Shown here: positions 1-64,000 of the stretch, piece after piece
How positions within the stretch are numbered: the first letter of the stretch is position 1
Layout: every line of letters starts with the position of its first letter
Source: a virus
DNA length: 64,000 nucleotides
Direction: 5' to 3' (one strand)
IMG/VR virus record: IMGVR_UViG_3300017991_000064
Coordinates: 42,875-106,874 of that record
Program-made: the position numbers and the translations under genes
The notes under the pieces: generated by a model
Seen by the model: only the letters and a program-made list of their open reading frames with translations
Told to the model about the DNA's origin: nothing
Databases searched by the model: none

Positions 1-2
1 AT

Positions 3-632
3 CACCAAGGATACAATGTTAGATTCTATACCCTGGAGATGTCTCTCGAAGATATCTTTGAGAAGAGCAAACTCATTGTTAATCCCATCGCGTTAGCCAA
101 GGTAAAGAAAGATAAGGGAAGAAACAACTTCTTCAAGGTCGAATACTATCCATCATACACCTTTGGTTTATCTAATCTTAACCAGGATCTTCAGAATGAT
201 AAGGATAAAGGGAATCCCACACATTGGGTTGGTATAGATTACATTGAGGTTATGTTTCATCGATTATTCACTACCCTTCGAAATTCGAGTGATAAGAGAT
301 TTGGAATTAATCAGCTCTACTACGGGCTCAGAGACTCAGTTAACTATTACAACTACATGCTCTGGACTATTTCACAGGCTAACAGAGGAGCAGTTAAGAA
401 GAAAGGGAAGGCTGCAGAAAGTGGAGATATCGCAGAAGATTGGTCTAAGGTGGCTGCTATCGATTACCTTCTCTCAACAAACCAAACACCTGACCAGAGA
501 AAAGCCAGGATCATTATGTTAAAACTTCTAGAGTCTAGGTGGACAGATTGGGATAAACTCAAAACAGATGAGCTTTTCCTAAAGTATAAATCACCAACCC
601 TTCTCTTCAAAGAGATTGTATCAAAATTATAG
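3..632 (+). CDS. DnaB/T4 gp41-like replicative helicase, C-terminal part (5' end lies outside the window)
   Basis: The frame is open from nt 3 (HQGYNVRFYTLEMSLEDI, matching DnaB motif H1a). It then shows WVGIDYIEVM (Walker B/H2), LWTISQANR (H3), GDIAEDWSKVAAIDYLL (H4) and LLESRW at the arginine-finger position. The ORF-track start at 39 is an internal Met. Confidence 0.85.
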   Translation, partial: HQGYNVRFYTLEMSLEDIFEKSKLIVNPIALAKVKKDKGRNNFFKVEYYPSYTFGLSNLNQDLQNDKDKGNPTHWVGIDYIEVMFHRLFTTLRNSSDKRFGINQLYYGLRDSVNYYNYMLWTISQANRGAVKKKGKAAESGDIAEDWSKVAAIDYLLSTNQTPDQRKARIIMLKLLESRWTDWDKLKTDELFLKYKSPTLLFKEIVSKL

Positions 633-644
633 GAGTTAATTTCT

Positions 645-1664
645 ATGGACTCGGTAAAAAATCAAGGAGTATTCATTGTAGGAGACATGCATGTTGAGAT
701 TACTCAATATGCTTTCAGGGGTAGAATCGTAGAAATGATGCAGAAGATTAAAGAACATGAGTGTAAGAGTGTGATATGTCTGGGAGATTTCTTCAACTCC
801 TGGCTACTTAATAACGATTCGCTCCAGATGTTCAGCTACTATATAAAGATGATGAGTAGGGTAGTTGACCATATCTCATTCATTCAGGGTAACCACGAAC
901 TACCTAAAACAAAAGAATTCACACCGATCTTTGAAGTAATGCATACCTTGTTCCCCCAAATGAGCACTACTCTAACCTGGCATACTACACCTAGTTCTAC
1001 ATTCTCACACCCCAACCATAACCTTTACATTATACCATTTTCTAAAGAATTAGACTACAACTTTCTAGAGAAGCAAGTAAAGGGTAGAATCGTTCTAGGG
1101 CATTTTGATATTAAACAAATTCGAAGAATTAGAAAGATGTCACCAAAGTATATTATCAGTGGACACTACCATACTCCCCAGAAGTTCAAGGGAGGAATGA
1201 TTCTTGGTAGTTATGTTCCTATAGAATTTGATCGGGACTACGAAGGAAAGAACTATTACGCTGTAATTAAACCGGATAACAAAATTAAGATCCGCTCATT
1301 TGAACATCAGATACAACAGAAGATTGTAGAGGTTAATGATAACGATGATGTAAAGGATCTCCTAAAAGAGCAGAAGAAACAAAAGAAGCGAGAAAAAAGA
1401 ACACCCCGTGAGTTGGTTAAGGTGATAGTTACTTCTAAGTCAGTTTCTCATGATGCTCTTAGTAGATTACTTTCTGAGAATGGATGCTCTAGAATTGAGT
1501 TTGATACCAGTGCTGAGATATTTCCAGAAGGTACCATACAAGAATTATACGAGAAATTTCTAGTCGACAAAGACCTCTTAATGAAAGTGAATCCAGGTCT
1601 TTATAGTGCTGTGATTTCTTCATTAGAACAATATGTAGATCCGGATGAGAATGATGATGACTGA
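645..1664 (+). CDS. Mre11/SbcD/T4 gp47-like recombination nuclease
   Basis: Calcineurin-like phosphoesterase motifs GDMH, LGDFF, GNHE, GHFD, SGHYH; a Rad50-like partner lies downstream. Confidence 0.88.
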   Translation: MDSVKNQGVFIVGDMHVEITQYAFRGRIVEMMQKIKEHECKSVICLGDFFNSWLLNNDSLQMFSYYIKMMSRVVDHISFIQGNHELPKTKEFTPIFEVMHTLFPQMSTTLTWHTTPSSTFSHPNHNLYIIPFSKELDYNFLEKQVKGRIVLGHFDIKQIRRIRKMSPKYIISGHYHTPQKFKGGMILGSYVPIEFDRDYEGKNYYAVIKPDNKIKIRSFEHQIQQKIVEVNDNDDVKDLLKEQKKQKKREKRTPRELVKVIVTSKSVSHDALSRLLSENGCSRIEFDTSAEIFPEGTIQELYEKFLVDKDLLMKVNPGLYSAVISSLEQYVDPDENDDD

Positions 1665-2388
1665 GAGAATCAAGGGAGATCCCTACGCTAAAAAGTATAA
1701 AGTACGATTATCTCCAAAACAGGTGGCAGATATTGCATCGCAGTATAAGGAGAGAAAGAATATCCACCATGTTTCAAAACTATTGATTGAGGCCTATCAT
1801 TTCTTTCTGTTAAAATGGGCTCGATATTATGCTAACAAATTTCAAGGAGATGCTGCTATGTCTATAGAAGATTTTATGCAGGAGGGAAGAATAGCTCTTA
1901 TACTAGCCCTAGAGAAATTTAATCCCGAGAAGGGAGCTTTTACCACAATAGCCTACTACTATGTTCGGAGGAAAATGAAAAGATTCCTTCAACAGAATGG
2001 TCGTAAAGAACACTATAAACGAAGTAAAGTTTATCAGAAAACCATTATCCCCATGAAGTTTGATGAAATTGATTTTATTAACTTTCCCGCTAGCTACGAA
2101 GCAGACAGTTTTGAACAGATTGAAACCAAAGTAGACCAGGAAAATTTGTTAAGAGTAGGATTCTCAATCCTAACCAAGAGTGAAAGATATCTAGTAGAAA
2201 AATACTTCTTTGAAAACAAATCTCTTAAAGAGTTAGCATATATTTATGGAGTAACCAAAGAGGCGATTAGGCAAAGAAAGATAGTTATCTTAAACAAACT
2301 AAGAGAAAGAATCCAGGAGGTGTATCCAGATGAACAAGGAATTGAGGGAAGGATTGCAACAGAGAAGAAGAAAAAACGTACTAACTGA
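1645..2388 (+). CDS. phage-encoded sigma70-family RNA polymerase sigma factor
   Basis: Region 2 EDFMQEGRIALILALEKFNPEKGAFTTIAYYYVRRKM and region 4 HTH SLKELAYIYGVTKEAIRQ. The true start may be one of the ATGs at 1651-1657. Confidence 0.9.
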   Translation: MRMMMTERIKGDPYAKKYKVRLSPKQVADIASQYKERKNIHHVSKLLIEAYHFFLLKWARYYANKFQGDAAMSIEDFMQEGRIALILALEKFNPEKGAFTTIAYYYVRRKMKRFLQQNGRKEHYKRSKVYQKTIIPMKFDEIDFINFPASYEADSFEQIETKVDQENLLRVGFSILTKSERYLVEKYFFENKSLKELAYIYGVTKEAIRQRKIVILNKLRERIQEVYPDEQGIEGRIATEKKKKRTN

Positions 2389-3049
2389 ACAACGAGTATC
2401 TCATCTTACACAGATGGAAGATATTCTTTCCCACAGAAAAGCAGTTCAGCACGTAGCAGACCATCTTATTCACTTCTACCTTAATAACAACGAGGTAGGT
2501 CTAGCTCTAGCTATAGGGAAGAGAGCAGCAGAGCATGATGCAAGTAAGTTCGAAAAGGATGAATACCTAGGAATGTGTTCTGACACCAGAACCATTGCTC
2601 AGATGGGTGATGATGACAAGGGAGTAAAGATCGATCCTTGGAAAGCAATGGGTCCAGAAAAACGAAAGGCCGTGAGACTCCACTATCAAAGAAATCGACA
2701 TCATCCAGAACACTTTCCGGGTAACAGGTATGAAACAGACATGACCCAGTTGGATGTTATTGAAATGTGTATAGATTGGTATGCTAGATCTATTCAATTC
2801 AATAACAATCCTATCGAGTTTCTTGAAATAGTTAGGAACGATCGCTACAACTTCTCAGATGCCTTCTATGCCAAAGTGAAATCATGTCTGGAGTTAATAG
2901 AGGTTTTAATCTCAACCGGAATAGGGAAGGATCATCGAGCTGACTTTTGTGAAACAGAGGTGGGTGAAAAGATATTCAAGAAATTCGAGACTTTCAAACG
3001 AAGTTGTAAACTAAGAGAAAGGAGGCCAAGGCGTCATGTCCACAGATAA
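2330..3049 (+). CDS. DUF5662-like HD-type putative phosphohydrolase
   Basis: H..AV..V, HDASKF, HYQRNRHHPEHF and DVIEMCIDW motifs; AGGAGG SD upstream of 2330. Confidence 0.7.
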   Translation: MNKELREGLQQRRRKNVLTEQRVSHLTQMEDILSHRKAVQHVADHLIHFYLNNNEVGLALAIGKRAAEHDASKFEKDEYLGMCSDTRTIAQMGDDDKGVKIDPWKAMGPEKRKAVRLHYQRNRHHPEHFPGNRYETDMTQLDVIEMCIDWYARSIQFNNNPIEFLEIVRNDRYNFSDAFYAKVKSCLELIEVLISTGIGKDHRADFCETEVGEKIFKKFETFKRSCKLRERRPRRHVHR

Positions 3050-3683
3050 ACTTCAAAAGCAACTACTTGATAGGGCTATAAATGAAACCATTAATCAAGA
3101 AAAACTAGAGGGGAATAATCCATCCGCCTTGACCAAAGAAAAGCAAGAGGAAGCAATTACGAGACTAAAGGAAGCTCAGGAAGCATTAGCTCAGGATGAA
3201 AATTGGAGAGCTATGACAGAAGAAGAAAGCAACACCTGGGTAAATTGGTGTAATATCCTGGTGCCTAATAACATCAAAGAAAGCACACATTCCTTCTTTC
3301 TCAGGGGTATGAGTGAAGCCTTCGGTGAGCTGGCTCCCTCATTTAACATCTCAATCAACACCTTCCCCCAGAGGCTGTTAGAAGAATTTGGTTTGAAGAA
3401 TATCAAAACAGCCAGAGATCTGAATAAGAATGCTGACCCTGGAGTTACCTACAAGAGTAAGATTATAAAGCTTGATCTAACCAGAACAGGTAACTCCAAC
3501 CGTAAGACTACCTTTCAATCCAAGTGGAAAAATGCTCTTATTAGAGAGGTACTAAAACAAGATGCCCTTACAGAGATGGTAGTTCTTACGTGCATCTACG
3601 AGTATCGCCAGCAGTATCTAGGTTATCTACCTAACTACATACGCTACATGGTGGAAGGGTACTTTCCCGAGGTAGCAAAGTAA
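3036..3683 (+). CDS. hypothetical protein
   Basis: 215 aa ORF with AGGAGG SD, tightly packed in the operon; no motif recognised. Confidence 0.6.
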   Translation: MSTDKLQKQLLDRAINETINQEKLEGNNPSALTKEKQEEAITRLKEAQEALAQDENWRAMTEEESNTWVNWCNILVPNNIKESTHSFFLRGMSEAFGELAPSFNISINTFPQRLLEEFGLKNIKTARDLNKNADPGVTYKSKIIKLDLTRTGNSNRKTTFQSKWKNALIREVLKQDALTEMVVLTCIYEYRQQYLGYLPNYIRYMVEGYFPEVAK

Positions 3684-3695
3684 AAGGTCATATAA

Positions 3696-5312
3696 ATGAA
3701 GCTATTGAGTTTGAAGATAAAGAATCTGAAATCAATTTCAACCCTCTCAATGAAATTGAAAGATGGTGTGACATTGATTGTAGGTGACAACAAGATAGGG
3801 AAGACATCAATTTTTCAGGCTATAATGTTTGCAATCTATGGTGGTGTGAAGAAAAATCTCATTCGTCATGATCAAAAGCTCTGTGAATTAATGCTAGAGT
3901 TTGAACATGACCACCATCACTACAAGATTCAACGAACATTCTACAACCGGAAAAAATCATCTGATGCTTCCTTATGGATCGATTCAATGGATGAGCCCTA
4001 TTCATCCAGTACGAAAGTAATCAATGGTCTCGCTAAACAAAGATTCCACTTCTTCAAACTCTTTGGCTTTATCTACTATACTAAGGTTAACACCTGGTTA
4101 GTAGAACAGAAAATGAAAAAAGATCAATTTCTTTTAGAACTCTTTGACCTGGACTGTATCAGTCAATTTGTTAAAGAGGGAGAATCCCACATACGGAAGT
4201 TCAGAAAAGATATTCCAGAGTGGTACTTTGAATTTGATCCTGAAGAAAAACGAATTGAACTAGATGAGGCAAAAGAAAAGAGAGAAAAGTATACTGTGGC
4301 TCTAAACAAACTAGATCAGAAAATCAGTACACTAGATAAACTTCAGGCTAAGATTAAGTTCTATCGAAAACAAACTGAAGGGAAAGAAGTTGTAAAACCT
4401 GAAATGATCGAGGAGCTAGAAAATAAGTTGGAAGATGTCCAAAAAGAAATTGGCGCTATCAATCACCTAATGAAAGCCAAGAGTAAGATTCTGAATTTCA
4501 CAAAATCCTATGACTCAGAGAACACCTGTCCACTTTGTCACTCAACAGTAAACCTAAAGAAGGTAGCAAAAGCAATTAAACAAGATCTGGCACAGTTAGA
4601 GGAGAAGGAGGAAGAATGGGAAAAGGTCAATGATCAAATTAATGAAGCTCTCAAGAAAATGATCACAAGGGATGACCTACCAGAAATTACGAAAACACAA
4701 CTTAAAAAGAACCTTGATACCCTTCCTCTTCGTCAAAAAAGATCCAAGCTCCGCGAAAGAATGAGTCCCAACTCTGCCATAATTAGTTCTATAAAGGACG
4801 AGTTATATGCCCACAGAAAGATTCAACGTCGGATAGAGGAGTCTAACATCAATGAGCTTGAAACCTCGGTGCAATCGCTATCAAGTACCATCAAGGTAAT
4901 TAATGATACAATGAAAGCCAACCTCGTTAATATGATGAACGAATTCATGTTGGTAGCATATGAGGGTAATAGCTCTATACATCTTATTGATGGTCAACTC
5001 TATTTAGAAAACAGCAGAGGAGAGAAGATTGAGTTTGATGAGATGAGTGGAGCCAATAGCGAGATAGAAATTGTAATCTTTATCTTTGCTACATCACTGA
5101 ACATTATTACAGGAAACAGAGTACTTATAATGGATGAGCTCTTTAATACCCTAGATAAGAAAACTTTTCCTAGAGCGGTGAACCTCATCCAGTATGTTAC
5201 CAAAAAGTACTTAACTCAACTCTTCATTATCTCACATCGCAATGATTTTGAATATGACCATCTATTCACCAAATCAAAGAAAAGAGATAAGTGGGGATAT
5301 ATTTCTAACTAA
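3696..5312 (+). CDS. Rad50/SbcC/T4 gp46-like SMC ATPase
   Basis: Walker A GDNKIGKTS, coiled coils around a CPLC zinc hook, degenerate signature MSGANSE, Walker B LIMDE, D-loop LD, H-loop IISH. Confidence 0.9.
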   Translation: MKLLSLKIKNLKSISTLSMKLKDGVTLIVGDNKIGKTSIFQAIMFAIYGGVKKNLIRHDQKLCELMLEFEHDHHHYKIQRTFYNRKKSSDASLWIDSMDEPYSSSTKVINGLAKQRFHFFKLFGFIYYTKVNTWLVEQKMKKDQFLLELFDLDCISQFVKEGESHIRKFRKDIPEWYFEFDPEEKRIELDEAKEKREKYTVALNKLDQKISTLDKLQAKIKFYRKQTEGKEVVKPEMIEELENKLEDVQKEIGAINHLMKAKSKILNFTKSYDSENTCPLCHSTVNLKKVAKAIKQDLAQLEEKEEEWEKVNDQINEALKKMITRDDLPEITKTQLKKNLDTLPLRQKRSKLRERMSPNSAIISSIKDELYAHRKIQRRIEESNINELETSVQSLSSTIKVINDTMKANLVNMMNEFMLVAYEGNSSIHLIDGQLYLENSRGEKIEFDEMSGANSEIEIVIFIFATSLNIITGNRVLIMDELFNTLDKKTFPRAVNLIQYVTKKYLTQLFIISHRNDFEYDHLFTKSKKRDKWGYISN

Positions 5313-5395
5313 ATCATAGGTGCCAGGATGAAAATTTGGTACCGCTATTGAATTTGTTTACCATTATAGTAGAATCCCAAAAGGTTAAATCTCCA
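5312..5395 (+). repeat. dispersed ~75 bp intergenic element, copy 1
   Basis: 5312-5352 is identical (41/41) to the reverse complement of 44753-44793; 5320-5393 aligns colinearly with 56963-57036. Confidence 0.9.
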
Positions 5396-5421
5396 CGAAA
5401 ACTTTTATAAGGAATGATAAC

Positions 5422-7311
5422 ATGTATATAATCAAGAGTAAGAAGGGTTACCAAAGATTGGTCCCTAATGTAGAAATTGAAGAATACTTCTCGGAAGATT
5501 ATTTCATAGGTAGAAGTACCAAACAAGGGAAACATATATTTCCTGTTTGGCGAAAAGCTTTGAAAACTATCTTCAGTAAAAAGCGTGGTAAAGACCTCAT
5601 TGAGGTTATTGCTACTGGAGCTATTGGTTCGGGGAAGTCCACTCTAGCTATAATAGGATCATCTTTCATACTCTACAAACTTTTATTATTAGAAGATCCA
5701 CATGATACCTTTGATATGATCAGAGGTCAACCTATCTTCTACCTATTCTTCAATGTAACAATGGATGCCAGTGAAGAAGGAAACATTCTGGCCCTAGGGA
5801 ACCTTATACATGAAGCTCCTGTTTTTAGGGATCTAGGGGTTAGGTTTTCGAAGAATACGAAATACCCAAAACCCATCTTCCCTAAGAATATTCTACTAGC
5901 TCCCGGTTCTATGTTTGCTAAAGGTTTCGGGGCTGTTGGTAAGAATGTCATTAGCGGAATGATGGATGAGGTGAATGAATCTGATACAGACAAGAAACAA
6001 AGAAAGGCTCTCTTCACACAGAAGCGGGCATTGAAAATGTATAAAGCTATCATACGGAGAATGAAATCAAGATTTTTTGATGACCCTGATCAACCCTTCC
6101 TTAGGTACATTAAGCTCTTTCTCATTTCATCCAGACAAGAGAAAGACAATTTCCTTGAGGATTATATCGAGAAGGTAAAAGATAAGAAACATGTTATCGT
6201 TTTTGATTTCCCAGTTTGGGTAGCAAGATCCAAAAAGAAACTATGTGGGGATACATTCCATGTAGCAGTTTCTCCATTCATGGATCCCATGATAGTAAAG
6301 AAGAAGAAAGAAATTCCTGATGTTGATGGAATCAAATCATATGAAATCCCTGTAGAGTATCTTCCAGCATTTGAACTAGATGCTCTATCCGCCCTTGCTG
6401 AGATAGCTGGTGTTAGTGTAAACAGGATGAGGACCAGATTCTTTAGAAATAGAAAACTCCTCAAGGCTTCTTTCACAGAACGTCCTATCAATAGAGATAT
6501 TCTAGAACTTTCTCTCTATGATGCAATTCAGGTAGCATCATGTTTTAATATTAAGGAACTGATGAAACTCCGTGGACAAGCTATGACAGTACATATTGAT
6601 GTTGGTTTGACTGGGGATAGATTGGGCATTGGTGCTGCTATGGTGGAATCATTCAAGCACCTAACTGTTTCTCCAGATGAGGAAGAGAAGTTAAGATTAC
6701 TAAAAACAACTCTAGATCAAGAAAGCGATAGTCCTGTGGATGAGAAGAAACCAAATGAAGTACATGTACCTATAGTTCTAGTTCCCTTTGCTCTAGGTAT
6801 TCAAGCTAAAGATGAGATTCCCCTATTTAAGATTCGTGACTTTCTCTTCTTCCTCCGTGATGATATTGGAATACACTTCATCGAGGTAACTACTGATGGT
6901 TATCAATCTCGTGACCTACGACAGTTGTTAACAGTAGCTAATATTCCAAACAGAGAGTTATCCGTGGATAGAACGATGTCACATCATACAATCTACAGGA
7001 CATGGGTCTATATGGGATTAGTAAAGAAAGTGAAGAATAGAATGCTATGGAAGGAGGAAAAAGAGTTACTAGAGTTGATGACAGATGCAAAGATTGATCA
7101 TCCCGATGGAGGCAGTAAGGACCTTTCTGATGGAGTAACTGGAGCTGTAGCAAATCTTTTAATACAGAAACAGAGTAGAATGAACATGAGTCCACAGGCT
7201 AGGAAGGATCTCTACAGAATGATGCTAAACCAAGGAAGGTCAAAGACCACAGGATTGATGGATATGATGAGGCCCAAAAGGGGTGGTAACCCATTAAACT
7301 ATAAAAAATAA
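5422..7311 (+). CDS. terL: terminase large subunit
   Basis: Walker A GAIGSGKST, Walker B GMMDEVNE, coupling motif ISS, RNase H-like nuclease HIDVG...TTDGYQS...KIDHPDGGSKDLSDGV. Confidence 0.9.
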   Translation: MYIIKSKKGYQRLVPNVEIEEYFSEDYFIGRSTKQGKHIFPVWRKALKTIFSKKRGKDLIEVIATGAIGSGKSTLAIIGSSFILYKLLLLEDPHDTFDMIRGQPIFYLFFNVTMDASEEGNILALGNLIHEAPVFRDLGVRFSKNTKYPKPIFPKNILLAPGSMFAKGFGAVGKNVISGMMDEVNESDTDKKQRKALFTQKRALKMYKAIIRRMKSRFFDDPDQPFLRYIKLFLISSRQEKDNFLEDYIEKVKDKKHVIVFDFPVWVARSKKKLCGDTFHVAVSPFMDPMIVKKKKEIPDVDGIKSYEIPVEYLPAFELDALSALAEIAGVSVNRMRTRFFRNRKLLKASFTERPINRDILELSLYDAIQVASCFNIKELMKLRGQAMTVHIDVGLTGDRLGIGAAMVESFKHLTVSPDEEEKLRLLKTTLDQESDSPVDEKKPNEVHVPIVLVPFALGIQAKDEIPLFKIRDFLFFLRDDIGIHFIEVTTDGYQSRDLRQLLTVANIPNRELSVDRTMSHHTIYRTWVYMGLVKKVKNRMLWKEEKELLELMTDAKIDHPDGGSKDLSDGVTGAVANLLIQKQSRMNMSPQARKDLYRMMLNQGRSKTTGLMDMMRPKRGGNPLNYKK

Positions 7312-7324
7312 CAGGAGGAACACT

Positions 7325-7759
7325 ATGGATGACATGACTAAGGTAAAGGAACCCAAAGACATTAATGACACAGAGAACACAGATGATCTTCTCACAAAGG
7401 AAGACCTAGCTAAGGAATGTAATGAGGAACTCTGGGCACTGAAACTGGTGACTGGGGAAGAAGTTCTAGCCAAGGGGTACTGGAAGGTACCTAAGGAAGG
7501 GCTCAATTCAATCTTCATTATTACGGGATCAATGGTAAGGTTGATGGCTAACCCAGTCTTGGTCAGAGGAAACCTAGCTTTTCAAAAGACTTATGTACCG
7601 TGGGTACACGAAGCTCACACGCAGGAGATTAATTCCTGGTTCGTAATCTCTTCCAACAATCAAGTTTCTAAGAAGGCCACTGAACAGTTCTACAAAACTA
7701 CAACCGGTCTCAGTATTCATGGTACCAATGAGATTCCATCCAATGGGGGTCACCAATGA
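7325..7759 (+). CDS. Sm-like (KLxxGEE) protein of T4-like phages
   Basis: ALKLVTGEEVLAK...LMANP...YVPW pattern; AGGAGG SD. Confidence 0.5.
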   Translation: MDDMTKVKEPKDINDTENTDDLLTKEDLAKECNEELWALKLVTGEEVLAKGYWKVPKEGLNSIFIITGSMVRLMANPVLVRGNLAFQKTYVPWVHEAHTQEINSWFVISSNNQVSKKATEQFYKTTTGLSIHGTNEIPSNGGHQ

Positions 7760-8214
7760 GAAAGTTTACTTACTTTTTGCTGCTCATTTTCTTTTTATTA
7801 GTTGGCCAGAGTTTCAGAGTAAAGGCTGAGGTTTTTGTAGTAACCAAAGTGAAGTACCCTGAGAAACCACATAGAACGTATTACCTCCGTTCAGTTACTA
7901 AGCCAATCCATAAACTCTCTATGGTTCAGAAGGATATTAAAGGCCTGTATCTGGAGATGAATGATCAGATTGAGGTAGTTTTAAGTTTTGAGAAACCTGG
8001 TGATACAGAAATCTTCGTATATCTGAGAGTTGAAACGATGGGGGAGAAGAGAACACCGGCTGGAGACCAGAGAACTGTTTACGGGTGTACATTTATCAAT
8101 GGGGCAAGTTTTGGAGGCTCGGGTAAATTTGATGGTGGATTCTTCAATAAAACATTAAAACTGGGTGATAGGTTCTACTTATCCCTACGCAAAGTTTCAG
8201 AGGAGGATAGCTGA
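7756..8214 (+). CDS. putative secreted/periplasmic beta-rich protein
   Basis: N-terminus MRK + hydrophobic FTYFLLLIFFLLV + VKA cleavage-like site. Confidence 0.55.
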   Translation: MRKFTYFLLLIFFLLVGQSFRVKAEVFVVTKVKYPEKPHRTYYLRSVTKPIHKLSMVQKDIKGLYLEMNDQIEVVLSFEKPGDTEIFVYLRVETMGEKRTPAGDQRTVYGCTFINGASFGGSGKFDGGFFNKTLKLGDRFYLSLRKVSEEDS

Positions 8215-8216
8215 TC

Positions 8217-8894
8217 ATGTACGAAAATATAGAAATGATTCCGCAAGATGTCAGGATCATCGAACAGCCCGTACTAAAGAATATCAGAAACTCGGAGTTT
8301 GTAGCTAGGTTATCACACCGCTCGGAAGAAAGAATCTCCGACGATTCTTACGTGGCTCTCATGGATAAAATGACACGTTTGAACCACCAGGCAGCCTTTG
8401 AGTTCATGGATATGACCGTAATGTTTACTACGAACCGTGGAGTATCCCATGAACTTGTCCGACATCGCCTATGTTCCTTCCTGCAAGAGAGTACGAGATA
8501 CATCAATTTCGACAAGAAGATGAAGGGTAAGATTCCTATTATCCGCGGGGATTACCCAATGTATATGTTAAAGATTCTGGATGACATAGCATATACATAC
8601 AAGAAGATGGTTAACGAAGGTATCCCACCACAGAAAGCAAGAGATATCCTACCAATGTCATTGGCTACCAGGATAGCTGTTAAAACCAATCTTAGAGAAT
8701 GGGCATATTTATTCCACATGAGATTATTCAACAAGAAAGCTCATCCTCAGTTTAGAGAGTTGATGTCAATGCTATTGAATAAGCTAGTAAACAAACCAGC
8801 CTGGTATCCGGTAGTAAACTGCCTACTTCAGAATACCTATGGATACACAGAAGAACAAATCGAAGATGCAAGGGGGGTCTGTCTCAATGAGTAA
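8217..8894 (+). CDS. thyX: FAD-dependent thymidylate synthase
   Basis: RGVSHELVRHRLCSFLQESTRY (RHRxxSxxQxSxR signature), ARDILP, NLREW, AHPQFR. Confidence 0.95.
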   Translation: MYENIEMIPQDVRIIEQPVLKNIRNSEFVARLSHRSEERISDDSYVALMDKMTRLNHQAAFEFMDMTVMFTTNRGVSHELVRHRLCSFLQESTRYINFDKKMKGKIPIIRGDYPMYMLKILDDIAYTYKKMVNEGIPPQKARDILPMSLATRIAVKTNLREWAYLFHMRLFNKKAHPQFRELMSMLLNKLVNKPAWYPVVNCLLQNTYGYTEEQIEDARGVCLNE

Positions 8895-9723
8895 TGTCAC
8901 ATATGTATTCTATGAAAATGGTGTCAAGATGCTTGGGTCTACTAACAATGAATTTGATGTGGGATCAGATGCTATAAGAGATGAACTTCTCCAACGACTC
9001 CAATCAACAATCAGCCATGTTTCCGAGTTAGAATTCCAGGTGAAAGATCTTGAGGCCTCAAAGAACCAGGCCTACAAGGAAAGGAATTTAATGGTTCAAT
9101 TCCTCACCTTCATCTACCCATCATATCTTACTAAGCACCCCGAAGATGATCTTTCCTGGGAACAGGACTGGATGAACATTGTTGTGGTTGATGGTCCTGG
9201 TGGTCAAATGAGTTGGCACATCCATGATTCTGAAATGCTTCTCTTCTCCCATCTGGGGTACAGAGAGAATGATTGGGATGGGCATACCACGGAGGATAAG
9301 TACAAAAGGTTAGAGCATTGTTGCCGAGTAGAGATTCAGAGACCACTAATTGAGAATCCACCGATCGTTAAGTCTCAGGGTGATCGTGATAAAGTAGAAT
9401 TAGGTCTTTGTCTACAGATGATCGATAAAGATAACATCTTTAAGGCCATCGTTCAAGAGATATTCAAACAGAAAGCTGCAGAGAGGGGCTATGTTCTCCC
9501 CGATCAGGACTCTGATATTTCTATGATCAACGGCGAGCTAGAAGAGAAATTGGTTCTTATGGGATTCCAAACAAAGGTGGAAATGGCAGTTCATCGTATT
9601 CCCTACCCCTTTGATAAGAACAAGAAAACCAAGGTAGAGCATGTTGATGTGTCAGTCACTGAAGGAATTGATAAATTCATAGGTGCTATTAAAGGAGCTA
9701 AGGAGGAAAAGAAAGATGAATGA
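8887..9723 (+). CDS. WDGH-motif phage protein with an extra C-terminal domain
   Basis: YKERN..V..L, GQMSWHI and WDGHTTEDKYKRL motifs. Start placed at ATG 8887 (GGGGG SD, overlaps the thyX stop) rather than 8839. Confidence 0.6.
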   Translation: MSNVTYVFYENGVKMLGSTNNEFDVGSDAIRDELLQRLQSTISHVSELEFQVKDLEASKNQAYKERNLMVQFLTFIYPSYLTKHPEDDLSWEQDWMNIVVVDGPGGQMSWHIHDSEMLLFSHLGYRENDWDGHTTEDKYKRLEHCCRVEIQRPLIENPPIVKSQGDRDKVELGLCLQMIDKDNIFKAIVQEIFKQKAAERGYVLPDQDSDISMINGELEEKLVLMGFQTKVEMAVHRIPYPFDKNKKTKVEHVDVSVTEGIDKFIGAIKGAKEEKKDE

Positions 9724-10723
9724 TACCCAACTCATTCAATTGGCGGAGGAAACATTCGGTGGTGCACTTGATGTTATGAAACGAAAGAATGCTGACTACA
9801 CAGCAGGTATGAAGGAGTATGATGCTCTTCTAAACTTTAAGTTGATTGCTTCATTGTTGAATATCTCTCCCTATAAGGTCTGGGGTGTTTATGCTATGAA
9901 GCATATGCTTGCGATCCTTAAGTTCACCAATACTGGTAGGGTAGAAAGTGAAGGTTTATTTGGAAGGGTTGATGACCAGATGAACTATGCCATTCTCCTC
10001 AAGGCACTGGCTACAGATGAGAAGAATGGTGTCAGAATGACCATTGATCTCGAAGAGTACTTCAGAATTCATATGGCAGAAAATGGGGTTCAGAACGATG
10101 ACATCATTGACGATGATGAACCAGAGATTGATCAAGAGTTTATCCAGACGAGATTAAATACAACTCTTGAAGCATTGAAGGAAAGTCTACAAAGGTCAGA
10201 CTCCATTCCTGTTGATGTAAAGAAAATGATCGAGAAAAAGATACAGAGTATGGAAGAGATGGTAACTACACCCTCCACGTCAGATGTGGAAGGAGTTAAG
10301 GTAGTTCCTCCACCTGAGGAGGATACGCTAGTTATTGTACCCATCTCGGATACCCTAGAGGCATTGCTAAAAAGGTATCAAATGGACAAGGAGTCTGTGG
10401 AGAAGACCATTATTCCAAACATCATTTCGATGTTCGAAAGGTTTCAGCAGAAGTTTGGTGATGGCAGAAAATGTATGACTAGAGTAGAAACGTTTAAGAA
10501 ACCCAATAACCTTGAGAAAAAGGTTAGATATTCTGCTTACGTGGTCTTGTACTTAAAACAGGATGAGCATCCTTCTGGAGTACAGATTGACAGAATGGGA
10601 TTCGGGGTTTATGACAGTATTCAAGATGTCACGGTCGCTGGAGAGATGGTGAGTATCGCATTAGAGCGGGTTCATAAAAAGTGTAAAATTGATATCGAAG
10701 TAGCCGAAGCTGTACAATTTTAA
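9716..10723 (+). CDS. DUF1599/nucleotide-modification-associated (MazG-like all-alpha) domain fused to an unknown C-terminal domain
   Basis: KRKNADY...NF...KH..AI...ESEGLFGRVDDQMNYAILL pattern; AGGAGG SD before ATG 9716. Confidence 0.6.
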   Translation: MNDTQLIQLAEETFGGALDVMKRKNADYTAGMKEYDALLNFKLIASLLNISPYKVWGVYAMKHMLAILKFTNTGRVESEGLFGRVDDQMNYAILLKALATDEKNGVRMTIDLEEYFRIHMAENGVQNDDIIDDDEPEIDQEFIQTRLNTTLEALKESLQRSDSIPVDVKKMIEKKIQSMEEMVTTPSTSDVEGVKVVPPPEEDTLVIVPISDTLEALLKRYQMDKESVEKTIIPNIISMFERFQQKFGDGRKCMTRVETFKKPNNLEKKVRYSAYVVLYLKQDEHPSGVQIDRMGFGVYDSIQDVTVAGEMVSIALERVHKKCKIDIEVAEAVQF

Positions 10724-10977
10724 TGAACATGAGTAGAATACCAGAAGCTTTATCTAATGTAATGATGTGGCTATCTGCCTTGAAGGTTAGAGGTCGGATT
10801 TTCTTCCACTGGACAACAAAAGGTAAGGACCTTGAATTCACCCTACGCATTCCAGCCAATGAAGCCATAGCAGTCCCCGCAAAGGAACTTGCTAATCTGA
10901 ACAAAGCACGGAGTGTTAGTGAGAAATTAAGGATCCTTAGACGTATTGCTCTTCTAGTCGAGAATAGAAGAAAATAG
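10723..10977 (+). CDS. small basic hypothetical protein
   Basis: 84 aa ORF coupled to the upstream stop (TAATG). Confidence 0.5.
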   Translation: MNMSRIPEALSNVMMWLSALKVRGRIFFHWTTKGKDLEFTLRIPANEAIAVPAKELANLNKARSVSEKLRILRRIALLVENRRK

Positions 10978-11005
10978 CCTTTTTATAGTATATAAGGAGG
11001 TTCTC

Positions 11006-11374
11006 ATGAGAATGTGGATGGTAGATCCAAAGATAATGTGTAGACAACATCTGTTGGGTGAGCATAGAGAGATGCATGCTCTACGAGGTATGATTATGAA
11101 AGGACTCAGTCTCGATGGCTATGTCCGTAATAATTGTCTTCAGTTTAGGGACATCAAGAAACGCCATGATCGAATTGTTGCTGAAATGATTCGTCGTGGT
11201 TATAATCACTATTCTCCACTCGAAGAAATTCCTGATATGGTCACGATAAAATATAGCTACTTCGTTCAGGAATCAAAGGTTGATGTTGAATCTTCACTAC
11301 AGGATCTACTCCAACGTTGTGTACGATGTTCTAAACGATTCAAAAAGTTAAGGAGGAATAATGGAGAACAATGA
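11006..11374 (+). CDS. pyrimidine-dimer DNA glycosylase / endonuclease V family (DenV-like)
   Basis: MRMW..DP..MCRQHLLGEHREMH and RHD..VAEM..RGYNH.SPL; AAGGAGG SD. Confidence 0.85.
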   Translation: MRMWMVDPKIMCRQHLLGEHREMHALRGMIMKGLSLDGYVRNNCLQFRDIKKRHDRIVAEMIRRGYNHYSPLEEIPDMVTIKYSYFVQESKVDVESSLQDLLQRCVRCSKRFKKLRRNNGEQ

Positions 11375-11675
11375 ACACCTACTGAACAGGAATTTTCACT
11401 TTCACAAAACAAAAGACAAGGAAGGGATTCCGATCATCATGATTATGTCAGTTGAAAATATGGAGGGGACCTTCAAGGGAATAGATCCCCCACTAGAACG
11501 AAATGCAGAATCTGATAAGATCGGAATCCCCAATCCCAAAACTGGAGAAACAGAGTGGATAGAATATTCTCCAGCACCAGACCTAGCACTGAAAGTCGTG
11601 GGGTATCTCACAGACAATGACATGAGAGCGCTAATGGAAGTAATCCCACGAGATATTCATCTCGAGTACATGTAG
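11361..11675 (+). CDS. hypothetical protein
   Basis: 104 aa, AGGAGG SD. Confidence 0.55.
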   Translation: MENNEHLLNRNFHFHKTKDKEGIPIIMIMSVENMEGTFKGIDPPLERNAESDKIGIPNPKTGETEWIEYSPAPDLALKVVGYLTDNDMRALMEVIPRDIHLEYM

Positions 11676-11683
11676 GAGGAATC

Positions 11684-12049
11684 ATGAACTTTATCCGGGT
11701 AGGTTTTCATTTCATGGTGGACAATGCGATCCCTATCCTTTACATTCTTCTTGCTCTCCATATCTTTCTAACTACCCGAAGAGTCTTTTACTTAGAGGGT
11801 AAGATTCGAGAGGTGGAAATTAACCTGGAAGATGTTAAGAGACAATTGGATTACTACGTTGTCTCCACCGCTGATTTCGAGAAGTTCAAGAGTGAAGTAT
11901 ATCTGATTGTGGACAACTTCTCAAGGTACCAGGAAATAACACGTAGAAGTAACGGAAAGTTGAGTCACCGGGGGTTAATGAATTTTCTCAAGAGTCAGCT
12001 CGAGATAGAAAGCTTACAGGCCAAATGTGAAGTTAGTGATGATGATTAG
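11684..12049 (+). CDS. membrane-anchored coiled-coil protein
   Basis: Hydrophobic IPILYILLALHIFL followed by a heptad-rich segment; last gene of the + strand block. Confidence 0.55.
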   Translation: MNFIRVGFHFMVDNAIPILYILLALHIFLTTRRVFYLEGKIREVEINLEDVKRQLDYYVVSTADFEKFKSEVYLIVDNFSRYQEITRRSNGKLSHRGLMNFLKSQLEIESLQAKCEVSDDD

Positions 12050-12486
12050 AATCTAAAGGTGAATGAAACACTCTTCTTTCCATATTCAGTTCCAAAGGGG
12101 CTTACGACATTCCCAAGTTGTAAGCCTTCTTTTTTGTGTAGTTTGGTTAGGATTCTGTTCTCAAGGTGTGATGTAATACGATCACTCATCTCCAAACTCA
12201 TTTCACGTCTCAATGATCTCTTCAGATATTTTCCAAAGGCACCTAATCCCCTTGTCTTCATTTCGTATCTATGGTTCGTAATATAATCACCCGTTGCACT
12301 ACACCAATGCTTTAACCTTTTGTACATTACAAGTTCGGTAGCAGTATAGTATTTAGTAGCTCCACTTTCATCTGCTCTCTTCATCGCTTTTGTCGCTACT
12401 CTTATGAATTGTGTAAATATCAGTAGTACAATTAGATTGAAGTAATTCACAAGTACATCATTTAATAGATCACCAATTAATTCCAT
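12046..12486 (-). CDS. hypothetical membrane-anchored basic protein
   Basis: N-terminal hydrophobic helix; G-rich SD; its stop overlaps the convergent gene. Confidence 0.5.
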   Translation of the reverse strand: MELIGDLLNDVLVNYFNLIVLLIFTQFIRVATKAMKRADESGATKYYTATELVMYKRLKHWCSATGDYITNHRYEMKTRGLGAFGKYLKRSLRREMSLEMSDRITSHLENRILTKLHKKEGLQLGNVVSPFGTEYGKKSVSFTFRF

Positions 12487-12498
12487 TCAAACCCCCCT

Positions 12499-12570
12499 TG
12501 CCAGAATGACAAAACAGTACCAAGATTTCATTTGTTAGGTTTACCAGTGGAAATCCTTAACTTAAATCTC
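12499..12570 (+). repeat. dispersed ~75 bp intergenic element, copy 2 (diverged)
   Basis: TGCCAGAATGA...GTACC...ATTTGTT...AGTGGAAATCC...TTAAATCTC is colinear with copy 1, and shares CAGTGGAAATCCTTAACTTAAA exactly with copy 3. Confidence 0.75.
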
Positions 12571-12757
12571 AACGACCCATATAGGGAAAAATTTGACCCT
12601 TTATTTTATCCCCTTTTCTCCTTCTCTTTAATTTCCTGGTGGTCATCCACATTGAGATCATTTGAATTACTACCATCGCTGAGACAAGAATGGTTCCACC
12701 CATAAGAATGTAAGCAATGGTTTTGAGACTCCATTCGAGTTCAATTATTGTCATCAT
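12569..12757 (-). CDS. small single-TM protein with a basic C-terminal tail
   Basis: TM segment IAYILMGGTILVSAMVVIQMI followed by RKLKRRRK; AGGAGG SD supports a start at 12757/12754. Confidence 0.5.
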   Translation of the reverse strand: MMTIIELEWSLKTIAYILMGGTILVSAMVVIQMISMWMTTRKLKRRRKGDKIKGQIFPYMGR

Positions 12758-12774
12758 ACCTCCTATCAACGGAA

Positions 12775-12802
12775 ATGGGATAGAGAATGAACTCTATCCC
12801 AT
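12775..12802 (-). terminator. hairpin downstream of the holin-like gene
   Basis: Perfect 11 bp inverted repeat ATGGGATAGAG-N6-CTCTATCCCAT; weak U tail. Confidence 0.55.
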
Positions 12803-12842
12803 AACCATGCTCCAAAATATCGTAACGTATGTACGACCTGAA

Positions 12843-13316
12843 TCAGTTACCGATGTTGTTCACCTTGAACACATTCTGTTCCACTAGATGCTCAATGTAT
12901 GCACCGGTATCACCCATGAACTTATCAAGGAGATCCATCTTTTCCTTACCAAGAATTCTCTTGGCCTCGCTGATAACATTCTGTTTGATGACCTTCTTCT
13001 CTGCATCGGTTACCTTAGCACCACCATCGCTATCAGGTGCCTGGGCTTTCTTGTACTCCTTAACCAATGTTTGTTCTGCTGACATGACCAAAGTTTCGAT
13101 TAGTTCAGCCAGGTCCAGCTTGGTTTCGTAGTACTGTATCTTCTCACCCTGTGCCTCTGCGGCAGCTTTCTTCGCTTCCATATCTTTCTCATAGGTATCA
13201 ACGTATTTCTTCACCTTTGAGGAGATCATGGGAAGAAGAACAATAATAGCTGTTTTGATCAACCAGTTCAGTACGAGACTAACGGCCTCTGATGATAGCC
13301 ATTCCATTGTGTTCAC
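12843..13316 (-). CDS. holin-like protein (LL-H type architecture)
   Basis: One N-terminal TM helix and a LVMSAEQ...EKK...IE.LVE..V pattern; close to the endolysin. The true start is probably ATG 13307. Confidence 0.6.
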   Translation of the reverse strand: MNTMEWLSSEAVSLVLNWLIKTAIIVLLPMISSKVKKYVDTYEKDMEAKKAAAEAQGEKIQYYETKLDLAELIETLVMSAEQTLVKEYKKAQAPDSDGGAKVTDAEKKVIKQNVISEAKRILGKEKMDLLDKFMGDTGAYIEHLVEQNVFKVNNIGN

Positions 13317-13362
13317 CTCCGTTTATGTATGTAATCTAATGGTTTACTTATGATTCCTTGTG

Positions 13363-13587
13363 TCACCTCCGTCCCATGTAATATTTGCATCTAATGCATC
13401 TTCCTTTCTGTTTATCCTTTAACCCTTTCCTAAAGTTCCATTTGCCACAATTGTTGCATTTCCGCATGGTAGCTCTTTTCTTAATGGCCCACTTCAAAGA
13501 ACTAAATGGCGCTTTCACAATTCCTACAACTAGATCCTTCGGACTAATGAAGATTCCATGCCCTCGTCTATTGTTAAGAAATTTCAT
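13363..13587 (-). CDS. small basic zinc-ribbon protein
   Basis: CNNC...CIRC motifs; coupled to the endolysin stop (ATGA overlap). Confidence 0.55.
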   Translation of the reverse strand: MKFLNNRRGHGIFISPKDLVVGIVKAPFSSLKWAIKKRATMRKCNNCGKWNFRKGLKDKQKGRCIRCKYYMGRR

Positions 13588-14159
13588 TCCTTCCCCTCCT
13601 TTACGAACTTGGGAAGATAGATAAGATTCAATTTGTTGATTCGATTACTAACTCCGTAGTAGATACTATAGGTCCATATCCTCTTCCGTACGAGAGCAAT
13701 GTTGTATTTATCTCTCATGTCATTAAAGAAGGCTGCAAATCTTTCTACAACAACATTGCTGTAATGATCCTCTCCTCCCAAACAATCTTCTACCGCCTTA
13801 AGTGTAATGGGACCTATGAGTCCATCCATTCTTAGCTGAAGGTCATACTTAATGTTGAGACATTGTTGCATGAGACGAATGGATGTATGTGGTGATGCAT
13901 TGTAGGCAAAGTCCATTACACAGATATCTAACCCTGATGGTAACTCTGAGCATTTGGCCTTTTGCCATCGTGGCATGTATACCTCCTCGAATACTGTTGA
14001 CATCCTCAAGGTTTTATTCTTAATCTGTTCAGCATACTGAGGATACGCTCGTGATGAAACGCCATACATTGTTGTGCCACCTGGATCATCAGGATCATTA
14101 CTCCAGTATCCCTCAAATTCCATTAGAACCGGCCAAAATTTCTTTTCGTTCCCTCTCAT
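13584..14159 (-). CDS. endolysin, glycoside hydrolase family 108 with a peptidoglycan-binding segment
   Basis: EGYWSNDPDDPGGTTMYGVS catalytic motif, D.AYN and DGLIGPITL. Confidence 0.9.
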   Translation of the reverse strand: MRGNEKKFWPVLMEFEGYWSNDPDDPGGTTMYGVSSRAYPQYAEQIKNKTLRMSTVFEEVYMPRWQKAKCSELPSGLDICVMDFAYNASPHTSIRLMQQCLNIKYDLQLRMDGLIGPITLKAVEDCLGGEDHYSNVVVERFAAFFNDMRDKYNIALVRKRIWTYSIYYGVSNRINKLNLIYLPKFVKEGKE

Positions 14160-14181
14160 TGTGTCACCTCCATTTTATGTT

Positions 14182-14637
14182 TCATTCTGGTGTAAACCAT
14201 TCTTTTATGATTTTTGACCAGGTAAGTTGATTACTTTCATTAGGCATTCCCATCACTAGATTCGTATGGTGTGAAAATAATTGGAGATACATATTATAAA
14301 GTGTGGTGGAATACATAAGCACTAATGATCTGGGATTTAGCATGATAAACTGATCTAGAATAAATAGATCTGCCTTAACCTCATCCTTACTAAAATTCAT
14401 CTCATGGGTCATAGCTGTTGAGATAATTAATAGGTTAGGGTGGGAATCGGTAGCTTCATATATTGTATCAAAACGTTCAATCTCAAACTGTAGATTACAA
14501 TTGATGGAACATACTTTGAGAAGTTTTAGAAAGAATTTGTAGTCTACATAGTCATCATACAAATCATCATAACCAGATTCAATAAAAACAGCAGTTCTGA
14601 TAGAACCATTGGATGTTTCATTCATAATGTTTAACAT
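14182..14637 (-). CDS. degenerate receiver-like (pseudo-REC) protein
   Basis: Alternating beta/alpha pattern TAVFIES...HPNLLIISTAM...LVLMYST that resembles a receiver fold, with Ser at the phospho-Asp position. Confidence 0.4.
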   Translation of the reverse strand: MLNIMNETSNGSIRTAVFIESGYDDLYDDYVDYKFFLKLLKVCSINCNLQFEIERFDTIYEATDSHPNLLIISTAMTHEMNFSKDEVKADLFILDQFIMLNPRSLVLMYSTTLYNMYLQLFSHHTNLVMGMPNESNQLTWSKIIKEWFTPE

Positions 14638-14701
14638 ATCACCCCCATGATAATGGTAATTTTTAATACCTACCGAATTTCTGGGGCGATAGGAATAGCG
14701 G

Positions 14702-15397
14702 TTATATTTTTATCTGCCGTTTCCTACGCTTCTTCTTTTTTCTCTTCTTTCCAACCCCGATACCAGGTGGATCCTTGTGTACAGCATAGTAACCTAAGGC
14801 TATGGCATCTGCTGTATCATGAGGAAATTCATCAGGGTCTATGTCATACTCTGATGAAAGGATGATCTTAACAACCTGCTTAACCATGATCTCTTTTCTG
14901 AGTTTCTTATCCCTTAACTGATACTTCTTTGATTTGGATGAAAACTCTTTGGGAATCATAGCTCCTATATGTCTACTCTTAGCTGATGGTCCTACCTTAA
15001 TCAGTTTCACTCCTGGAAAGTAGAGGTGGAAGAGTGAGAAGTAGAGACCATTGAGTTCAGCTAGTTGTGAGAGAACTTTCCTACCTAAGGTATAAATGTA
15101 GTCATCAATATATACTCTTGTGATATTAGCATAGTGCTTTTTGACTGTAGAGATCCATCGGCGAATCATTCTGATGATAATCTCAGGTGTCATTCTCGAG
15201 ACTCCTAATTCAACCTCTTTATCGATCTCTAGGTTCTCGAAATGAATTGTGTAATGATCATAGTATGGTTTACGATCTTTCTTCCGTTTCTTAAGATTCA
15301 GATAACCAAAGTCAACGATTTCCTTGGTGTCCCAATCGAATATCGCAAATCCCATGTTATTCAAACCAGTATCTACCGCTAATACTAGATTACTCAT
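14702..15397 (-). CDS. RuvC-like Holliday junction resolvase
   Basis: VLAVDTGLNNMGFA, VYIDD and HDTADAIALG RNase H-fold motifs; basic C-terminal tail. Confidence 0.82.
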   Translation of the reverse strand: MSNLVLAVDTGLNNMGFAIFDWDTKEIVDFGYLNLKKRKKDRKPYYDHYTIHFENLEIDKEVELGVSRMTPEIIIRMIRRWISTVKKHYANITRVYIDDYIYTLGRKVLSQLAELNGLYFSLFHLYFPGVKLIKVGPSAKSRHIGAMIPKEFSSKSKKYQLRDKKLRKEIMVKQVVKIILSSEYDIDPDEFPHDTADAIALGYYAVHKDPPGIGVGKKRKKKKRRKRQIKI

Positions 15398-15398
15398 A

Positions 15399-15531
15399 TT
15401 GCCTCCGATGCTGTAATGTGGATGTAATGATCATAATAAAAAGAGAGGATACCTGCTCAAAACCAACGATTCATCACAGGTATCCACAATACGGTAGGTG
15501 ACAAACGAACCAAACCATTGATCGGAGGCAA
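15399..15531 (-). promoter_or_regulatory. structured leader of the RuvC-like gene (anti-SD helix enclosing a terminator-like hairpin)
   Basis: An 11 bp perfect IR (15399-15409 / 15521-15531) covers the GGAGG SD. An inner 9 bp IR (15447-15455 / 15477-15485) is followed on the minus strand by TCTCTTTTT. Confidence 0.6.
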
Positions 15532-15540
15532 AACGACCAT

Positions 15541-16047
15541 TTAGATCTGTTCATCATCCGGTAGGAAAACATTTTCAATTGCTGAAATGGAGGCCTCGAT
15601 TCGTGAAGCCATAGATTGGGCCTTGTCCATCATCTGTTCTCCGTTAGTGATTAGATCAAGAGCATTCATTATTCTTTTATGAACCTCACCCATATGAGCA
15701 TTCTTAGGAATAATGGTAATACAATTTCTACCTCGTAGTTCCTCGAGTATGAAACTTTCTGAAACACAAGTGTAAATAACAACTGGGGTGGTTACTCCGG
15801 AGTCACGAAGTTCAATGAGAAAATCCAAGCCAGCTCTACTGTTACCATTGATTCGGATATCGAGCACCAGAAGATCATGTGTCTGAACTTTCATACACTC
15901 TCTTGCAGTGAGAACATCCATTGCCCAATCTACCTGGAGCTTTGCATAATCATCTGGTACTATTTCCTCCAGATATCTTGTCCAGATTCTTCTCATAATG
16001 TGTTCATCTTCCATGAATAGGATACGATATTTTCCATCCTTTGTCAT
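15541..16047 (-). CDS. CheY-like response-regulator receiver protein with a C-terminal helix
   Basis: RILFMEDE acidic pocket, DLLVLDIRI phospho-acceptor Asp, GLDFL, PVVIYT switch Thr and IPK conserved Lys. Confidence 0.88.
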   Translation of the reverse strand: MTKDGKYRILFMEDEHIMRRIWTRYLEEIVPDDYAKLQVDWAMDVLTARECMKVQTHDLLVLDIRINGNSRAGLDFLIELRDSGVTTPVVIYTCVSESFILEELRGRNCITIIPKNAHMGEVHKRIMNALDLITNGEQMMDKAQSMASRIEASISAIENVFLPDDEQI

Positions 16048-16058
16048 AGTTTCACCCC

Positions 16059-16499
16059 TTAAACTCCAATGAAATACTTAATTAGAAGTAGAGAGACAGC
16101 ACCAAGGATACCCCAAAGATACTTGGAGAAGTGTTCCTTAAAACGATGCTTCTTATCTTCCTTAGTCTCTCTAGCTTCAGTATTCTTTTGTACCTTCTGA
16201 AACAGGTCGAACTCGTTAATCTTTTCCATTAATGCACATTGTCCGGTCATACAGGTATGCATCTGTTTCTTTTCAAGGTCTCTAAGAACCTGACGAACAG
16301 ATTTCTCAAACATCTCAATGTTGTGCTTGATGTTGGTAAACTCTAGTTCGTCATCTTTACTCTGCAATTCCATCTGATGAATCTTATTTTTAAGAGCCTC
16401 AATCCCCTCAAGGAGTTTTTCTAGTCTTTCAGGTAACCCTGACATCTGACCCATGAATTGATTCATCTTATCTTGTATTGTAATAGGATCACCTGGCAT
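16059..16499 (-). CDS. coiled-coil protein with a C-terminal TM helix (XhlA/holin-like architecture)
   Basis: Heptad-rich N-terminal part and terminal YLWGILGAVSLLLIKYFIGV; lies directly after the fibre genes. Confidence 0.55.
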   Translation of the reverse strand: MPGDPITIQDKMNQFMGQMSGLPERLEKLLEGIEALKNKIHQMELQSKDDELEFTNIKHNIEMFEKSVRQVLRDLEKKQMHTCMTGQCALMEKINEFDLFQKVQKNTEARETKEDKKHRFKEHFSKYLWGILGAVSLLLIKYFIGV

Positions 16500-16534
16500 T
16501 CTAGCTATCCTCCTTTTCTTTCGTCTGTAGTTGT

Positions 16535-16566
16535 AAAGGGGGGGGCCAGCCCATTAGACCGGCCCC
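16535..16566 (-). terminator. GC-rich hairpin after the 1545 aa fibre gene
   Basis: Minus strand GGGGCCGGTCT-AAT-GGGCTGGCCCC followed by CCCCTTT. Confidence 0.6.
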
Positions 16567-16581
16567 TGGTAATTCATTCCG

Positions 16582-19500
16582 TTACGGGTTACTTGCTTCT
16601 GTTGCCGTCCATGTTATTTCTCTTGAACCACCAGTATTGTCAACAACATAGTAAATGAACCCATCTTTATCAGCTTCCTGAACCCCAAATGAGCCACCTA
16701 TATACATCCATGACATACCACTGTAATATGATTTGGGAGTAATGGTAACTATAACATCATCACTACCAAATGCAGTGCTAAAAGAAACTTCTGTTGTTGT
16801 GTATGTACCCATACTGGCATTTATCTCATCTGTTCCACTCTTGACAGTAGGAATCACAAGTTCAACATCATCAATCTTGTATACACCAGTAATGTTGATA
16901 TTACCGTCCACATCAAGAACTTCAGCAGGTGCAAGATCATTGATACCAACCTTACCCCCCATGATTGCCATAGTGCTTGCTTGTGTAAGTGTCGGTGTTG
17001 TATTATAGTCTAAACTGAAACCAATTGAATACTGAGCATCTGAATCCGTAGTACCTACAATTATTCCGGCTCCTAATGCTATAGAATTTGCACTTCTAGC
17101 CGTGTTAGATGCTCCCAATGCTACAGAATTTGCACCAGAAGCAGTTGACCCGCTTCCAATTGAAAGTGAATAAGCACCAGTAGCATCAGCCTGATTGCCA
17201 ACAGCAAATGAGTATATGCCAGATGCTTTTGTGTTATATCCCAACGCATTGGAAAGAAAGCCGATATTGGCATCATCCCAGTCTGTAGATGAACTACGAC
17301 CTGCTCTAAAAGCTCCTTTTGACTTATCAAAGAAAAATCTATAGTCATGGTCAGAATCACCATCATCGGCAAGTTGCGGTGAACCCCATACAAAATCATC
17401 AGTTGAATATGTTACTTCACTGGAGTTTGCCCTGACAACAGTACCGGCTTTTTCCCAGTATGAAGTTCCACCGCCACCGGCAGCAAGTTCAGCAAGGGTT
17501 TTATCCCCTGTAACTCCGTCTGATAGTACAAGATTTCCACTGCCATCTTGGAATAGGTCAAATGAGCCAGAACCACCATGAAATGCCGTTGCTTCAATAG
17601 TTCCTGAAACTTCCAGTGTTCCAGATGGGGGGTTGATTGTATCTGACCTCAAGGCTGTTGCTTCAACAGTACCACCTACAGAAAGCTCATATGAGGGAGT
17701 CAGGTCTGCAATACCAACCTTACCTCTCATAATTGCTAAAGTATTGTCCTGAGAAAGAGTTGAAGATGAAGCAGCAAGATTGATAAGCATTGAGTTATCT
17801 GCACTACTATCAACAGTAGCATTACAACCCAAAGCAACACCATTACCCCCGTTGGCATTATTACCATAACCAAGAGCAACACCGCCCCAACCTGCAACCT
17901 CACACTGATAACCGATAGCAGTTGCATAATTGTTTGTAGCCTGTGACTGATACCCCATAGCTACAGCAGCATCAGCGGTAGCATCAGAAGCATATCCAGC
18001 GGCAAAAGCATAACTGTCACTGGCAGCACAATCATCACCGAAAGCAGCCGACCATGATCCTCTGTTAGCATCATCCCAATTCACAGAGTTACAGTACCCA
18101 GCCCGGAAAGCAGCTTTACTATCATCAAAGAAAAACCGCCTGTCTTTGGTTGCGTGTATCTGTCTGTTAAGTGTTGGAGAACCAAACACAAAGTCATTAT
18201 TGTAGGTTGTATCTGATTCCCTGACCACATCTGAATCTTCCTCAAAGACACCACCTGCTACTGCTTCACTTGTCCATTCTCCAGAAGCATCATCATAGGT
18301 TAAAACATCATTATCAGAAGGATTTGATACATCTACATCAGATAGATCATCAAGTGTTACTGATGAAAGTATTGTATTAACCTCATCCGTTAAACCTACA
18401 TACTGACCCTCAAGATAAACAGCTTTCAAAGTACCTTCGACTTCGACTGATCCGGCATTAAGATAAAGTTTTTGATTTGCTACACTATTATCAAAAATAC
18501 CGTAAATCAATGAAGTATCACGAGCGTTTGATTCACTATCACGAGGATAAATGTCAATAAAGAGTTTATTACTCCCCGTTTCATAATACCCTGCATCATT
18601 ACCAAGAAAGATATTATTTGATCCGGTAGTGTTAGTATAACCAGCACGATAACCTAATGCTGTATTAGCATTACCAGAGGTAATATTTGTCAAGCTATTA
18701 TACCCGATTGCAGTATTTTTATTACTATTACAATCAGCTAATGCTAATGAACCTATAGCTGTATTCTCATCTCCGGTGGTCACAGTATTTAATGAGTTAT
18801 AACCTACTCCAACATTACTGAACCCCTCGGTGATTTCCGTTCCAGCATAAGCACCTATTCCGGTATTATTATAGCCACTGGTAACATCTTGTAGAGTATA
18901 GCTTCCGATACCTATATTGCTCTGACCCGTTTGAGTAAAATTACCAGCCTGAACACCAAGAAATAATGAAGACCCAGAACCTGTGTAAGTATGAAGCAAT
19001 CTTTCACCATTCTGGGATATAACTCCTACATATTGCCCTGATGTAGTAGGTAAACTTGCATATCCAGTAATTTCAAGAGAATCAACCTTAACATTGCCAA
19101 CATTATTATTGACAATATCATCTCCATCAGCATCCCAATATGTAGTACCTGCTACTGCTTCACTTGTCCATTCTCCAGTTCCAGAGTCATAAACAAGAGC
19201 CTCACCGTCCTCTGGGGAAGCAACATTGACATCACCAAGATCATTCAAGTCAAGATCAATAGCAGCAATAGCGGTTTCGATTGTGGAATCCGCTTCCGCT
19301 TTGGTATAGGTTTCTGATTCAGTGTAATAACGATTGTCCAACTGTCCATTGTCAAGTTCCGTCTGCGTGTAAACCTCTGTAGAGTTGTAACTGTAAGAAT
19401 CTATTACACCTTCAATCTCGGCATCCGTTCTGATCTTGCCATCAATGACAGCCTGAGAGTAGGTATATGCTTCGATGGTACTGTCTGTTTGAGCTTTAGT

Positions 19501-21219
19501 ATAAGCATCAACAGCAGGAATAACCTCTGATGTCCACTCACCAGTTCCGCCATCATAGGTCAATACATCATTGTCACTTGGAGCAGAAACATTAACATCA
19601 GACAGTCCTGCAAGATCTTTGTTCCAAACTTCAACCGTCCACTCTCCGGGTGTATGTGCATATCTTAAATAAGCATCGTCAAAACCGGGATAAGTGCTTG
19701 CATCAACATCTGATAGATTGTCGAGTGATTGGAGTATGTAATTACCAGTTGGGATATATACTCCTGTTGTTGAGTCCTTTTGATACCAACCTTCTGCCAT
19801 TGGTACACCTTTTGTATCATCAGTGAACAATACTTGACTATTATCAGTAGTAATAGTTTCATCCCATGATGCACCATTATATTCATAGATATTTCCAGCA
19901 GTCCAACCGTTACCTGCAACTAAACAAGCATAACGATCACCTGTGGATGGTGCAATAGGAAGAATACCAGCAGCAACCCAAGCATTGAGGACATCAGGAT
20001 ATATAATTTGCTGTTCATCTTTGGTGTATACCTCAGTAGAGTTGTAGCTGTAGGAATCAATGATAGTTTCAACTTCTGATGTATTTGTACCACTTGCTAT
20101 AGCTTCACTTGTCCATTCACCGGAAGCAGTATCATAAGTAAGAACATCATTATCACTGGGGGCAGAAACATTAACATCAGAAAGATCACCTAATGCATAG
20201 TTCGCAAGTGCAGTATCAATCTCAGATTTACTGTATGCATAGGTTTCAATGGTGCTGTCCGTTTCTGCTTTTGTATAGGTGGTTGTCGTATCTGCCTTAT
20301 CATCCAGCAAATTATCAGTTTCTGTTTGCGTGTAGACCTCTGTAGAATTGTAGGAGTAGGCATCAATGATATTTTCTACAGTAGAATCTAAATCAGTAAT
20401 GGTGTCAGCCTGATTTACAATACCGTCATCATTAGTATCATAAGTAGACTTCTCCATATCACCTGTACCAATAGCAGGTTTATTGGTGACATTATCCCAG
20501 TGAAGTTGTGCCTGTCCTGATGTCTGCATATTTGTCTGTGTGTAGTAATCAGCAGGGTCAATATAAGCCTCAATGGTTGAATCTGTTTCAGCCTTTGTAT
20601 ACACATCTGAGGCACTAGCAAAATCTGATACAGCGGAACCACTATCCTTGATATTGCCAGAGGCATCAAGAGATACAAGGTTGTCCTCTGTACCTGCTGA
20701 AACTATATCTGCTTTGTCATCCAACAGATTATCTGTTTCTGTTTCAGAATAAGCATAGGTTTCTATTGTAGAATCTGTTTCTGCTTTGGTATATACATCT
20801 GTTGCATTGGCCTTATCATCCAGTAAATTGTCTGTTTCTGTTTGAGTATAGACATCAGCTTTAGGATAAGCATAGGCTTCAACTGTTGCATCTACCTCAA
20901 CCTTAGTGTAAGTAGTAATTACATCAGCTTTATCATCCAACAGATTATTGGTTTCAGTCTGAGTATAATAATCTGAGGGATCAATGTAAGCCTCGATTGT
21001 AGCATCTACCTGAGTTCTAGTATACCCCTCTGCCGTATCCAAGAAGTTTTCATCTACTTCTGGAGCCAACTTGTCCAGTGTAACTGCTGTATCCTGAATA
21101 GAATCAGTTACAACTGTATCTTCTGGGGCATCAGGGGGATTTCTCAACCCCAATACTGGAAGACACAGCGACAGCAAAATTAATGTAATGAGTGTTAAGC
21201 GTTTGTACTTGTCGTTCAT
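16582..21219 (-). CDS. 1545 aa fibre/adhesin-like protein with an N-terminal signal peptide and YadA-head-like repeats
   Basis: MNDKYKR + LTLITLILLSLCLPVLG; YTKAE.D.TIE.Y repeats; LxDLxDV linkers; N(T/I)(A/G)IG..(S/A)L and A.G..A.A.G beta-roll repeats; H-type-lectin-like C-terminus (VSFSTAF...VTITP...WTA). Confidence 0.75.
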   Translation of the reverse strand: MNDKYKRLTLITLILLSLCLPVLGLRNPPDAPEDTVVTDSIQDTAVTLDKLAPEVDENFLDTAEGYTRTQVDATIEAYIDPSDYYTQTETNNLLDDKADVITTYTKVEVDATVEAYAYPKADVYTQTETDNLLDDKANATDVYTKAETDSTIETYAYSETETDNLLDDKADIVSAGTEDNLVSLDASGNIKDSGSAVSDFASASDVYTKAETDSTIEAYIDPADYYTQTNMQTSGQAQLHWDNVTNKPAIGTGDMEKSTYDTNDDGIVNQADTITDLDSTVENIIDAYSYNSTEVYTQTETDNLLDDKADTTTTYTKAETDSTIETYAYSKSEIDTALANYALGDLSDVNVSAPSDNDVLTYDTASGEWTSEAIASGTNTSEVETIIDSYSYNSTEVYTKDEQQIIYPDVLNAWVAAGILPIAPSTGDRYACLVAGNGWTAGNIYEYNGASWDETITTDNSQVLFTDDTKGVPMAEGWYQKDSTTGVYIPTGNYILQSLDNLSDVDASTYPGFDDAYLRYAHTPGEWTVEVWNKDLAGLSDVNVSAPSDNDVLTYDGGTGEWTSEVIPAVDAYTKAQTDSTIEAYTYSQAVIDGKIRTDAEIEGVIDSYSYNSTEVYTQTELDNGQLDNRYYTESETYTKAEADSTIETAIAAIDLDLNDLGDVNVASPEDGEALVYDSGTGEWTSEAVAGTTYWDADGDDIVNNNVGNVKVDSLEITGYASLPTTSGQYVGVISQNGERLLHTYTGSGSSLFLGVQAGNFTQTGQSNIGIGSYTLQDVTSGYNNTGIGAYAGTEITEGFSNVGVGYNSLNTVTTGDENTAIGSLALADCNSNKNTAIGYNSLTNITSGNANTALGYRAGYTNTTGSNNIFLGNDAGYYETGSNKLFIDIYPRDSESNARDTSLIYGIFDNSVANQKLYLNAGSVEVEGTLKAVYLEGQYVGLTDEVNTILSSVTLDDLSDVDVSNPSDNDVLTYDDASGEWTSEAVAGGVFEEDSDVVRESDTTYNNDFVFGSPTLNRQIHATKDRRFFFDDSKAAFRAGYCNSVNWDDANRGSWSAAFGDDCAASDSYAFAAGYASDATADAAVAMGYQSQATNNYATAIGYQCEVAGWGGVALGYGNNANGGNGVALGCNATVDSSADNSMLINLAASSSTLSQDNTLAIMRGKVGIADLTPSYELSVGGTVEATALRSDTINPPSGTLEVSGTIEATAFHGGSGSFDLFQDGSGNLVLSDGVTGDKTLAELAAGGGGTSYWEKAGTVVRANSSEVTYSTDDFVWGSPQLADDGDSDHDYRFFFDKSKGAFRAGRSSSTDWDDANIGFLSNALGYNTKASGIYSFAVGNQADATGAYSLSIGSGSTASGANSVALGASNTARSANSIALGAGIIVGTTDSDAQYSIGFSLDYNTTPTLTQASTMAIMGGKVGINDLAPAEVLDVDGNINITGVYKIDDVELVIPTVKSGTDEINASMGTYTTTEVSFSTAFGSDDVIVTITPKSYYSGMSWMYIGGSFGVQEADKDGFIYYVVDNTGGSREITWTATEASNP

Positions 21220-21230
21220 TTCATCCCCCT

Positions 21231-24200
21231 TTACAGGTTTTCATCGTATGAGTAATAAATGGTAATGGCTTCACCACCACTTAAACCCGTAATAACAACA
21301 TTGTGTTTATCCCCGCTGATAGTAAAATCAGAAGGATAATATTGAATGGTGTCATCAACTGTAACCCACGGAATACCTTCCATCTTCCTTGAGGCATCAG
21401 CATCACATGGATAATTGGTTACACCATTAACACCTACTTCCAGTGTCCAGCCGTTGACGATCTTTGGAATCTTTCTTGCTATCCACTGATTAGAATTATT
21501 CCTGATAAGAATTTCATCAGAAGCAACTCCCAAGATACTTACATCATTGAGATCGGCAAGTGTAATAGCAGCAGCGAAAGTTTCAATAGTGGAATCAGTT
21601 TCCGCTTTGGTGTAAACCTCTGTGCTGTTATAAGAATAATCGTCAATGATACCTTCTATTTCAGCATCCGTTCTGATCTTGCCATCAATGACAGCCTGAG
21701 AGTAAGTGTATGCTTCAATAGTTGAATCTGTTTCAGACTTTGTATATATTTCTGTGCTGTTGTAACTGTAGGCATCAATAACCGTTTCTACATCACTCGC
21801 ATCCAGTATCACATCATTATCAAGATGTGTCCTGATTTCAGCAGCGGTGGAGTTATTCACACCATCATACACAACCTCTGCGGAATCGGATATGCCGTTG
21901 TCGTTTTTGTCATACTGAGCCTTGAGCATATCACCAGCACCTGTGACAGTTTCCGATGTCCATTCTCCTGCTCCATCATCCCAAACTAAAGATTCACCAT
22001 CACTGGGAGTGGAAACATTGACATTAGAGAGGTCATTGAGAACCCGATTGTCTATCTCTGTTTTTGTATAAACCTCAGTAGAGTTATACGAGTAATCATC
22101 AATGATACCTTCTATTTCAGAAGTGGTTTTTCCTGATGGAGCATCAACATTTTCCCATTCAGAGGCACTGTCATTCCATGCCATCATCTGACCATCTGTA
22201 GCACTGCCTACATTGACATCCCCGAGATCATCAATGCTTGCATCAGCAATAACGGCTTCAATGGCAGTCTTTGAAAGCAGTGTTACAGTACCACCACCAG
22301 TAAATGTCCCACCGTTATCAAGGAATGATGAATAAGTTTCGGAATCCATTGGATGTCCACCGCTTCCAGAAATATTTCCACCCTTCCACTTACAGTCAAT
22401 TAGACCGCCCGGTGGAATGTAATCGGTGAATGTTCCATCAATACCATTACTGATTTCACACTGTACCAGTCTGCCATATGAAGCTACCTCTATGGTTTCA
22501 TCAAATTCACAGTTCTGGGCCTCAAGAAGATTTCCAGCAGAGGCATCCATATCAAATGCAGCATCAAACATACAATCACGCAGGAACATATTAAGGTTGC
22601 CAGCATTGCCAGAACCATCCATATCCCCGATAACCTTCAACTGATTTGCATGGAACTCTTTGCTGGAAGAAGCCCCACCTGACCAGTTGATATCACCAGA
22701 CACTATGAATCCACAACCATATGAGGGGTGAGTTGTAGAAGTGGTGGAAGGGGTCAGCGTTCCAATATAGAAAGTTTGTCTGCGTTCCCCGTAATCCTGA
22801 GTATCATCAAAGTTTATTGTGATATCTCTCGGAGTAGTTGAGGCATAGTATGTTCCAACACCATCACCGAGAACAACCGGGCCTATACCAATCAAGGACA
22901 CACTGATATTTATACCCACTGACAGGCTTTCATCATACCTTCCAGCATAAATCAAGATAACATCCCTTTGAGCAAGCTCTGTGGCCCCACTGGAAGGTTG
23001 TGTGATATTACTCAATGCTCCCTGTATAGTTTTCCACGGGAATCTCTCTGAACCATCCTCGGTATAAGAATCGGTACGGTTTCCATCAACCCACTGAACC
23101 CTTGTAACCTCATAAGTATCAGTTATAAGGTTACTGATATCAGTGTTCTTCCACTCAGAACTTACAGCATCCCAATACATCACCTGATCCTGTTGTAATG
23201 AGGTAAATGAAACATCACCAAGATCATTCAGGTCAAGATCAACCAGTTTTGTAATGGTAAGTGCTGCTCCTGTTATGGCCCCATTGTCAGCGAACCACTT
23301 TGCAGATACATCATCCATTGTGCAGGTTTTTGGTGCTGAAAGATTAATTTCCGTTTTTCGGAAGAAACAATCAGTGAAATTACCTACAGCATAAGTTGTA
23401 TCAAAGTTATTGCACTCAATCTCCACGGTATTATTAGCTCCCCACTCATCAGAACTAAACTGACAATCACGGATGCTAACTATGGTAGAGGCATCAAAAT
23501 CCGGCCCCATGAACCTACAACCCTTAACCTGCTGCCAGTAAAAAGATGAACCCGTTACTGATCCAGACACTGAACTATCTTTCATATAGATAACACTTGT
23601 ACCAGTACCAGACTCTTCTGAAAAATCTCCAGTAATCCTTGTATGGGTTAAGATTCTATCATGGGTTGTCGACCCTGTTTTCCCTGATTCAACCTGTAAG
23701 TGCAAATTACCGTCAATGGTAAAACCAGACTGCTTAGAAGGATGAGTTCCGTTCCCAAAAGCTATCCCATTAAAAGAAGGAACAGCCCGGAAGGTTCCAG
23801 AGGATACCCCGTACTCATACTCAGCAGCTATCTCCTGCGTAACATTTCCAGTGAAAGTAACCCCACCTACAATATGCTGAATAGAACGATAAGGAACTAT
23901 CTCACTACCTGTAAGTGTGTATTCACCCGGAGCAAAGATAGCCTTAAACCTCTGCTGATACTCTGCTGCTGATCCAGCCTGTCCAATTTCAGTCCAGAGC
24001 TTGCCCGGAGTAGCCCACGGATTAGAGAATGAACCATCACCAGTTGTATCGTTCCCGTTTGGAGCAATATAGTATGTCCTATAGAAGCTGGTATCCATTG
24101 AGATAGCTTCACTTGTCCATTCACTTTCGGAGTCATTCCAAACAAGGCTTTCCCCATCAGAAGGAGATGATACATTAACATCATCCAGATCATTCAGATT

Positions 24201-26705
24201 AACAGGAACCTCAGCTGTATCGGCTTTATCAATATCAAGCTGGTCGATTGCTGCTTTAACATTGGCCCCGGTAACTGTTCCACTGTATACAACCCTTGAA
24301 GCATCATCCACATAGGTTGTAGCAGAGGGGGTTCCACCTGACAGGCTAGAACTTGCATCCAGATAGAGATTTGCCGGAGTAGTACAGTGAATCTCCGATT
24401 TGTCAAAACCATAGATTGTAGCACTTCCGTCATTTAGAGTCAGTGCTTTTGTACCGCCCCATTTCTTGACATTATGGCAAACAACTATACACTCATGTCC
24501 ACCACAAGAAATAGCATTACCATTAGCACTAGCACCACCTGTGATATATCCTACATTACTTAATTCAATGTAATTATCACCTGATGCAGTATACAAAGAA
24601 CCAGAGGTACTATTACGGCAGTAGATAATGAGGTTTTCAAACTTAACATTATCACCATACCATGCTCCGGCTCCATTAGACCAGAACAAAGTAGTTCCAA
24701 CTACAGTATCGCTTAATACCCCTCTGAAAGTAATGTTTGAAACATCCTTTGAAGCAGGAGTAAAAGCAATCTGTCCACTACAAACTATTGTTCCACCGCC
24801 CTTAGAAGCAACATAATCAATAGCATTGTGGATATTGGAATAATCAGCACCAGAAGAAGCACAGGTAACTGTTACATTGGTTTTGGAAGCATCAGGAATA
24901 GAACCGATACTAGCCCCACTGTCCTTGATGTTACCCGAACCATCAATTGTAACTACATTGTTCTCAGTGCCTCCACTGATGATATCTGCTTTATCATCCA
25001 GCAAATTGTCTGTTTCAGTCTGAGTGTATATCTCAGTGCTGTTGTATGAATAATCATCAATGATTGTTTCAACCTCTGATGTGTTTGTCCCGCTGGCTAC
25101 ACTACTGTTCTGCCATTCTCCCGCCCCATCATTCCAGACAAGAGCCTGACCATCTGTGGGGGAACCAGCATTGACATCGGACAGATCATCGAGGACTGCT
25201 GATGTATCCAGTTTCCCGGAAAGTTCAGTGCTGATTTTATCGGATGACCAGACCTCTGCAACATCAGTAGTACTGTCATCAAGTTCACGGGGTCTGTAGT
25301 TTTCCCCCAGTGTGCCGGAGTTCAAAAGGGTCAGACTGCCACGGGGGAGGTGCTGAACAAAGTTCACACCATAATGCGCCCCCCAACTCGGTTTTGATCC
25401 TGCATCATCCCAGTCAACAGTAATGTCACCGGAAGATTCAGAACCCTCATACCAGATACCAGCCGTCTGCTCATAGAGCATATCGCCTGTTATGTAGGTA
25501 TTCTGGTAATCAATTCCATTTACAATATTGGAATGGATTGATTTTGAACCCCCAAGGCGGCAGTCCATAAACTGAAGCTCATTACCGCCCAGACTTGTTC
25601 CAGCTATACCTTGAATAAGAACACCGTATTCTCCGGCATCAGTGGACTGAATGGAAAAGCCCTTGATCTTCATATCCCACGGTTCTGGGTCAACACCGTT
25701 GTCGGCTATGATAAGGGCATTACCAGCATAATGCCACTGAGAAACACCTTGACCGTATCCAATCAAATGAATCCCCGCCATGTCCACAGTAACCTGTTCG
25801 GTAAATTTTCCGAGAATATCAATAACCACCGGGTCAATGGCTGTAGGTGTCATTGTTTCAGCGACAGAATAAGCATGAGCGATAGTAAGGAAAGGATCAA
25901 TTTCAGAACCTGTTCCAGCATCACTACCGTCTATCCGTACATACAGAACTCGGTGTGCTTCTTTTACCACATCAATAATCGAATCAATTTCAGATTCAGA
26001 ATAAGCATATGCTTCAATGGTTGCATCAGTTTCTGCTTTGGTATAAGCTACACCAACATCTGCTTTACCCGAAAGAAGTGAATCAACTTCACCACTATTG
26101 TAAAGGTCACTCTTTGTATAATAATCAGAAGCACCAAAACCTGAATCGGAAGCATCACCACCTGCGGTAAGTCCAACAAAGTTACCGGGAACTGGCCCCG
26201 TAACCTGATTCATCTTGCCAGTAATCTCAATATCAAGATCAGTAATATTGACCTCAACATTGTCATCCTTAAAAAAGAGTTTTCCAGTAACGGGATCAAA
26301 CCATGCTAAAGCTGAAGTTGTGCCAATCTCAACCGTATTAGCTTTCAGGGTATGACATTCGACTGTAGTTACCGCTGATAACTTTTGACATTCCAGAGTG
26401 CCGAGATTAGTAATAGCAAGACCATCAAAATCCCAGTCAGCAGTAGGTTCGTGCGTACCATCCCTGCGAGTATAGTCGCTAAGGTCAACTTCAACTGTTA
26501 CCCCAGAGATATCAGTAACATAAAGGTGTTCGACCTCTATTGTACCGAAAACATTTGCTTCTCTAGTTCCTTCCCGAATAAGCCTATCAGTTGGCATAGA
26601 GTCAACATCTATTCTAGTCCCTGGTATTGGTACCAGACAGAAAGCACTCTGTATAGTTACCAGGAGGAACAGGAAAGCAAGCCATAAAATTTTTCCACGT
26701 GTCAT
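21231..26705 (-). CDS. 1824 aa fibre/adhesin-like protein with an N-terminal signal peptide and several beta-helix (pectin-lyase-like) domains
   Basis: MTRGK + ILWLAFLFLLVTIQSAFC; repeated beta-helix entry motifs (LYV..DGSD..GS..DPF.TI, YYIAPNGND..GDGS..NPW.T, DGSERFPWKTIQ.A); LxDLxDV linkers; AAGGAGG SD. Confidence 0.75.
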   Translation of the reverse strand: MTRGKILWLAFLFLLVTIQSAFCLVPIPGTRIDVDSMPTDRLIREGTREANVFGTIEVEHLYVTDISGVTVEVDLSDYTRRDGTHEPTADWDFDGLAITNLGTLECQKLSAVTTVECHTLKANTVEIGTTSALAWFDPVTGKLFFKDDNVEVNITDLDIEITGKMNQVTGPVPGNFVGLTAGGDASDSGFGASDYYTKSDLYNSGEVDSLLSGKADVGVAYTKAETDATIEAYAYSESEIDSIIDVVKEAHRVLYVRIDGSDAGTGSEIDPFLTIAHAYSVAETMTPTAIDPVVIDILGKFTEQVTVDMAGIHLIGYGQGVSQWHYAGNALIIADNGVDPEPWDMKIKGFSIQSTDAGEYGVLIQGIAGTSLGGNELQFMDCRLGGSKSIHSNIVNGIDYQNTYITGDMLYEQTAGIWYEGSESSGDITVDWDDAGSKPSWGAHYGVNFVQHLPRGSLTLLNSGTLGENYRPRELDDSTTDVAEVWSSDKISTELSGKLDTSAVLDDLSDVNAGSPTDGQALVWNDGAGEWQNSSVASGTNTSEVETIIDDYSYNSTEIYTQTETDNLLDDKADIISGGTENNVVTIDGSGNIKDSGASIGSIPDASKTNVTVTCASSGADYSNIHNAIDYVASKGGGTIVCSGQIAFTPASKDVSNITFRGVLSDTVVGTTLFWSNGAGAWYGDNVKFENLIIYCRNSTSGSLYTASGDNYIELSNVGYITGGASANGNAISCGGHECIVVCHNVKKWGGTKALTLNDGSATIYGFDKSEIHCTTPANLYLDASSSLSGGTPSATTYVDDASRVVYSGTVTGANVKAAIDQLDIDKADTAEVPVNLNDLDDVNVSSPSDGESLVWNDSESEWTSEAISMDTSFYRTYYIAPNGNDTTGDGSFSNPWATPGKLWTEIGQAGSAAEYQQRFKAIFAPGEYTLTGSEIVPYRSIQHIVGGVTFTGNVTQEIAAEYEYGVSSGTFRAVPSFNGIAFGNGTHPSKQSGFTIDGNLHLQVESGKTGSTTHDRILTHTRITGDFSEESGTGTSVIYMKDSSVSGSVTGSSFYWQQVKGCRFMGPDFDASTIVSIRDCQFSSDEWGANNTVEIECNNFDTTYAVGNFTDCFFRKTEINLSAPKTCTMDDVSAKWFADNGAITGAALTITKLVDLDLNDLGDVSFTSLQQDQVMYWDAVSSEWKNTDISNLITDTYEVTRVQWVDGNRTDSYTEDGSERFPWKTIQGALSNITQPSSGATELAQRDVILIYAGRYDESLSVGINISVSLIGIGPVVLGDGVGTYYASTTPRDITINFDDTQDYGERRQTFYIGTLTPSTTSTTHPSYGCGFIVSGDINWSGGASSSKEFHANQLKVIGDMDGSGNAGNLNMFLRDCMFDAAFDMDASAGNLLEAQNCEFDETIEVASYGRLVQCEISNGIDGTFTDYIPPGGLIDCKWKGGNISGSGGHPMDSETYSSFLDNGGTFTGGGTVTLLSKTAIEAVIADASIDDLGDVNVGSATDGQMMAWNDSASEWENVDAPSGKTTSEIEGIIDDYSYNSTEVYTKTEIDNRVLNDLSNVNVSTPSDGESLVWDDGAGEWTSETVTGAGDMLKAQYDKNDNGISDSAEVVYDGVNNSTAAEIRTHLDNDVILDASDVETVIDAYSYNSTEIYTKSETDSTIEAYTYSQAVIDGKIRTDAEIEGIIDDYSYNSTEVYTKAETDSTIETFAAAITLADLNDVSILGVASDEILIRNNSNQWIARKIPKIVNGWTLEVGVNGVTNYPCDADASRKMEGIPWVTVDDTIQYYPSDFTISGDKHNVVITGLSGGEAITIYYSYDENL

Positions 26706-26725
26706 AATATTTCTTCCTCCTTACA

Positions 26726-27148
26726 TTACTTCTTGTAAAGCACTATTACGTTCTGACCAGCAGTTAATGCCGGAGTAAATGTAATAGTGGGGTTTGGGGA
26801 AGCAGCTTTGTCTATAGTGTATACACCAGTGAGAGGTTGTACTGTGCCTCCTATCTCCCATACAATAGCCCTATTCTCATGCGGGGTTCCATCCGTTAGT
26901 GGATAGGTAGCACTACCATCACCATTAACTTCACAGAATCCCATTCCGTGGCCGGGAATAGCAGCAGCCAGCCCCAACCGTACTGAACCATCACTTTCAT
27001 CAACTATCTTCCCTAGTATCTCATCTAGGTTTGTCTTCTCACCAATATCACCATCGGGTAATGGAGTATCAGTGAACTTAACTGTTAGATTCCTGTTGGC
27101 TACTAAGTAAATAAACTTGAGTAGCTTATCAAGAGCCCATTTGCTCAT
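26726..27148 (-). CDS. small virion-associated protein (paralogue of 27260-27601)
   Basis: IGEKTNLDEIL...DE...VR motif and C-terminal beta domain ITFTPALTAGQNVIVLY. Confidence 0.5.
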   Translation of the reverse strand: MSKWALDKLLKFIYLVANRNLTVKFTDTPLPDGDIGEKTNLDEILGKIVDESDGSVRLGLAAAIPGHGMGFCEVNGDGSATYPLTDGTPHENRAIVWEIGGTVQPLTGVYTIDKAASPNPTITFTPALTAGQNVIVLYKK

Positions 27149-27218
27149 GTATTCCTCCCATGAAATTTATCGTTTGAAAATCTTTATTGGCATCGAGTAT
27201 TGCAGATTTCGTTAGATA

Positions 27219-27246
27219 GGGGTTGGCCTGAGATTAGACCAACCCC
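27219..27246 (-). terminator. hairpin after the 113 aa gene
   Basis: Minus strand GGGGTTGGTCT-AATCTC-AGGCCAACCCC. Confidence 0.55.
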
Positions 27247-27259
27247 ATTGATCGATCTC

Positions 27260-27601
27260 TTAGGTTAGTTGAACTTTTCTTTGATCACCGGAAGCCAGCC
27301 TGGTGACCAACCAGAGAGCATCGGCCCCTGAAGTATCATACCACAGGACGGATTGTCCATCAACAGCAAGAGTGGGTTCAGCAGCAGCAGACACGAGAGG
27401 AGGAACCATAGCAGCGCTACCTTTAAGATTCACCCTCAGAGCATGGTTACCCTCATCATGAGCCAACCTCAGAAATTCATCGAGGTTGGTAGATTCACCG
27501 ATAGCATCCACCGATGCAGCAGCACCATCAGCTACCACGTTAATCGCACCCTTGGTCTGATCGAACACATCCAGTAAGATCGAGTCAGCAGTTCTTCCCA
27601 T
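27260..27601 (-). CDS. small virion-associated protein (paralogue of 26726-27148)
   Basis: IGESTNLDEFL...DE...LR motif; strong AGGAGGT SD. Confidence 0.5.
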   Translation of the reverse strand: MGRTADSILLDVFDQTKGAINVVADGAAASVDAIGESTNLDEFLRLAHDEGNHALRVNLKGSAAMVPPLVSAAAEPTLAVDGQSVLWYDTSGADALWLVTRLASGDQRKVQLT

Positions 27602-27607
27602 TTTCTT

Positions 27608-27739
27608 TTACCTCCTGTTTTGATCATTAAAATGATCTTTAATTATTAGATATAATAGTGACAATACCAACATCACCCATGCTGATGTTAAAGGTGTATT
27701 AAAACTTACCTGAATAAGATGAAAGAGGAAAGTAAGCAT
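27608..27739 (-). CDS. possible 43 aa hydrophobic membrane peptide (not in ORF track)
   Basis: Manual translation MLTFLFHLIQVSFNTPLTSAWVMLVLSLLYLIIKDHFNDQNRR*; fills the intergenic gap; weak AAGGA SD. Confidence 0.35.
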   Translation of the reverse strand: MLTFLFHLIQVSFNTPLTSAWVMLVLSLLYLIIKDHFNDQNRR

Positions 27740-27783
27740 TAGATGAAAGTATCCTTAGATTCCACCCATGTTTACAAATGTCT

Positions 27784-30700
27784 CTAGATATTGTCTTCAA
27801 TTTTCTTTAGTTTCAGAGGATAAATGTTATTGTTCTCCTTATCCAAGAAGAGAATCTGAAGACCTAACTCAGTAGTTTTCACTACCTTCATGTATCCATT
27901 TGCTACATCCGTAAGGTCAGTCCCGGAGATGATCTGGATAGACATAATGGTGCCATCCGGATTAGTTATCCAAAGTTGTACGTTACCTGTAACACCGTCA
28001 TTCACCAAGATGAAAATTCTACCATCAGCAACAGTTCCCCCAATAATGTTTGCTTTTATAGCAGTTATGGTAGAATTCAATTCTCCGCGATCACTAAATA
28101 CCATGAAGTCAAACACATGTGCAGATGCTACATCGAAGTGTAATTGTCTACTCTTATTCTCAAGACCTAAGTACCAGGTAGCAAATTCTGTACTCGGACT
28201 GGTACCACTATGTATAATGGCTACCTTAGCCACCGAAAGATCCCTAAGAGCAAGTCTAAGGCCGACCACTCTATAAAGATTAGCTGGAGTGGTGTCTGTA
28301 GAGTAGTTAGCACTTATGAACCTAACAAGAGAGTCTCCAACCAACCTATTCATAACATTCAGACTGTTACCCGTAACATCACCACCTGTAAGGTCATAAG
28401 AATCTATTAGATACTCTAAGGAATCTACAGACGCTAAAGCAACAGTGGTCTTGAAGGAAAAGTCATATAAGTAAACCATCCAATGATCTACCCCAATAGC
28501 TTCAGCATTCAAACTGACCCAGCTAAAGATCAAATTACCCTCTTGGCTCATTACCTTCAAACCATCAACCGAACCACTTGTAGCTACACCATTCCACCAG
28601 GTTACCGTCTTCACAATTGATTGAGACAATGAGAGGGTTCCCATATCTACAGCCAGGGCTCTCATTTTATAATCTGTCCCAGTTAAACCCCCCATTAAGA
28701 GGTACATATTATTAGCTACGAAGATAGCATCACTAAGTTCCACATTTGATAATGCCTCAATAACAAATGATTCGGTCGATGATAAGGTTCCTGAATCAAT
28801 GTCAATAATATGAGCATAGAGAGTATTGGTATCGAATTTGAAGAGGATCACATAGTTCTGATACCAACCATACTTGTCAGATATATTTGTATCCCCCGTA
28901 TCTATATCATCAACCAGTGACATATCCTTATCATACAGATAAAGATGCCCATTAGCCTTATTTAGAACCATGATATACTCTGGGTGGTCTAAGAATCTGA
29001 TATCAGTACCTGCAAAGGATACAGCAGACCCCAATATGGGATAATATTGTCCATTACAGATGTCCATTGTTGATTTCAAAGGTTCATCGATATATTTCAT
29101 CCTACCCAATAGAGTATCTGAAGTAACTACTCCTAGATGACCTATGCTTGGTACCATGAGTAGAGTATCATCCACTAAGCTACCAGAGGGAGATTCTGAC
29201 TTTACATAGTCAAGTTGATTAACCAAGACATCATATTGAGCATGACTATGTAAAGCATCAGCAGAACTACCACCAACAAGAGTAGCAAACTGTGTTCTCT
29301 GGATAGCCGTCAATTCCCACCGCTTTAGGAAAGATGGTGTTGTTTGTACTATGTATAGATCCCAGTCATCAACTGAAGCAGAGCCCATCATTGACAGAAC
29401 CAGGACTGGTACATCATCCAAAGCTTCGAATACCCAACCGCTAGCAGTATCGGTAGCAATCTGTTGTGGATAACTTGCCCAGGCACCAGTGGGAGAATCA
29501 AGGATCAAATATCTTTTATCATCCCCGGCAGGTGTAGGTGGAGTATTTGAAGCATCGTAAACTGGAAGAATCATTGGCATCTTGAGGAATGACTCAAGGT
29601 TCTTAGCGAAGTAGCCAGTAGAAGACTTAAACACCCAGTAACGATAGTTCTCTTGTTTAGTACTATCCATCTTTGATAGAACCAGAACAGGAACAGTATA
29701 CTGCTGGAACTGCCAACCTCCTGCGCCATCAATAGCAATCTCGCAAGGATGACCATTCCAATCTCCAGTAGGATTATCCAGAGTAAGATATCTTTTGTTA
29801 TCTGCTGCTGATACTGGAGGTGTATTTGAAGCGTCCTCAACAGCTTCTACAGTAGCAGGATTATCGCCAATGGCTGCTATGATTGCAGCATATTCCGCCG
29901 CTGTAATCTTTTTGTATGCAGATCCCTGTTGAACCTCATCCATCGTGACCAGTTCAGATACCTTCTGAGTATAACCTGATGGATTAGATTTGAAGATGTA
30001 GAATCTCCAATTTGTTTTGGTTGCTGTATTCTCTTTTGACAGAACCAGTGTATCATCTGTAAAGTCAAAGAATTCCCATCCACCAACAGCATCCTTTGCT
30101 ACCTGGTAAGCATGACCATTCCAATCTCCAGTAGGAGAATCAGAGCAGAGATAAAGTTTATTATCCTGGGCGGCAGCCGGGGGTGTATTAGAGATGTACT
30201 CCACTGGAGAGATACAAGGAACCTTCAATCCAAGATAGGTAGTAAGGTTCTTGTAAACTGTACCACTTATATGCCCATAGGTGGCACTATCTGAATCCAC
30301 CTCAATTGAAAGAGTGTCATTGTGCACCATCGTGGATCCAGCATTGAAGATTCCTGTCGCAGTCTGTACAGCCTTCATCTTTGGAGCGGGAGTTGGTTGA
30401 TCAGCATCCAGGTCCAGGAAGAAGGTAGCATGATCAAAGGAGTAGAAGGTCCAGGTAGAACTCCCATCGGATACAGCCAGTTCGTAATTGTGATTTAGAA
30501 ATGCTCCTGTGCCAGCACTTCCTACCATTATCCTTAATCCTGCAGCATGAGCTGGCGGTGTATTGGTAACATATGAAACCGGGAATACCATGGGGCCCAT
30601 GTTTCCAACGGCCTCAACTACACCACTATAGCGATCGATATCAGGTACGCTGTCAACCGACAATGGGCCGGTACTGATTGATGCCAGAATGATATCTGTT

Positions 30701-31041
30701 GCTACCAGTTCTCCGGATGTTACGGATAGAATGTCCATCCATTCATTGACCTGCGGTTTCCATTCAAACCGTGCTATAATGTATTCATCACCTGGGTCCG
30801 ATGTTACATCGTAGTTCAATGTGGTACTGATATTGATGAGCCCGGGATCCCCCGCCTTATCAAGTATAGCCACCTTGAAAGGAGGAACTCTTACATCAGA
30901 TCCACTCACAAAGGGAATTCCATCCCTTCCCAGAATCCCAGCATTTAGAACATGTTCGAATACATACTTGAGTACGTCACCTTTGTACTCAGATCCGTAT
31001 TTACCAAAAACTTTCTGACCAGCGATATTAGTAGCACCCAT
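27784..31041 (-). CDS. baseplate-attached tail fibre / receptor-binding protein with four DUF2793-like repeats
   Basis: Four copies of TPP...(R/L)Y(L)...PTG.W.GH..(Q/E)(I/V)A....GW.F and a beta-rich C-terminal region; follows the baseplate genes. Confidence 0.7.
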   Translation of the reverse strand: MGATNIAGQKVFGKYGSEYKGDVLKYVFEHVLNAGILGRDGIPFVSGSDVRVPPFKVAILDKAGDPGLINISTTLNYDVTSDPGDEYIIARFEWKPQVNEWMDILSVTSGELVATDIILASISTGPLSVDSVPDIDRYSGVVEAVGNMGPMVFPVSYVTNTPPAHAAGLRIMVGSAGTGAFLNHNYELAVSDGSSTWTFYSFDHATFFLDLDADQPTPAPKMKAVQTATGIFNAGSTMVHNDTLSIEVDSDSATYGHISGTVYKNLTTYLGLKVPCISPVEYISNTPPAAAQDNKLYLCSDSPTGDWNGHAYQVAKDAVGGWEFFDFTDDTLVLSKENTATKTNWRFYIFKSNPSGYTQKVSELVTMDEVQQGSAYKKITAAEYAAIIAAIGDNPATVEAVEDASNTPPVSAADNKRYLTLDNPTGDWNGHPCEIAIDGAGGWQFQQYTVPVLVLSKMDSTKQENYRYWVFKSSTGYFAKNLESFLKMPMILPVYDASNTPPTPAGDDKRYLILDSPTGAWASYPQQIATDTASGWVFEALDDVPVLVLSMMGSASVDDWDLYIVQTTPSFLKRWELTAIQRTQFATLVGGSSADALHSHAQYDVLVNQLDYVKSESPSGSLVDDTLLMVPSIGHLGVVTSDTLLGRMKYIDEPLKSTMDICNGQYYPILGSAVSFAGTDIRFLDHPEYIMVLNKANGHLYLYDKDMSLVDDIDTGDTNISDKYGWYQNYVILFKFDTNTLYAHIIDIDSGTLSSTESFVIEALSNVELSDAIFVANNMYLLMGGLTGTDYKMRALAVDMGTLSLSQSIVKTVTWWNGVATSGSVDGLKVMSQEGNLIFSWVSLNAEAIGVDHWMVYLYDFSFKTTVALASVDSLEYLIDSYDLTGGDVTGNSLNVMNRLVGDSLVRFISANYSTDTTPANLYRVVGLRLALRDLSVAKVAIIHSGTSPSTEFATWYLGLENKSRQLHFDVASAHVFDFMVFSDRGELNSTITAIKANIIGGTVADGRIFILVNDGVTGNVQLWITNPDGTIMSIQIISGTDLTDVANGYMKVVKTTELGLQILFLDKENNNIYPLKLKKIEDNI

Positions 31042-31066
31042 TTCCTATGCCTCCTTTATGTTCTTA

Positions 31067-31441
31067 TCAGAAATTGATCAGAAGTTGTATCCAGCCTTCA
31101 TTTGAATCTGTTTTAGCTATTGGATCAAAAACTCCATAACAAAACAAAATCCCGGTATCAGTGAATACACCGATCTCACTGATGGTGGAAGGATCTGGAA
31201 GTCCTGATATCTGTGGCAGATGACAGTAGAAACGAAGTACATTGAATGCGGGTTTCGTTAAAGTTAGATCTGTCTGATCCACAGCAATTGGGGTATTTAA
31301 TGCCGATTGTGTTTCATCTGGAACATAATTGAAACCACCAGTACCAACCAGGAACTTTGGGAAGTCCCAAGCCGAACCAGCAATCGCCTTATCCACCAGA
31401 TATTCACGACCATCATTGGTCCATACAGCTAAAACATCCAT
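31067..31441 (-). CDS. stand-alone tail-collar/fibre attachment domain (DUF3751-like)
   Basis: WTNDGREYL..AIAG...VGTGG...ISEIGVFTD.G.LF.YG pattern. Confidence 0.65.
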   Translation of the reverse strand: MDVLAVWTNDGREYLVDKAIAGSAWDFPKFLVGTGGFNYVPDETQSALNTPIAVDQTDLTLTKPAFNVLRFYCHLPQISGLPDPSTISEIGVFTDTGILFCYGVFDPIAKTDSNEGWIQLLINF

Positions 31442-31460
31442 CTTCTTTTGCCTCCTGTAA

Positions 31461-32330
31461 TTATGTGAATGTCACTTCAATACCAACTCTTGTGGTACTT
31501 TGTTTGTCTGATTGGAAGCCCTGTACAGTATCTGTATGTACCCCCATATCAGCATAAAGAAATTGAGTAACCTGATCATACTCTAAGGTATATGTAAAAT
31601 CAGTGTTAGTAAAGCTCACTGATATTTCAGCGTAGGGAATGTCTGTATTTTCCCACTCTAACGGATCCTCATTTAATCTCTGTTCATTCTGCCACTTCCA
31701 ATGAATCCAAAGATACTGTAACCATTGAACAAAGATAGAAGCTGTAACGTTTGCCTGGTATGGTGGAATCACTACACCCCAGTAAGCCCCAGATATAACA
31801 TTCTTTGTAAAGGGATAGTAATAGTAGTCAATGAACTCTTTCAACCTAGCAAAGTCATCTGCCCAGTCATATTCATCCTTCGTAGATGTGGGATCAAAAA
31901 TGGGAATGACCAAGTAATCATTGGTTTCAATCGGATACAGGATAGGATTAATACCATAATTTCCAGCACCGTCTGTACGAAGTCTAATAACAAAAACACC
32001 TAGATGATACTCAAACAATTTGAAGATCTCGGTAAGAACTTTAGTTTTCGTCCCAATCAATCCATCCAATCTATAAAAACTTCCTGCTAGTCTTAACTTA
32101 TCATCAGTAGTAAGTTTAAGAGTGTAAGGTAATGCTCTCTCTTTATAGTACTGAATGAAGATTAGTTCTGCTAAGCGTTCCCGATAGAAGGTTGTATCTG
32201 GGGAAATGTTCTCAAAGAAATTTTGTATCTCCTCCGTAGCAAGAACCTCTTCCAACCCCTCGAACAATTGATACACAGAAGGATTGCGTTTGAGGTATTC
32301 TGGTATCAAATGTATTAGTTTCAAGTTCAT
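31461..32330 (-). CDS. baseplate wedge subunit (P2 gpI / T4 gp7-like position)
   Basis: Synteny after the gp6/J-like gene; LIPEY and Y.L.G..GT patterns. Confidence 0.55.
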   Translation of the reverse strand: MNLKLIHLIPEYLKRNPSVYQLFEGLEEVLATEEIQNFFENISPDTTFYRERLAELIFIQYYKERALPYTLKLTTDDKLRLAGSFYRLDGLIGTKTKVLTEIFKLFEYHLGVFVIRLRTDGAGNYGINPILYPIETNDYLVIPIFDPTSTKDEYDWADDFARLKEFIDYYYYPFTKNVISGAYWGVVIPPYQANVTASIFVQWLQYLWIHWKWQNEQRLNEDPLEWENTDIPYAEISVSFTNTDFTYTLEYDQVTQFLYADMGVHTDTVQGFQSDKQSTTRVGIEVTFT

Positions 32331-32342
32331 TGAGTTACTCCC

Positions 32343-34523
32343 TTAGTCATTCACGAAGTTTACAATACCGGTAGTAAGGACAGATGATCCCTTCATGTAC
32401 TCTCTATTGTTAAGAATTAAAGAATAATTGTCACATACTGGAAGAACATAAATTCGTGAGGTAGACCCTAAGAATGACAGCGTAAAACTAATCACCCCAT
32501 TTGGTTTATCTATCGTATATGAGATAGATACATAAGCATCCTGATACGTCCCCGAGGCGTCAGATAGCTCCACCTGATGATAACCAAGAGCAGGAAAAAC
32601 GAGAGTAAACTTCTTCAAATTTCTACTAATGGTATCACTAAAAGCTACCGTTGGAGCATAAGTTTCATTCGTTGATATCATAAAACGGAAGGTACCATTG
32701 AGAGTAATAATCTCCTCAACCTCCGTTGCAATCTGAGACTTGAGAGTATCGAGTGTTAGGGTCTGATCAAAGAAGTAATTCAGATTCTCAAGAGCAGCAT
32801 TGAAAAGATCACTAATGTCTCCACTTGAAGTATGATAAACATTTCCTATGTAGCACAATCCTAATTCACGGGGAGCCAGGATGGTATAGTCTACGAAGGA
32901 ATTATCTACAAAGAACTCATTCACAGCATCAATCACTGCTTGAGTGTAGGGATAGAATGTTACCTTAATAACATCACTCTCCTCATAGGCATTAGACTCA
33001 TAAACCTCTGGGATGTTCTGAAGATGGTACCTGAAATCATTCCTGGTAACCAAAGCATTATTCTCAACCTTCTTATCTCTCATATAGTTCCTAAGGAGAT
33101 CAACAGTGGAAAGATTCGGTTGAAAGATTTTTCTTTCAAACCCAATATTGATAGTTCCGAAGGTAACATCAGCATCATCAGTAAGAAGTTTGAGTAGCAT
33201 ATATGAAGAGTCTGTAGCTCCAGTTTGAGAGTTACAAAGATTCGTAAAATCAACATCACCAGCATCGTAAACCGTACCTGGGGCCGGAAGATCATTCAAC
33301 TTCATTCGAAAGGTGAAAGGTAGGTTAACGGGGGAGATATTCGGTTGAAGGTTAAATGACCATAATGTATCAGACAAACGAGTAATATCAGATGATATGA
33401 TTTCGAAGTCAGACGCCTGTAGAAGTTTAATGTTACCGGTAGGAATGTAGGTAGCCTGGCCTGTGATGCTATTCAAAGTGATGGTTCCAGCATTAAGAAT
33501 CTCAGTAATAAACTCTAGGGGAAGTTCAGTAGAAGACAGGTCTGTATCATCCAGAAGAACCTTAAAATCCTCAGTATTCAGAAGACCCGAGAATTCAACA
33601 GAGTTTAGTATCGAGAGTTCCATTGTGTCATTCACATTGAAACCCTCAAATACAATCATTACTTGTTCTTCATCGCCATTGTATGAAAGAAAAGTTTTTG
33701 TGGAATCGGTAGATTGATATTGATTAGCATACAACTCAAACTCAGTACTATCACTGACTCTTCTGATGTAGTAAACTTTGTTCAGATTACTGAAGAGTTG
33801 ATTGAAGTTAGTAGATGTGAGGACAACACTTTGAAGTGTCTGGAGTAGAGTCCGAAAGACATGATTAGAAACAATGTCGTACTGCGTGGAAGCTGTAGTT
33901 GAGCCACTTTCCCAATTGGTCACAGACATTGAAATTAGTGGAGCAGCAAACCCCAGGATCCTAGTGATAGTGATCCCTACATTCATTGTAAGGGGTACCT
34001 GAAAAACAGCAGGGTCGTTGTTAGCAGAATACAACTTCTTCGTTGGATAGAACTTGAAGTAACCTTCTACTTTTCCATCATCAGTGAACTTATGCCTTAG
34101 TCTAATTACCCCACTTAGAGTCAAGGTAAGATTCACTTCCCATGAAGCATTGTAGTCTGGATCAGTATTAGGATTCTCAGAAAAGGTGTAGTCTGTAGCA
34201 CCAGTCAGTTCATAGCCGCCCCAGAGTACCCTATTGATGGTAAACTGTCTTGCATTGAATTGAAGGAACTTCTCAAAATTGAAACCATGCCGTTGAAGAA
34301 AATTCACCAGGGTATCGAACCTTCGTGCTGATTCCTCAAAGGTCTCCTCATATGTTCTGTTAGCAAAGTAGTTTACTCTCCCGGCTATCTCACATAGGAG
34401 CTTGGAGATTACTTGCCCTGCTTCTGATTCTATCTCTCGTGACCAGTATCCCTGGTCCGACATATACTGAAAAAATTCAGACCATAATGTTTCTGGATCT
34501 GTTGTAATGAAACGCTCACTCAC
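32343..34523 (-). CDS. baseplate wedge protein (T4 gp6 / P2 gpJ-like)
   Basis: N-terminal NY..NR...ETF.ESA and the ALVTRNDFR motif; follows the gp25-like gene. Confidence 0.75.
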   Translation of the reverse strand: MSERFITTDPETLWSEFFQYMSDQGYWSREIESEAGQVISKLLCEIAGRVNYFANRTYEETFEESARRFDTLVNFLQRHGFNFEKFLQFNARQFTINRVLWGGYELTGATDYTFSENPNTDPDYNASWEVNLTLTLSGVIRLRHKFTDDGKVEGYFKFYPTKKLYSANNDPAVFQVPLTMNVGITITRILGFAAPLISMSVTNWESGSTTASTQYDIVSNHVFRTLLQTLQSVVLTSTNFNQLFSNLNKVYYIRRVSDSTEFELYANQYQSTDSTKTFLSYNGDEEQVMIVFEGFNVNDTMELSILNSVEFSGLLNTEDFKVLLDDTDLSSTELPLEFITEILNAGTITLNSITGQATYIPTGNIKLLQASDFEIISSDITRLSDTLWSFNLQPNISPVNLPFTFRMKLNDLPAPGTVYDAGDVDFTNLCNSQTGATDSSYMLLKLLTDDADVTFGTINIGFERKIFQPNLSTVDLLRNYMRDKKVENNALVTRNDFRYHLQNIPEVYESNAYEESDVIKVTFYPYTQAVIDAVNEFFVDNSFVDYTILAPRELGLCYIGNVYHTSSGDISDLFNAALENLNYFFDQTLTLDTLKSQIATEVEEIITLNGTFRFMISTNETYAPTVAFSDTISRNLKKFTLVFPALGYHQVELSDASGTYQDAYVSISYTIDKPNGVISFTLSFLGSTSRIYVLPVCDNYSLILNNREYMKGSSVLTTGIVNFVND

Positions 34524-34538
34524 CTTATGCCTCCTACG

Positions 34539-34880
34539 TTAAAATCCTGGAATGACCATTTCTAATGTGAGTTGATTCCCCTTGAAGGATGTCATATTAA
34601 TAGTAAGCTTATAACTATTAGCATCCAACCTATCCAGGAAGATCGTATCCACTGCCACCCTTGGTTCGTATTTCTCTATTGTCTGCCTTATTAAGGGTTC
34701 TAGCCCCCTAGTAAAACTAACCTCATTCTTAAATAGTAGGGACCTAAGATTCATAAAACCTTGAATCCCTAAGGCCTCTTTGTCGCTTACTCTCAAAATC
34801 ATCTTCACCGATTCAAGAATTGCCTCATCCTCATTGGTAGTAAAAGTAAACGTCTTCAAAAGTAGAGCATAATCAGCCAT
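34539..34880 (-). CDS. baseplate wedge / sheath initiator (T4 gp25 / P2 gpW-like)
   Basis: AILESVKMIL...LLF...IEKYEPRVAV motif. Confidence 0.85.
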   Translation of the reverse strand: MADYALLLKTFTFTTNEDEAILESVKMILRVSDKEALGIQGFMNLRSLLFKNEVSFTRGLEPLIRQTIEKYEPRVAVDTIFLDRLDANSYKLTINMTSFKGNQLTLEMVIPGF

Positions 34881-34905
34881 ATCAATTCTCTCCTCAATGA
34901 TCGTC

Positions 34906-34977
34906 GATTTTTAAGTTAAGGATTTCCACTGCTAGGATAAACAAATTAAACCTACCCACCAAATTTTCATCCTAGCA
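34906..34977 (-). repeat. dispersed ~75 bp intergenic element, copy 3
   Basis: The reverse complement reads TGCTAGGATGAAAATTTGGT...AATTTGTTTA...CAGTGGAAATCCTTAACTTAAA. Confidence 0.85.
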
Positions 34978-34983
34978 TAGGGA

Positions 34984-36207
34984 TTATTTCGTCTCAATTT
35001 CCTTACCATTATATTTTGCTTTCCCGGCGGTAAGTAGATTTATGTCACCACCACAAAGTATTCTTACGCTAGATGCGGCATCTAACTGAATCTCACCAGC
35101 GGTTTCTATCTTTACTTCATCAGTTGCAGAGATTCTAATCTTGTTCGTTGCCTCTATAACAGTTTCATCATCAGATGCCACAAGGACCTTCTCTCCACCA
35201 AATGCTGCAGCTCCCTCTCCTGCCGCCGCCGCTACATGAATTTCATCACCACCAAATTGGCCGGTGGGATCCAGATTTTCATGTGAGATCCCGATAAAAT
35301 GAGAATCTAGTGGGCCAGAACCAAAGAAACATCGTGCCGTAACACCCAAAGGAGAAATTTCAACCTCATACCGCTTATCAGGATCGGTGTCATCGTAAGG
35401 AATAGTAATCTTTATCTTACTATCTTCACCCACTAACGAAAACCCTAGAGCACCCTGGATGATTGTGATAAGTGAAACCTTAAAGTAAGTATACCAATAC
35501 TTTGGGGAGAGGAGAGAGAGAAAACCAGTTTCAGTCTCATCAGGATTAGTATCCTTAGGTTTCTCTGCTCTCCCAATCCTTAACCAGGGAAAAAACGGTG
35601 TAACTGGATCACTATCACTTCCAACCTCAGTTTCATCCTTGTAACTAGTAAATGATGTTATAGGTTGTTCTTTATTGAAGAAGGTCTTTTGTCTACCTTC
35701 ATCAGCAATCTTTTCGTAGTTGTCCTTGAAGTAATCTTCGTCTAGGTCAAGTTGTTCCAGTGCAGCATTAATTGTATCTAGAGTTTCGGTATCAAAGATC
35801 TCTTCCAACACTTCGTAGATGTTATCATACTCACTAGGAACCTCTTCTTCTGTCTCTTCATCAATGTAAGCAGGGCGGATGTATCTATAAGGTAGGTAAA
35901 GGGGTTTGGAGATATCATCATTCTCAAAGAGAAGAATAACTCTATCACCAACCGCTGGAACCGTACCTTCAAGGATTTCACTCCCTAGTTTCCTATGAAT
36001 CAGAGAGACGGACCAGGGCAGTAGATCATATTTTAGTTTAGTCGTGGCAGCATCGTTGTCAACCATCCCTTCAAACATAAAGCAGTTGACCTTGACCTGA
36101 CTAGATAACAGATATTCATTCTCATCACGATCCTGAAGAACAACTTTACCCACAACCATTTGTTTCGTTAATCCAAAATTTTGAAAACCTCTTTGATTTA
36201 TGTTCAT
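34984..36207 (-). CDS. baseplate central spike (gp5 / gpV OB-fold with C-terminal beta-strand repeats)
   Basis: VPAVGDRVILLFENDDISKPLY OB-fold motif and C-terminal I.I.A repeats. Confidence 0.75.
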   Translation of the reverse strand: MNINQRGFQNFGLTKQMVVGKVVLQDRDENEYLLSSQVKVNCFMFEGMVDNDAATTKLKYDLLPWSVSLIHRKLGSEILEGTVPAVGDRVILLFENDDISKPLYLPYRYIRPAYIDEETEEEVPSEYDNIYEVLEEIFDTETLDTINAALEQLDLDEDYFKDNYEKIADEGRQKTFFNKEQPITSFTSYKDETEVGSDSDPVTPFFPWLRIGRAEKPKDTNPDETETGFLSLLSPKYWYTYFKVSLITIIQGALGFSLVGEDSKIKITIPYDDTDPDKRYEVEISPLGVTARCFFGSGPLDSHFIGISHENLDPTGQFGGDEIHVAAAAGEGAAAFGGEKVLVASDDETVIEATNKIRISATDEVKIETAGEIQLDAASSVRILCGGDINLLTAGKAKYNGKEIETK

Positions 36208-37376
36208 CGTGGATCTCTCTTCAAAACTACACCGTAGAGTTTAGTGTAGATACCTGAGTTTCTTTTCACAAAAAATAATTTCTGGAGAACAACATAGAGA
36301 CCAGATGCTCCTGTGTTTGATGTTATTTTGTAGAGATGTCCAACTTCTGGATCCCCGGATATGTATCCTTGTATAGTTGTGGTATATAAGTAATTTCGGA
36401 CAAACCTCCAAAATTCATGATTGTTAGCGTAGGTGTCAAGATAGAGTCGTTGTAAGTCATTTTTCCTTCCTATGTCAAAAGTTCGGATTGGTTCAATTCC
36501 ACCCTCAACAGCTTCAGCTCCCTCTTTCTCTGGGTCAAAGAGCTCTTCTGTTAGGTAGGGTACGAAATCTTGCCACTCTTCAGGTTTCAATGTTGTCCCT
36601 GTACTATCGGTCTCATTCTCTTCATCACGTGAATGGTAAGTATGGTATAAAGCATCCTTGTAAAATTGCCACTTGAGGTTGTTGTTAAGAATAGCATGAG
36701 TGTACTTGTATACATGAGATCGTGTCCTAACAACATCTTTCAAATTAGATGGTTTTACATCTTTTCCCTCGGCCGAATTGATCTTATCTATAAACGACAC
36801 TACCTTGCCTTCACCAGAAAGATTAATGTAAGCTACCATACCAGGAACATCATCCTCAGAGGTAGCAAAGTAAGTAAGGTTGCTCAAGAATTGCAATGCT
36901 GTTTCATATCCCTTATAAACAAAGAAGAAATCATCTTCTTCAACAAGTGGTTCTTCTCTTTCATATGAGAAGTTGTAATGATCATAAACTTCCTGAAGAG
37001 AGTTTACTTTGAAAGCTTTCGGCAACCTATCATTAATCAAACTAGCAGACTGAAGGTTGTGGCCAGCAAAATCTAGTACTCTCTCTTGATTCTCTTCTAA
37101 CCTAATACCCGACTGGGATAGCTTTGATGATATGAGAAATTCAGTTTCCACATGTTGATTCGGATCTGGTCCATTCCCAAATTTCAGAGTAATTGGATAC
37201 CATCCTTTAATACCAGTTGTTACCCCGAATCTATCAAAACCAGTGAATCTCAGTGTAGGAATTACTGAGAGAAACCCATATGAGAGTACGATGCTCTCAA
37301 AGTCTACATCCGTCATTGGTAGAGAGAGCTCATTAAATTTGATGTCAGCATAAAGACTATTGGTAAAAGCTGGCAT
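36204..37376 (-). CDS. baseplate hub protein (gp27 / gpD-like)
   Basis: Position between the LysM/gp53-like gene and the spike; ~390 aa with a terminal G.P..G...I...SGLYVV pattern. Confidence 0.6.
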   Translation of the reverse strand: MPAFTNSLYADIKFNELSLPMTDVDFESIVLSYGFLSVIPTLRFTGFDRFGVTTGIKGWYPITLKFGNGPDPNQHVETEFLISSKLSQSGIRLEENQERVLDFAGHNLQSASLINDRLPKAFKVNSLQEVYDHYNFSYEREEPLVEEDDFFFVYKGYETALQFLSNLTYFATSEDDVPGMVAYINLSGEGKVVSFIDKINSAEGKDVKPSNLKDVVRTRSHVYKYTHAILNNNLKWQFYKDALYHTYHSRDEENETDSTGTTLKPEEWQDFVPYLTEELFDPEKEGAEAVEGGIEPIRTFDIGRKNDLQRLYLDTYANNHEFWRFVRNYLYTTTIQGYISGDPEVGHLYKITSNTGASGLYVVLQKLFFVKRNSGIYTKLYGVVLKRDPR

Positions 37377-37379
37377 AGA

Positions 37380-37691
37380 TTACTCCACAGTTTCAGAAGG
37401 GTTGTTTACTTCGATCGCATCATCCAAGGTTGTATTTAATTCTGCTATATCAGAGACATATGGTATTTTTATAATCATACCTGGCACAACCTCGTTAATG
37501 GGATCCATAAGATTATTTACTTCAGCAATAATCCACCAGTATTCTTTGTCACCCAGATTACGTTGTGCAATAAGATCCAACCTACCCTGTTCGTCGCTAG
37601 CAACAGTAATCTCACTATAACCCTCTTTCCGGTAGGAGTATCGTTTCTTTTTGAAGAAGTCACCATCATTTAGTAATACAGCCCAACCCAT
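37380..37691 (-). CDS. LysM-like baseplate protein (gp53 / gpX-like)
   Basis: RLDLIAQRNLGDKEYWWIIAEVNNL.DP...PG..IKIP. Confidence 0.8.
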   Translation of the reverse strand: MGWAVLLNDGDFFKKKRYSYRKEGYSEITVASDEQGRLDLIAQRNLGDKEYWWIIAEVNNLMDPINEVVPGMIIKIPYVSDIAELNTTLDDAIEVNNPSETVE

Positions 37692-38344
37692 TATCTGGTC
37701 CTCCCTCTAAAGAAATCATCACCACGAGTGAGAAGGTTCTTCTTCCTGAATGAACAGTCTAGCTGAGCTAGGCCAAAGACACCGTCGTTCATTATCGGTA
37801 AGTAACATCTTCCCTGTATACGTGTTGGAAGAAGATTTACTAGATTTATCTGAGTTATACCCGGATCACCAATGAAAACATTGATGATTCTAAGTGGTTC
37901 AAATGCTCTACCCAAAGTACCCCAATCCCCATTGACAAAAGCGGCATTCAGAACATCCCAAGTTAAGCCACCTTTGTAACCAGCTGGGGGTACTATCCTT
38001 CCAGTACCTGAAGTTAGATCTACTCCGAACATTGAAGTGAGATCAACGATTTTGTCCATTACCTCACTTGCCCCATCTTCCTTGGCTCTAAAGAGAATTG
38101 AAATCTCAACCTCTGGTGGGGTAGCAGATTCCCAGGTTTCAACATATTGAAAACCAAATTGTGTCGTTGCTCCCCCGCCAAAGCCTATTTGTGCTGCAAT
38201 ATCAAAAATCCCCTTACTATTAGCAGAGAATGGTTTCTGATAAGAGTTAGAAATACTGAAGTCAAGAGAATCACTTTGAAGGATTCCTGTTACTTCAGTG
38301 ATTCCACCGGTTTCGGCATTTATTTCTTGAATTGTTGCTTTCAT
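37691..38344 (-). CDS. tail tube initiator / distal tube-fold protein
   Basis: Directly after the tape measure gene; tube-fold-like pattern (WES.TPP...I...F, PP, V.IG). Confidence 0.55.
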   Translation of the reverse strand: MKATIQEINAETGGITEVTGILQSDSLDFSISNSYQKPFSANSKGIFDIAAQIGFGGGATTQFGFQYVETWESATPPEVEISILFRAKEDGASEVMDKIVDLTSMFGVDLTSGTGRIVPPAGYKGGLTWDVLNAAFVNGDWGTLGRAFEPLRIINVFIGDPGITQINLVNLLPTRIQGRCYLPIMNDGVFGLAQLDCSFRKKNLLTRGDDFFRGRTR

Positions 38345-40759
38345 TTAGAATCCCTCCACTGGGATTGTGATGTCATCAATGTTCGTGGTTGGTTTCATCA
38401 CTTTCACCTCTAATGGATTCTGTCTTCCACCTGAAGAAGTTGCTTCCCCACCTCGTTTAATAGCATCCATGAACACTGCCATTTGTTCCCTATTCGCCCT
38501 AGCATATTCTTCAGCAGCATTACGTGACATACTTGTAACTTTCTGTAGTTGCGTAGCTTCCTCTTTGATCTTTATCTCATCAGCCGCTCTCTTCAAATTC
38601 TCGGTCATTGTATCACCAACTCTACCTACTTCGTCAAGAGACCTATCAACAATACTGTCCCTCATTTCTTTCACATTCATGGTAGCTTGTTCTAGAGCAT
38701 CTTGGTATGCTTGTGCTATTGCACGTTTATCTGCTATACCAGCTTCCTCAGCTTTGATCTTCTTAGTTAAACTTGCTTGTCGAATCCCTTCAGCAATGGC
38801 TACCCCGGGAATATAGCCTAGTGGGCTTTCCATCCGTTTCTTACTTTTAGCTAATTGTGATTTGAGATCCTCTAGAACTTTCTCTCGACCTTCGACTCCT
38901 ATCTCCAAAGCTTTTGTACTTTGTTCAACCTGAAATTTAGCTGCTTCCACCCCCTGAGTTTCAACAACTTTCTCAAGAGATGAAATAAGCTGTTTTGGTT
39001 CTTTAATGGCTTTCTCTTTTTGAAATTCTAACTGCTTCTTGGCCATTTCTTCTGCTTCTTTTAGGTTTTTGATATCATCAAACAATCCTTTAGCTTCCTT
39101 AAAGAGATTCTTCAACTGAACATATGCAAACCTGGAAACAAGGGCTACCCCTAGAATCTTGAGACCCCCGAGAAATAGACCAGAAGCAAGCATAGGCTGG
39201 ATCCATGACATCAGTTTCTGTTTGAGACTACCAACACCAAAGACCCCAGTGTCTTTTTCTTTACCTTCAAACTTTGAAGCTAAATCCCCCATTTCATCAG
39301 CAAACTGTTCTCTATTGGCTTCATTGATATCTTTAATAGCTCGCTCTGTTTGTTGCTGTTCTCTTTTCCGTGCTTCAATATCTCTTTCCCGAACCATCCC
39401 ATCAGCTATTAAAACATTCAGCGTCTCCTCATTTAACCCACGAATTGATTCAAGGGATTCCTTGACTTCCTGATCCCCAGACACCCTCTCTGTTTTCCGT
39501 GCTGCGGATAGAGAGGACTCAATGAATTGATTCGCCGCTGCTATAGCCTCATCATATGTTTTCCCTGCTTCTCGTGCATCCTTGAAGACCTCAGCCCCTT
39601 TTTCATAGATAGCAGCTCTCTCTTCCTCAGTAACAGGTTTAATTGTTACTCTAACAGACTTAGCAGCTCTGGTTCTCACCGAAGGAGTAGGTACCTCCTT
39701 AACCTGTTCTCTAGGTTGTTCAATCTCACCGAATGCTCCAGCAACCTTAGCTCTTTCTGTCCTTCGTCTTTCTCTCTCGGCCCTATCAGTCTGTTTCCTA
39801 AGAAACTGAAAGTTTGAAGTTGCTTCCTTAGCAAAGTCATAAAAACCACCAAAAGCAGAACGTCCCAACAGATCCTGAACATTCTCTTTATAGGCCTGGC
39901 TGATTACATCCGAGTAATCAATGAACAACTTTTTATTACGTTCAAAATCGATATTTCGCTGTTTCAGTTGATCTGATAGATAAGTTTCATAATCAACAGT
40001 CAGAACGCTATTTTTAGTCAGAGCATTCTTCACATCTTCGTTGATTTCCTTGGAGGCCAGAATCTCCTTTCTCATTCTACTCTGCTCATCCAAAAGATCA
40101 AACATAGCCTTTGTTCGCTGTTGACTAAATTTAATACTAGGATCAACAAATTCCGCTATCTCTTTACTTAACTTCGTAAGGAGATTGCTATAGTTTTGAA
40201 GAGTCTCGTTATTCTGTAGAAGAGCGGTGTCCAACCGTGTAATTCTCTTCACCTCTTTGGAAATGTCTAAACCCACATCCTTGAAAACCCTCAAGGATGC
40301 CTGGATTACTTCATAACTCTGACCAGTAATAGCAGATAGATCAACAACAGATTCTGTAACATCATTAGTCCCAACCTTCGCTTCCTGGATACCTAAAGCA
40401 ATGGTAGACTTTAACTCATTCAGTAAGTCTCTAACCTCTGAGAGTCTTTCACTATTCCTCTGCTGCGTATCAGCACTAGTATCTGAGATATTTTCAGATA
40501 GCTCCATACCTAAGGAATCAATTACGCTTGAAAGAAGACCTAGCGATTTTTGCATCTGAACACTAGCATCTAAGCGTACGATAGCTTCCTTCATGCTTGT
40601 CTCAATCTCACCGAGCCTCACTTCGATATTAATAAGGTGGGTGCTTATTGATCCACCACCTTCAGGAATCATATCTCTAATAGACTGAGTAATTCCTTTA
40701 GTGAGTCCCCGAAGTAACCTTCTCAGGTCAATTCCTACACTTTCAAAGATTGAGAACAT
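38345..40759 (-). CDS. tape measure protein
   Basis: 804 aa helical/coiled-coil protein with a hydrophobic segment (LASGLFLGGLKILGVALVSRF), located between the chaperone and baseplate genes. Confidence 0.7.
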   Translation of the reverse strand: MFSIFESVGIDLRRLLRGLTKGITQSIRDMIPEGGGSISTHLINIEVRLGEIETSMKEAIVRLDASVQMQKSLGLLSSVIDSLGMELSENISDTSADTQQRNSERLSEVRDLLNELKSTIALGIQEAKVGTNDVTESVVDLSAITGQSYEVIQASLRVFKDVGLDISKEVKRITRLDTALLQNNETLQNYSNLLTKLSKEIAEFVDPSIKFSQQRTKAMFDLLDEQSRMRKEILASKEINEDVKNALTKNSVLTVDYETYLSDQLKQRNIDFERNKKLFIDYSDVISQAYKENVQDLLGRSAFGGFYDFAKEATSNFQFLRKQTDRAERERRRTERAKVAGAFGEIEQPREQVKEVPTPSVRTRAAKSVRVTIKPVTEEERAAIYEKGAEVFKDAREAGKTYDEAIAAANQFIESSLSAARKTERVSGDQEVKESLESIRGLNEETLNVLIADGMVRERDIEARKREQQQTERAIKDINEANREQFADEMGDLASKFEGKEKDTGVFGVGSLKQKLMSWIQPMLASGLFLGGLKILGVALVSRFAYVQLKNLFKEAKGLFDDIKNLKEAEEMAKKQLEFQKEKAIKEPKQLISSLEKVVETQGVEAAKFQVEQSTKALEIGVEGREKVLEDLKSQLAKSKKRMESPLGYIPGVAIAEGIRQASLTKKIKAEEAGIADKRAIAQAYQDALEQATMNVKEMRDSIVDRSLDEVGRVGDTMTENLKRAADEIKIKEEATQLQKVTSMSRNAAEEYARANREQMAVFMDAIKRGGEATSSGGRQNPLEVKVMKPTTNIDDITIPVEGF

Positions 40760-40764
40760 TTATA

Positions 40765-40941
40765 CTATCTCCTCCGTTGATTTTGCTCTTTCCTTCTTTC
40801 AATGGTTTTATTTGCAACTTCATTTAGGTCGGTAGGTTCCGACTCTAAGATATCGTTGAGACTCATCTTCATTAACTCATTCAGAATACTTAGATTCTTG
40901 TAGAATGAGTCATGACTATATAAACGTAGTAATCTCTCGAA
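40765..40941 (-). CDS. start-less gp51-like chaperone extension, probably reached by +1 frameshift from 40916-41665 (not in ORF track)
   Basis: The +1 frame is open from the CCC TTT CGA site: FERLLRLYSHDSFYKNLSILNELMKMSLNDILESEPTDLNEVANKTIERRKEQNQRRR*. It ends 5 nt before the TMP ATG and has no start codon before the conserved part. Confidence 0.65.
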   Translation of the reverse strand, partial: FERLLRLYSHDSFYKNLSILNELMKMSLNDILESEPTDLNEVANKTIERRKEQNQRRR

Positions 40942-41665
40942 AGGGTATTCGTAGCGACACCTCCTGGTCGCATTTAGAACAGGTCTTTTTCATTGTAGCG
41001 GGAAGACCGTAGGACATCATTCGTCCTATCATCTGCTTTATGGGAACATACCATTGATAATCAAAGTCGTTCTCAACCATTTCGAATCTCTCATCTAGAG
41101 TAGTTGACCTCTCTGTAATAAGACAGGCGGCTGCTCTTAGTTTAACCTCTTCCATGAACAGATCATCAAGAGCCTCATCATAAGCAACTGAGTTGACATC
41201 CTCTGGGAGATTGTTTTTCATCTCTTCAGTTCTAGCAAGGATCTCAGCAAGATCGCCCACTCTCAGGAACGTGAATTTATGCTTATCGACCCTAAATTCC
41301 TTTCCATCGTATGGTATTGGAACTAGCTCAGAGAGATCAAGAATATCAGTGTTTTCTACACCACAATCACATTCCCACCCAAAGGTGTAGAGATTCCCCT
41401 CTGGGATGGAAGCCATTCTGATAGCCACCGCTAAGAAATCAAAATCCACTACGGCGAGATTTGACATCTTCTCTAGTCCCTCAATAGCTACAACCTCTTG
41501 AAAGACTTCCACCATAGCTTCATACTTGATGGCCCTAGGCATCTCTTTCTTCTGAAATTTAGCAAGGTGTTTCTGGTGTTTCATCTTGATCCCAGTAAAC
41601 AAAGCCTCGTTTCCATAAATACTCCCATTTGTAGGAAGCATAAGAATAAGATCTGACATTGTCAC
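40916..41665 (-). CDS. tail/baseplate assembly chaperone (T4 gp26-like)
   Basis: LPT.G..Y, D.DFL...IR.AS, CDC and CSKC zinc motifs; lies directly upstream of the TMP. Confidence 0.7.
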   Translation of the reverse strand: MTMSDLILMLPTNGSIYGNEALFTGIKMKHQKHLAKFQKKEMPRAIKYEAMVEVFQEVVAIEGLEKMSNLAVVDFDFLAVAIRMASIPEGNLYTFGWECDCGVENTDILDLSELVPIPYDGKEFRVDKHKFTFLRVGDLAEILARTEEMKNNLPEDVNSVAYDEALDDLFMEEVKLRAAACLITERSTTLDERFEMVENDFDYQWYVPIKQMIGRMMSYGLPATMKKTCSKCDQEVSLRIPFREITTFI

Positions 41666-41676
41666 CTACCTCCGCT

Positions 41677-42180
41677 TTAACCAGTTACTCTCTCAGCGTG
41701 AACCTCGAAGGTACCAGTTAGTTTGTATACTTGGTTTCTGTCCTCTCCCATTCTAGGATGAGATAAGGATGATAAAAATCCTGTGTATGTAAAAGTCTTA
41801 AAGACCTGATTTCCAGTTTGTTCATAGATATATATAGAGAGATCCCTCTGATATTCCACAGGATAATTAAGCAGACCGTCTTTGGTTCTATTACTTCTAA
41901 CCCAAGTATCAAAGTAGTTTAGAATCTCTGCTTTTTGTTCATCCGTGATTAACACATCGAATGAAATATCAGTTCTTTGCTCATTCAAAGGAACCTTAAT
42001 TTGCTCTGAAGCTTCATTCCTGATGTTATTAGTATTAAACTCCTTGGATGGAACCCCAATCTTCACTATAAGGTTCTCAATATTTAGGTCCTGAAATTCC
42101 ACGCGGTACTTGTAACACTTAAGAAATGACATGAGTAGGGTGGGGGAAAAGACCCCCACCCCAGCGTTTCTCGATGCCAT
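41677..42180 (-). CDS. tail tube-like protein (gp19/gp54-like paralogue)
   Basis: Y.V.F...VPS...YF.TW...YP.EY..D..IY.Y tube-fold pattern; follows the sheath gene. Confidence 0.6.
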   Translation of the reverse strand: MASRNAGVGVFSPTLLMSFLKCYKYRVEFQDLNIENLIVKIGVPSKEFNTNNIRNEASEQIKVPLNEQRTDISFDVLITDEQKAEILNYFDTWVRSNRTKDGLLNYPVEYQRDLSIYIYEQTGNQVFKTFTYTGFLSSLSHPRMGEDRNQVYKLTGTFEVHAERVTG

Positions 42181-44081
42181 TAAGCTACACCTTCAGTTAC
42201 GAACACTGAAGAAGGAGCAACAACAACCTTAACATACAGATTCTTAATCAACCGAGTAGGTGACATATAGAATTCTGCATTGAGATCTTCAGAATCAAGA
42301 TCGTTGATGTCAAGGTCACATTTAGGGTCTGGTGATGTCTCAAGTATGGCTTCCTGAGCAACCAACCAATCCCTCTCTTCCTTCAGTACACCCTGGAACC
42401 TAGCTATCCTCGTGGGAGTCAGATACTTAAATCTGAATCCAACAGCCAGGTTCCTTATCCTTCGTTTCACATAGTTGAGAAGCAATCTGATTGCAATAGA
42501 CTGAGCATAGCCTTCCTTCGGGTGGGAGGTGAACTCAGTCTCAACCACATTGCCAACCCCAGTGAAGTACCGAACCGGGTTAATCTCAGCATCAGCAAGG
42601 GATTCAGCTTCAGATTCTGTAAGAATCCTTTCTACCGTCCCCATGAGTTTGAAATCATCCCCAATAGGCACCTGGAAGATGCTATAGTTCGGATCGAGGA
42701 ACAAAGGCTGCATTGCAGATGAAGCATAGAGCGGTACATCGCTGATATCATTGTCCACATCCTCAAAGGATAGATTCGGATAATACCAACAACTGTACTT
42801 CGAATCTATACCTGTTCCCTCCTTGTGGGTGATAGCATCAGCAGGTATTGTCCCCCATGGAATTGAAAGAACTGCAATTGACTGTTCAGCTGTTTCGCAG
42901 ATTGATTCAATCTTCTGTTGGATAGTAGACGTCGTGTAACCACAGTCAGGAAAGCAATGTGGTTTCAGAGCTGCCAGATCAGACAGATAATCCAGAGCAG
43001 TTACAATGTCACCAGCAGCGGGTTCTGAACCATTGTCTCCCCCACCAAACAGAAGCTGTGTTGCCTGAGCTTCTGGTAGTACAGTTTCAGCAATGACATC
43101 ATTGTTGATAACATTGATATATGCACTCTTTCCATTTATCTTGTCTTCAATGAACTGACTCCGACCAAAACCATCCTTCTTGTTGGTATTCCTAGATACC
43201 TCATATTCCTCAAGGAACTCATAGGTTGCCAGGTCACTGTCATACCGATAGACAGAAAGAACAAAGGTTTCATCGGTTGCATCAACACCAGTAACAGTTA
43301 CCGCCAGGTTGTTGTCAACCTGGCCCCAATACTTTCCGACCACCAGGAAAAGCTCGTTAGCCTGGAAAACGTAGGTATTGGGATCAAGGAGACCAGTTGT
43401 TAAGGCATGATTACCAAAACCATCTGGGTCAACATCAAAAGTGAAACCAGCACCAGATACATCATTCGGGGCAGCTAGTACCACACCCTTGTTGGCATTG
43501 GTTACTGTTACCTCAGCCGCCGGTGGGTTAGGAGCAGAGAAGTCTGCTTCAGCATCGAGGGCTGTAGCTACAGCATCTGCAACATCATTGGCAGTATCAG
43601 CGGTACTAATGCTAACCTTTACATTCTCCACATTGTCAGCACTATCATCCGGCTCATTGGTACCTGCGGCATCAATATCAAACCATACCTGATAGGTTGT
43701 TGATGGAGAACTGATAGTAAAGTAATCACCCTGACTGATGGCAGCTTCTGCAACACAAGTTACATCGGTTACCTCAGCAACCGGTGAATCCTTGGATACG
43801 ATTATTGCACCACCAGCAAGCATCCCATCGGCTATTCTCATACACCAGGTGGGTGCCTTAGCAATTGCTGCCATTGCAGCGTAGTAGAACTTGGTATCAA
43901 AACCACGAGCAGCTCCACCGAAGATCCTTACGAAATCACTCTGCTTCTCAAGAAGCATAGGTGTAAATGGCTGGCCCTGTTTTGCATAACCGAAGGCTAC
44001 ACCATACTTACCCAGATCACGTGAGGCTTTATTCGGTTCGACGATTTGCTCAATGATCTTCAGTTCAGGAAGTTTTCCCAT
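42180..44081 (-). CDS. contractile tail sheath protein
   Basis: G.A..GQPF.P...FV.IFG N-terminus, INPV.YF.G.G and IRLLL..KR C-terminal sheath motifs; acidic insertion domain. Confidence 0.9.
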   Translation of the reverse strand: MGKLPELKIIEQIVEPNKASRDLGKYGVAFGYAKQGQPFTPMLLEKQSDFVRIFGGAARGFDTKFYYAAMAAIAKAPTWCMRIADGMLAGGAIIVSKDSPVAEVTDVTCVAEAAISQGDYFTISSPSTTYQVWFDIDAAGTNEPDDSADNVENVKVSISTADTANDVADAVATALDAEADFSAPNPPAAEVTVTNANKGVVLAAPNDVSGAGFTFDVDPDGFGNHALTTGLLDPNTYVFQANELFLVVGKYWGQVDNNLAVTVTGVDATDETFVLSVYRYDSDLATYEFLEEYEVSRNTNKKDGFGRSQFIEDKINGKSAYINVINNDVIAETVLPEAQATQLLFGGGDNGSEPAAGDIVTALDYLSDLAALKPHCFPDCGYTTSTIQQKIESICETAEQSIAVLSIPWGTIPADAITHKEGTGIDSKYSCWYYPNLSFEDVDNDISDVPLYASSAMQPLFLDPNYSIFQVPIGDDFKLMGTVERILTESEAESLADAEINPVRYFTGVGNVVETEFTSHPKEGYAQSIAIRLLLNYVKRRIRNLAVGFRFKYLTPTRIARFQGVLKEERDWLVAQEAILETSPDPKCDLDINDLDSEDLNAEFYMSPTRLIKNLYVKVVVAPSSVFVTEGVA

Positions 44082-44116
44082 TTTCTTTTACCTCCTTTAT
44101 TTTCCTGAAATCGTCA

Positions 44117-44653
44117 TCACGAATGCAGATAGATATCATACAGCCACGTGATACTCAGATCCACCTTAGCTGTCTTGTCTGCGTAGTCAAGGTTCGTATC
44201 TGGATTTGAGGACGGCTGAGCATTCTTCAGAGTGTAGGTCATGTAAGCCTCATCTGCATCACTAAGAGCCTGTAACAACCTTAGCTGAATGTCAACAACC
44301 CTATCTTCCTTGCGAACTGCTTCACCAGTTTCTGGATCAAAAGATAGATCGAGCCAGGATTCAATGATCTTCAGTACTGAACCATCTATAGTTTCAGTGA
44401 AATTACAAGTCCAGTTGTGTTCATAAGAGGGAGCACCAGTGTCTGTAATCTCAATTCCCATGTAGTTATCAATGATTGGTTCCATTGACCGTTTAGGAAT
44501 TGTAAGACTCCTGACCCTCAACCTAAGAACATCTGGAGCATTGGGAACAATACCTGCTATTGCAGATGGTAGCCGGGGAAAAGACAGTTCCCATAGGAAA
44601 CCTTTTGCTACCGTTCCAAGGCCCTGGACCAAAGAGAAAGGAACTCTTGGCAT
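44117..44653 (-). CDS. major tail tube protein (T4 gp19-like)
   Basis: WELSF...LRVRSLTIP...Y.G....G..SY...WT.NF.E..D...W...Y.L.NA.P...LDY pattern. Confidence 0.8.
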   Translation of the reverse strand: MPRVPFSLVQGLGTVAKGFLWELSFPRLPSAIAGIVPNAPDVLRLRVRSLTIPKRSMEPIIDNYMGIEITDTGAPSYEHNWTCNFTETIDGSVLKIIESWLDLSFDPETGEAVRKEDRVVDIQLRLLQALSDADEAYMTYTLKNAQPSSNPDTNLDYADKTAKVDLSITWLYDIYLHS

Positions 44654-44697
44654 GTTTGCTCCTCCTTTGTGAATTTAGGCGAAAGTAAATTTAATCG

Positions 44698-44712
44698 TAG
44701 AGATATCCAATG
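44698..44712 (-). promoter_or_regulatory. candidate late promoter/regulatory 15-mer upstream of the tail tube gene
   Basis: CATTGGATATCTCTA, 14/15 identical to the motif upstream of the capsid gene. Confidence 0.5.
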
Positions 44713-44752
44713 GGGTGTCACCCTTTGGTGACCTGTGGTGGGGTGTTAATTT

Positions 44753-44793
44753 TTCAATAGCGGTACCAAATTTTCATCCTGGCACCTATGATT
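44753..44793 (-). repeat. dispersed intergenic element, copy 4 (5' half)
   Basis: Exact 41 nt reverse-complement match to 5312-5352. Confidence 0.9.
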
Positions 44794-44802
44794 CAATGAT
44801 AT

Positions 44803-45459
44803 CTATGGTGCATCCCAATGAATTGTTTCATCGGTAACATGAAGTGCACCAAGATAAAGATCAACATTAATGTGTTTGATCTGCTTCCAAGCTTGAAGTT
44901 TTCTTATATATCCTTCCACCTCCATCGTTGTATTTATACCAAATCGATAACCTACATTGTATTCATCTCCTTCTCGATTAATATTAAGGTTATCAGCGTA
45001 GGTTAGCCAATAGAAGTACCAAAAGTCTGTGTACTCGGGATCCTGAATACAGAACTTATTCTGATCCTCCTGGTTGATATCATTCCCAGCAAACATGATC
45101 TCCAACATAAAATCATCCAGCATGGTCATATCATCAGAGAGTATGTTAAGGTCATACTCAACCAGTACTGGAAGTAATTTTACAGCAGGTGGGAGATCAC
45201 CTGGATCGTACACTGCTGTCAACTCTTCTAATGATGCACCTGAGTGAACCATTGGGAAATTGGCAGCTTCTGTCATCTTCCTAACACCAGTTTTTCTGAA
45301 CCAGAAGATAGGAAACTGTTTGTTATCATACTGAGCTAAAGCTTTTCTTAATGCTGTCTCACTCTCAGCATAAACAACCTTAGGTGGATTCCCACAAGTT
45401 CCAGGAACACGAATTGATTCGTATATCTGCCTAATTTCATTATTGATCAGTAGGAACAT
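44803..45459 (-). CDS. tail terminator / sheath stabiliser (T4 gp15-like)
   Basis: FP...F...G, P..VEYDLNI.S and VEGYI pattern; located upstream of the tube gene. Confidence 0.55.
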   Translation of the reverse strand: MFLLINNEIRQIYESIRVPGTCGNPPKVVYAESETALRKALAQYDNKQFPIFWFRKTGVRKMTEAANFPMVHSGASLEELTAVYDPGDLPPAVKLLPVLVEYDLNILSDDMTMLDDFMLEIMFAGNDINQEDQNKFCIQDPEYTDFWYFYWLTYADNLNINREGDEYNVGYRFGINTTMEVEGYIRKLQAWKQIKHINVDLYLGALHVTDETIHWDAP

Positions 45460-45880
45460 TACTTGCCTCCATACTAATCTTCTTTAGATAGTATTTATCA
45501 AGATCATCAGAGTCTGTTATGCTATCTCTGTATAGAGCCTCAGCTTCCTGCGAAGTACAACCATACCCACGATAAACGGGGATCATCTCGTTTGGAATAG
45601 AAGACCTGAACCATTCTCCAAGCTCTTCAAAGTAAGGAAAAAGAAGCACAACCTCTATATAGTTCTCCATCAACTTCTTCTGTGAAAATTTTCCATCATT
45701 CTCTTGTCTCTCTATAAACTTACCGTAGAACAATAAGAATTTACTGAAATCTATGTTGGGAAGAACCTTGAGTATGTTGTTTAGTTCATCTTCATCACCT
45801 AAGATATCCATGAGTTTTTGGCGTACATTATCATCAATCTTTGTAATGGTCATAATCTGTGGATACTGTTTTTCGCTCAT
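45440..45880 (-). CDS. hypothetical protein
   Basis: 146 aa ORF overlapping its neighbours in the operon. Confidence 0.5.
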   Translation of the reverse strand: MSEKQYPQIMTITKIDDNVRQKLMDILGDEDELNNILKVLPNIDFSKFLLFYGKFIERQENDGKFSQKKLMENYIEVVLLFPYFEELGEWFRSSIPNEMIPVYRGYGCTSQEAEALYRDSITDSDDLDKYYLKKISMEASNVPTDQ

Positions 45881-46998
45881 TTGAAGTTTCCTTGTATGGT
45901 TTCACCACCGGGATTCGAATCCATCATTACTTTCTCAAAAGCTTTCGATCGAGCTCCACTGTTATCAGCTTCCTCATTTATAGCATCCAGAAGATTAATC
46001 CTTCCAGGTTCTGTCTCCCTTGGTGGTTGTTCCTCGGTTTCTTCAATTTCATCACCTTCTGGTGCTTTGGGTTTTAGTGAACCCCAGGATGAGATTGGTT
46101 CGCTATCGTTCTCCAGGACCTCTCTACGTTTTGAAAGATATCCTGTGGAGGTGTATGATTCTTCAGGTCTTGACCGAGGAAGGCGGGTTAGAGTATCTCC
46201 CACTTCAGCATTTTCACCTATGAAACCTTGATGAACCACGTTTTCTAGGTTGAAGCTTTCGAGTATATCCTCATCTACAACATAGAAGTTTTTCTTAAAG
46301 ATAAGGTTAACAGCTCTGGGATCTGCTACCACGCGTTTGATGGTTTTTCTACCTACTCTCGTAAAGGAATCAACCCCATTACCCATAACCTTCGAACTGG
46401 TAGTTTCACCGGTAAAGAAAGGCTTTCCTGTCAGACTTCTACTGTTTGCAATGTAAGGATTGCTCTTAAAGAATTCGATCAGTTCCTTGAATAACCTTGA
46501 AGATATTCGCTTATTCCAATGGATACCTAGGTATGAATCCTCAGTGTGTTCCCACCATAGGCAATAAATTGTGGTCCCATACTCGAACTGTTGTTCAATG
46601 TTCATCTTGGCTGAAACGTCATTCCACTCATCGAAGTACTTTTTTCCCCGTTTATTGACTAACCTTCTCTGAACCTCGAATGTACCCCCATGATCAGGTT
46701 GAATACCATGAATCTGCATCTGGTAAGCATGTATCATTTCATGAGCCAGAATCATAACTAGAGTAGCTTCATCCTTGGCCGCTAGTTTGTTCACCACAAT
46801 TGCTTCAGAACCTGGTACTAAAGTATACCCCCCTTGGCCATCAGGTCTTGCAGAAGATCGATACGTTCCCCCACTTTTCCTTTTTGTACCTACTGAGGTT
46901 CTAAAAGTAATCTGTTCAATGTTTAGCGTACTATTGAATAGTTTCTGATTCAGCTCTCTTGCTAACTCTTTTAGTTTCCTACCGGTTATCTTAAACAT
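45877..46998 (-). CDS. SprT-like zinc metalloprotease
   Basis: LN..LFNS.L, ILAHEMIH (HExxH) and downstream HGGTF. Confidence 0.75.
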   Translation of the reverse strand: MFKITGRKLKELARELNQKLFNSTLNIEQITFRTSVGTKRKSGGTYRSSARPDGQGGYTLVPGSEAIVVNKLAAKDEATLVMILAHEMIHAYQMQIHGIQPDHGGTFEVQRRLVNKRGKKYFDEWNDVSAKMNIEQQFEYGTTIYCLWWEHTEDSYLGIHWNKRISSRLFKELIEFFKSNPYIANSRSLTGKPFFTGETTSSKVMGNGVDSFTRVGRKTIKRVVADPRAVNLIFKKNFYVVDEDILESFNLENVVHQGFIGENAEVGDTLTRLPRSRPEESYTSTGYLSKRREVLENDSEPISSWGSLKPKAPEGDEIEETEEQPPRETEPGRINLLDAINEEADNSGARSKAFEKVMMDSNPGGETIQGNFK

Positions 46999-47611
46999 AC
47001 TTCTGTCTCCATCTTTTTAGAATCCGTAGGGTATTGAATGGTAGAACATCAAGTACTAGTTGCATATGTTTACAATACATACCCCTGAGTTTTGGATTCC
47101 TCTGATCGGGATACCGATCCTCCTCTCTTCCGGGAATGATTGAGTCTAGGTCGGTATTGATGTATTGAAAACCCCAGTAAAGAAATGATGGACATGAACA
47201 GTAGATCTCAATGTCTCCAGAATTTATCGCTAACTCAAAGACATCACGAAGTGTTAGCTTCCCTGCTTCATATTCTTCTAAGAGATTGTCGAGATCAACC
47301 AACCTAACTCTTTGAGTATATTCTCTACCGGTCTCAGCAAACTTGGAAGATTTGGTTCTGAAAACAATTGTATCCTTCGAGATTCCAACTAACCTTGTGG
47401 TGGTCAGTTCTTTAACCCTTTCTGCCTGCTTCAAGAAAGAAGGATCATTCATTAGTTCGAGTTCGTGTCTGTTTAATTCATTAACTGACCGAAGTAAGTT
47501 GAAAAAAGCAGCCTGATCCGAGATCGTCGGTATTCTTACATAACCTTTGCTCTCAACTAGCTCAGTTAACTCCCGAACCAGATACTCATGAAAATCTGTC
47601 ATCTTCATCAC
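46991..47611 (-). CDS. SWIM-type zinc-finger protein (paralogue 1)
   Basis: CSCPSFLYWG...RNP...GMYCKH. Confidence 0.7.
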   Translation of the reverse strand: MMKMTDFHEYLVRELTELVESKGYVRIPTISDQAAFFNLLRSVNELNRHELELMNDPSFLKQAERVKELTTTRLVGISKDTIVFRTKSSKFAETGREYTQRVRLVDLDNLLEEYEAGKLTLRDVFELAINSGDIEIYCSCPSFLYWGFQYINTDLDSIIPGREEDRYPDQRNPKLRGMYCKHMQLVLDVLPFNTLRILKRWRQKYV

Positions 47612-48319
47612 CTACGCCGGCATCACAAATGGCCGAAGTCTCTCTTTCAATTGGAGCTCCAACTCTTCTTTCTCTTTGTTACCATCATCTACCATCTCCG
47701 CACCATCAATCTCAATTTCTACAGCTCTACTCTTTCTGAGTATAGACCCCTCGGCAATCTTGGCCAGAGCAATTGAGTACTTTCTAATCCACTCTTCAGG
47801 AAATCCGGTGTATTCAAAATCGTCATCAGTTTTGTCAAAGAAAAACTTATACTTAATGGTACAGTAGGGAGCTCCCCAGTTGGGACTCAGCATTAAGAGA
47901 CTCTGTTGTCCCCCTGGAGCACCATGTTTCAAGAATCTCCATCCTTCGCTAGGTTGAAATAGATACTGAATCATTGACCAATGGGTTCTAATGGCAATGA
48001 GTTCTAGGAGTGAGACATTGTTAGCATAAGGACCCCCATAACGACGTAGATACATATTCCATAGGTCATTCATATTCTGATCAAGTGCAGCATTGGTTTC
48101 GTTAGCGTAGACTTGCATCACGTCATCCACATGGGCACCTATGGTCAGAATATTACCAGAGACGGTTAAGGTCTCATAAGTGTAAAAGTAGTAATGACTA
48201 TTGAAATACTGTATTGCTTCTCTTACCTTAGTAACCATTTTTGGATCCTGAGAGATAAGAGGTATTGGTTCAAACTCATCTTTTATAGCTTGAACGAAGT
48301 CAGCGATCTTTGATGCCAT
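47612..48319 (-). CDS. neck / head-tail adaptor protein (gp13-like)
   Basis: WIRKYSIALAK..EG.I..K...IDG..MV.DG..E.E.LE pattern; downstream of the MCP. Confidence 0.65.
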   Translation of the reverse strand: MASKIADFVQAIKDEFEPIPLISQDPKMVTKVREAIQYFNSHYYFYTYETLTVSGNILTIGAHVDDVMQVYANETNAALDQNMNDLWNMYLRRYGGPYANNVSLLELIAIRTHWSMIQYLFQPSEGWRFLKHGAPGGQQSLLMLSPNWGAPYCTIKYKFFFDKTDDDFEYTGFPEEWIRKYSIALAKIAEGSILRKSRAVEIEIDGAEMVDDGNKEKEELELQLKERLRPFVMPA

Positions 48320-48365
48320 TGTCTCACTCCTAGATTAAATATGCAAAAAGCTTTTCAACCACCGA

Positions 48366-49055
48366 TTACTTCATATCCTGGTAGTCAACGATGCGGGTAG
48401 CCAGGTCCATCTTGGTTCCATCTGTATCAAGTTTGAACTTCTTACACATGGACTGAAGTTGAGCAAGCTTGTTTTCCTTCATGAGTTGATGAATTCTCTC
48501 TTCGCGATCTTCCTCTTCATCTTCACCCTCTTCTGGGGCCTCTTCCTCTTCATCGTCACCTTCCTCATCTACCTCTTCGTCGTCATCCTCGGTTTCCTCA
48601 TCTACCTCTTCATCGTCATCCTTTTCAACTTCAGGAACCTCTTCCTCCTCTTCAATCTCGTTATCTTCATCATCCAGTTTAAGGATTTCGACGAAGAGTC
48701 CCTGCTGAGAGTAGAATTTCACTGAGATAGCATTGATGAGTTCTAGAACATCACCGGGGTTGAGATGATATTCATTGTGATCCTCAGTAATCACCAACAT
48801 CTCGTACTTGTTCCTGTTAGTGAGTTTTAGATTCTTCTTCAGAGCGTATTCTGAACAAGCAAGCTTGTTTTTGTAAAGATTCTGAAAACCTTCAACATGA
48901 CCTTCTGGAAGGGTGATGAGCTTCGAGCGTCTTGGGAGAAGCGTAAAGCTTAGGCCATTAAAATTCACATTCACTGAAACTTTTGTTACGTTTGTCACCT
49001 TCAGGTGTTTCTTATCCCTGAGTTTGAATTTGCTTATTGTATGTCTCTTTACCAT
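48366..49055 (-). CDS. acidic-linker protein with a C-terminal SAP/HeH DNA-binding domain
   Basis: Long D/E tract followed by KLAQLQSMCKKFKLDTDGTKMDLATRI (SAP consensus). Confidence 0.65.
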   Translation of the reverse strand: MVKRHTISKFKLRDKKHLKVTNVTKVSVNVNFNGLSFTLLPRRSKLITLPEGHVEGFQNLYKNKLACSEYALKKNLKLTNRNKYEMLVITEDHNEYHLNPGDVLELINAISVKFYSQQGLFVEILKLDDEDNEIEEEEEVPEVEKDDDEEVDEETEDDDEEVDEEGDDEEEEAPEEGEDEEEDREERIHQLMKENKLAQLQSMCKKFKLDTDGTKMDLATRIVDYQDMK

Positions 49056-49087
49056 TGAGATTTGCCTCCTTGGAAAAACATTGAGTG

Positions 49088-49120
49088 AAAATAGGGCCCC
49101 ATCAATGAAGACAGGGCCCC
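49088..49120 (-). terminator. terminator after the major capsid gene
   Basis: Minus strand GGGGCCCTGTC-TTCATT-GATGGGGCCCT followed by ATTTTC. Confidence 0.6.
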
Positions 49121-49145
49121 ATGTACAGTTAGACTATATTACCGA

Positions 49146-50594
49146 TCAGGAATCGATAATCTTCCCCTTCACGAAAGCATTCGACCTAACCATGTGCTGG
49201 CCAAAGGCGGTTCCCATACCCTTCCTTGCCTTGAAGAAATCTTTGTAATCGATTTCAGTGGTGTAGAAAGGAATGTACGGAGCATAGATGAAATTCGCTT
49301 CGAGATAGTTCTCACCCTTTGCACCCATGACGAACTCATCATTCGGATAGTCCGGATTGAAGACGATCGTGTAATCCTGGTAAACACCAGAGATGTACGA
49401 ACCAGTGGGCCTTTTGGAACCCTTCGGAATCTTGGATTCGAAGTCATCCAGCGAGCGAATGATTGTATGAGCTCTCTTACCAGCCATGATGTAGTTACCA
49501 CCGGTCAGCCTGGTGTTCTTGGCAATGGTATCACTCATATCATTGAGAGTATACTTGATATCCTCAAAGTGTTCGTGCTTGCTGATACCGGTGGGTACTT
49601 CTGTGTAGAAGTTCTTCAGTCCACCGGCTGCCTGCTTACGAACCTTATCCATGAGAAGAGTATCCAGAGCCCTACGTACAATACCAGCCTGGGACTGCAT
49701 CAGAGTATTTTCAGCCGACTTACCGTGAGCTAGCTGAAGATCATAAGCAGCATCCAGCAACCAGCTTGCGCCGAGGTGGATAGTAATCGCCTGAACGATC
49801 TCGTCCCTGATGTCCAGCTTGACCTCCGGAGTCTTTTCCGGGTAGTTTTCCATATGGAATTCATAGTCAGCCAGGACCGGATTACCACCAGGAATAGCAG
49901 CACTGAAGGTAGCAGTCCAGATACCAGTGTCATAGGCAATAGTACCTGTACCATTACCAGTTAGAACACCAGCACCATTGTCAGTCAGGGTCAGTGTGTT
50001 ACCACCAGCGTCTTCAGCAGTGATAACGAGTGTTGAAGTAAATAGATCCGGAAATGCCAGCGTTCCACCATATCCAGTACCACCATCACCGGTATCGACC
50101 TGCTCATTATCAATGAGCTGTGTCGGATAGGTGTAGTCTCCGTTGTAACCGCTTTCTGGGGTTGCCAGCTTATCACCAGCAGATACACCGCCCTTATCGG
50201 TCTCAGCCAGAATGTCCAGATAGAAGATCTGAGCCTTCCTTCTTTCCATCGGCTGGACAGAGAATAGTTCTTCCGCCAGGAGGTTCGGGATAATAGCAGC
50301 AATCAGATCGAATGCCCAGTTTGCAAACTTGATGTTTGCAGAGGTTGTGGCCTCAGCAATAGGGCTTCCCATCATTTTTCTGTACAGCTGCCTCTCCAAA
50401 GCGTACCTGAAGTTCTCCATACAGTAAGCCATTGTTGCAATGGTGTTATCCTCGAGATCCCTCCCGTGCTTGGAAAAAACTTCAGCAACCGGTTCGATAT
50501 GGCGAGCGTATGCAGACTCAGCCAGACGAACACCCTGGGTAATAACGCCCCGGGCTTCCTGGATTCTTGCCATGTCTCTCTTACTTTTAGGCAT
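49146..50594 (-). CDS. major capsid protein (T4 gp23-like, HK97 fold)
   Basis: IPNLLAEELFSVQPM..RKAQIFYL, A.W..DAAYDL..AHG..AE and YAPYIP motifs; probable maturation site IAE/ATT. Confidence 0.93.
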   Translation of the reverse strand: MPKSKRDMARIQEARGVITQGVRLAESAYARHIEPVAEVFSKHGRDLEDNTIATMAYCMENFRYALERQLYRKMMGSPIAEATTSANIKFANWAFDLIAAIIPNLLAEELFSVQPMERRKAQIFYLDILAETDKGGVSAGDKLATPESGYNGDYTYPTQLIDNEQVDTGDGGTGYGGTLAFPDLFTSTLVITAEDAGGNTLTLTDNGAGVLTGNGTGTIAYDTGIWTATFSAAIPGGNPVLADYEFHMENYPEKTPEVKLDIRDEIVQAITIHLGASWLLDAAYDLQLAHGKSAENTLMQSQAGIVRRALDTLLMDKVRKQAAGGLKNFYTEVPTGISKHEHFEDIKYTLNDMSDTIAKNTRLTGGNYIMAGKRAHTIIRSLDDFESKIPKGSKRPTGSYISGVYQDYTIVFNPDYPNDEFVMGAKGENYLEANFIYAPYIPFYTTEIDYKDFFKARKGMGTAFGQHMVRSNAFVKGKIIDS

Positions 50595-50631
50595 GTTCTA
50601 ACTCCTCCTTCTGTTGATTGTAGATTGTTTT

Positions 50632-50646
50632 TAGAGTTATCCAATG
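50632..50646 (-). promoter_or_regulatory. candidate late promoter/regulatory 15-mer upstream of the capsid gene
   Basis: CATTGGATAACTCTA, with two further ATTGGA(T/A)AC-like half copies just upstream. Confidence 0.5.
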
Positions 50647-50710
50647 TTTCCAATGTAATTGAAAGTACCCCACCAGGTTACGTATCCAATTGTATATTTA
50701 ATGCATATGC

Positions 50711-51088
50711 TTAAAGCCTTCTATAGCTCCTCCTTTCATTACTTTCTTCATTTTCTGTATCTTCAATTTCTTCATCATCGCCTTCCACCTCATCAGTATC
50801 CAGCTCCTCTACTCCTTCTGGAGTTTCAGGTTCTAAGAGAGAATCCTTGATGTCATCGAGTTTGTCTGAAATGATATCAATAAATTCTTTCTCCGTGGGA
50901 TCAACTGTATCAGCTACCCCGGCTACCCAATCTCTTAGGAGATCCAAGAAATCTGGTCCTGTGATCTGAAGACCCTTGAGATGCTCCACTGCAGCTTCTA
51001 GGTCCTCAGCCGAAGCATCCTCTAAACCTACCTCTTCTGGTAACCCAAGAAGACCGTAGACTAATTCAGAAAGTTGTAGATTAACCAT
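50711..51088 (-). CDS. acidic prohead core/scaffold-like protein
   Basis: Highly acidic 125 aa protein between the protease and MCP genes. Confidence 0.45.
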   Translation of the reverse strand: MVNLQLSELVYGLLGLPEEVGLEDASAEDLEAAVEHLKGLQITGPDFLDLLRDWVAGVADTVDPTEKEFIDIISDKLDDIKDSLLEPETPEGVEELDTDEVEGDDEEIEDTENEESNERRSYRRL

Positions 51089-51101
51089 CTATCATTCCCC
51101 C

Positions 51102-54100
51102 TTAGGCTCTTTTATTCTTTATCAGTTTTCCAGCCAGTCTCCCAGATTCTCCTTCATCCCTTTCTGTAAGACTCTGTTGAAGATCACCAAGAACTCTAAA
51201 CTCAGATACTGTGAAGTCCTTATCCGTTAAATCCTCAAAACCTCTGAGTTCATTGAGTTTCATTGTATGTCCTTTAGCACCCTTGTAGATTTGGAGATCC
51301 GTATTCTCTTTCACTCTTTTGCTTCTTCGTTTAAGATTCTGTTTGGTCTCCTTCAAGGTCTTCTTCCGTTTTTGTTCACGAAGCTTGAGTCTCTGTTCAA
51401 AATCTCCTAGCTTACGAAGTCTGGTTCTCATCTCCCCAATTGTTAGAGAACCCCCATTGATTCTTGCTACCTCTTTTTCCATAGCTGTGGCTCTGGAAGA
51501 ATCTACTTTCACGATTCTCGTAGCTGTCTCAATGATTCTCTTTCTGTATGATCGTTTCTTTGACTCTTCCATCTTCTTTGATTTCTCCTTCTTGTCTTTG
51601 TCAGATTCTGGTTCTTTCTCTTTTTTCTGTTTCTTCTTAGGCGGAGGCTCTTCCTCAACTTCCTCATCCTTCTTCTTATCAGTGGCCTCATTAGCATTAT
51701 TAGTAATATCAGCACGAGCCGTTTCTGGTTCAGCCTCAGGTGGTACCTTCAGGTCGGGTTCAACCGGTGTTGAAGGAATCTCAGAACCCTCTGGCGCTAC
51801 AATCATTATCACCGTTTTATCATCAGCTGGCATTACAGATGATGCAGGAGCTAGCTGTGTTTGATAACCGGGGAGTTCTGTGGCAACAGCGGTAGGGAGA
51901 ACCTCAACAGGTTTCAATTCGTTTTCATCAACCTCATCATCTGGTACCGCTATAATTGCACAGGCATCGTTTTCCATCATTGCAGATGTAATGATCCTAT
52001 ACCCGTTCTTACGGAATGCTGATTCCAACATATCCTTGGATTCTGAGAATAATGATCTCTGTGATGTACTACCTAGTACTAGGTTCACATCTTTTTTAAG
52101 GAACCAGGTATTAAATAATACTAATCCCACCGCCCCATCAACATTATAAGTCTCATTCATTAAGAGGGTAACTACCGGCACCTTTTCCCCAGAGTCAAGC
52201 CTGGGCTGGATTGAAGGAATCTTTTTCTGCATCTCTTTAGCAATAGGAGGAAAACCAACCATAGCATAATCGTAAGATGATACTCTACCTGTAGACTCCT
52301 CTACGAGTTCAAGGAGGTCAGAGTATTCTTTCTGCAGATAAGCATGTATCTGAGCCCCCAGAGATTTTACATCCGGGTCGGTTGTTATCTCATAGGTCCA
52401 TTTCTCCCTGGCGTACTTAGTTGGTTTCAAACTGAACTTTGATGAAACATCTTTGAACATCTCATCCAATTTTAGAAGATATTGTTTTAGATCATCACCT
52501 GGTAGATCATCCTCATGAACTTTCTTCTTCGGGAGTTGATCATTGGTATAGGCAATGTCGGCTGATGTGGTGGCCTCGTCCGTATGGGTTTCCTCATCCT
52601 GCTCCTCAATACTATCACCAAAGAAATTACCAACCTCTTTCTCATCATCCATACCGTAATCCTCAATCCAGTCAACTACGGTATCCTGCGTATCTTTCAT
52701 CACCTTCTCTTCCTGTCTTTCAATTGCTTGTTCATCCTGAAAGACCATAGCATCAGGATACTCTGGAGACCAACCTGATCCTGTCCAGAACTCATCATTG
52801 TCCTTACGAACCAGGACAATTTCGCGGGCCTCCGGTATTTTCTTTTTATTCTCTAGGATCACGGTTCCAACCTCCCCCACTAATTCGTGGAACTTTAGAA
52901 GATAGCTCTCCTTCACCTCGAAGTCCTTTAGCATCTCTTTTATAGAGTTCCATACCTTATTTGAAATTCTAGTAGTTCCTCTTTCATCAACAGACTCCTC
53001 CATCATCTTCTTCACAAACTCACTGACAGATTCGTCAATCTTCTTCTTTTGAGCATCAGTGGGAGTAATGTTCTGTTCCCTCAAAACTGAATTAACCATC
53101 GTTCCCATAAGAGAACTGGTTCGATCAGACTTACCCTCTCGAATTGCACGAGTGATATCCCAGAAGAAAGAATCCTCCACCGATGCACTCTCCCCCACCT
53201 TCTTTGAAAGGAGTTGTACCATCTTGAATGGGGACTGATTGGTTTCCTTCTGATCATTAATTTCCAGGATACAATCTTTGCCCTTCATCCTAATCAAACC
53301 ACGAGGAGATGTTTCTTCATTCACATACACCTGGAATGTATCTTTCGTGGTTTCATTCAAAGGACGAAAGTGAAGTTTCTGATTGATTTCCTTGGCCTCA
53401 TCCATCATATCAGAAAAGATCTCGTGCAGGAATCCATTCCGCTTATCAACCTTCACAGCATTCTTATTATTCAACTCAAACAAGGGAACTCCACTGAAAC
53501 CATGATTGCTTTCTATCCTTTCCATGATCTCTGTAACTTCTGGTGTGGCCTTCTTAAATGAGGGATCGATTACAACATCCCAGGTCAAACATTTGTAGGC
53601 CTCTGGGGTAACTCGACCATCAGATTCAACATCCCCACAACCTCTGGCAGAAACTCCTACCGGAACACCGAGTTGGAGAAGAGCATGAATATCATAACCA
53701 TCTCTTGTCTTCGGGATAAGAAGTTCACCAAGGATCTGCTCCTGTACTCTATCAAAATCAAGATTAGTGATAACCCCACCAACGTGACGAATGGAGGTAT
53801 TAAGGTCCTCTTCAGGATGATCCGCTTGTGCCAGTAGACCTCTAACGGGGAGTCTCTCTAGGATATCGGGATCATTCTTGATATCTTCCTTTATCTGCAT
53901 AGGATACCACCGATCATTCTGGTTCCTATTCTTCTCTTCAAATTCCATAAAGATACCTTCCATTTTTGCAAGGTAAGGTTTATCCCAATTCTGGACATTG
54001 TGATCCGCCGACTCAACAATCCTAAACTTATGAAACTGAGATAGCTCTTCTTTGATGCCTAGCATCTTTTTCGTCAAACCCACAACGAAGGCCCAGAAGT

Positions 54101-54227
54101 TATCTATCTTCGTCCCTTCCTTCTCTTTCTCCTTTGCAACCTCTTTTGCCTTATCCCAGGTATCCTCCGCTTTGGCTAAGGTTACCCCTGCATCCTTTGC
54201 AAGTGATTTCAGAACAGCTGCCGGCAT
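51102..54227 (-). CDS. prohead maturation protease (T4 gp21-like) fused to an N-terminal ChaB-like helical domain and a long scaffold-like C-terminus
   Basis: GIF....KNRN..R.YP, DHP (His), GVSARG.G (Ser) and WDVV.DPS (Asp) within about aa 85-230 of 1041 aa. Confidence 0.85.
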   Translation of the reverse strand: MPAAVLKSLAKDAGVTLAKAEDTWDKAKEVAKEKEKEGTKIDNFWAFVVGLTKKMLGIKEELSQFHKFRIVESADHNVQNWDKPYLAKMEGIFMEFEEKNRNQNDRWYPMQIKEDIKNDPDILERLPVRGLLAQADHPEEDLNTSIRHVGGVITNLDFDRVQEQILGELLIPKTRDGYDIHALLQLGVPVGVSARGCGDVESDGRVTPEAYKCLTWDVVIDPSFKKATPEVTEIMERIESNHGFSGVPLFELNNKNAVKVDKRNGFLHEIFSDMMDEAKEINQKLHFRPLNETTKDTFQVYVNEETSPRGLIRMKGKDCILEINDQKETNQSPFKMVQLLSKKVGESASVEDSFFWDITRAIREGKSDRTSSLMGTMVNSVLREQNITPTDAQKKKIDESVSEFVKKMMEESVDERGTTRISNKVWNSIKEMLKDFEVKESYLLKFHELVGEVGTVILENKKKIPEAREIVLVRKDNDEFWTGSGWSPEYPDAMVFQDEQAIERQEEKVMKDTQDTVVDWIEDYGMDDEKEVGNFFGDSIEEQDEETHTDEATTSADIAYTNDQLPKKKVHEDDLPGDDLKQYLLKLDEMFKDVSSKFSLKPTKYAREKWTYEITTDPDVKSLGAQIHAYLQKEYSDLLELVEESTGRVSSYDYAMVGFPPIAKEMQKKIPSIQPRLDSGEKVPVVTLLMNETYNVDGAVGLVLFNTWFLKKDVNLVLGSTSQRSLFSESKDMLESAFRKNGYRIITSAMMENDACAIIAVPDDEVDENELKPVEVLPTAVATELPGYQTQLAPASSVMPADDKTVIMIVAPEGSEIPSTPVEPDLKVPPEAEPETARADITNNANEATDKKKDEEVEEEPPPKKKQKKEKEPESDKDKKEKSKKMEESKKRSYRKRIIETATRIVKVDSSRATAMEKEVARINGGSLTIGEMRTRLRKLGDFEQRLKLREQKRKKTLKETKQNLKRRSKRVKENTDLQIYKGAKGHTMKLNELRGFEDLTDKDFTVSEFRVLGDLQQSLTERDEGESGRLAGKLIKNKRA

Positions 54228-54239
54228 CTTTCCTCCTTA

Positions 54240-56951
54240 TTATTTACAAAAAATTGAATCTGCAATGCTACCAGAATTTTGGATGATGGAATCATTTGAT
54301 GTTCTTCGTCTAGAGTGAGTTCCAGCACCATTCATCCCTCTCTTCTCTGTTATAAAATCAACACGATTGTGTCGTAATCTCCTTGATCTTTTCCTAAGGT
54401 TCTCTTTCAATGAGGATCCCAACTTAACCTTCTTAATCACCATATTAAACTCTTTTATTTCTAACATATCCCCAATCTTCTCTAACCAAGAAACCATAGG
54501 CTCCATATCGATATATTTATTAACCCAATCCCACTTCCCAAATTTAAGGTCCCTATAAACTTTCCTTAGAACAGCATCATCATTCTCGTTGTAAAGAGCA
54601 TCAGATTCATCAAAATACCACGTACCTTTACGATAGATTGCTGTTCCAGAAATTAAAGTGGGATCTTCGTAATCATCATATGGTAAACCATCTTCTTCTG
54701 CAATACTACCCCAAATGTCCCTATGGAGTATATATGCCGGAAATACATATAAATTCTTTTTATTCCCATCAGCAACGAACCTTAGATACACGTCCTTTTG
54801 TAGCTTATATCCCCCAGCCTCAAACATTTCTTTTTTCGTAGGATTCTTAAATACCTCTGTATACCTACCTGTAACATCCCCCCCAAATGCAAATTCCTCA
54901 TGTACCCCTACCCGTAATGACTCTGAAGTAGTACTTGTATCATATACTCCCATTTTACTCCAAAAATCATTAAGAGAGTGATAGCCACTTCTCAGTAGGT
55001 AAGCCTCTAGACTATCCTCTTCCTTAGACGAGAGGGCATTGGGATTTAGTCCAATAGCTTCCTCAACTTTCTCTTCTATCTGATTTAGAAAATCCTCATA
55101 TTCCTTCGTAGCAAAATTATACGGATTATCTAAAAAGTCTTTCGGTAATCCGAAATCCTCAGGATTCATATCCTCATTACTCAGGAGAAAGTGTATTATG
55201 CTTACGGTCCTCCGTCGTATCACTTCCTCCTCTTTCTTAGTTTGATCTTCAGCTTTTCTTCGCCTCTCAATAAACTCTTTATGCATCAGATCCCTAATAT
55301 CCTCTGGGGGTCTATTAAACTCTGGGACCACTAACCCAAGAGGGGGGGATCTAACCTCATCATGCATGAGTTCGTCCTCAAACATTTCTGTAATGGCTAC
55401 CCCGTATTTGTCTGATATCCAATGCCAGTCGGTCTGAAGAAGTTTATTTAAGTGGCTTATCGGCCATTCAGCCTCCCACCCTACACCGGGCATCACCATT
55501 CTTTGGTTACTAAATTCAGACCTCCCCGGAATAATAATAAGAGCAATATGCTTAGGACTTGTTGGCTTGTATAGTATATCAAGATCCTTCTCGCTAATAT
55601 ACCCCTCCTCCTCAGCTACATGAGGCCAAACATCAGTATGGTTAGCAAGATCGCTATTGAAGATATAAAGATCTTTCTTACCACCCTTATTCCTAGCAAT
55701 CATCTTAGCCTCCCCATATTTGGCCGACTTGATGACATCCAGAAACTCTTTGCTTGAAGGGTTTTTGAAAACCTCCACAGTTTGATCCTTACCGCTAAAA
55801 TGGTGATTAAAACTAATTAGCCATTTCTCATTTAGTTTCTGTTCAGTAACCTGATCCATAACATTCGTTTTATGTTTAGGTTCTTTCCGTTTAGGTTGTC
55901 GGAACATAACTGTTGAACTCCCACTAGTTGTTGTTCTAGGTTTCTCTGATCTCGCTACAACGATACCATCCTTTCTAACAACAATAGAACCCAACCTATT
56001 GCTCTCAGGATGCAGATTAAAGTCTATCTCATAGTCATCACCTAATTGGAGATAACCGAAATTCTCTTTCTTAAATAGACTCCTTAATGTTTCAACGTCT
56101 TTTCTACGTGTTGCTGAAATGATCTGTTTTTGAATCTGTTCATCCTTCGGTTTTAGAAAAACCGTATCAGCAATACCCTTCTTATCAAACTCATACTGAA
56201 CAATCTTTCTAGCTTTGTCGTCATCCCATTCATCCATATCAAGATCAAACCAGGGAAGATCCTTTCCAAGAATAACAGAACTGAATAGGAACTTAGCGGG
56301 AGCAATCTTAATGTTCACATCCACTCCGTTATCCAGTAGATCAGACCAGGCATCCCCTATGGTTCTGAAATCCCAAACTGCTCCGGTTTTCTCATTCATA
56401 TCATAGTCTAGACCTACAAGATCAAAACCTCGAAGTAACCATTTCTCAAAATCTTTTCCCTTACGACCCGGATCAGCAAGTTCATTCATTTCCTGCTCAA
56501 TCACTAAATGATCATCGATAAACGCCCTTAGGTCCACGTAGAGTTGTAACCAATTCCACTCACCATCCAGATAAGGTTCCATCATCTTTGCTAACTCATC
56601 GTGGTCATCAAGAAGATCTCGCCAATTACTTATTTCAACAACCTTCCAGTGTCTAAGATTGGTTGGTTTAGCGATACCAGTAATCATCACTGCTGGATTA
56701 TAGAAAGTATCATCAAAATTCCGACCTTCCTCCTTACAGATAATTTTCCACATCTCGTTGTGAATCATATCAGTGGTAGCAATGAATACCTGCTTTGTGG
56801 GAAGATAAGCAATGAACCTTAGGCCCTCTTCTGTGGTCTTATAGGCCTCCATCCTCTCTTTATTATTAGGATTCACAAAGATCTCAGCGTATGGTCTAGT
56901 ACCCTGAGCCTCTACTCCTTGATAAAATTCCTCATTCAATTTTAATTTCAT
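54240..56951 (-). CDS. 903 aa multidomain probable internal head protein with three 'EVFKNP' repeats
   Basis: E(I/V)F(V/K)NP..KE...(R/K)(F/M)(I/V)A...(L/V)(Y/F).(F/A)....H..(M/V/I)W..(I/V)..E(E/D)G occurs three times, each preceded by a (L/V)xE(E/K) site. Confidence 0.6.
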   Translation of the reverse strand: MKLKLNEEFYQGVEAQGTRPYAEIFVNPNNKERMEAYKTTEEGLRFIAYLPTKQVFIATTDMIHNEMWKIICKEEGRNFDDTFYNPAVMITGIAKPTNLRHWKVVEISNWRDLLDDHDELAKMMEPYLDGEWNWLQLYVDLRAFIDDHLVIEQEMNELADPGRKGKDFEKWLLRGFDLVGLDYDMNEKTGAVWDFRTIGDAWSDLLDNGVDVNIKIAPAKFLFSSVILGKDLPWFDLDMDEWDDDKARKIVQYEFDKKGIADTVFLKPKDEQIQKQIISATRRKDVETLRSLFKKENFGYLQLGDDYEIDFNLHPESNRLGSIVVRKDGIVVARSEKPRTTTSGSSTVMFRQPKRKEPKHKTNVMDQVTEQKLNEKWLISFNHHFSGKDQTVEVFKNPSSKEFLDVIKSAKYGEAKMIARNKGGKKDLYIFNSDLANHTDVWPHVAEEEGYISEKDLDILYKPTSPKHIALIIIPGRSEFSNQRMVMPGVGWEAEWPISHLNKLLQTDWHWISDKYGVAITEMFEDELMHDEVRSPPLGLVVPEFNRPPEDIRDLMHKEFIERRRKAEDQTKKEEEVIRRRTVSIIHFLLSNEDMNPEDFGLPKDFLDNPYNFATKEYEDFLNQIEEKVEEAIGLNPNALSSKEEDSLEAYLLRSGYHSLNDFWSKMGVYDTSTTSESLRVGVHEEFAFGGDVTGRYTEVFKNPTKKEMFEAGGYKLQKDVYLRFVADGNKKNLYVFPAYILHRDIWGSIAEEDGLPYDDYEDPTLISGTAIYRKGTWYFDESDALYNENDDAVLRKVYRDLKFGKWDWVNKYIDMEPMVSWLEKIGDMLEIKEFNMVIKKVKLGSSLKENLRKRSRRLRHNRVDFITEKRGMNGAGTHSRRRTSNDSIIQNSGSIADSIFCK

Positions 56952-56962
56952 TTTATTCCCCT

Positions 56963-57036
56963 GTGCCAGGATGATTCTTTGGTACCCCTATTGAATTTGT
57001 TTGTCATCATAGTAGATTCCCTAAGGTTCAAATCTC
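56963..57036 (+). repeat. dispersed ~75 bp intergenic element, copy 5
   Basis: GTGCCAGGATGATTCTTTGGTACCCCTATTGAATTTGTTTGTCATCATAGTAGATTCCCTAAGGTTCAAATCTC; roughly 85% identical to copy 1 by eye. Confidence 0.9.
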
Positions 57037-57041
57037 ACCGG

Positions 57042-58085
57042 TTACTTATTTCTGATCAGTGATTCAGAGAGAGTCCCTGAATTTGACTCATTGGCAAAAC
57101 TCTCCATGGGTTCCTCATCAACAATTATAATATTCTTGCTAATAAGATCCACAACAATCTTACTTACCGAATCGCCGTAGGCTTCCTTGAATTGACTACT
57201 CTGAGAATCCTCCATACCAGCCATCACTAGAGTTGATACTAGGGATTGAGCCTCCTGCTCAATGTCAGAGATGAGGTCAGCTAGTGACTCTGGGATATCA
57301 TCAATGATTGAGAGTTTGGTATCATAACGTAGGAAATCATTCGCTACGTTGAAGAGAGATTTCAAATACCTACCGATTAAACCTAGCGCCTGCTTCTTTA
57401 TTGTCTCTTTGTTATCGTTACCATGTTGAGTACGATATAGTTCCTCGATGTCATCACCAGCATCTTCTGCTAATGATTGCATATCGGGATCGTTCATCAC
57501 TCTCTTGTAGAGAGCGTTGTATTCTTCTTCGATCATGGGGAAGTCAATGGATTCCTGTTCATTCACTCTATTCCAGGATTCACCAACCTGTTTGAAGATT
57601 GTATCCAACTCTTCTGCTTCCTTACCATATTCATCCAGTTTCTCTGTCCAAATATCCATAAACAGCTTATGAACATCCAGATACTTGTTTACCCAGTCCC
57701 AACCTTTCTTAACAAACTCGATGAATTCTTCTGGAGACATTTCATAGAGGTGATCAGATTCGACTGCTTCCCATTTATTCCCGAATTTTACAGCAATACC
57801 AGGGAACATGTTAGGTCCATAGACATTGTTACCCTCGGTACTTGAAAGCCCCTCTTCCCCGGCTATCTCTTTCCAGGCATGAGTATGTAGTTCGTCCTCA
57901 GCCCCGAATGCATAAAGATCCTCATTGGGTGTAACAGCAATGAACCGAATTGTTTTCTCAGAACCACCAGCATCGGTCAATTCCTTACTCGTTGGATTCT
58001 TGAAAATCTCAACATATGATCTGCCAGACATCCCACCTTGGTATCCAGTAAGAAATTCTTCTGTTAGTTTCCTTTTCAGTCTCAT
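57042..58085 (-). CDS. probable internal head protein with one 'EVFKNP' domain
   Basis: LTEE...EIFKNPTSKE...IRFIA...LYAF...LH..AW.EIA.EEG...WDWVNKY, paralogous to the repeats in 54240-56951. Confidence 0.6.
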   Translation of the reverse strand: MRLKRKLTEEFLTGYQGGMSGRSYVEIFKNPTSKELTDAGGSEKTIRFIAVTPNEDLYAFGAEDELHTHAWKEIAGEEGLSSTEGNNVYGPNMFPGIAVKFGNKWEAVESDHLYEMSPEEFIEFVKKGWDWVNKYLDVHKLFMDIWTEKLDEYGKEAEELDTIFKQVGESWNRVNEQESIDFPMIEEEYNALYKRVMNDPDMQSLAEDAGDDIEELYRTQHGNDNKETIKKQALGLIGRYLKSLFNVANDFLRYDTKLSIIDDIPESLADLISDIEQEAQSLVSTLVMAGMEDSQSSQFKEAYGDSVSKIVVDLISKNIIIVDEEPMESFANESNSGTLSESLIRNK

Positions 58086-58102
58086 TGCTTTCTCTTTCTC
58101 CT

Positions 58103-58720
58103 TTATCGTACAGCTTTGTAGATATCTTGTCCTAGAACAGCATCAAGTGCTAATGCTATACCTGATTGTCTGTTTTTATGTAATAGTTCCTGAATCTGTG
58201 ACATGTAAAATTCTTTGTTACCAATTTTGAATTTCAATGTCCAGAATTTATTTCGGGTCATTTGTTCATTGTATCTGTCTAATGATACAGGTTGTGATGA
58301 TGATATCCATGATTTGAATAGATCAACCGTTTCTCTTACTGACCTCTTCAAACCATTAACACCAGTCTTACGTGAGGATATCGCTTTGATACCTGGTTTC
58401 CGTAGGAACCTCCCATCCGGTTTATTAAGCAGTTGAGCTCTTTCAATTGTACCAGAGAAGACAAAGTGAGTGTCTATGTAACTATAGATTGCTTCATAGA
58501 TAGCTCTATCTCTTTCCTGAAACTGATTAAATTCAATGAACTGGATGAATCTCTGGGGAAGTCTTCTGTCTCGGTTAACAGCTTTTTCCACCTCTTTGTC
58601 AAACCCCATTTGCTCATATTGTTTTCGTTTTCGTTTGTCAAAGCGTTTCAGAACCTCATCCCATTTATATCTTTTTGTTCCGTTTATCACCGTGAGCATA
58701 TTTACGTTCTTCCTCTCCAA
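58103..58720 (-). CDS. basic hypothetical protein
   Basis: About 200 aa ORF in the operon; the true start is probably ATG 58699. Confidence 0.5.
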   Translation of the reverse strand: MERKNVNMLTVINGTKRYKWDEVLKRFDKRKRKQYEQMGFDKEVEKAVNRDRRLPQRFIQFIEFNQFQERDRAIYEAIYSYIDTHFVFSGTIERAQLLNKPDGRFLRKPGIKAISSRKTGVNGLKRSVRETVDLFKSWISSSQPVSLDRYNEQMTRNKFWTLKFKIGNKEFYMSQIQELLHKNRQSGIALALDAVLGQDIYKAVR

Positions 58721-59088
58721 ACTTTCTCTCTAAAGACGTTATCTATCGCACCCTCAATGAATCGGGGTGTATCTTCAATCTGTTTCTTCGCAGCATCAAT
58801 GATAGCTTTATAAAGTTTTGGAAATAGCTCATCATCCTCTGAAATACCCCAACGTTGTTGAATAGCTTCAGAAAGTATTTTTTCTAGATACCCTTCGCCC
58901 CTCTCATCCTTTACTATGAGATCATCAATAGCTAAAGCTACGAAGTGAGCAATGTTCTTAGCATCATCCATTGTCACCTTCAGTGGCCCAACGTAACCAC
59001 GTTCTGAATCAAAATCAGAATCGGGAACTGAGACCCCCTCCTGAATTCTCCTTTTTCGAGCTTTCAGCCTTTCAATGTAACTGTTCAT
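58702..59088 (-). CDS. probable internal head protein with an MNSYI leader
   Basis: MNSYIERLKARKRRIQE/G leader shared with 59612-59941; acidic body. Confidence 0.5.
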   Translation of the reverse strand: MNSYIERLKARKRRIQEGVSVPDSDFDSERGYVGPLKVTMDDAKNIAHFVALAIDDLIVKDERGEGYLEKILSEAIQQRWGISEDDELFPKLYKAIIDAAKKQIEDTPRFIEGAIDNVFREKVWRGRT

Positions 59089-59612
59089 GGCTTAATCTCC
59101 TTCTTCTTTACTAACACCTTGGATAATGCTAATAGATGTTTACACATCCCCGGAACATTTCCTGGATTCTTTTGTTTTGCCGGTGTTTTGTTCCATTTGC
59201 TGGGTTTACCTTCAAATGCTTCCATTAACCAGTTTACGAATGCCCAATAGAAAGTGTAAGCTGGACAGGTACATCTAACTCTACAGTATGTCTTCGAGAG
59301 GGAAGGTGTTTCCTCATCTGGGTCAATATTGTAGAACCTGATTGTCATATGGTAAACTGATGGAAACCTTTTTAATGCTGCCTTGGAGCGTTTATGGAGG
59401 AAGAGTGATTTGACATGAGCAGTGAATGCTATGCTTTTCACTCCCCTCCATATTTGTCGTTTATCAAGTTTGATAACGCCGCGTTCGTAAGGTTTACTTC
59501 TCTTCGGTGTTTTAGCCAATACCTTAATTGTTGATACGGCAAGATCCGCTAGGGAGAAGATGGCCTTTTTCTTATGACCAACCTTTAGTTTAGGTTTGGG
59601 TTTGGTTGGCAT
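59085..59612 (-). CDS. SWIM-type zinc-finger protein (paralogue 2)
   Basis: CTCPAYTFYW...KNP...PGMCKHL. Confidence 0.7.
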   Translation of the reverse strand: MPTKPKPKLKVGHKKKAIFSLADLAVSTIKVLAKTPKRSKPYERGVIKLDKRQIWRGVKSIAFTAHVKSLFLHKRSKAALKRFPSVYHMTIRFYNIDPDEETPSLSKTYCRVRCTCPAYTFYWAFVNWLMEAFEGKPSKWNKTPAKQKNPGNVPGMCKHLLALSKVLVKKKEIKP

Positions 59613-59941
59613 TACTTTTTCAACATGACCTTTCTAGCTTCTACCCTAATGATACCCGATAGCTTTTGGGAAATTGATTCGATGGCTTTGTCTATGGCCT
59701 CATCTATCTGACTCTGAACCACATCTACTATAGCCATTTCTTGTTCATCATCGGGTTCAAAACCCATCTCCTCTATGGCATCTTGAATTCCTTCGATTAG
59801 TGCCATTTCTTCCTCGTCATACTTTGTTGACTTATTGTACAGGTACTCTTTGATAAGTTCAGTGAATTGTTCAGTACTCACCTTCCCCTCATTGACCTTC
59901 CTTCGTTTCCGCTCATTCAATCGTTTTATGTAACTATTCAT
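59612..59941 (-). CDS. probable internal head protein with an MNSYI leader
   Basis: MNSYIKRLNERKRRKVNE/G leader; acidic helical body. Confidence 0.5.
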   Translation of the reverse strand: MNSYIKRLNERKRRKVNEGKVSTEQFTELIKEYLYNKSTKYDEEEMALIEGIQDAIEEMGFEPDDEQEMAIVDVVQSQIDEAIDKAIESISQKLSGIIRVEARKVMLKK

Positions 59942-59955
59942 TGTTGCTCCTTCTC

Positions 59956-60138
59956 CTACGGTTGAATATTACGAGTTCTACGAACCATCGCCTGGGCATA
60001 TCCTACAGTTGTTGGAAAAGGATTTCCCCAGGCCTGGTAATCCTGATACTCGGCTAAAACTGATGCCTGCAATGCTGTGAGATCTGCTTCTTCAACAATG
60101 ATGTAGGCATCGTCTGGTGTTGTTCCTATTACTGCCAT
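59956..60138 (-). CDS. DUF1737-like small protein
   Basis: YIIV....L..L..SV....YQ.WG.P......YAQAMV pattern; GGGGAG SD. Confidence 0.55.
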   Translation of the reverse strand: MAVIGTTPDDAYIIVEEADLTALQASVLAEYQDYQAWGNPFPTTVGYAQAMVRRTRNIQP

Positions 60139-60152
60139 TGGTTATCTCCCCC

Positions 60153-61412
60153 TTAGGTAAATATCTTCCTTGCAGCTTCCACAACCTTTCTGGTATCTAT
60201 CAGGATGCTAGCAGCAAAGGCATCAAGGAGATCATCCATAGCGTTATCGAACTCGTCACTATCAGGTTCAATATCTGGCCCAAGCTTTTCAACAATGGTC
60301 CCGATCATATCGAATACGCTATCATCATCGATTTTATTTGCACAGACATAGACGAAGGCAGGTTTAAGTACCTTTACTGCTCGGTCGTAGAGAAGTTTGG
60401 CTCCCTGATCAGAGTATGCAGCCTCATCGAGCATATCATCTTCTTCATCATCCTGCTCAGTGAGATCATCCTTCTCCTCATTGTCATGTTCAGGTTCTGG
60501 GATGTCTGGAAGTTCCTGGTTACCGTCTTCATCTTCAACGCTAGGCGGAACATCTGACTCTTCAGCCTCTTCGTCTTTCTTTGTCTGCTCCTCATCCTGT
60601 TCCTGAACCTTCTTGAACATTTCGTCCATTGTGGCTACTGCATCTGCTTCGTCATCAGTGTAGTAGGACTTATCGTCATTCACAACACCGTTCTCAATCC
60701 AGTCAACCACCCATTCGTTGAAGTTTTCATCCTGACGAACCTTTAGAGTTATATTACCCTTTGAAGCCTGTCTACCATTGGTCTGCTCTTTCATACCAGA
60801 GCCATCAGCCTTACCTTTACCAGGACCTGCTCCGGCGCCATGTGGGCCTGAACCATCTGGCGTATGACCCCCGGGACCCTTCTTATCTACCTTCTCCTTC
60901 TTCTTTTTCTTAGGAGCCTCGGCCTCCTCTTCCTCATCAGCCTGCTCTTTTACCTTCTTGCCCTTACGCTTCTTGGATTCCTTCGTTCCCACGGGAACAT
61001 CCTTGTCAGATTCTTTATCCAGGTTCTGTTCGGGTCCGCCTTGTTCTGGTGATTTCTGTGGAGGAACATCTTTCTTGTTCTGCTGATCTGTGTTCTGTTC
61101 AGGACCACCGCTATTCGGGTTGGCATTAGCCGCTGGCATGTCCTTGTTGTTTTCCTGATCAACGTTTTCCTGCTCGTTCAGTACCTTCTTCTTCTTTCTC
61201 CTCTTCATTTCCATACGTTCAGCGAACCTTCTCCTTCTTTCGGCTTTGGGATCGGATTCGCTTTTATTGCGACGATTCCTTCTCTCCTCAAGCCTCCTCT
61301 CCCGACGATTCTTCTTCTGCTCATCAATGCGCTGTTTCCGCCTGGAGGAATAGGTTCCGAGTTCACCCCGGTTTTCCCTTACGAGATTAAGAGTGTTCTT
61401 GAGATCTGGCAT
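60153..61412 (-). CDS. low-complexity charged scaffold/internal head protein
   Basis: R/K/E blocks, three (E/Q)NxD...KD(M/V)P repeats, a Gly-rich segment and many (L/V)xEQ sites. Confidence 0.55.
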   Translation of the reverse strand: MPDLKNTLNLVRENRGELGTYSSRRKQRIDEQKKNRRERRLEERRNRRNKSESDPKAERRRRFAERMEMKRRKKKKVLNEQENVDQENNKDMPAANANPNSGGPEQNTDQQNKKDVPPQKSPEQGGPEQNLDKESDKDVPVGTKESKKRKGKKVKEQADEEEEAEAPKKKKKEKVDKKGPGGHTPDGSGPHGAGAGPGKGKADGSGMKEQTNGRQASKGNITLKVRQDENFNEWVVDWIENGVVNDDKSYYTDDEADAVATMDEMFKKVQEQDEEQTKKDEEAEESDVPPSVEDEDGNQELPDIPEPEHDNEEKDDLTEQDDEEDDMLDEAAYSDQGAKLLYDRAVKVLKPAFVYVCANKIDDDSVFDMIGTIVEKLGPDIEPDSDEFDNAMDDLLDAFAASILIDTRKVVEAARKIFT

Positions 61413-61448
61413 TTCTTTGTTCTCCTTCTGTTTATTATTGATCTAATG

Positions 61449-61856
61449 TTATCTATCAAAGATACTTGTATCGAAGTCTGAGATAAAGTCTACTAGGTTT
61501 CTCTCCAGGGCCACAAGGAACTTGTCCATGAGAACATCTGGTTCCTCTGAATCCATAAAGATAGTTGGAAAGGCATCTAAGAGTACTTCCTGGAGATCCT
61601 CGATGAACTCACCTGATAACTGACTAATTATTAATTTAGCAAATTCCTGTCCCTGGGTCTGACCTGTACTAGATGCCTCATCTAGATCAGCCACATCAAC
61701 AGGTTCTGCATCACCAACGTCCATTGTGAGATCAACAGTATCCTGATCGTATTCTTCCTTGACTTTCTTACAGGCTTTCTCTTTTAGGAAGCGATCATTA
61801 TCTTTCCTGGCCTGTTTCTGCTGGGATCTTATTGCTTCATTTAGTAGACCTGACAT
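61449..61856 (-). CDS. acidic probable internal head protein
   Basis: LLNEA, VKEE and LDEA sites; acidic helical C-terminus. Confidence 0.45.
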   Translation of the reverse strand: MSGLLNEAIRSQQKQARKDNDRFLKEKACKKVKEEYDQDTVDLTMDVGDAEPVDVADLDEASSTGQTQGQEFAKLIISQLSGEFIEDLQEVLLDAFPTIFMDSEEPDVLMDKFLVALERNLVDFISDFDTSIFDR

Positions 61857-61865
61857 ATTTTCCCC

Positions 61866-62360
61866 CTACATTACGTAGTCGAACTCATCCTTCATCACAT
61901 CCTTGATGTTGTCCCAGAGTTCTGCCGCTTTATTGACACGTTCTTCCTTCTGTTTCTTATCTTCCTTCTCTTGTTTCTCAACTTCCTTTGCCACAGCATC
62001 GAAAGCCTTCTTCAGTTTTCCATTCTCGTAGGCTTCCGGATGAGAATTGAAGAACCAGTGTAATGGTCCCTGGCTATCAAAACCCCAGTTGAAGAGATTA
62101 TAGTCAGCCATCCAATTCACTGACTTAGCTAACTGATTAGCTGTGGCCAGATTCAATTTCTGTTCCTTGAGGTACCTTCTAGCTTCTGTGATATGCTCCT
62201 TCTTCTCATTGAGCATCTCTCTACGTTCAGTACGTCTCTGTTCCCTAAGAAGCTTTTTGGTTTCTCTTTCTTCTCTTTCAGTTCTGTACTGCTTCTTCTT
62301 TTCCTTCTCAGATTGTTTGGTCTCCCTCTGATGATTCATTGTTTCATTCAGTAGGATCAT
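61866..62360 (-). CDS. charged probable internal head protein
   Basis: LLNET, LREQ, LNEK, ITEA and LKEQ sites in a charged N-terminal half. Confidence 0.45.
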   Translation of the reverse strand: MILLNETMNHQRETKQSEKEKKKQYRTEREERETKKLLREQRRTERREMLNEKKEHITEARRYLKEQKLNLATANQLAKSVNWMADYNLFNWGFDSQGPLHWFFNSHPEAYENGKLKKAFDAVAKEVEKQEKEDKKQKEERVNKAAELWDNIKDVMKDEFDYVM

Positions 62361-62376
62361 TGCTTTACTCCTTCTG

Positions 62377-62814
62377 TTAGGGTGCTGGACATGGATCTGC
62401 TACTCTCCACGGTATCATTTTGTAGAGATCATAGATTTCCATATGGGATGTTACCTTACCTATCGGATCGGCAACCATATAATCATATTCTCTATCGACC
62501 TCATCCTTACCCTCAATAAAGATTCGTACCTTATCCCCGGGCTGGATGTTATCAGAGTTTTTGAAGTAGGCCATTATGGGAAGATCATCCTCATCATAAA
62601 GTATTCCACTAAAGAGTCTGGGTAGATCACTAAATTTGAAGTAGCAAACGATCTCCTCATGGGTATCACTATAAACTCTTTGTTCCTGACTATAACTATT
62701 GAAAGTTTGGGATTGAACCCTCCATAGATATGCAGGATTACCAACGAGATCAACTACAATATCGTAGATGTTTCGTAGTGCCCTACCTAAGGCTACAGGA
62801 AATACTTTGCTCAT
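62377..62814 (-). CDS. head closure / neck protein (gp14 / SPP1 gp16-like)
   Basis: 145 aa beta-rich protein with a G.PA.L...Y...IQPGD.V pattern, located in the head module. Confidence 0.5.
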   Translation of the reverse strand: MSKVFPVALGRALRNIYDIVVDLVGNPAYLWRVQSQTFNSYSQEQRVYSDTHEEIVCYFKFSDLPRLFSGILYDEDDLPIMAYFKNSDNIQPGDKVRIFIEGKDEVDREYDYMVADPIGKVTSHMEIYDLYKMIPWRVADPCPAP

Positions 62815-62837
62815 GAATTAACCCCTATGACCTGGAA

Positions 62838-63998
62838 TCAGTCCTCGTGTTCTATGGAAACGATTTCCTCCTCGTCACCAACTGGTTCAATCTCAACCTC
62901 TGTTTCTTCCACGATATTAGAAGTATTTAGAGTTTTAGCTAACTCCCTACAGACCATTATTGCAAACTCTTCAATCTTTCCAAATGTATCAGAAAATGCC
63001 ACCCTGTCAAAATTCTCATCCCTCTCTTCCAACTCGTCTTCCACCGCTTCAGCTACAAACTCTACGAAGTCGTTCTGGTCCGAGAGATAATCACTCATCT
63101 TCGCCTTGATCAGCTCTATGATTTCTGGTGTTAATGAGTTCCCCACTTGGGCAGAAAGGTTCTCAGTAACCTTTCGTTCCTTCAAGGTATGCTTCAGAAG
63201 AGTAAGACCTTTGAGACGTTCAGTGAGTTGAACCATCCTTCGTGTTGTTTGTTTACCAGGATTCAGATTGATCATCTCTGTTACATTCTGGATCGCTGTT
63301 TCAACATCAGATAAGGACCTGTGCTCAACCTTGATTCCAGCACCCTTCTTATACTTCCTCTTGTCCTTCTTCATCTCCTCTTCCATCTTCTGGAGATGAT
63401 CGTAGTAGTAAGGGTGTTCTGCAAGATGGTCCATTGCTATTTTCTTCGCTTCCTCTCTGTCGTCAGTATGTTCCATTTCTATACTGATACCGATTTGAAG
63501 CTGTCCGGGATCAACATCATGCTCTGTTAGGTTAGCATCAATTGATCTCCCTGCTGTCCAGATATCCTCAACCATTCTTTTCTTTGTTGAGATCAGGTAG
63601 GCTAACCTATTCTCAAGCTGTTTCTTCCTACGTGCGGGAACATGCTTGTTTGAATTGGCCCTATGAAGGTTTTCAGTTACACCCTTGATTGCCTCATCGA
63701 CTTCATCTGTTGTGTCGAATTCATTGGGTTCAGTTGACTCACCCAGATCCTCTTCCTCGTCTGGGGCAGCATCCTCATCAGCATCGGGTTCGGGTTGTGG
63801 TTCCTTGTCTACCTTTTCCTTCTCTTTCTTCTTTTCAGGTTCCTTCTCTTTCTTCTTTTCAGGTTCCTTCTCCTGTGACTTCGTGGCCTTCTCGGCCTCA
63901 AGTTGATCCACCTTCTGAACCATTGTGGATGCTATGGAGTAGATAATTTCTTCAACCTCTTCGTACTCATACCCTTGACTCGTAGCCCAGGTATGAAC
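62838..63998 (-). CDS. multidomain head-associated protein containing a DUF5661-like domain (5' end outside the window)
   Basis: QL.IGI.IEMEHTDD.EEAKKIAMDHLAE.P.YYD.L..ME. The frame stays open upstream of 63923 to the window edge (VHTWATSQGYEYEEVEEIIYSIAST). Confidence 0.65.
   Translation of the reverse strand, partial: VHTWATSQGYEYEEVEEIIYSIASTMVQKVDQLEAEKATKSQEKEPEKKKEKEPEKKKEKEKVDKEPQPEPDADEDAAPDEEEDLGESTEPNEFDTTDEVDEAIKGVTENLHRANSNKHVPARRKKQLENRLAYLISTKKRMVEDIWTAGRSIDANLTEHDVDPGQLQIGISIEMEHTDDREEAKKIAMDHLAEHPYYYDHLQKMEEEMKKDKRKYKKGAGIKVEHRSLSDVETAIQNVTEMINLNPGKQTTRRMVQLTERLKGLTLLKHTLKERKVTENLSAQVGNSLTPEIIELIKAKMSDYLSDQNDFVEFVAEAVEDELEERDENFDRVAFSDTFGKIEEFAIMVCRELAKTLNTSNIVEETEVEIEPVGDEEEIVSIEHED
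63817..63872. repeat. 24 bp in-frame tandem repeat, 2.3 copies (EPEKKKEK)
   Basis: TCCTTCTCTTTCTTCTTTTCAGGT twice plus a partial third copy. Confidence 0.85.
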
Positions 63999-64000
63999 AG

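Follow-up and report, generated by a model that had tools for sequence, protein, structure and literature searches.

What does a repeat of about 85 nt do when it recurs seven times in a tightly packed phage genome, always between genes and in either orientation? The question is raised by an uncultured tailed phage from sediment, known from an IMG/VR record of 106,874 bp that is classed as linear and assigned a CheckV completeness of 100%. The window analyzed here is the right 64 kb of that record (bases 42875-106874), and positions are those of the window unless genome coordinates are named. The structural genes of the phage include those for a gp25-like wedge protein, a baseplate hub, a tail tube and a tail sheath, a gene content that marks it as a myovirus-like phage. 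Other genes encode ThyX, proteins like SbcD and SbcC, and a sigma factor of the sigma-70 family that has regions 2 and 4 (1645-2388). In genome coordinates, a minus-strand block of genes (about 0.5-19.8 kb) is followed by a plus-strand block (about 20-54.9 kb), and the remaining genes are on the minus strand; 6.1% of the genome is non-coding. The gp25-like gene has no relative among viral contigs, the tail tube has a single homologue (48% identity) among 5.8 billion proteins, and relatives of the DNA polymerase are found only at 26-30% identity. By these comparisons the phage appears to be an orphan, without a close relative.

The analysis confirmed that the repeat family is real, resides at the level of DNA, is strictly intergenic and occurs in either orientation. 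Genome-wide it has seven members, six full copies and one partial, of which five lie inside the window and two outside it, at genome positions 9093-9189 (-) and 26625-26723 (-); these two are called the 9.1-kb and the 26.7-kb copy below. The five in the window had been picked out by a first-pass annotation, and their positions were borne out by reading, by alignment, by a repeat search and by nhmmer. The repeat search, which was independent of that annotation, paired copy 1 with copy 5 (85 nt, 80%), copy 2 with copy 3 (82 nt, 71%) and copy 1 with copy 4 (54 nt, 89%). A consensus search of the whole genome, which the annotation had proposed, was carried out with nhmmer, the profile being derived from the four full copies in the window; it recovered the half copy 4 (E 8e-7) and added the two copies outside the window (genome 26652-26714 (-), E 4.5e-9; 9101-9182 (-), E 3.6e-8). 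With a six-copy profile, nothing more was found in the genome below an E value of 0.8, and the pattern TGCYWGRATGA-N8-T-N7-TT-NN-ATTT-N12-AGTRG has no genomic match other than the six full copies. A degenerate copy suspected at 14650-14682 (-) had to be dropped from the family, because its alignment score against copy 1 (21) is no better than those of unrelated intergenic gaps (19-22); it also gave no nhmmer hit. The features in the window are as follows.

Copy 1 (full), 5310..5398, + strand: sense to the + strand genes on either side, namely, the SbcC-like gene (3696-5312) and a 629-aa ORF (5422-7311)
Landmarks of copy 1: box 1 (TGCCAGGATGA) starts at 5321, and the 3' box AAATCTCCACGA ends at 5398
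Copy 2 (full), 12489..12575, + strand: antisense to the flanking - strand genes
Copy 3 (full), 34901..34985, - strand: sense, in the gap that separates the baseplate-hub-like gene (34984-36207) from the gp25-like wedge gene (34539-34880)
Copy 4 (5' half only), 44753..44794, - strand: sense, upstream of the tail-tube gene (44117-44653)
Sequence after copy 4, 44695..44752, - strand: an unrelated 48-nt segment containing the hairpin GGTCACC-AAAG-GGTGAC, followed by ATCTCTACGA
Copy 5 (full), 56955..57041, + strand: antisense, between paralogous - strand genes (54240-56951 and 57042-58085)

It is uncertain whether the stretch downstream of copy 4 is part of the element; ATCTCTACGA (about 44695-44704) is a 10-nt match to the 3' box of the family that is not significant by itself (best alignment P 0.06-0.3). 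Copy 5 is the only one that is flanked by paralogous genes.

All seven copies are intergenic and lie between co-directional genes, and, given the non-coding share of the genome, the chance of seven sites all being intergenic is about 3e-9. The earlier remark that the copies adjoin the upstream stop codon was correct, and they in fact fill nearly the whole gap from that codon to the ribosome-binding site of the downstream gene. Also as first described, three of the window copies are sense (1, 3 and 4) and two are antisense (2 and 5) to the local genes; with the 9.1-kb copy, which is sense, and the 26.7-kb copy, which is antisense, the genome-wide ratio is 4:3. In both copy 2 and copy 5, box 1 begins at a distance of exactly 13 nt from a start codon on the opposite strand, with a G-run ribosome-binding site between the two (copy 2, the T of TGCC at 12499 and the ATG at 12486 of a 146-aa gene, whose GGGGGG ribosome-binding site abuts box 1; copy 5, the T of TGCC at 56964 and the ATG at 56951). 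Box 1 of the full sense copies precedes the start codon by 101 nt (copy 1), 97 nt (copy 3) and 98 nt (the 9.1-kb copy).

The six full copies can be aligned over their first 60 nt with no gap, and 21 of these 60 columns are invariant, forming blocks at rigid spacing (TGCnnGnATGA, T20, TT-NN-ATTT, AGTnG and CC). The claim of conserved blocks at fixed spacing is thus sustained by the gap-free core and by the single fixed-spacing pattern that fits all six full copies, and the GTACC word is, as had been seen, missing from copy 3, which has GTGGG in its place. Identity over the core is 57-68% for non-sister pairs and 85% for copies 1 and 5, and the 12-nt stretch from ATTT to AGTRG is near random in sequence and constant in length. 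The 3' part has indels, one of 1 nt and one of 11 nt in the 26.7-kb copy, and the element closes there with a less strict block, AAATCTCnACGA. There is no symmetry in the blocks, nor are there obvious iterons, and a simple shuffle test showed no significant clustering of the invariant columns within the core (P 0.13). By commonly reported indel-to-substitution ratios, several indels would be expected for the approximately 90 substitutions in the core under neutral decay. Because the diverged 60-nt core is gap-free, whereas the 3' part has indels, the spacing of the core is probably under purifying selection; we infer this constraint from the copies of one genome.

Two stretches of identity reported earlier were found again: copies 1 and 4 are identical over 41 consecutive nt (5312-5352 against 44793-44753) and divergent afterward, and copies 2 and 3 share 22 identical nt in the 3' half. 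Copy 3 thereby combines a 5' end that agrees with copy 1 at 19 of 20 nt with a 3' half that agrees with copy 2 at 22 of 22. This mosaic pattern suggests that the copies swap segments, although such a swap is read from the pattern and was not seen as an event. The sister pairs moreover lie oppositely, copy 1 being sense and copy 5 antisense (85%), and copy 2 being antisense and copy 3 sense. This implies that the unit was placed or flipped independently of its neighbors and that its conserved feature is independent of the direction of transcription.

Exchange of this kind would also occur among functionless leftovers of old duplications, tolerated in intergenic DNA and occasionally homogenized by recombination. 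Such an origin would accommodate the low copy number (seven), the mosaicism, which shows recombination between copies, and the fact that no function could be assigned. However, in a genome with so little non-coding DNA, useless inserts of 85 bp should be lost, and dispersed repeats carry a danger of recombination in the presence of phage-encoded SbcCD-like enzymes. The gap-free core with its invariant blocks likewise argues for constraint, and we regard passive leftovers as improbable.

A length of 75-90 nt falls within the range of tRNAs, copy 5 contains the T-loop-like word GGTTCAAATC, and the phage genome has two real tRNA genes, both away from the repeat copies. These features would be in line with small RNA genes or a cis-acting RNA element, such as a riboregulator, a processing site or a tRNA-like decoy. 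RNAalifold on the family, however, gave only a trivial stem of five pairs without covariation, and a test of all column pairs on both strands found no helix of four or more columns beyond those of column-shuffled alignments. Single-sequence fold z-scores range from -1.8 to +0.8 and are near zero except for copy 3 (about -1.6), which alone has an internal 12-bp stem. These three tests, in which the ends were included, uphold the first-pass statement that there is no conserved hairpin or terminal inverted repeat. The absence of a conserved helix on either strand argues against a structure in RNA or in single-stranded DNA. A match in Rfam would have explained the element; a search of the whole window against Rfam 15 returned nothing at the gathering threshold, and the only matches to copies 1 and 3 were chance ones to C/D-box or microRNA families (E 3-8). 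ARAGORN found no tRNA in the window, and a tRNA origin was rejected after runs at lowered thresholds had yielded noise only. Since a cis-acting mRNA element cannot function in both orientations, while neither a conserved helix nor a stable fold is present on either strand, an RNA function of any of these kinds is very unlikely.

The element is also not the standard punctuation of this phage, which elsewhere uses ordinary hairpin terminators (G/C hairpins) and GGAGG ribosome-binding sites. Scans of 5000-13500 and 34000-46000 found no terminator-like site within the copies; the hairpin terminators of the phage sit in other gaps, and near copy 4 a hairpin occurs only in the unique trailing sequence. 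A scan for sigma-70 -35/-10 pairs picked out copy 1 alone (TTGAAT-N16-TAGAAT), and the corresponding columns read TGGAAA or TAGGAA in copy 2, copy 3 and the 9.1-kb copy. Genome-wide, no further copies and no similar motif were found upstream of other late genes or operons. Several more specific candidates were rejected. Sigma-54, Bacteroidetes-type and SPO1-type promoters and an NtcA site misfit the alignment at key positions or spacings, as judged by eye. A TGCCNN-N17-TAnnnT promoter class has one extra intergenic match only, which is too near its start codon. AACGAT is weak as a motif upstream of genes in general, 9 of its 70 sites being intergenic where about 4 are expected; GGTACC occurs 30 times in the genome and so is not special, and mini-ORFs from the invariant ATG run for 3-13 codons without a conserved peptide.

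A promoter of a less standard kind could still be embedded in the element, in the manner of the PeSL cassettes discussed below: box 1 (TG-C-YWGRAT) would be an extended -10-like site, used by the host polymerase or the phage sigma factor, and the rest would be a 5' leader. In that case the sense copies would direct transcription of the gene that follows, and the antisense copies would be misplaced or give rise to antisense RNAs. The phage does encode a sigma-70-family factor, and box 1 is the best-conserved block, with TGn followed by a hexamer whose position 2 is A in all but one of the seven copies and whose positions 5-6 are always AT. The near-constant spacing between box 1 and the start codon among the three full sense copies also agrees with a promoter and leader, as do the retention of exactly the box-1 half in copy 4, upstream of the tail-tube gene, and the passing of the sigma-70 scan by copy 1. 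But three of the seven copies run counter to the genes around them and have no plausible ORF downstream, the internal -35/-10 pair of copy 1 is not conserved in the others, and the motif is absent upstream of other late operons. On balance, a promoter-and-leader cassette is unlikely. The first-pass proposal of a DNA-level element rather than a simple promoter or terminator is thus upheld in the main, being strengthened by the want of any helix, Rfam match, tRNA or terminator; for promoters, it is supported by the restriction of the sigma-70 pair to copy 1 and by the lack of further copies of the element at other late genes. That the element is not a structured RNA, an intrinsic terminator or a general promoter class of the phage holds.

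Beyond this genome, the full fixed-spacing pattern had no match in IMG/VR viral contigs, in JGI metagenomes or in 185,579 species genomes, and a looser pattern of box 1 and box 4 had none in viral contigs. The 3'-half pattern matched 24 times in viral contigs, always at chance level by nhmmer. Matches to the 5'-half pattern (12 in metagenomes and 8 in genomes, for example, Desulfobacterales MAGs) are attributed to chance because only the pattern agrees, inside what appears to be a conserved coding stretch. A blastn search with copy 1 against 50,697 phage records gave no match. Within the collections searched, the family is therefore, as far as similarity can tell, private to one lineage and matches nothing known. 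Among sequencing runs, the stretch was found in one only, that of the probable source sediment sample, and in no RNA run. In this run, contig depth is uniform and a contig breaks at copy 1, and no empty-site or variant contig was found at copy 1 or copy 2. One contig joint, from 5352 to 12545, was rejected as a repeat artefact, being most simply a copy-3-type contig placed on the 5' part of copy 1 and the 3' part of copy 2.

Confinement to one lineage is among the features that would suit a small repeat that is mobile or selfish, non-autonomous and devoid of terminal inverted repeats, copied between genes by a host-encoded or unrecognized enzyme whose sites would be the conserved blocks. Both orientations are present and the closest relatives are opposite; placement is strictly intergenic, as if insertions into genes were lethal; the 41-nt identity of copies 1 and 4, against about 60% in other pairs, would reflect recent copying or conversion; and one copy (copy 4) is partial or rearranged. 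Against such an origin, RNAalifold, the column-pair test and the alignment reveal neither terminal inverted repeats nor subterminal hairpins, and the aligned flanks contain no target-site duplication specific to each copy. AAATC-like words near both ends belong to the element itself, since they are common to the copies. The 107-kb record lacks HNH, GIY-YIG, TnpB/OrfB and reverse transcriptase (RVT_1) genes, the four families to which the search for a mobilizing enzyme extended. The absence of an empty-site or variant contig at copies 1 and 2 in the source run may count against mobility as well, and a gap-free 60-nt core at 57-68% identity is unexpected for decaying dead copies. An even distribution would also be unexpected from random insertion, barring target immunity. 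On the genome taken as a circle, the copies are 7.2-22.4 kb apart (CV 0.35), which is more even than random positions (P 0.0075) or random picks among the 36 gaps of at least 60 bp (P 0.006), both tests being post hoc. This spacing is a hint only, because the test was devised after the fact and presupposes circularity or circular permutation of the genome, although the record is classed as linear. Taken together, a mobile repeat is a serious possibility but on the unlikely side.

We favor over both the mobile repeat and the promoter-and-leader cassette the reading of the element as a composite protein-recognition module in DNA, under a constraint of spacing and bound by a putative protein; on sequence evidence, this is a tentative choice, held short of an even chance. 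The 5' core of about 60 bp would form the composite recognition site of this protein, most probably one encoded by the phage, and would act as double-stranded DNA whatever the direction in which the neighboring genes run. Selection would retain the element in about one intergenic gap per 15 kb, and homologous recombination between copies would yield the mosaics. The site might serve a process at the level of the genome, such as the initiation of replication or recombination or the organization of DNA, rather than transcription of the gene beside it. Both the even spacing and the absence of gaps in the core favor a selected binding module over a mobile unit, while the opposite sisters and the mosaicism fit either alike; conserved blocks at rigid spacing would also be expected of a transposase-binding end or a promoter. 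The first-pass suggestion of a binding module or a non-autonomous mobile unit is accordingly consistent with the data in both its halves alike, and the origin, packaging site and segregation site that it named are candidate roles only. The DNA-binding candidates in the phage are only the sigma-70-family factor and a SAP-domain protein (48366-49055), neither of which has a link to the element. There is a small chance that the family represents a new genome-level signal of a phage, asymmetric, hairpin-less, multi-block, about 60 bp long, placed approximately every 15 kb in either orientation, and read by a phage protein for the start of replication or recombination or for DNA organization, or else the first miniature mobile element in a phage that lacks both terminal inverted repeats and hairpins. 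The practical value of the family goes no further than that of a well-defined target for experiments, the evidence coming from one uncultured genome without relatives.

Private DNA words dispersed along the genome are common in large phages, and we know of almost none for which a reader protein or a function is known. The Cluster A mycobacteriophages have stoperators, which are dispersed repeats of the operator type, and the MPMEs of mycobacteriophages are miniature non-autonomous elements. The PeSL (promoter-early stem-loop) cassettes of the T4-type phages RB49 and phi1 (Arbiol et al. 2010, PMC2839356) are like the present repeat in size, in place and in the formation of chimeric copies by recombination, and a few of them lie in core modules. 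PeSLs, however, combine a strong sigma-70 promoter with a G/C stem-loop terminator, are co-oriented with the following gene and number about 50 (PMC2839356). In the present family, by contrast, only copy 1 passes the sigma-70 scan, no stem-loop is conserved, three of seven copies are antisense and the copies number seven. It thus fails the defining features of PeSLs, namely, promoter, stem-loop and co-orientation.

A second comparison is with MITEs, for which MITEAba12 (PMC6382973) provides an example of a miniature non-autonomous element. The phage repeat is like MITEs in being small, dispersed, present in both orientations, intergenic, non-coding and lineage-restricted, and unlike them in having no terminal inverted repeats, no target-site duplication, no hairpin potential, no cognate transposase that could be found and no presence/absence polymorphism that could be observed. 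It fails the defining features of MITEs as well.

The third comparison is with operator-type repeats, including the dispersed 17-bp dyad repeat of the Cluster O mycobacteriophages (PMC4351075) and the stoperators of Cluster A. Like the present family, these are private to their phages and lie mostly in short intergenic regions; they are thought to bind proteins in those phages, and recombination between copies has reshaped those genomes. The sites themselves are 13-17 bp and occur 24-35 times; some are symmetric, and the others are asymmetric and follow the direction of transcription, whereas the present repeat is about 85 bp, asymmetric and multi-block, with seven copies in both orientations. 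Among phage words the family is unusual in being at once long, asymmetric, free of structure, indifferent to direction, rigid inside and evenly spread. If a binding protein or an activity such as initiation, nicking, recombination or transposition were found for it, it would constitute a new type of cis-acting site in phage biology and provide a handle on how such genomes are organized or reshuffled.

Along the whole genome, the seven copies of the repeat lie at 9.2, 26.7, 48.2, 55.4, 77.9, 87.7, and 99.8 kb, in the strand order - - + + - - +. Adjacent copies thus form same-strand pairs along the genome, an arrangement that may be due to chance. Apart from these seven, a pattern scan of the genome recovered the 5' block of the element, box 1 (TGCYWGRATGA), by itself as three isolated matches, the chance expectation being about 0.4 by a uniform-base estimate:

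Window 30682-30692 (+), isolated box 1 match within a gene
Window 6649-6659 (-), isolated box 1 match
Genome 19761-19771 (+), isolated box 1 match

These may be solitary binding sites or may have arisen by chance.

Two sets of genes in the window can be described further. The full copy c5 is flanked by genes recognized as paralogous by blastp (window 54240-56951 and 57042-58085, both -); the same searches found that residues 1-146, 371-471, and 679-842 of the 903-aa protein resemble the first 167 residues of the 347-aa protein. The second set comprises an SbcD/Mre11-like gene (window 645-1664) and an SbcC/Rad50-like gene (window 3696-5312), which flank the following gene:

Window 1645-2388 (+), gene for a sigma factor of the sigma-70 family (PHROG 351), with Pfam matches to regions 2 and 4

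Several hairpins and motifs, as well as two tRNA genes outside the window, are present (L035, L036, and L037 denote parts of the genome):

Window 16500-16581 (-), intergenic G/C hairpin of the terminator type, loop word GGTCTAAT
Window 27149-27259 (-), intergenic G/C hairpin of the terminator type, loop word GGTCTAAT
Window 49056-49145, third G/C hairpin
Window 12097-12128 (+), strong terminator-like hairpin with a T run, from the terminator scan
L036:5721-5842 (genome 25.7 kb), AGCCTTTTAAT word
L036:17705-17849 (genome 37.7 kb), AGCCTTTTAAT word
L037:1599-1661 (genome 41.6 kb), AGCCTTTTAAT word
L035:7983-8057 (-), tRNA Gln (anticodon TTG)
L036:13332-13419 (+), tRNA Leu (anticodon TAG)

These G/C hairpins, two of which have a loop word in common, may represent a second small repeat family. 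The hairpin at 12097-12128 lies directly beyond the end of a + strand gene block and falls within the 3' part of a 146-aa - strand ORF (12046-12486), which renders the 3' end of that ORF somewhat doubtful. Within the + strand (early/replication) block, three upstream regions contain the AGCCTTTTAAT word, a possible promoter or operator motif.

Genome-wide, GCGC (16 seen versus 185 expected), CGCG (19 versus 185), and ACGT (122 versus 389) are strongly avoided, whereas the count of CCGG is close to expected, a compositional pattern that suggests restriction avoidance.

Follow-up and report, generated by a model that had tools for sequence, protein, structure and literature searches.

An intact single-domain receiver and its candidate membrane partner in a tailed phage genome that encodes no histidine kinase

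Receivers without outputs and phage contacts with host signalling

Phages eavesdrop on their hosts via quorum-sensing receptors and peptide signals, and the Rap-Phr system of phi3T/SPbeta acts on Spo0F. In T4, lysis inhibition depends on the holin T and the antiholin RI, and RI senses in the periplasm. Meanwhile, single-domain receivers are established as phosphate sinks in chemotaxis systems. PIT4 of phage LSL4, the product of an early gene, interferes with host two-component signalling (PMC10714779), and cREC proteins (PF20274) of jumbo phages are phage-borne receiver folds outside two-component operons (PMC7824862). Here, we describe a phage receiver that, like CheY, Spo0F, DivK, and CpdR, has the receiver fold, the five active-site residues, and no output domain, but that differs from these proteins in being carried by a lytic-type phage without a kinase and in having a stalk of about 35 residues and a GxNC motif. 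As in RssB, the EutV/ANTAR regulators, and PorX, its terminal helix is continuous with α5; however, an output domain follows the helix in those proteins, whereas the phage receiver ends there. Rap-Phr and PIT4 are not themselves receivers but proteins of the phosphatase or inhibitor type, and what they would share with the phage receiver, as proposed here, is contact with the host phosphorelay. T4 lysis inhibition is similar in concept, in that it combines a membrane protein with a partner that tunes lysis timing to a signal, but there is no homology, and the putative sensor described here would be cytoplasmic and of the phospho-receiver type, in contrast to RI. If the interpretation developed below is true, a catalytically intact two-component receiver encoded by a phage together with its own membrane partner would represent a different, largely undescribed eavesdropping route.

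The receiver is encoded by an uncultured tailed phage whose 106,874-bp genome is complete (CheckV 100%, with a terminal repeat); the 64,000 nucleotides analyzed here, to which all positions refer, are called the window. The genome is that of a novel myovirus, probably with a Gram-negative host. Its major head protein showed at most 30% identity to anything in INPHARED and had no near relative in IMG/VR, no match was obtained by blastn with the DNA of positions 12000–17000, and, among the matches listed, the relatives of its endolysin with a named host were phages of Gram-negative hosts. The plus-strand block encodes DNA metabolism and the phage's own sigma factor, whereas the minus-strand block carries structural genes (sheath, major head protein, and fibres). 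On the minus strand, the tail fibres are followed by a 146-aa coiled-coil membrane protein (hereafter ccTM), the 168-aa receiver, a 143-nt spacer, a RuvC-like gene, a 151-aa orphan, a GH108 endolysin, a zinc-ribbon protein, and three single-pass membrane proteins. Strand and position suggest that the ccTM and receiver genes are expressed late; the T4-type late promoter TATAAATA showed no enrichment, and the analysis identified no promoter for them. The GC content of the pair (0.38–0.40, against 0.41 for the genome) gave no support to a recent horizontal transfer.

An intact phospho-acceptor site without a phage kinase

The receiver (15541–16047, minus strand) matched Response_reg PF00072 with an E-value of 3.6e-12 and 46.9 bits, above the gathering score of 30.2 bits, and the match linked residues 9–126 to positions 1–110 of the 111-position profile; in the genome-wide profile search, the score was 47.1 bits. 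The AlphaFold model (pLDDT 89.5) showed five strands and five helices in the (βα)5 fold, with the catalytic residues at the ends of the strands: E13–D14 at β1, D63 at β3, T93 at β4, and K115 at β5. All five positions of the catalytic quintet, defined as DD, D, T, K (PMC12632262), are thus filled, and D63 was aligned with the Asp in the LLDIRL motif of MaeR. Two positions depart from the common pattern: Asn follows the lysine (K+1), where Pro is usual, and Ile occupies the switch position K-3 in place of an aromatic residue. Foldseek matched the model to many solved receivers with a probability of 1.00, and the receivers of PhoP, KdpE, PmrA, and CheY superposed at an rmsd of 2.2–3.0 Å. By its fold and active-site residues, the protein is therefore a genuine, intact phospho-receiver, as the initial annotation, which also listed the catalytic residues and a C-terminal helix, had recognized. 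The last helix extends α5 without a break (residues 119–161) and forms an amphipathic stalk some 43 residues long, about 35 of which lie beyond the receiver domain, with a heptad pattern (p about 0.01). The earlier reading that there is no DNA-binding output domain also holds, in that the receiver domain is followed by the helix alone and then by the stop codon and the 143-nt spacer. RssB, PorX, and EutV aligned with the receiver over 146–166 columns, compared with about 125 for receiver-only matches, which is consistent with the long helix. RssB was also the best NCBIfam match, but a weak one (28.9 bits), falling below every equivalog cut-off.

The protein could in principle be a divergent receiver with an enzymatic role in processing cyclic nucleotides or ADP-ribose derivatives, as has been proposed for the counter-defence of jumbo phages; such cREC-type receivers occur in phages and retain the catalytic aspartates (PMC7824862). 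Two other sequences recovered by phmmer, the family member P0005 and the outgroup P0014, did give sub-threshold matches to cREC_REC. However, the phage receiver had no PF20274 match at E-values up to 0.1 and fitted the classical PF00072 above its cut-off, and its neighbours are ccTM and RuvC rather than an NAD or ADP-ribose enzyme. We consider this enzymatic role highly improbable, and the profile result largely refutes it.

The complete 106,874-bp genome contained neither a HATPase_c, HisKA, or Hpt domain nor a receiver other than this one, and when two hybrid kinases were searched against the genome with phmmer, the sole match was the receiver ORF itself. The absence of a histidine kinase, previously noted for the window, thus extends to the whole genome, where no cognate kinase elsewhere was found that could account for the receiver. 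Given a complete phospho-acceptor site and no phage kinase, the receiver, if phosphorylated, must obtain its phosphate from a kinase or Hpt protein of the host or from acetyl phosphate; most likely, one of these would phosphorylate D63.

A rare receiver family and a two-gene unit

The receiver belongs to a rare subfamily of 13 representatives, all metagenomic, defined by the receiver domain, the C-terminal helix, and the GxNC motif. The closest sequence among 1.84 billion representatives was at most 40% identical, and the relatives occurred on Logan or JGI contigs only. No relative was found in IMG/VR when it was scanned with the receiver, with the relatives P0002 and P0087, or with the family alignment A2, nor in two scans of GTDB genomes; a metagenome scan yielded 19 loci, each an ordinary regulator with two domains that lacks the family motif, and INPHARED tblastn searches with the receiver, P0085, and P0005 returned nothing, or at most generic regulators, which lay on records that were unannotated or bacterial. 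All 13 keep the single-domain-plus-helix form (144–168 aa). A48, R81, T93, and N108 are the same in every member, and three further residues (P88, G106, and C109) are almost invariant. The full catalytic quintet is retained in eight of the 13, including the phage receiver, which together with the invariant T93 suggests continued selection on phosphorylation. The other five lack at least one phosphorylation residue, and the core role of the family may therefore not require phosphorylation; in that case, the family would form a natural series from receiver to pseudo-receiver.

These patterns bear on two other explanations. In the first, the receiver would act as a phosphate sink or decoy. A host response regulator would then face competition for its kinase or Hpt protein, and a host pathway, for example one of envelope stress, defence, or motility, would thereby be silenced late in infection. 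The intact active site, the missing output domain, and the absence of a phage kinase are all compatible with such a role, but the five losses argue against it for the family as a whole; the stalk and the GxNC patch were conserved while the phosphorylation residues degenerated, and a sink would need neither a conserved stalk nor a membrane partner; we regard it as distinctly unlikely. In the second, the receiver fold and stalk would form an adaptor or oligomerisation module that works independently of phosphorylation and whose target might be, for example, the phage sigma factor or a membrane complex; the active site seen here would then be a relic. R81, N108, G106, C109, and P88, which lie on the face away from the active site, are conserved better than the acidic pair, D63, or K115, which favors a scaffold, as do the sigma factor that the phage encodes and the fact that pseudo-receivers are common in bacteria (PMC12632262). 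Set against this, eight relatives with the full quintet and the invariance of T93 make a scaffold function appear rather unlikely.

The gene upstream of the receiver encodes ccTM (16059–16499, minus strand; Shine–Dalgarno sequence AAGGAGG), for which the annotation as a coiled-coil protein with a C-terminal transmembrane (TM) segment was borne out: heptads span residues ~8–85 with a score of 0.70, compared with 0.45 in shuffled sequences (0.70 was reached by 0 of 2,000 shuffles), and a single TM segment at residues 128–146 makes the protein tail-anchored. It matched no Pfam, PHROG, or NCBIfam family and had no tblastn match in INPHARED; in the ESM Atlas, viral hypothetical proteins of roughly 130 aa and DUF7201 resembled it with a feature score of 0.93. 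The K/R-rich flank before the TM segment places the coiled coil on the cytoplasmic side, where it is predicted to be able to meet the cytoplasmic receiver. A u-spanin identity for ccTM was ruled out, since it has neither a lipobox nor a signal peptide. The two genes lie 11 nt apart, and both proteins contain heptad-patterned helices. Upstream, the pair is bounded by a GC-rich 11-bp hairpin (16530–16575, minus strand; -21.3 kcal/mol, z = -2.26) located just after the 1545-aa fibre gene; lacking a good U-run after it, this hairpin has an uncertain role as a terminator. Together with the spacer hairpin described below, it sets ccTM and the receiver apart as a separate accessory unit of two genes with a stable hairpin on either side.

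We give about an even chance to the overall explanation that this unit, which sits at the distal end of the late strand with its structural genes, is a protein-contact switch phosphorylated by the host. In this explanation, D63 would receive its phosphate from a histidine kinase or an Hpt protein of the host, or from acetyl phosphate, and the phospho-receiver would signal through protein contact via its α4-β5-α5 face and stalk. Judged by adjacency and heptads, the contact partner would most plausibly be the co-encoded ccTM, and late in infection the inner membrane would then carry a switch that responds to the state of the host. The switch might control lysis timing, exclude a second infecting phage, or mute a host pathway. 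Should it prove real, a virulent phage would sense host physiology without encoding a sensor, and a compact receiver-plus-stalk family would be defined for study.

The structured spacer and the lysis genes downstream

Between the receiver and RuvC lies a structured spacer (15398–15540, minus strand; 143 nt) with a minimum free energy of -52.7 kcal/mol (z = -5.25), in agreement with the structured leader proposed earlier; it matched no Rfam family. It encloses a terminator-like hairpin (15435–15492; -19.5 kcal/mol, z = -4.38) followed by a U-run, and an 11-nt anti-Shine–Dalgarno sequence, UUGCCUCCGAU, that pairs with the RuvC Shine–Dalgarno sequence, AUCGGAGGCAA. A sigma-70-like site occurs at 15460–15433, although such sites are no commoner than chance in the region. 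Downstream of the pair, an anti-Shine–Dalgarno helix would guard RuvC together with the terminator-like hairpin; beyond RuvC come the lysis genes. The RuvC-like Holliday junction resolvase (14702–15397, minus strand), which has a K/R-rich tail, was identified from phrog_159 (E = 1.9e-9) and from the acidic motifs AVDTG and HDTADAIA in its translation, and the RuvC assignment was upheld on this basis; it had no match to a Pfam RuvC family at E ≤ 0.1 and no tblastn match in INPHARED, and NCBIfam RuvC gave an E-value of 0.013 (15.4 bits against a cut-off of 163 bits).

The endolysin (13584–14159, minus strand) is a GH108 enzyme with a PG_binding_3-like C-terminus, supported by PF05838 (E = 1.1e-14; 55.2 bits against a cut-off of 21.2 bits), phrog_315 (E = 3.9e-25), and NF040573 (E = 2e-12). 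The next gene, whose start overlaps the endolysin stop by 4 nt, encodes a basic 74-aa zinc-ribbon protein (13363–13587, minus strand; pI 11.1) with the pattern CNNC-x17-CIRC and no family match. Both assignments agree with the initial annotation, whereas its holin-like gene (12843–13316, minus strand) was sustained in part: the 157-aa product has one N-terminal TM segment (residues 13–31) followed by a charged helical domain, but the family support is weak (phrog_36209 "holin," E = 4.9e-4, only), and INPHARED tblastn gave no match. This protein could be a holin or, equally, an i-spanin candidate. The following 66-aa single-TM protein (12569–12769, minus strand; TM 17–35, pI 10.7), with a strongly basic C-terminal tail, is a small holin candidate, and the minus-strand block ends with a 146-aa protein (12046–12486, minus strand) that has an N-terminal TM segment at residues ~7–28 and no family match. 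No lipobox o-spanin was found in 11900–16600.

The region had originally been read as a lysis region in which the phage reads or drains a host phosphorelay and possibly gates the adjacent membrane protein through coiled-coil pairing, to time lysis or change host behaviour. The nearby endolysin, the intact site, the absence of a kinase, and the compatible topology of ccTM all stand, but the link to lysis found no support beyond proximity and is speculation. "Lysis region" is a loose term here: the receiver lies outside the lysis cassette and, although it shares the strand of the endolysin, is 1.4 kb upstream of it, with the terminator-like hairpin, RuvC, and an orphan gene in between. Full-text literature searches turned up no publication that ties phage receivers to lysis genes. 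A signal-controlled lysis mechanism, in which the phospho-receiver binds ccTM, a holin, or an antiholin so that lysis time follows the host signalling state, would draw on the shared strand, the short distance, and the topology of ccTM; given the intervening hairpin with its U-run and genes, and the lack of any holin, antiholin, or spanin family match for ccTM, we consider it quite unlikely. The more specific proposal of a two-component type of lysis inhibition, in which the receiver and ccTM form a membrane switch that reads a host kinase, for example for a signal of envelope stress or superinfection, and tunes the triggering of the holin, appears more doubtful still.

The orphan gene in this interval (14182–14637, minus strand) encodes an acidic 151-aa protein that the initial annotation called a pseudo-receiver. 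This label found no support in sequence comparisons: there was no Pfam, PHROG, or NCBIfam match and no homologue, and comparison with the receiver family gave an hhalign probability of 0.3 and no signal with hmmsearch --max. An AlphaFold model built with no alignment was unusable (pLDDT 47). Meanwhile, the ESM Atlas model (pTM 0.71) had receiver-like and other flavodoxin-like fold neighbours at TM-scores of 0.57–0.68, a weak lead suggesting that the protein possibly adopts an α/β flavodoxin-like or CheY-like fold.

Receiver fold and catalytic residues

The 168-aa CheY-like protein encoded at positions 15541–16047 (minus strand) matched PF00072 with 46.9 bits, against a cut-off of 30.2 bits. 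Its AlphaFold model, for which the family alignment was the input, had a mean pLDDT of 89.5 and contained five strands and five helices in the standard order, with E13-D14, D63, T93, and K115 at the ends of b1, b3, b4, and b5, and with the last helix unbroken across residues 119–161. The receiver superposed on the solved receivers of PhoP, KdpE, PmrA, HemR, and CheY over approximately 125 residues (rmsd 2.2–3.0 Å). RssB, PorX, and EutV, in which a5 leads into a linker, aligned with it over 146–166 columns, consistent with the long helix. In MaeR, the residue aligned with D63 is the Asp of the LLDIRL motif. A true receiver is defined by the full catalytic quintet (PMC12632262), and the quintet of that definition is complete here; the initial annotation was thus right to describe an intact receiver with a long C-terminal helix. 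The protein is unusual in that Asn replaces Pro after the Lys and Ile occupies the switch position, three residues before the Lys. The receiver was not matched by the cREC profile, which was described for jumbo phages (PMC7824862), and a cREC-type enzyme is thereby nearly excluded.

Genome-wide searches of the whole record identified just one receiver and no HATPase_c, HisKA, or Hpt domain. Moreover, when two hybrid kinases were compared by phmmer with all open frames, the receiver was the sole match. The absence of a histidine kinase, previously claimed for the window, therefore holds for the entire genome.

Receiver family and the adjacent membrane protein

An exhaustive phmmer search with the receiver against 1.84 billion representatives returned only 84 matches (E up to 0.001). 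The receiver family comprises 13 representatives of 144–168 aa, each with a single receiver, a GxNC motif preceding b5, and a tail that extends 39–57 residues beyond the Lys position. The sources of ten members were checked, and all were contigs no longer than 16.4 kb from assembled metagenomes; IMG/VR, INPHARED, and a set of genomes representing 185,579 prokaryote species, one per species, yielded no family member. A48, R81, T93, and N108 are invariant across the 13 members, and P88, G106, and C109 are nearly so; the standard fold topology would place the best-conserved residues in the a3-b4 and a4-b5 loops, on a side remote from the active site. The full quintet is kept in 8 of the 13 members. 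In the family alignment (A5), the other five (P0004, P0007, P0038, P0085, and P0087) each lack at least one quintet residue (from the acidic pair, the phospho-Asp, or the Lys) but retain the C-terminal helical stalk and the GxNC motif. At the sequence level, the family is a natural series from receiver to pseudo-receiver. Because the loops and stalk are conserved and the quintet is lost in some members, the role shared across the family seems to depend on the stalk and a protein surface, and phosphorylation would add a layer of regulation since abandoned by some members. An adaptor that works without phosphorylation, with the sigma factor of the phage as one conceivable target, is a fair rival reading of the receiver, albeit an unlikely one.

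The gene series begins, in transcription order, with a 146-aa coiled-coil membrane protein (16059–16499, minus strand), whose gene is separated from that of the receiver by 11 bases. The heptad pattern was marked over the stretch scored (residues 8–102), being clearest to approximately residue 85, and its score of 0.70, compared with 0.45 in shuffles, was equaled by none of 2,000 shuffles. The heptads, together with a single C-terminal TM (residues 128–146) preceded by a K/R-rich flank, predict a tail-anchored topology with the coiled coil in the cytoplasm. We give roughly even chances to the best-supported reading, in which the receiver would be phosphorylated by the host and would act, late in infection, as a switch through protein contact with this adjacent tail-anchored protein on the cytoplasmic side of the membrane. 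A pure phosphate sink would suit the intact active site, but the conserved stalk, the membrane partner, and the degenerate relatives are hard to reconcile with it, and we regard it as improbable. Two-component genes such as narL have been reported in viromes (PMC9636769), Spo0A effector domains lacking the receiver occur in gut phages (PMC10294663), and some phage proteins, such as PIT4 (PMC10714779), interfere with host two-component systems. Our literature searches found no paper in which a phage receiver is linked with lysis genes or with a coiled-coil partner in the membrane.

Gene organization toward the lysis end

A GC-rich hairpin of 11 bp follows the fibre gene (−21.3 kcal/mol), and another, succeeded by a U-run, follows the receiver gene (−19.5 kcal/mol, z −4.4); with hairpins on both sides, the membrane-protein and receiver genes therefore form a bracketed two-gene unit. 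The 143-nt spacer between the receiver and RuvC genes (15398–15540) has a whole fold of −52.7 kcal/mol (z −5.25) and matched no Rfam family. Within it, UUGCCUCCGAU starts 10 nt past the stop codon of the receiver gene and base-pairs with AUCGGAGGCAA, the sequence that holds the RuvC ribosome site; this anti-SD of 11 nt is arranged around the terminator-like hairpin. A transcript from a putative promoter, the sigma-70-like site at 15460–15433, could be free of the anti-SD, such sites being no more frequent than chance in the region. Neither sigma-70 nor T4-type late promoters stand out, which would be explained if the phage sigma factor (1645–2388, plus strand; phrog_351, E 1.1e-25) drives late transcription, as it may. 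From this architecture, the receiver is near the lysis genes, not within them, so that its earlier placement in a lysis region stands as to proximity only. Proximity is also the one point in favor of lysis-timing control by the receiver, which we consider unlikely.

Downstream on the same strand lie genes for a RuvC-like protein (14702–15397; phrog_159, E 1.9e-9), an orphan acidic protein of 151 aa (14182–14637), and a GH108 endolysin (13584–14159; PF05838, E 1.1e-14; phrog_315, E 3.9e-25). The gene for a basic 74-aa CxxC-x17-CxxC zinc-ribbon protein without a family match (13363–13587) has its start in the stop of the endolysin gene, the two overlapping by 4 nt (13584–13587), which suggests translational coupling. 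Three single-pass membrane proteins follow (12843–13316, 12569–12769, and 12046–12486, minus strand), only the first of which matched a lysis family (phrog_36209, E 4.9e-4). With its N-terminal TM and helical domain, it could be an i-spanin or, equally, a holin; a search of 11900–16600 for a lipoprotein o-spanin was negative. The gene list of the initial annotation is thus retained for the coiled-coil/TM, receiver, RuvC-like, GH108, and CxxC proteins, while its holin-like gene equally suits an i-spanin and its pseudo-receiver, the 151-aa protein, loses that name. A search of 5.8 billion clusters found no homologue of this protein; profile comparison showed no similarity to the receiver family (hhalign probability 0.3), and an unfiltered hmmsearch was also negative. 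AlphaFold without an alignment gave an unusable model (pLDDT 47). The ESM Atlas model (pTM 0.71) had LytTR, ANTAR, and Spo0A-type regulators, stand-alone receivers, and other flavodoxin-like folds as neighbors (TM 0.57–0.68), and the predicted a/b CheY-like fold is a lead, nothing more.

Virus genome and probable host

The virus record is 106,874 bp long, with a CheckV completeness of 100%, and is labeled 'linear' in IMG/VR; the window spans its bases 42875–106874. At least its first 100 bases (genome C1:1-100) are repeated at genome positions 106644–106743, 231 bases from the end, and the genome is therefore probably closed or terminally redundant. Structural genes occupy a minus-strand block from approximately 64000 down to 12046, including those for a major head protein (phrog_138, E 4e-32), a tail sheath, baseplate pieces, and two giant fibres. 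The plus-strand block (1–12049) carries, besides the sigma factor, an SbcD-like and SbcC-like nuclease pair (645–1664 and 3696–5312, plus strand; phrog_100 and phrog_77), thymidylate synthase (8217–8894), and an endonuclease V-like gene (11006–11374). The virus is a new myovirus; its head protein shares at most 30% identity with INPHARED phages, and no DNA-level match was found for the region around the receiver. Among the matches listed, all endolysin relatives with a named host belong to phages of Gram-negative hosts, and the genes have strong GGAGG ribosome sites, which together point to a likely Gram-negative host that uses Shine-Dalgarno sites. Copies of an intergenic element of approximately 75 bp are scattered in both orientations (5312–5395, 12499–12570, 34906–34977, 44753–44793, and 56963–57036), with one copy between the last two membrane-protein genes at the lysis end.

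Follow-up and report, generated by a model that had tools for sequence, protein, structure and literature searches.

Two giant fibre-like proteins encoded in the late tail operon of an uncultured phage, P0001 and P0002, start with secretion-signal-like sequences. For the P0001 family a real Sec-type signal peptide is the best reading of the N-terminus, because the signal and cleavage-type c-regions are kept across 11 homologue clusters and four phage loci. Export of both proteins from the cytoplasm, the site of phage assembly, is probable, since every relative sharing the N-terminal start keeps the secretion signal. Our tentative interpretation is that P0001 and P0002 are products of genuine late genes that may be exported by Sec and cleaved to give an extracytoplasmic set of trimeric fibres rather than obligate parts of the virion.

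The window, i.e. the whole stretch of 64,000 nucleotides that was analysed (positions 42,875 to 106,874 of IMG/VR record IMGVR_UViG_3300017991_000064), belongs to a complete, myovirus-like phage genome of ~107 kb from a sediment metagenome assembly. The contig ends overlap by 231 bp, so that it closes on itself. No close relatives of the phage were found in GenBank phages (DNA search), IMG/VR or 185,579 bacterial species genomes. P0001 (1824 aa) is encoded at 21231..26705 and P0002 (1545 aa) at 16582..21219, like all features below on the minus strand; together they take up ~10 kb or 9.5% of the genome. Both ORFs exist exactly as listed in the first-pass annotation, N-termini included, and its view that the starts are secure was borne out. 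P0001 starts 20 nt past the upstream stop codon (at 26726) and has the Shine-Dalgarno sequence AAGGAGG (26716..26722) 10 nt before its ATG; P0002 starts 11 nt past the upstream stop, with GGGGGA (21224-21229) just upstream. A Shine-Dalgarno sequence preceded 7/7 signal-bearing ORFs examined. A downstream start is implausible because conserved residues begin directly after the hydrophobic run. The strongly acidic character claimed for the bodies was also confirmed, with D+E at ~15% vs K+R at ~5% in both proteins.

The signal-peptide-like part of P0001 comprises residues 1-23 (26637..26705), with an n-region MTRGK (+2), a 13-residue hydrophobic run and the c-region QSAFC. That of P0002 comprises residues 1-24 (21148..21219), with MNDKYKR (+2), a hydrophobic core and PVLG. 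Strongly hydrophobic 19-aa windows were confined to residues 4-12 of P0001 and 5-10 of P0002, apart from one more weak patch around residue 1260 of P0001. Each protein has an uncharged h-region of typical length (~7-15 residues) near its N-terminus and no further TM segment. Small residues at -3 and -1 of the predicted cleavage site (slash) were found overall, in P0002 as VLG/L; the P0001 site, A-F-C/L, is weak, and its c-region is less canonical than those of the homologues. A start resembling a classical signal peptide is found in four of the genome's 135 ORFs, and the only structural genes in this set are those of P0001 and P0002.

Homologues were collected by an exhaustive phmmer search with residues 1-200 of P0001. 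A conserved N-terminal segment (N-segment; residues 24-135, 26301..26636) always accompanies the signal peptide. Its residues ~24-70 (LPG.RI.D..L ... EVEH) are family-specific, and residues ~71-105 (DY.KRDG..P..W.F.G..ITNLG) form a generic fibre motif that also occurs inside signal-less fibres. The N-segment was located at the protein's own N-terminus in 11 clusters, that of P0001 and 10 others, all of which had an n-h-c signal start with at least one K or R ahead of the core. In 10 of the 11, small residues at -3/-1 (AXA-type) were followed by D, E or V; the homologue c-regions were IWA/E, VGA/E, VCA/D, VNA/D, IFA/E, VAA/D, ALA/V (two clusters), GWA/E and VKA/E. On the other hand, a signal-like start was present in 0/141 other fibre matches, which share only generic repeats (11/11 vs 0/141, Fisher p ~6e-17, the clusters not being phylogenetically independent). 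Pairwise identity was 24% in the signal region vs 52% for residues 51-100. All that was kept in the signal region was hydrophobicity, length (15-27 aa), the positive n-region and the small -3/-1 residues. Low identity of the signal in front of a conserved segment is the mode of evolution typical of signal peptides. Loss of the hydrophobic N-terminus among homologues had been named beforehand as evidence against export; the signal was kept in each of the 11 clusters. Contigs carrying the clusters with the N-segment were all metagenomic and at most 64 kb long; searches of 185,579 bacterial species genomes, IMG/VR and GenBank phages (tblastn) did not recover the segment.

Several other kinds of export and anchoring were considered and rejected. 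A lipoprotein processed by signal peptidase II was dismissed, as P0001 (SAFC) and P0002 (LSLC) have no G, A or S at -1 and a lipobox regular expression found nothing in the window. A Tat signal was dismissed because RR is absent from both n-regions. A trimeric autotransporter would carry a C-terminal YadA_anchor beta-barrel, which was not found with Pfam or NCBIfam; the match to the NCBIfam YadA model was limited to positions 93-154 of the head. LPxTG and a C-terminal TM segment are likewise absent from P0001 and P0002, so that the claim of the first-pass annotation that barrel, LPxTG and TM anchor are missing held in Pfam, NCBIfam and hydrophobicity windows. Cargo of the T9SS was excluded by the lack of a TIGR04183 or TIGR04131 match at E <= 1. 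Furthermore, the predicted mature N-termini break the Q rule for mature N-termini of Bacteroidetes (PMC10367356).

P0001 has PHROG matches including phrog_9627. Behind the signal peptide and N-segment it has fibre repeats and knob motifs (L.DVN..SP.DG..L.W), four beta-rich modules and, at the C-terminus, a small beta domain. Each beta-rich module opens with a tailspike-like 'Y.V..G.D...G....P..T'. P0006, a fibre that has no signal and whose N-terminal domain is of the ordinary kind, also contains a module of this type, at ~60% identity as estimated from the alignment and 41% over the whole aligned region. The C-terminal domain of ~70-90 aa (..DFTISG....V.I.G....GE.I.I.Y.Y; 21234..21503) is common to the ends of two signal-bearing fibres of another phage locus, L002 (27-30% identity), and to several short family members. 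The 22 Cys of P0001 are regularly spaced by 15-18 residues. We set Cys pairs aside as a sign of periplasmic folding, the spacing looking more like a beta-helix ladder than like disulfide pairs. Sequence patterns and the NosD match of a homologue make the proposed beta-helix domains plausible, yet no tool confirmed them: Pfam gave none and AF2 monomer models were of low confidence (pLDDT 48 for the N-segment, 44 for the first beta-rich module). PDB sequence and profile searches with P0001 yielded no match, Foldseek with the low-confidence model of the first beta-rich module no meaningful match, and the ESM Atlas sub-threshold leads only (Mtd_N, T4_gp9_10_N).

P0002 matched phrog_4636, a tail spike (6e-17). 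After its signal peptide it contains YTKAETD/YSYNSTE repeats and knob motifs, both also present in P0001, then YadA-head-like rolls and a C-terminal tip domain (residues ~1425-1545, 16585..16947, ending ..ATEASNP). The YadA-head-like repeats expected from the first reading of the sequence were recovered with Pfam PF05658 (E 6e-10) and the PDB heads of YadA and BpaC (1p9h, 7o23, 3s6l). The best Hep_Hag-like stretch covers residues ~1317-1396 (17032..17271), with further copies at residues ~700-860 and ~1030-1130. The N-terminus of P0002 including the signal aligns to a signal-bearing protein of L002; residues 1-130 as query gave no near-length homologues. Its body had >828 homologues, mostly on bacterial chromosomes, and signal peptides were present in 80 of the 116 inspected. 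Many of the best were annotated 'tail fiber domain-containing protein', with S74 and YadA_head.

The genes of P0001 and P0002 lie closely packed within the structural operon, in the slot between baseplate and lysis genes, and inspection of the intergenic sequence revealed no terminator-like or promoter-like site in the spaces flanking them. Directly upstream of P0001 is a 140-aa ORF without signal and without family match (26726..27148), followed further upstream by a 113-aa ORF, also without signal (27260..27601), which has the motif G(E)(S/K)TNLDE(I/F)L in common with it. A domain shared between these small ORFs and the C-terminal domain of P0001 was considered and dropped at an hhalign probability of only 9%. 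A conventional tail fibre of 1085 aa is encoded at 27784..31041. As the first-pass annotation had maintained, it has no signal peptide, its N-terminus not being hydrophobic, and the repeats seen in P0001 and P0002 are absent from it. The gene directly after P0002 (16059..16499) encodes a coiled-coil protein of 146 aa that has one TM segment, at its C-terminus, and the downstream lysis cassette is marked by an endolysin with GH108 and PG_binding_3 domains (13584..14159). GH108-type endolysins are commonest in phages of diderm bacteria, which gives a weak hint at a diderm host.

Three independent metagenomic phage loci, sipho- or podo-like, repeat this layout: an unsignalled tail protein, small ORFs, one or more signal-bearing giant fibres and then lysis genes. 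A small unsignalled ORF lies upstream of the signal-bearing fibre in 4/4 loci, that of the window included. Locus L001 encodes a single giant of 2017 aa, a fusion of the P0001 N-part with the P0002 C-part that closes with the tip-domain ending of P0002; a protein with the coiled coil and C-terminal TM segment of the 146-aa ORF again comes after it. L002 encodes three consecutive fibres with signals. L001 and L004 have no long fibre after the Tal-like protein other than the signal-bearing giant.

The closest design was found in the mosaic adhesive trimers (MAT) of Bdellovibrio bacteriovorus, which consist of a signal peptide, a conserved N-domain and a mosaic trimer (Caulton et al. 2024, PMC10769870). 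Like the P0001 family they have the signal peptide, at once a conserved and beta-rich N-terminal segment and then a long mosaic fibre with phage-fibre modules and a variable tip; this is a likeness of design only. The P0002 body is kin to bacterial chromosomal S74 and YadA_head proteins, which mostly bear signals and are built like MAT fibres, whereas P0001 and P0002 are without the S74 chaperone domain. In contrast to MAT fibres, which are encoded on the bacterial chromosome and displayed on the producer's surface, P0001 and P0002 are phage-encoded in a tail-fibre slot. Neither the phmmer search nor that of the 185,579 species genomes gave a bacterial homologue of the P0001 N-segment. Trimeric autotransporter adhesins (YadA, BpaC, Hep_Hag) share the Sec signal peptide and the acidic, fibrous adhesin character, and their left-handed beta-roll head repeats (PF05658) recur in P0002 only. 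Yet, the window proteins lack the YadA_anchor barrel and thus self-translocation across the outer membrane, and otherwise consist mainly of phage fibre repeats and knob motifs. The system had been called undescribed. The literature searched contained no account of phage tail fibres with Sec signals, but the architecture as such is known in bacteria from Bdellovibrio MAT fibres and trimeric autotransporter heads.

With conventional fibres and tailspikes (T4 gp34-37, P22 tailspike) the two proteins share the post-baseplate position, mosaic modules, PHROG fibre and tail-spike matches, the division of a fibre over several genes (fused in L001) and the tailspike-like module of the signal-less P0006. 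They differ by a signal peptide and a short conserved segment in place of a cytoplasmic virion-attachment domain. Tailed-phage fibres normally carry no export signals. Phage proteins known to use host Sec are SAR endolysins, spanins and superinfection-exclusion lipoproteins such as T5 Llp. These too are phage-encoded and act outside the cytoplasm, but they are small lysis or exclusion proteins, not fibres of 1500-1800 aa. PblA and PblB of phage SM1 are fibre-type proteins that also act on the cell surface; unlike P0001 and P0002 they lack a signal peptide and arrive at the surface by way of lysis.

In an exported fibre set P0001 and P0002 would be made late, together with the tail proteins, and the unfolded chains would be threaded through SecYEG of a probably diderm host. 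Signal peptidase I would cleave the predicted signals, and the mature chains may fold outside the cytoplasm into long trimeric mosaic fibres in which P0001 would be proximal and P0002, bearing the YadA-like heads and the tip domain, distal. The fibres could be envelope-bound or freed at lysis and might bind or degrade surface glycans, MAT-like or adhesin/depolymerase-like. The fates offered in the first-pass annotation, namely late attachment to virions, display on the cell and release as decoys or depolymerases, are each possible. Folding outside the cytoplasm would preclude mounting on virions by the usual cytoplasmic route, and we consider the extracytoplasmic set slightly more likely than obligate virion parts. 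Several points count against it. The c-region of P0001 (SAFC) is weak. Sec export in diderms ends in the periplasm, and no outer-membrane route was found, neither an autotransporter barrel nor a T9SS C-terminal domain. Moreover, ~10 kb is a lot of sequence to spend on an accessory outside the virion, the genes occupy a classical receptor-binding slot with module swapping as in receptor-binding proteins, and the absence of the N-segment from the bacterial genomes, IMG/VR and GenBank phages searched is more in keeping with a partner within the phage than with an anchor on the host surface.

Exported fibres of the virion are a possible, if rather doubtful, explanation. After folding in the periplasm, P0001 and P0002, the long host-recognition fibres in this view, would attach to complete particles that still lack fibres. 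This would happen only at lysis, once holin lesions have joined cytoplasm and periplasm and while the outer membrane is still intact, with the N-terminus made by signal peptidase as the docking end. The tail-fibre slot free of terminator- or promoter-like sites, the PHROG matches and the beta-rich module shared with P0006 are in line with this, as are the restriction of the N-segment to metagenome contigs of at most 64 kb, its absence from the bacterial genomes searched and the two loci, L001 and L004, where the signal-bearing giant is the only long fibre. On the other hand, the literature searched holds no precedent, the phage already owns the unsignalled 1085-aa fibre and a docking partner was not identified. 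We regard it as somewhat improbable that in this phage lineage the long host-recognition fibres mature in the periplasm and join DNA-filled, fibre-less particles only during lysis. To our knowledge tailed-phage assembly is cytoplasmic in all cases studied, and export here is a prediction. The hydrophobic N-terminus might therefore be a helix that has a structural role or tethers the protein transiently to the membrane, or a relic with little function left, on proteins assembled onto the baseplate in the cytoplasm, which would also agree with the atypical c-region of P0001. This is unlikely: a structural helix should match its neighbours in sequence conservation, and what is kept is hydrophobicity, length, charge and the -3/-1 residues; AXA-type sites followed by acidic or neutral residues occur in all clusters but one, and no such helix was seen in the ordinary fibre matches. 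Finally, wrong start codons or a bacterial adhesin island misjoined to a phage contig might be suspected in a metagenome assembly. The self-closing contig, the tight packing in the structural operon, the recurrence of the arrangement in three independent assemblies and the Shine-Dalgarno sequence ahead of each start make such an artefact highly improbable.

The present value of these findings is limited by the phage being uncultured and export being a prediction from sequence features. Nevertheless, a conserved secretion signal that several uncultured phage types keep on fibre genes of ~10 kb can be read in two ways. One is a periplasmic branch of virion assembly, which, if true, would place part of tailed-phage morphogenesis outside the cytoplasm; the other is that phages use exported adhesin- or depolymerase-like fibres of very large size while infecting. 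Either would alter the annotation of receptor-binding genes and metagenome-based prediction of host range, and would give the exported phage-fibre-like adhesins known from predatory and other bacteria a counterpart in phages.

Both giant open reading frames and their N-termini matched exactly the first-pass annotation, which had claimed Sec-type signal peptides on two giant fibres. These are P0001, a fibre-like protein of 1824 aa (21231-26705, minus strand), and P0002 with 1545 aa (16582-21219, minus strand). Their starts lie 20 nt and 11 nt past the upstream stops and are preceded by AAGGAGG and GGGGGA, respectively. A classical n-h-c start was present in only 4 of the 135 ORFs of the genome, namely P0001, P0002 and two small non-structural proteins. 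Beyond the N-terminus neither giant has a TM segment, LPxTG, a lipobox, a twin-arginine motif, a YadA anchor or a T9SS C-terminal domain. Among small phage proteins, a classical signal peptide was seen at window 7756-8214 (plus strand, 152 aa), at genome 23115-23642 (plus strand, 175 aa) and in the metagenomic phage locus L001 at 11872-12621 (249 aa, directly past the endolysin); none of the three matched a family.

The decisive test that could be made of whether the signal is real was its conservation. Residues 1-480 of P0001, used in a word-indexed search, yielded the clusters P0003, P0004 and P0005, whose hydrophobic starts end in IWA|E, VGA|E or VCA|D. When residues 1-200 were compared exhaustively by phmmer with 1.84 billion representatives, 167 hits emerged. 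All those that aligned with the first ~60 residues of the query by their own N-terminus carried an n-h-c start (P0003, 4, 5, 7, 9, 11, 13, 16, 17 and 18), so that with the query 11 of 11 clusters having the N-segment, the conserved stretch behind the signal peptide, kept the hydrophobic region, as opposed to 0 of the other ~140 hits, which had only generic fibre repeats in common. The coupling of signal and N-segment gave a Fisher p of ~6e-17, to be read with caution since the clusters share ancestry. P0057, the single signal-less protein aligning from its N-terminus, starts only past the family-specific segment. Pairwise identity was 24% in the signal region versus 52% in residues 51-100, and before residue 29 the start methionine was the sole invariant column. 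Low sequence identity with a kept feature is how signal peptides evolve, while structural helices do not. A reading of P0001 and P0002 without export is thus unlikely in our judgement. Residues ~71-105 of the N-terminal domain are a generic fibre motif found also inside signal-less fibres. The part truly travelling with the signal is the mature N-terminus from LPG.RI.D..L up to EVEH.

A metagenome scan provided three informative loci. In L001 a tail protein (phrog_1101) is followed by ORFs of 120, 131 and 89 aa and a signal-bearing giant of 2017 aa (…PVAA|DD), after which come a tail-anchored protein and a GH108 endolysin. This giant has a P0001-like start and a P0002-like end (…ATEASNP), which suggests that P0001 and P0002 are parts of one fibre. 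In L004 a tape-measure gene precedes a 947-aa protein, ORFs of 163, 130 and 90 aa, and P0004. L002, from a different phage type with an RNA-polymerase-like gene on the contig, has an unsignalled 519-aa fibre and a 124-aa ORF before three consecutive signal-bearing fibres (9221-16104; 1241 aa, ~300 aa with an internal start, and >707 aa), one of which aligns with the P0002 N-terminus including the signal. Shine-Dalgarno sites were found at 7 of 7 signal-bearing starts. From these layouts we concluded that the signal belongs to a set of fibre genes found in phages whose tail types differ, and that this set always takes the final structural position ahead of the lysis genes. In each of the four loci, the window included, the first fibre with a signal is preceded by small ORFs (88-140 aa) that lack one; those of L001 and L004 both start MSLW.F. 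The two before P0001 (26726-27148 and 27260-27601, minus strand) have a common motif, G(E)(S/K)TNLDE(I/F)L, and may be paralogues.

The contig of 106,874 bp (41% GC), whose final 64 kb form the window, came from a sediment metagenome, the sole run containing the genome. Its ends share a direct terminal overlap of 231 bp (window 63770-64000 = genome 1-231), which makes the genome complete and either circularly assembled or terminally redundant. The capsid protein was at best 28-30% identical to those of cultured phages (Bacillus SP-15, Listeria LIS04 and Maribacter phages), hence the lineage is deep. A myovirus-type structural operon on the minus strand runs from the major head protein (49146-50594) through sheath, tube, baseplate hub and wedge genes and a tail-collar-like ORF to a 1085-aa fibre without a signal (27784-31041), the two small ORFs and the two giant genes; a tail-anchored coiled-coil protein, a CheY-like receiver, RuvC, the GH108 endolysin and a holin-like gene follow in that order. 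Since the intergenic spaces around the giant genes hold no terminator-like and no strong promoter-like site, nothing points to an operon break there. The coiled-coil protein with its single C-terminal TM segment (16059-16499, minus strand) stands directly after the last signal-bearing fibre, as does one of the same architecture but without BLAST similarity in L001 (10786-11196); it may act like a holin or in lysis timing. The stand-alone receiver (15541-16047, minus strand; PF00072, 3.6e-12), between the fibre and the RuvC/endolysin genes, is unusual near a phage lysis region.

P0001 and P0002 have in common the repeats YTKAETD… and YSYNSTE and the knob motifs L.DVN..SP.DG..L.W, all missing from the unsignalled 1085-aa fibre. 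P0001 contains four beta-rich modules, the first of which recurs on P0006, a fibre of 1619 aa that lacks a signal and whose N-terminal domain is ordinary (~60% identity estimated from the alignment; 41% over the whole aligned region). Such module exchange is typical among receptor-binding proteins. Five cysteines 15-18 residues apart (residues 1063-1128, window ~23322-23519) look like a cysteine ladder on successive beta-helix rungs. P0002 contains YadA-head rolls, and its residues 900-1545 had >828 homologues. Many of the best are annotated as 'tail fiber domain-containing protein' and combine Peptidase_S74 with YadA_head; their contigs, as long as 6.5 Mb, belong to Bacteroidota, Rhodospirillales, Micavibrio and Patescibacteria. 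Signal peptides were present in 80 of 116 homologues inspected, and several of the rest were fragments or had pilin-like N-termini. In P0158, P0161, P0164, P0169, P0185, P0196, P0233 and others (alphaproteobacterial, Micavibrio-type) a conserved pilin-like ..ERGN(V/I)FF(T/A)LFGAVA.. start replaces the signal peptide, and many such proteins end in a TM segment and a basic tail; here the same fibre body seems to be targeted by another system. The quality of the structure predictions was too low for any use.

The Bdellovibrio MAT fibres are designed like the P0001 family: 21 of 21 carry, right behind the signal peptide, a conserved ~130-aa beta-rich domain proposed to attach to a surface element of the predator (PMC10769870). 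Yet no bacterial relatives of the P0001 N-segment could be detected. The literature searched did not describe Sec signals on tail fibres; the nearest report concerns signal peptides on other Porphyromonas phage genes (Matrishin et al. 2023, PMC10367356).

Taken together, P0001 and P0002 are probably exported from the cytoplasm by Sec and cleaved. The short length of the signals (15-27 aa), like the GH108 endolysin, points weakly to a diderm host. In diderms Sec delivers proteins to the periplasm, and no outer-membrane route was evident for P0001 and P0002. The fibres might dock late, joining fibre-less particles once holin lesions merge the compartments. Such docking is favored by where the genes lie, by their evolution in the manner of receptor-binding proteins, by their cost of 10 kb and by an N-segment distribution limited to phages; we nevertheless regard it as rather doubtful. 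We tentatively favor an extracytoplasmic fibre set, because it needs no new mechanism, the fibres are kin to exported bacterial fibres and the phage has a normal fibre besides. The exported fibres would then stay adhesin- or depolymerase-like, either attached to the envelope or released on lysis.
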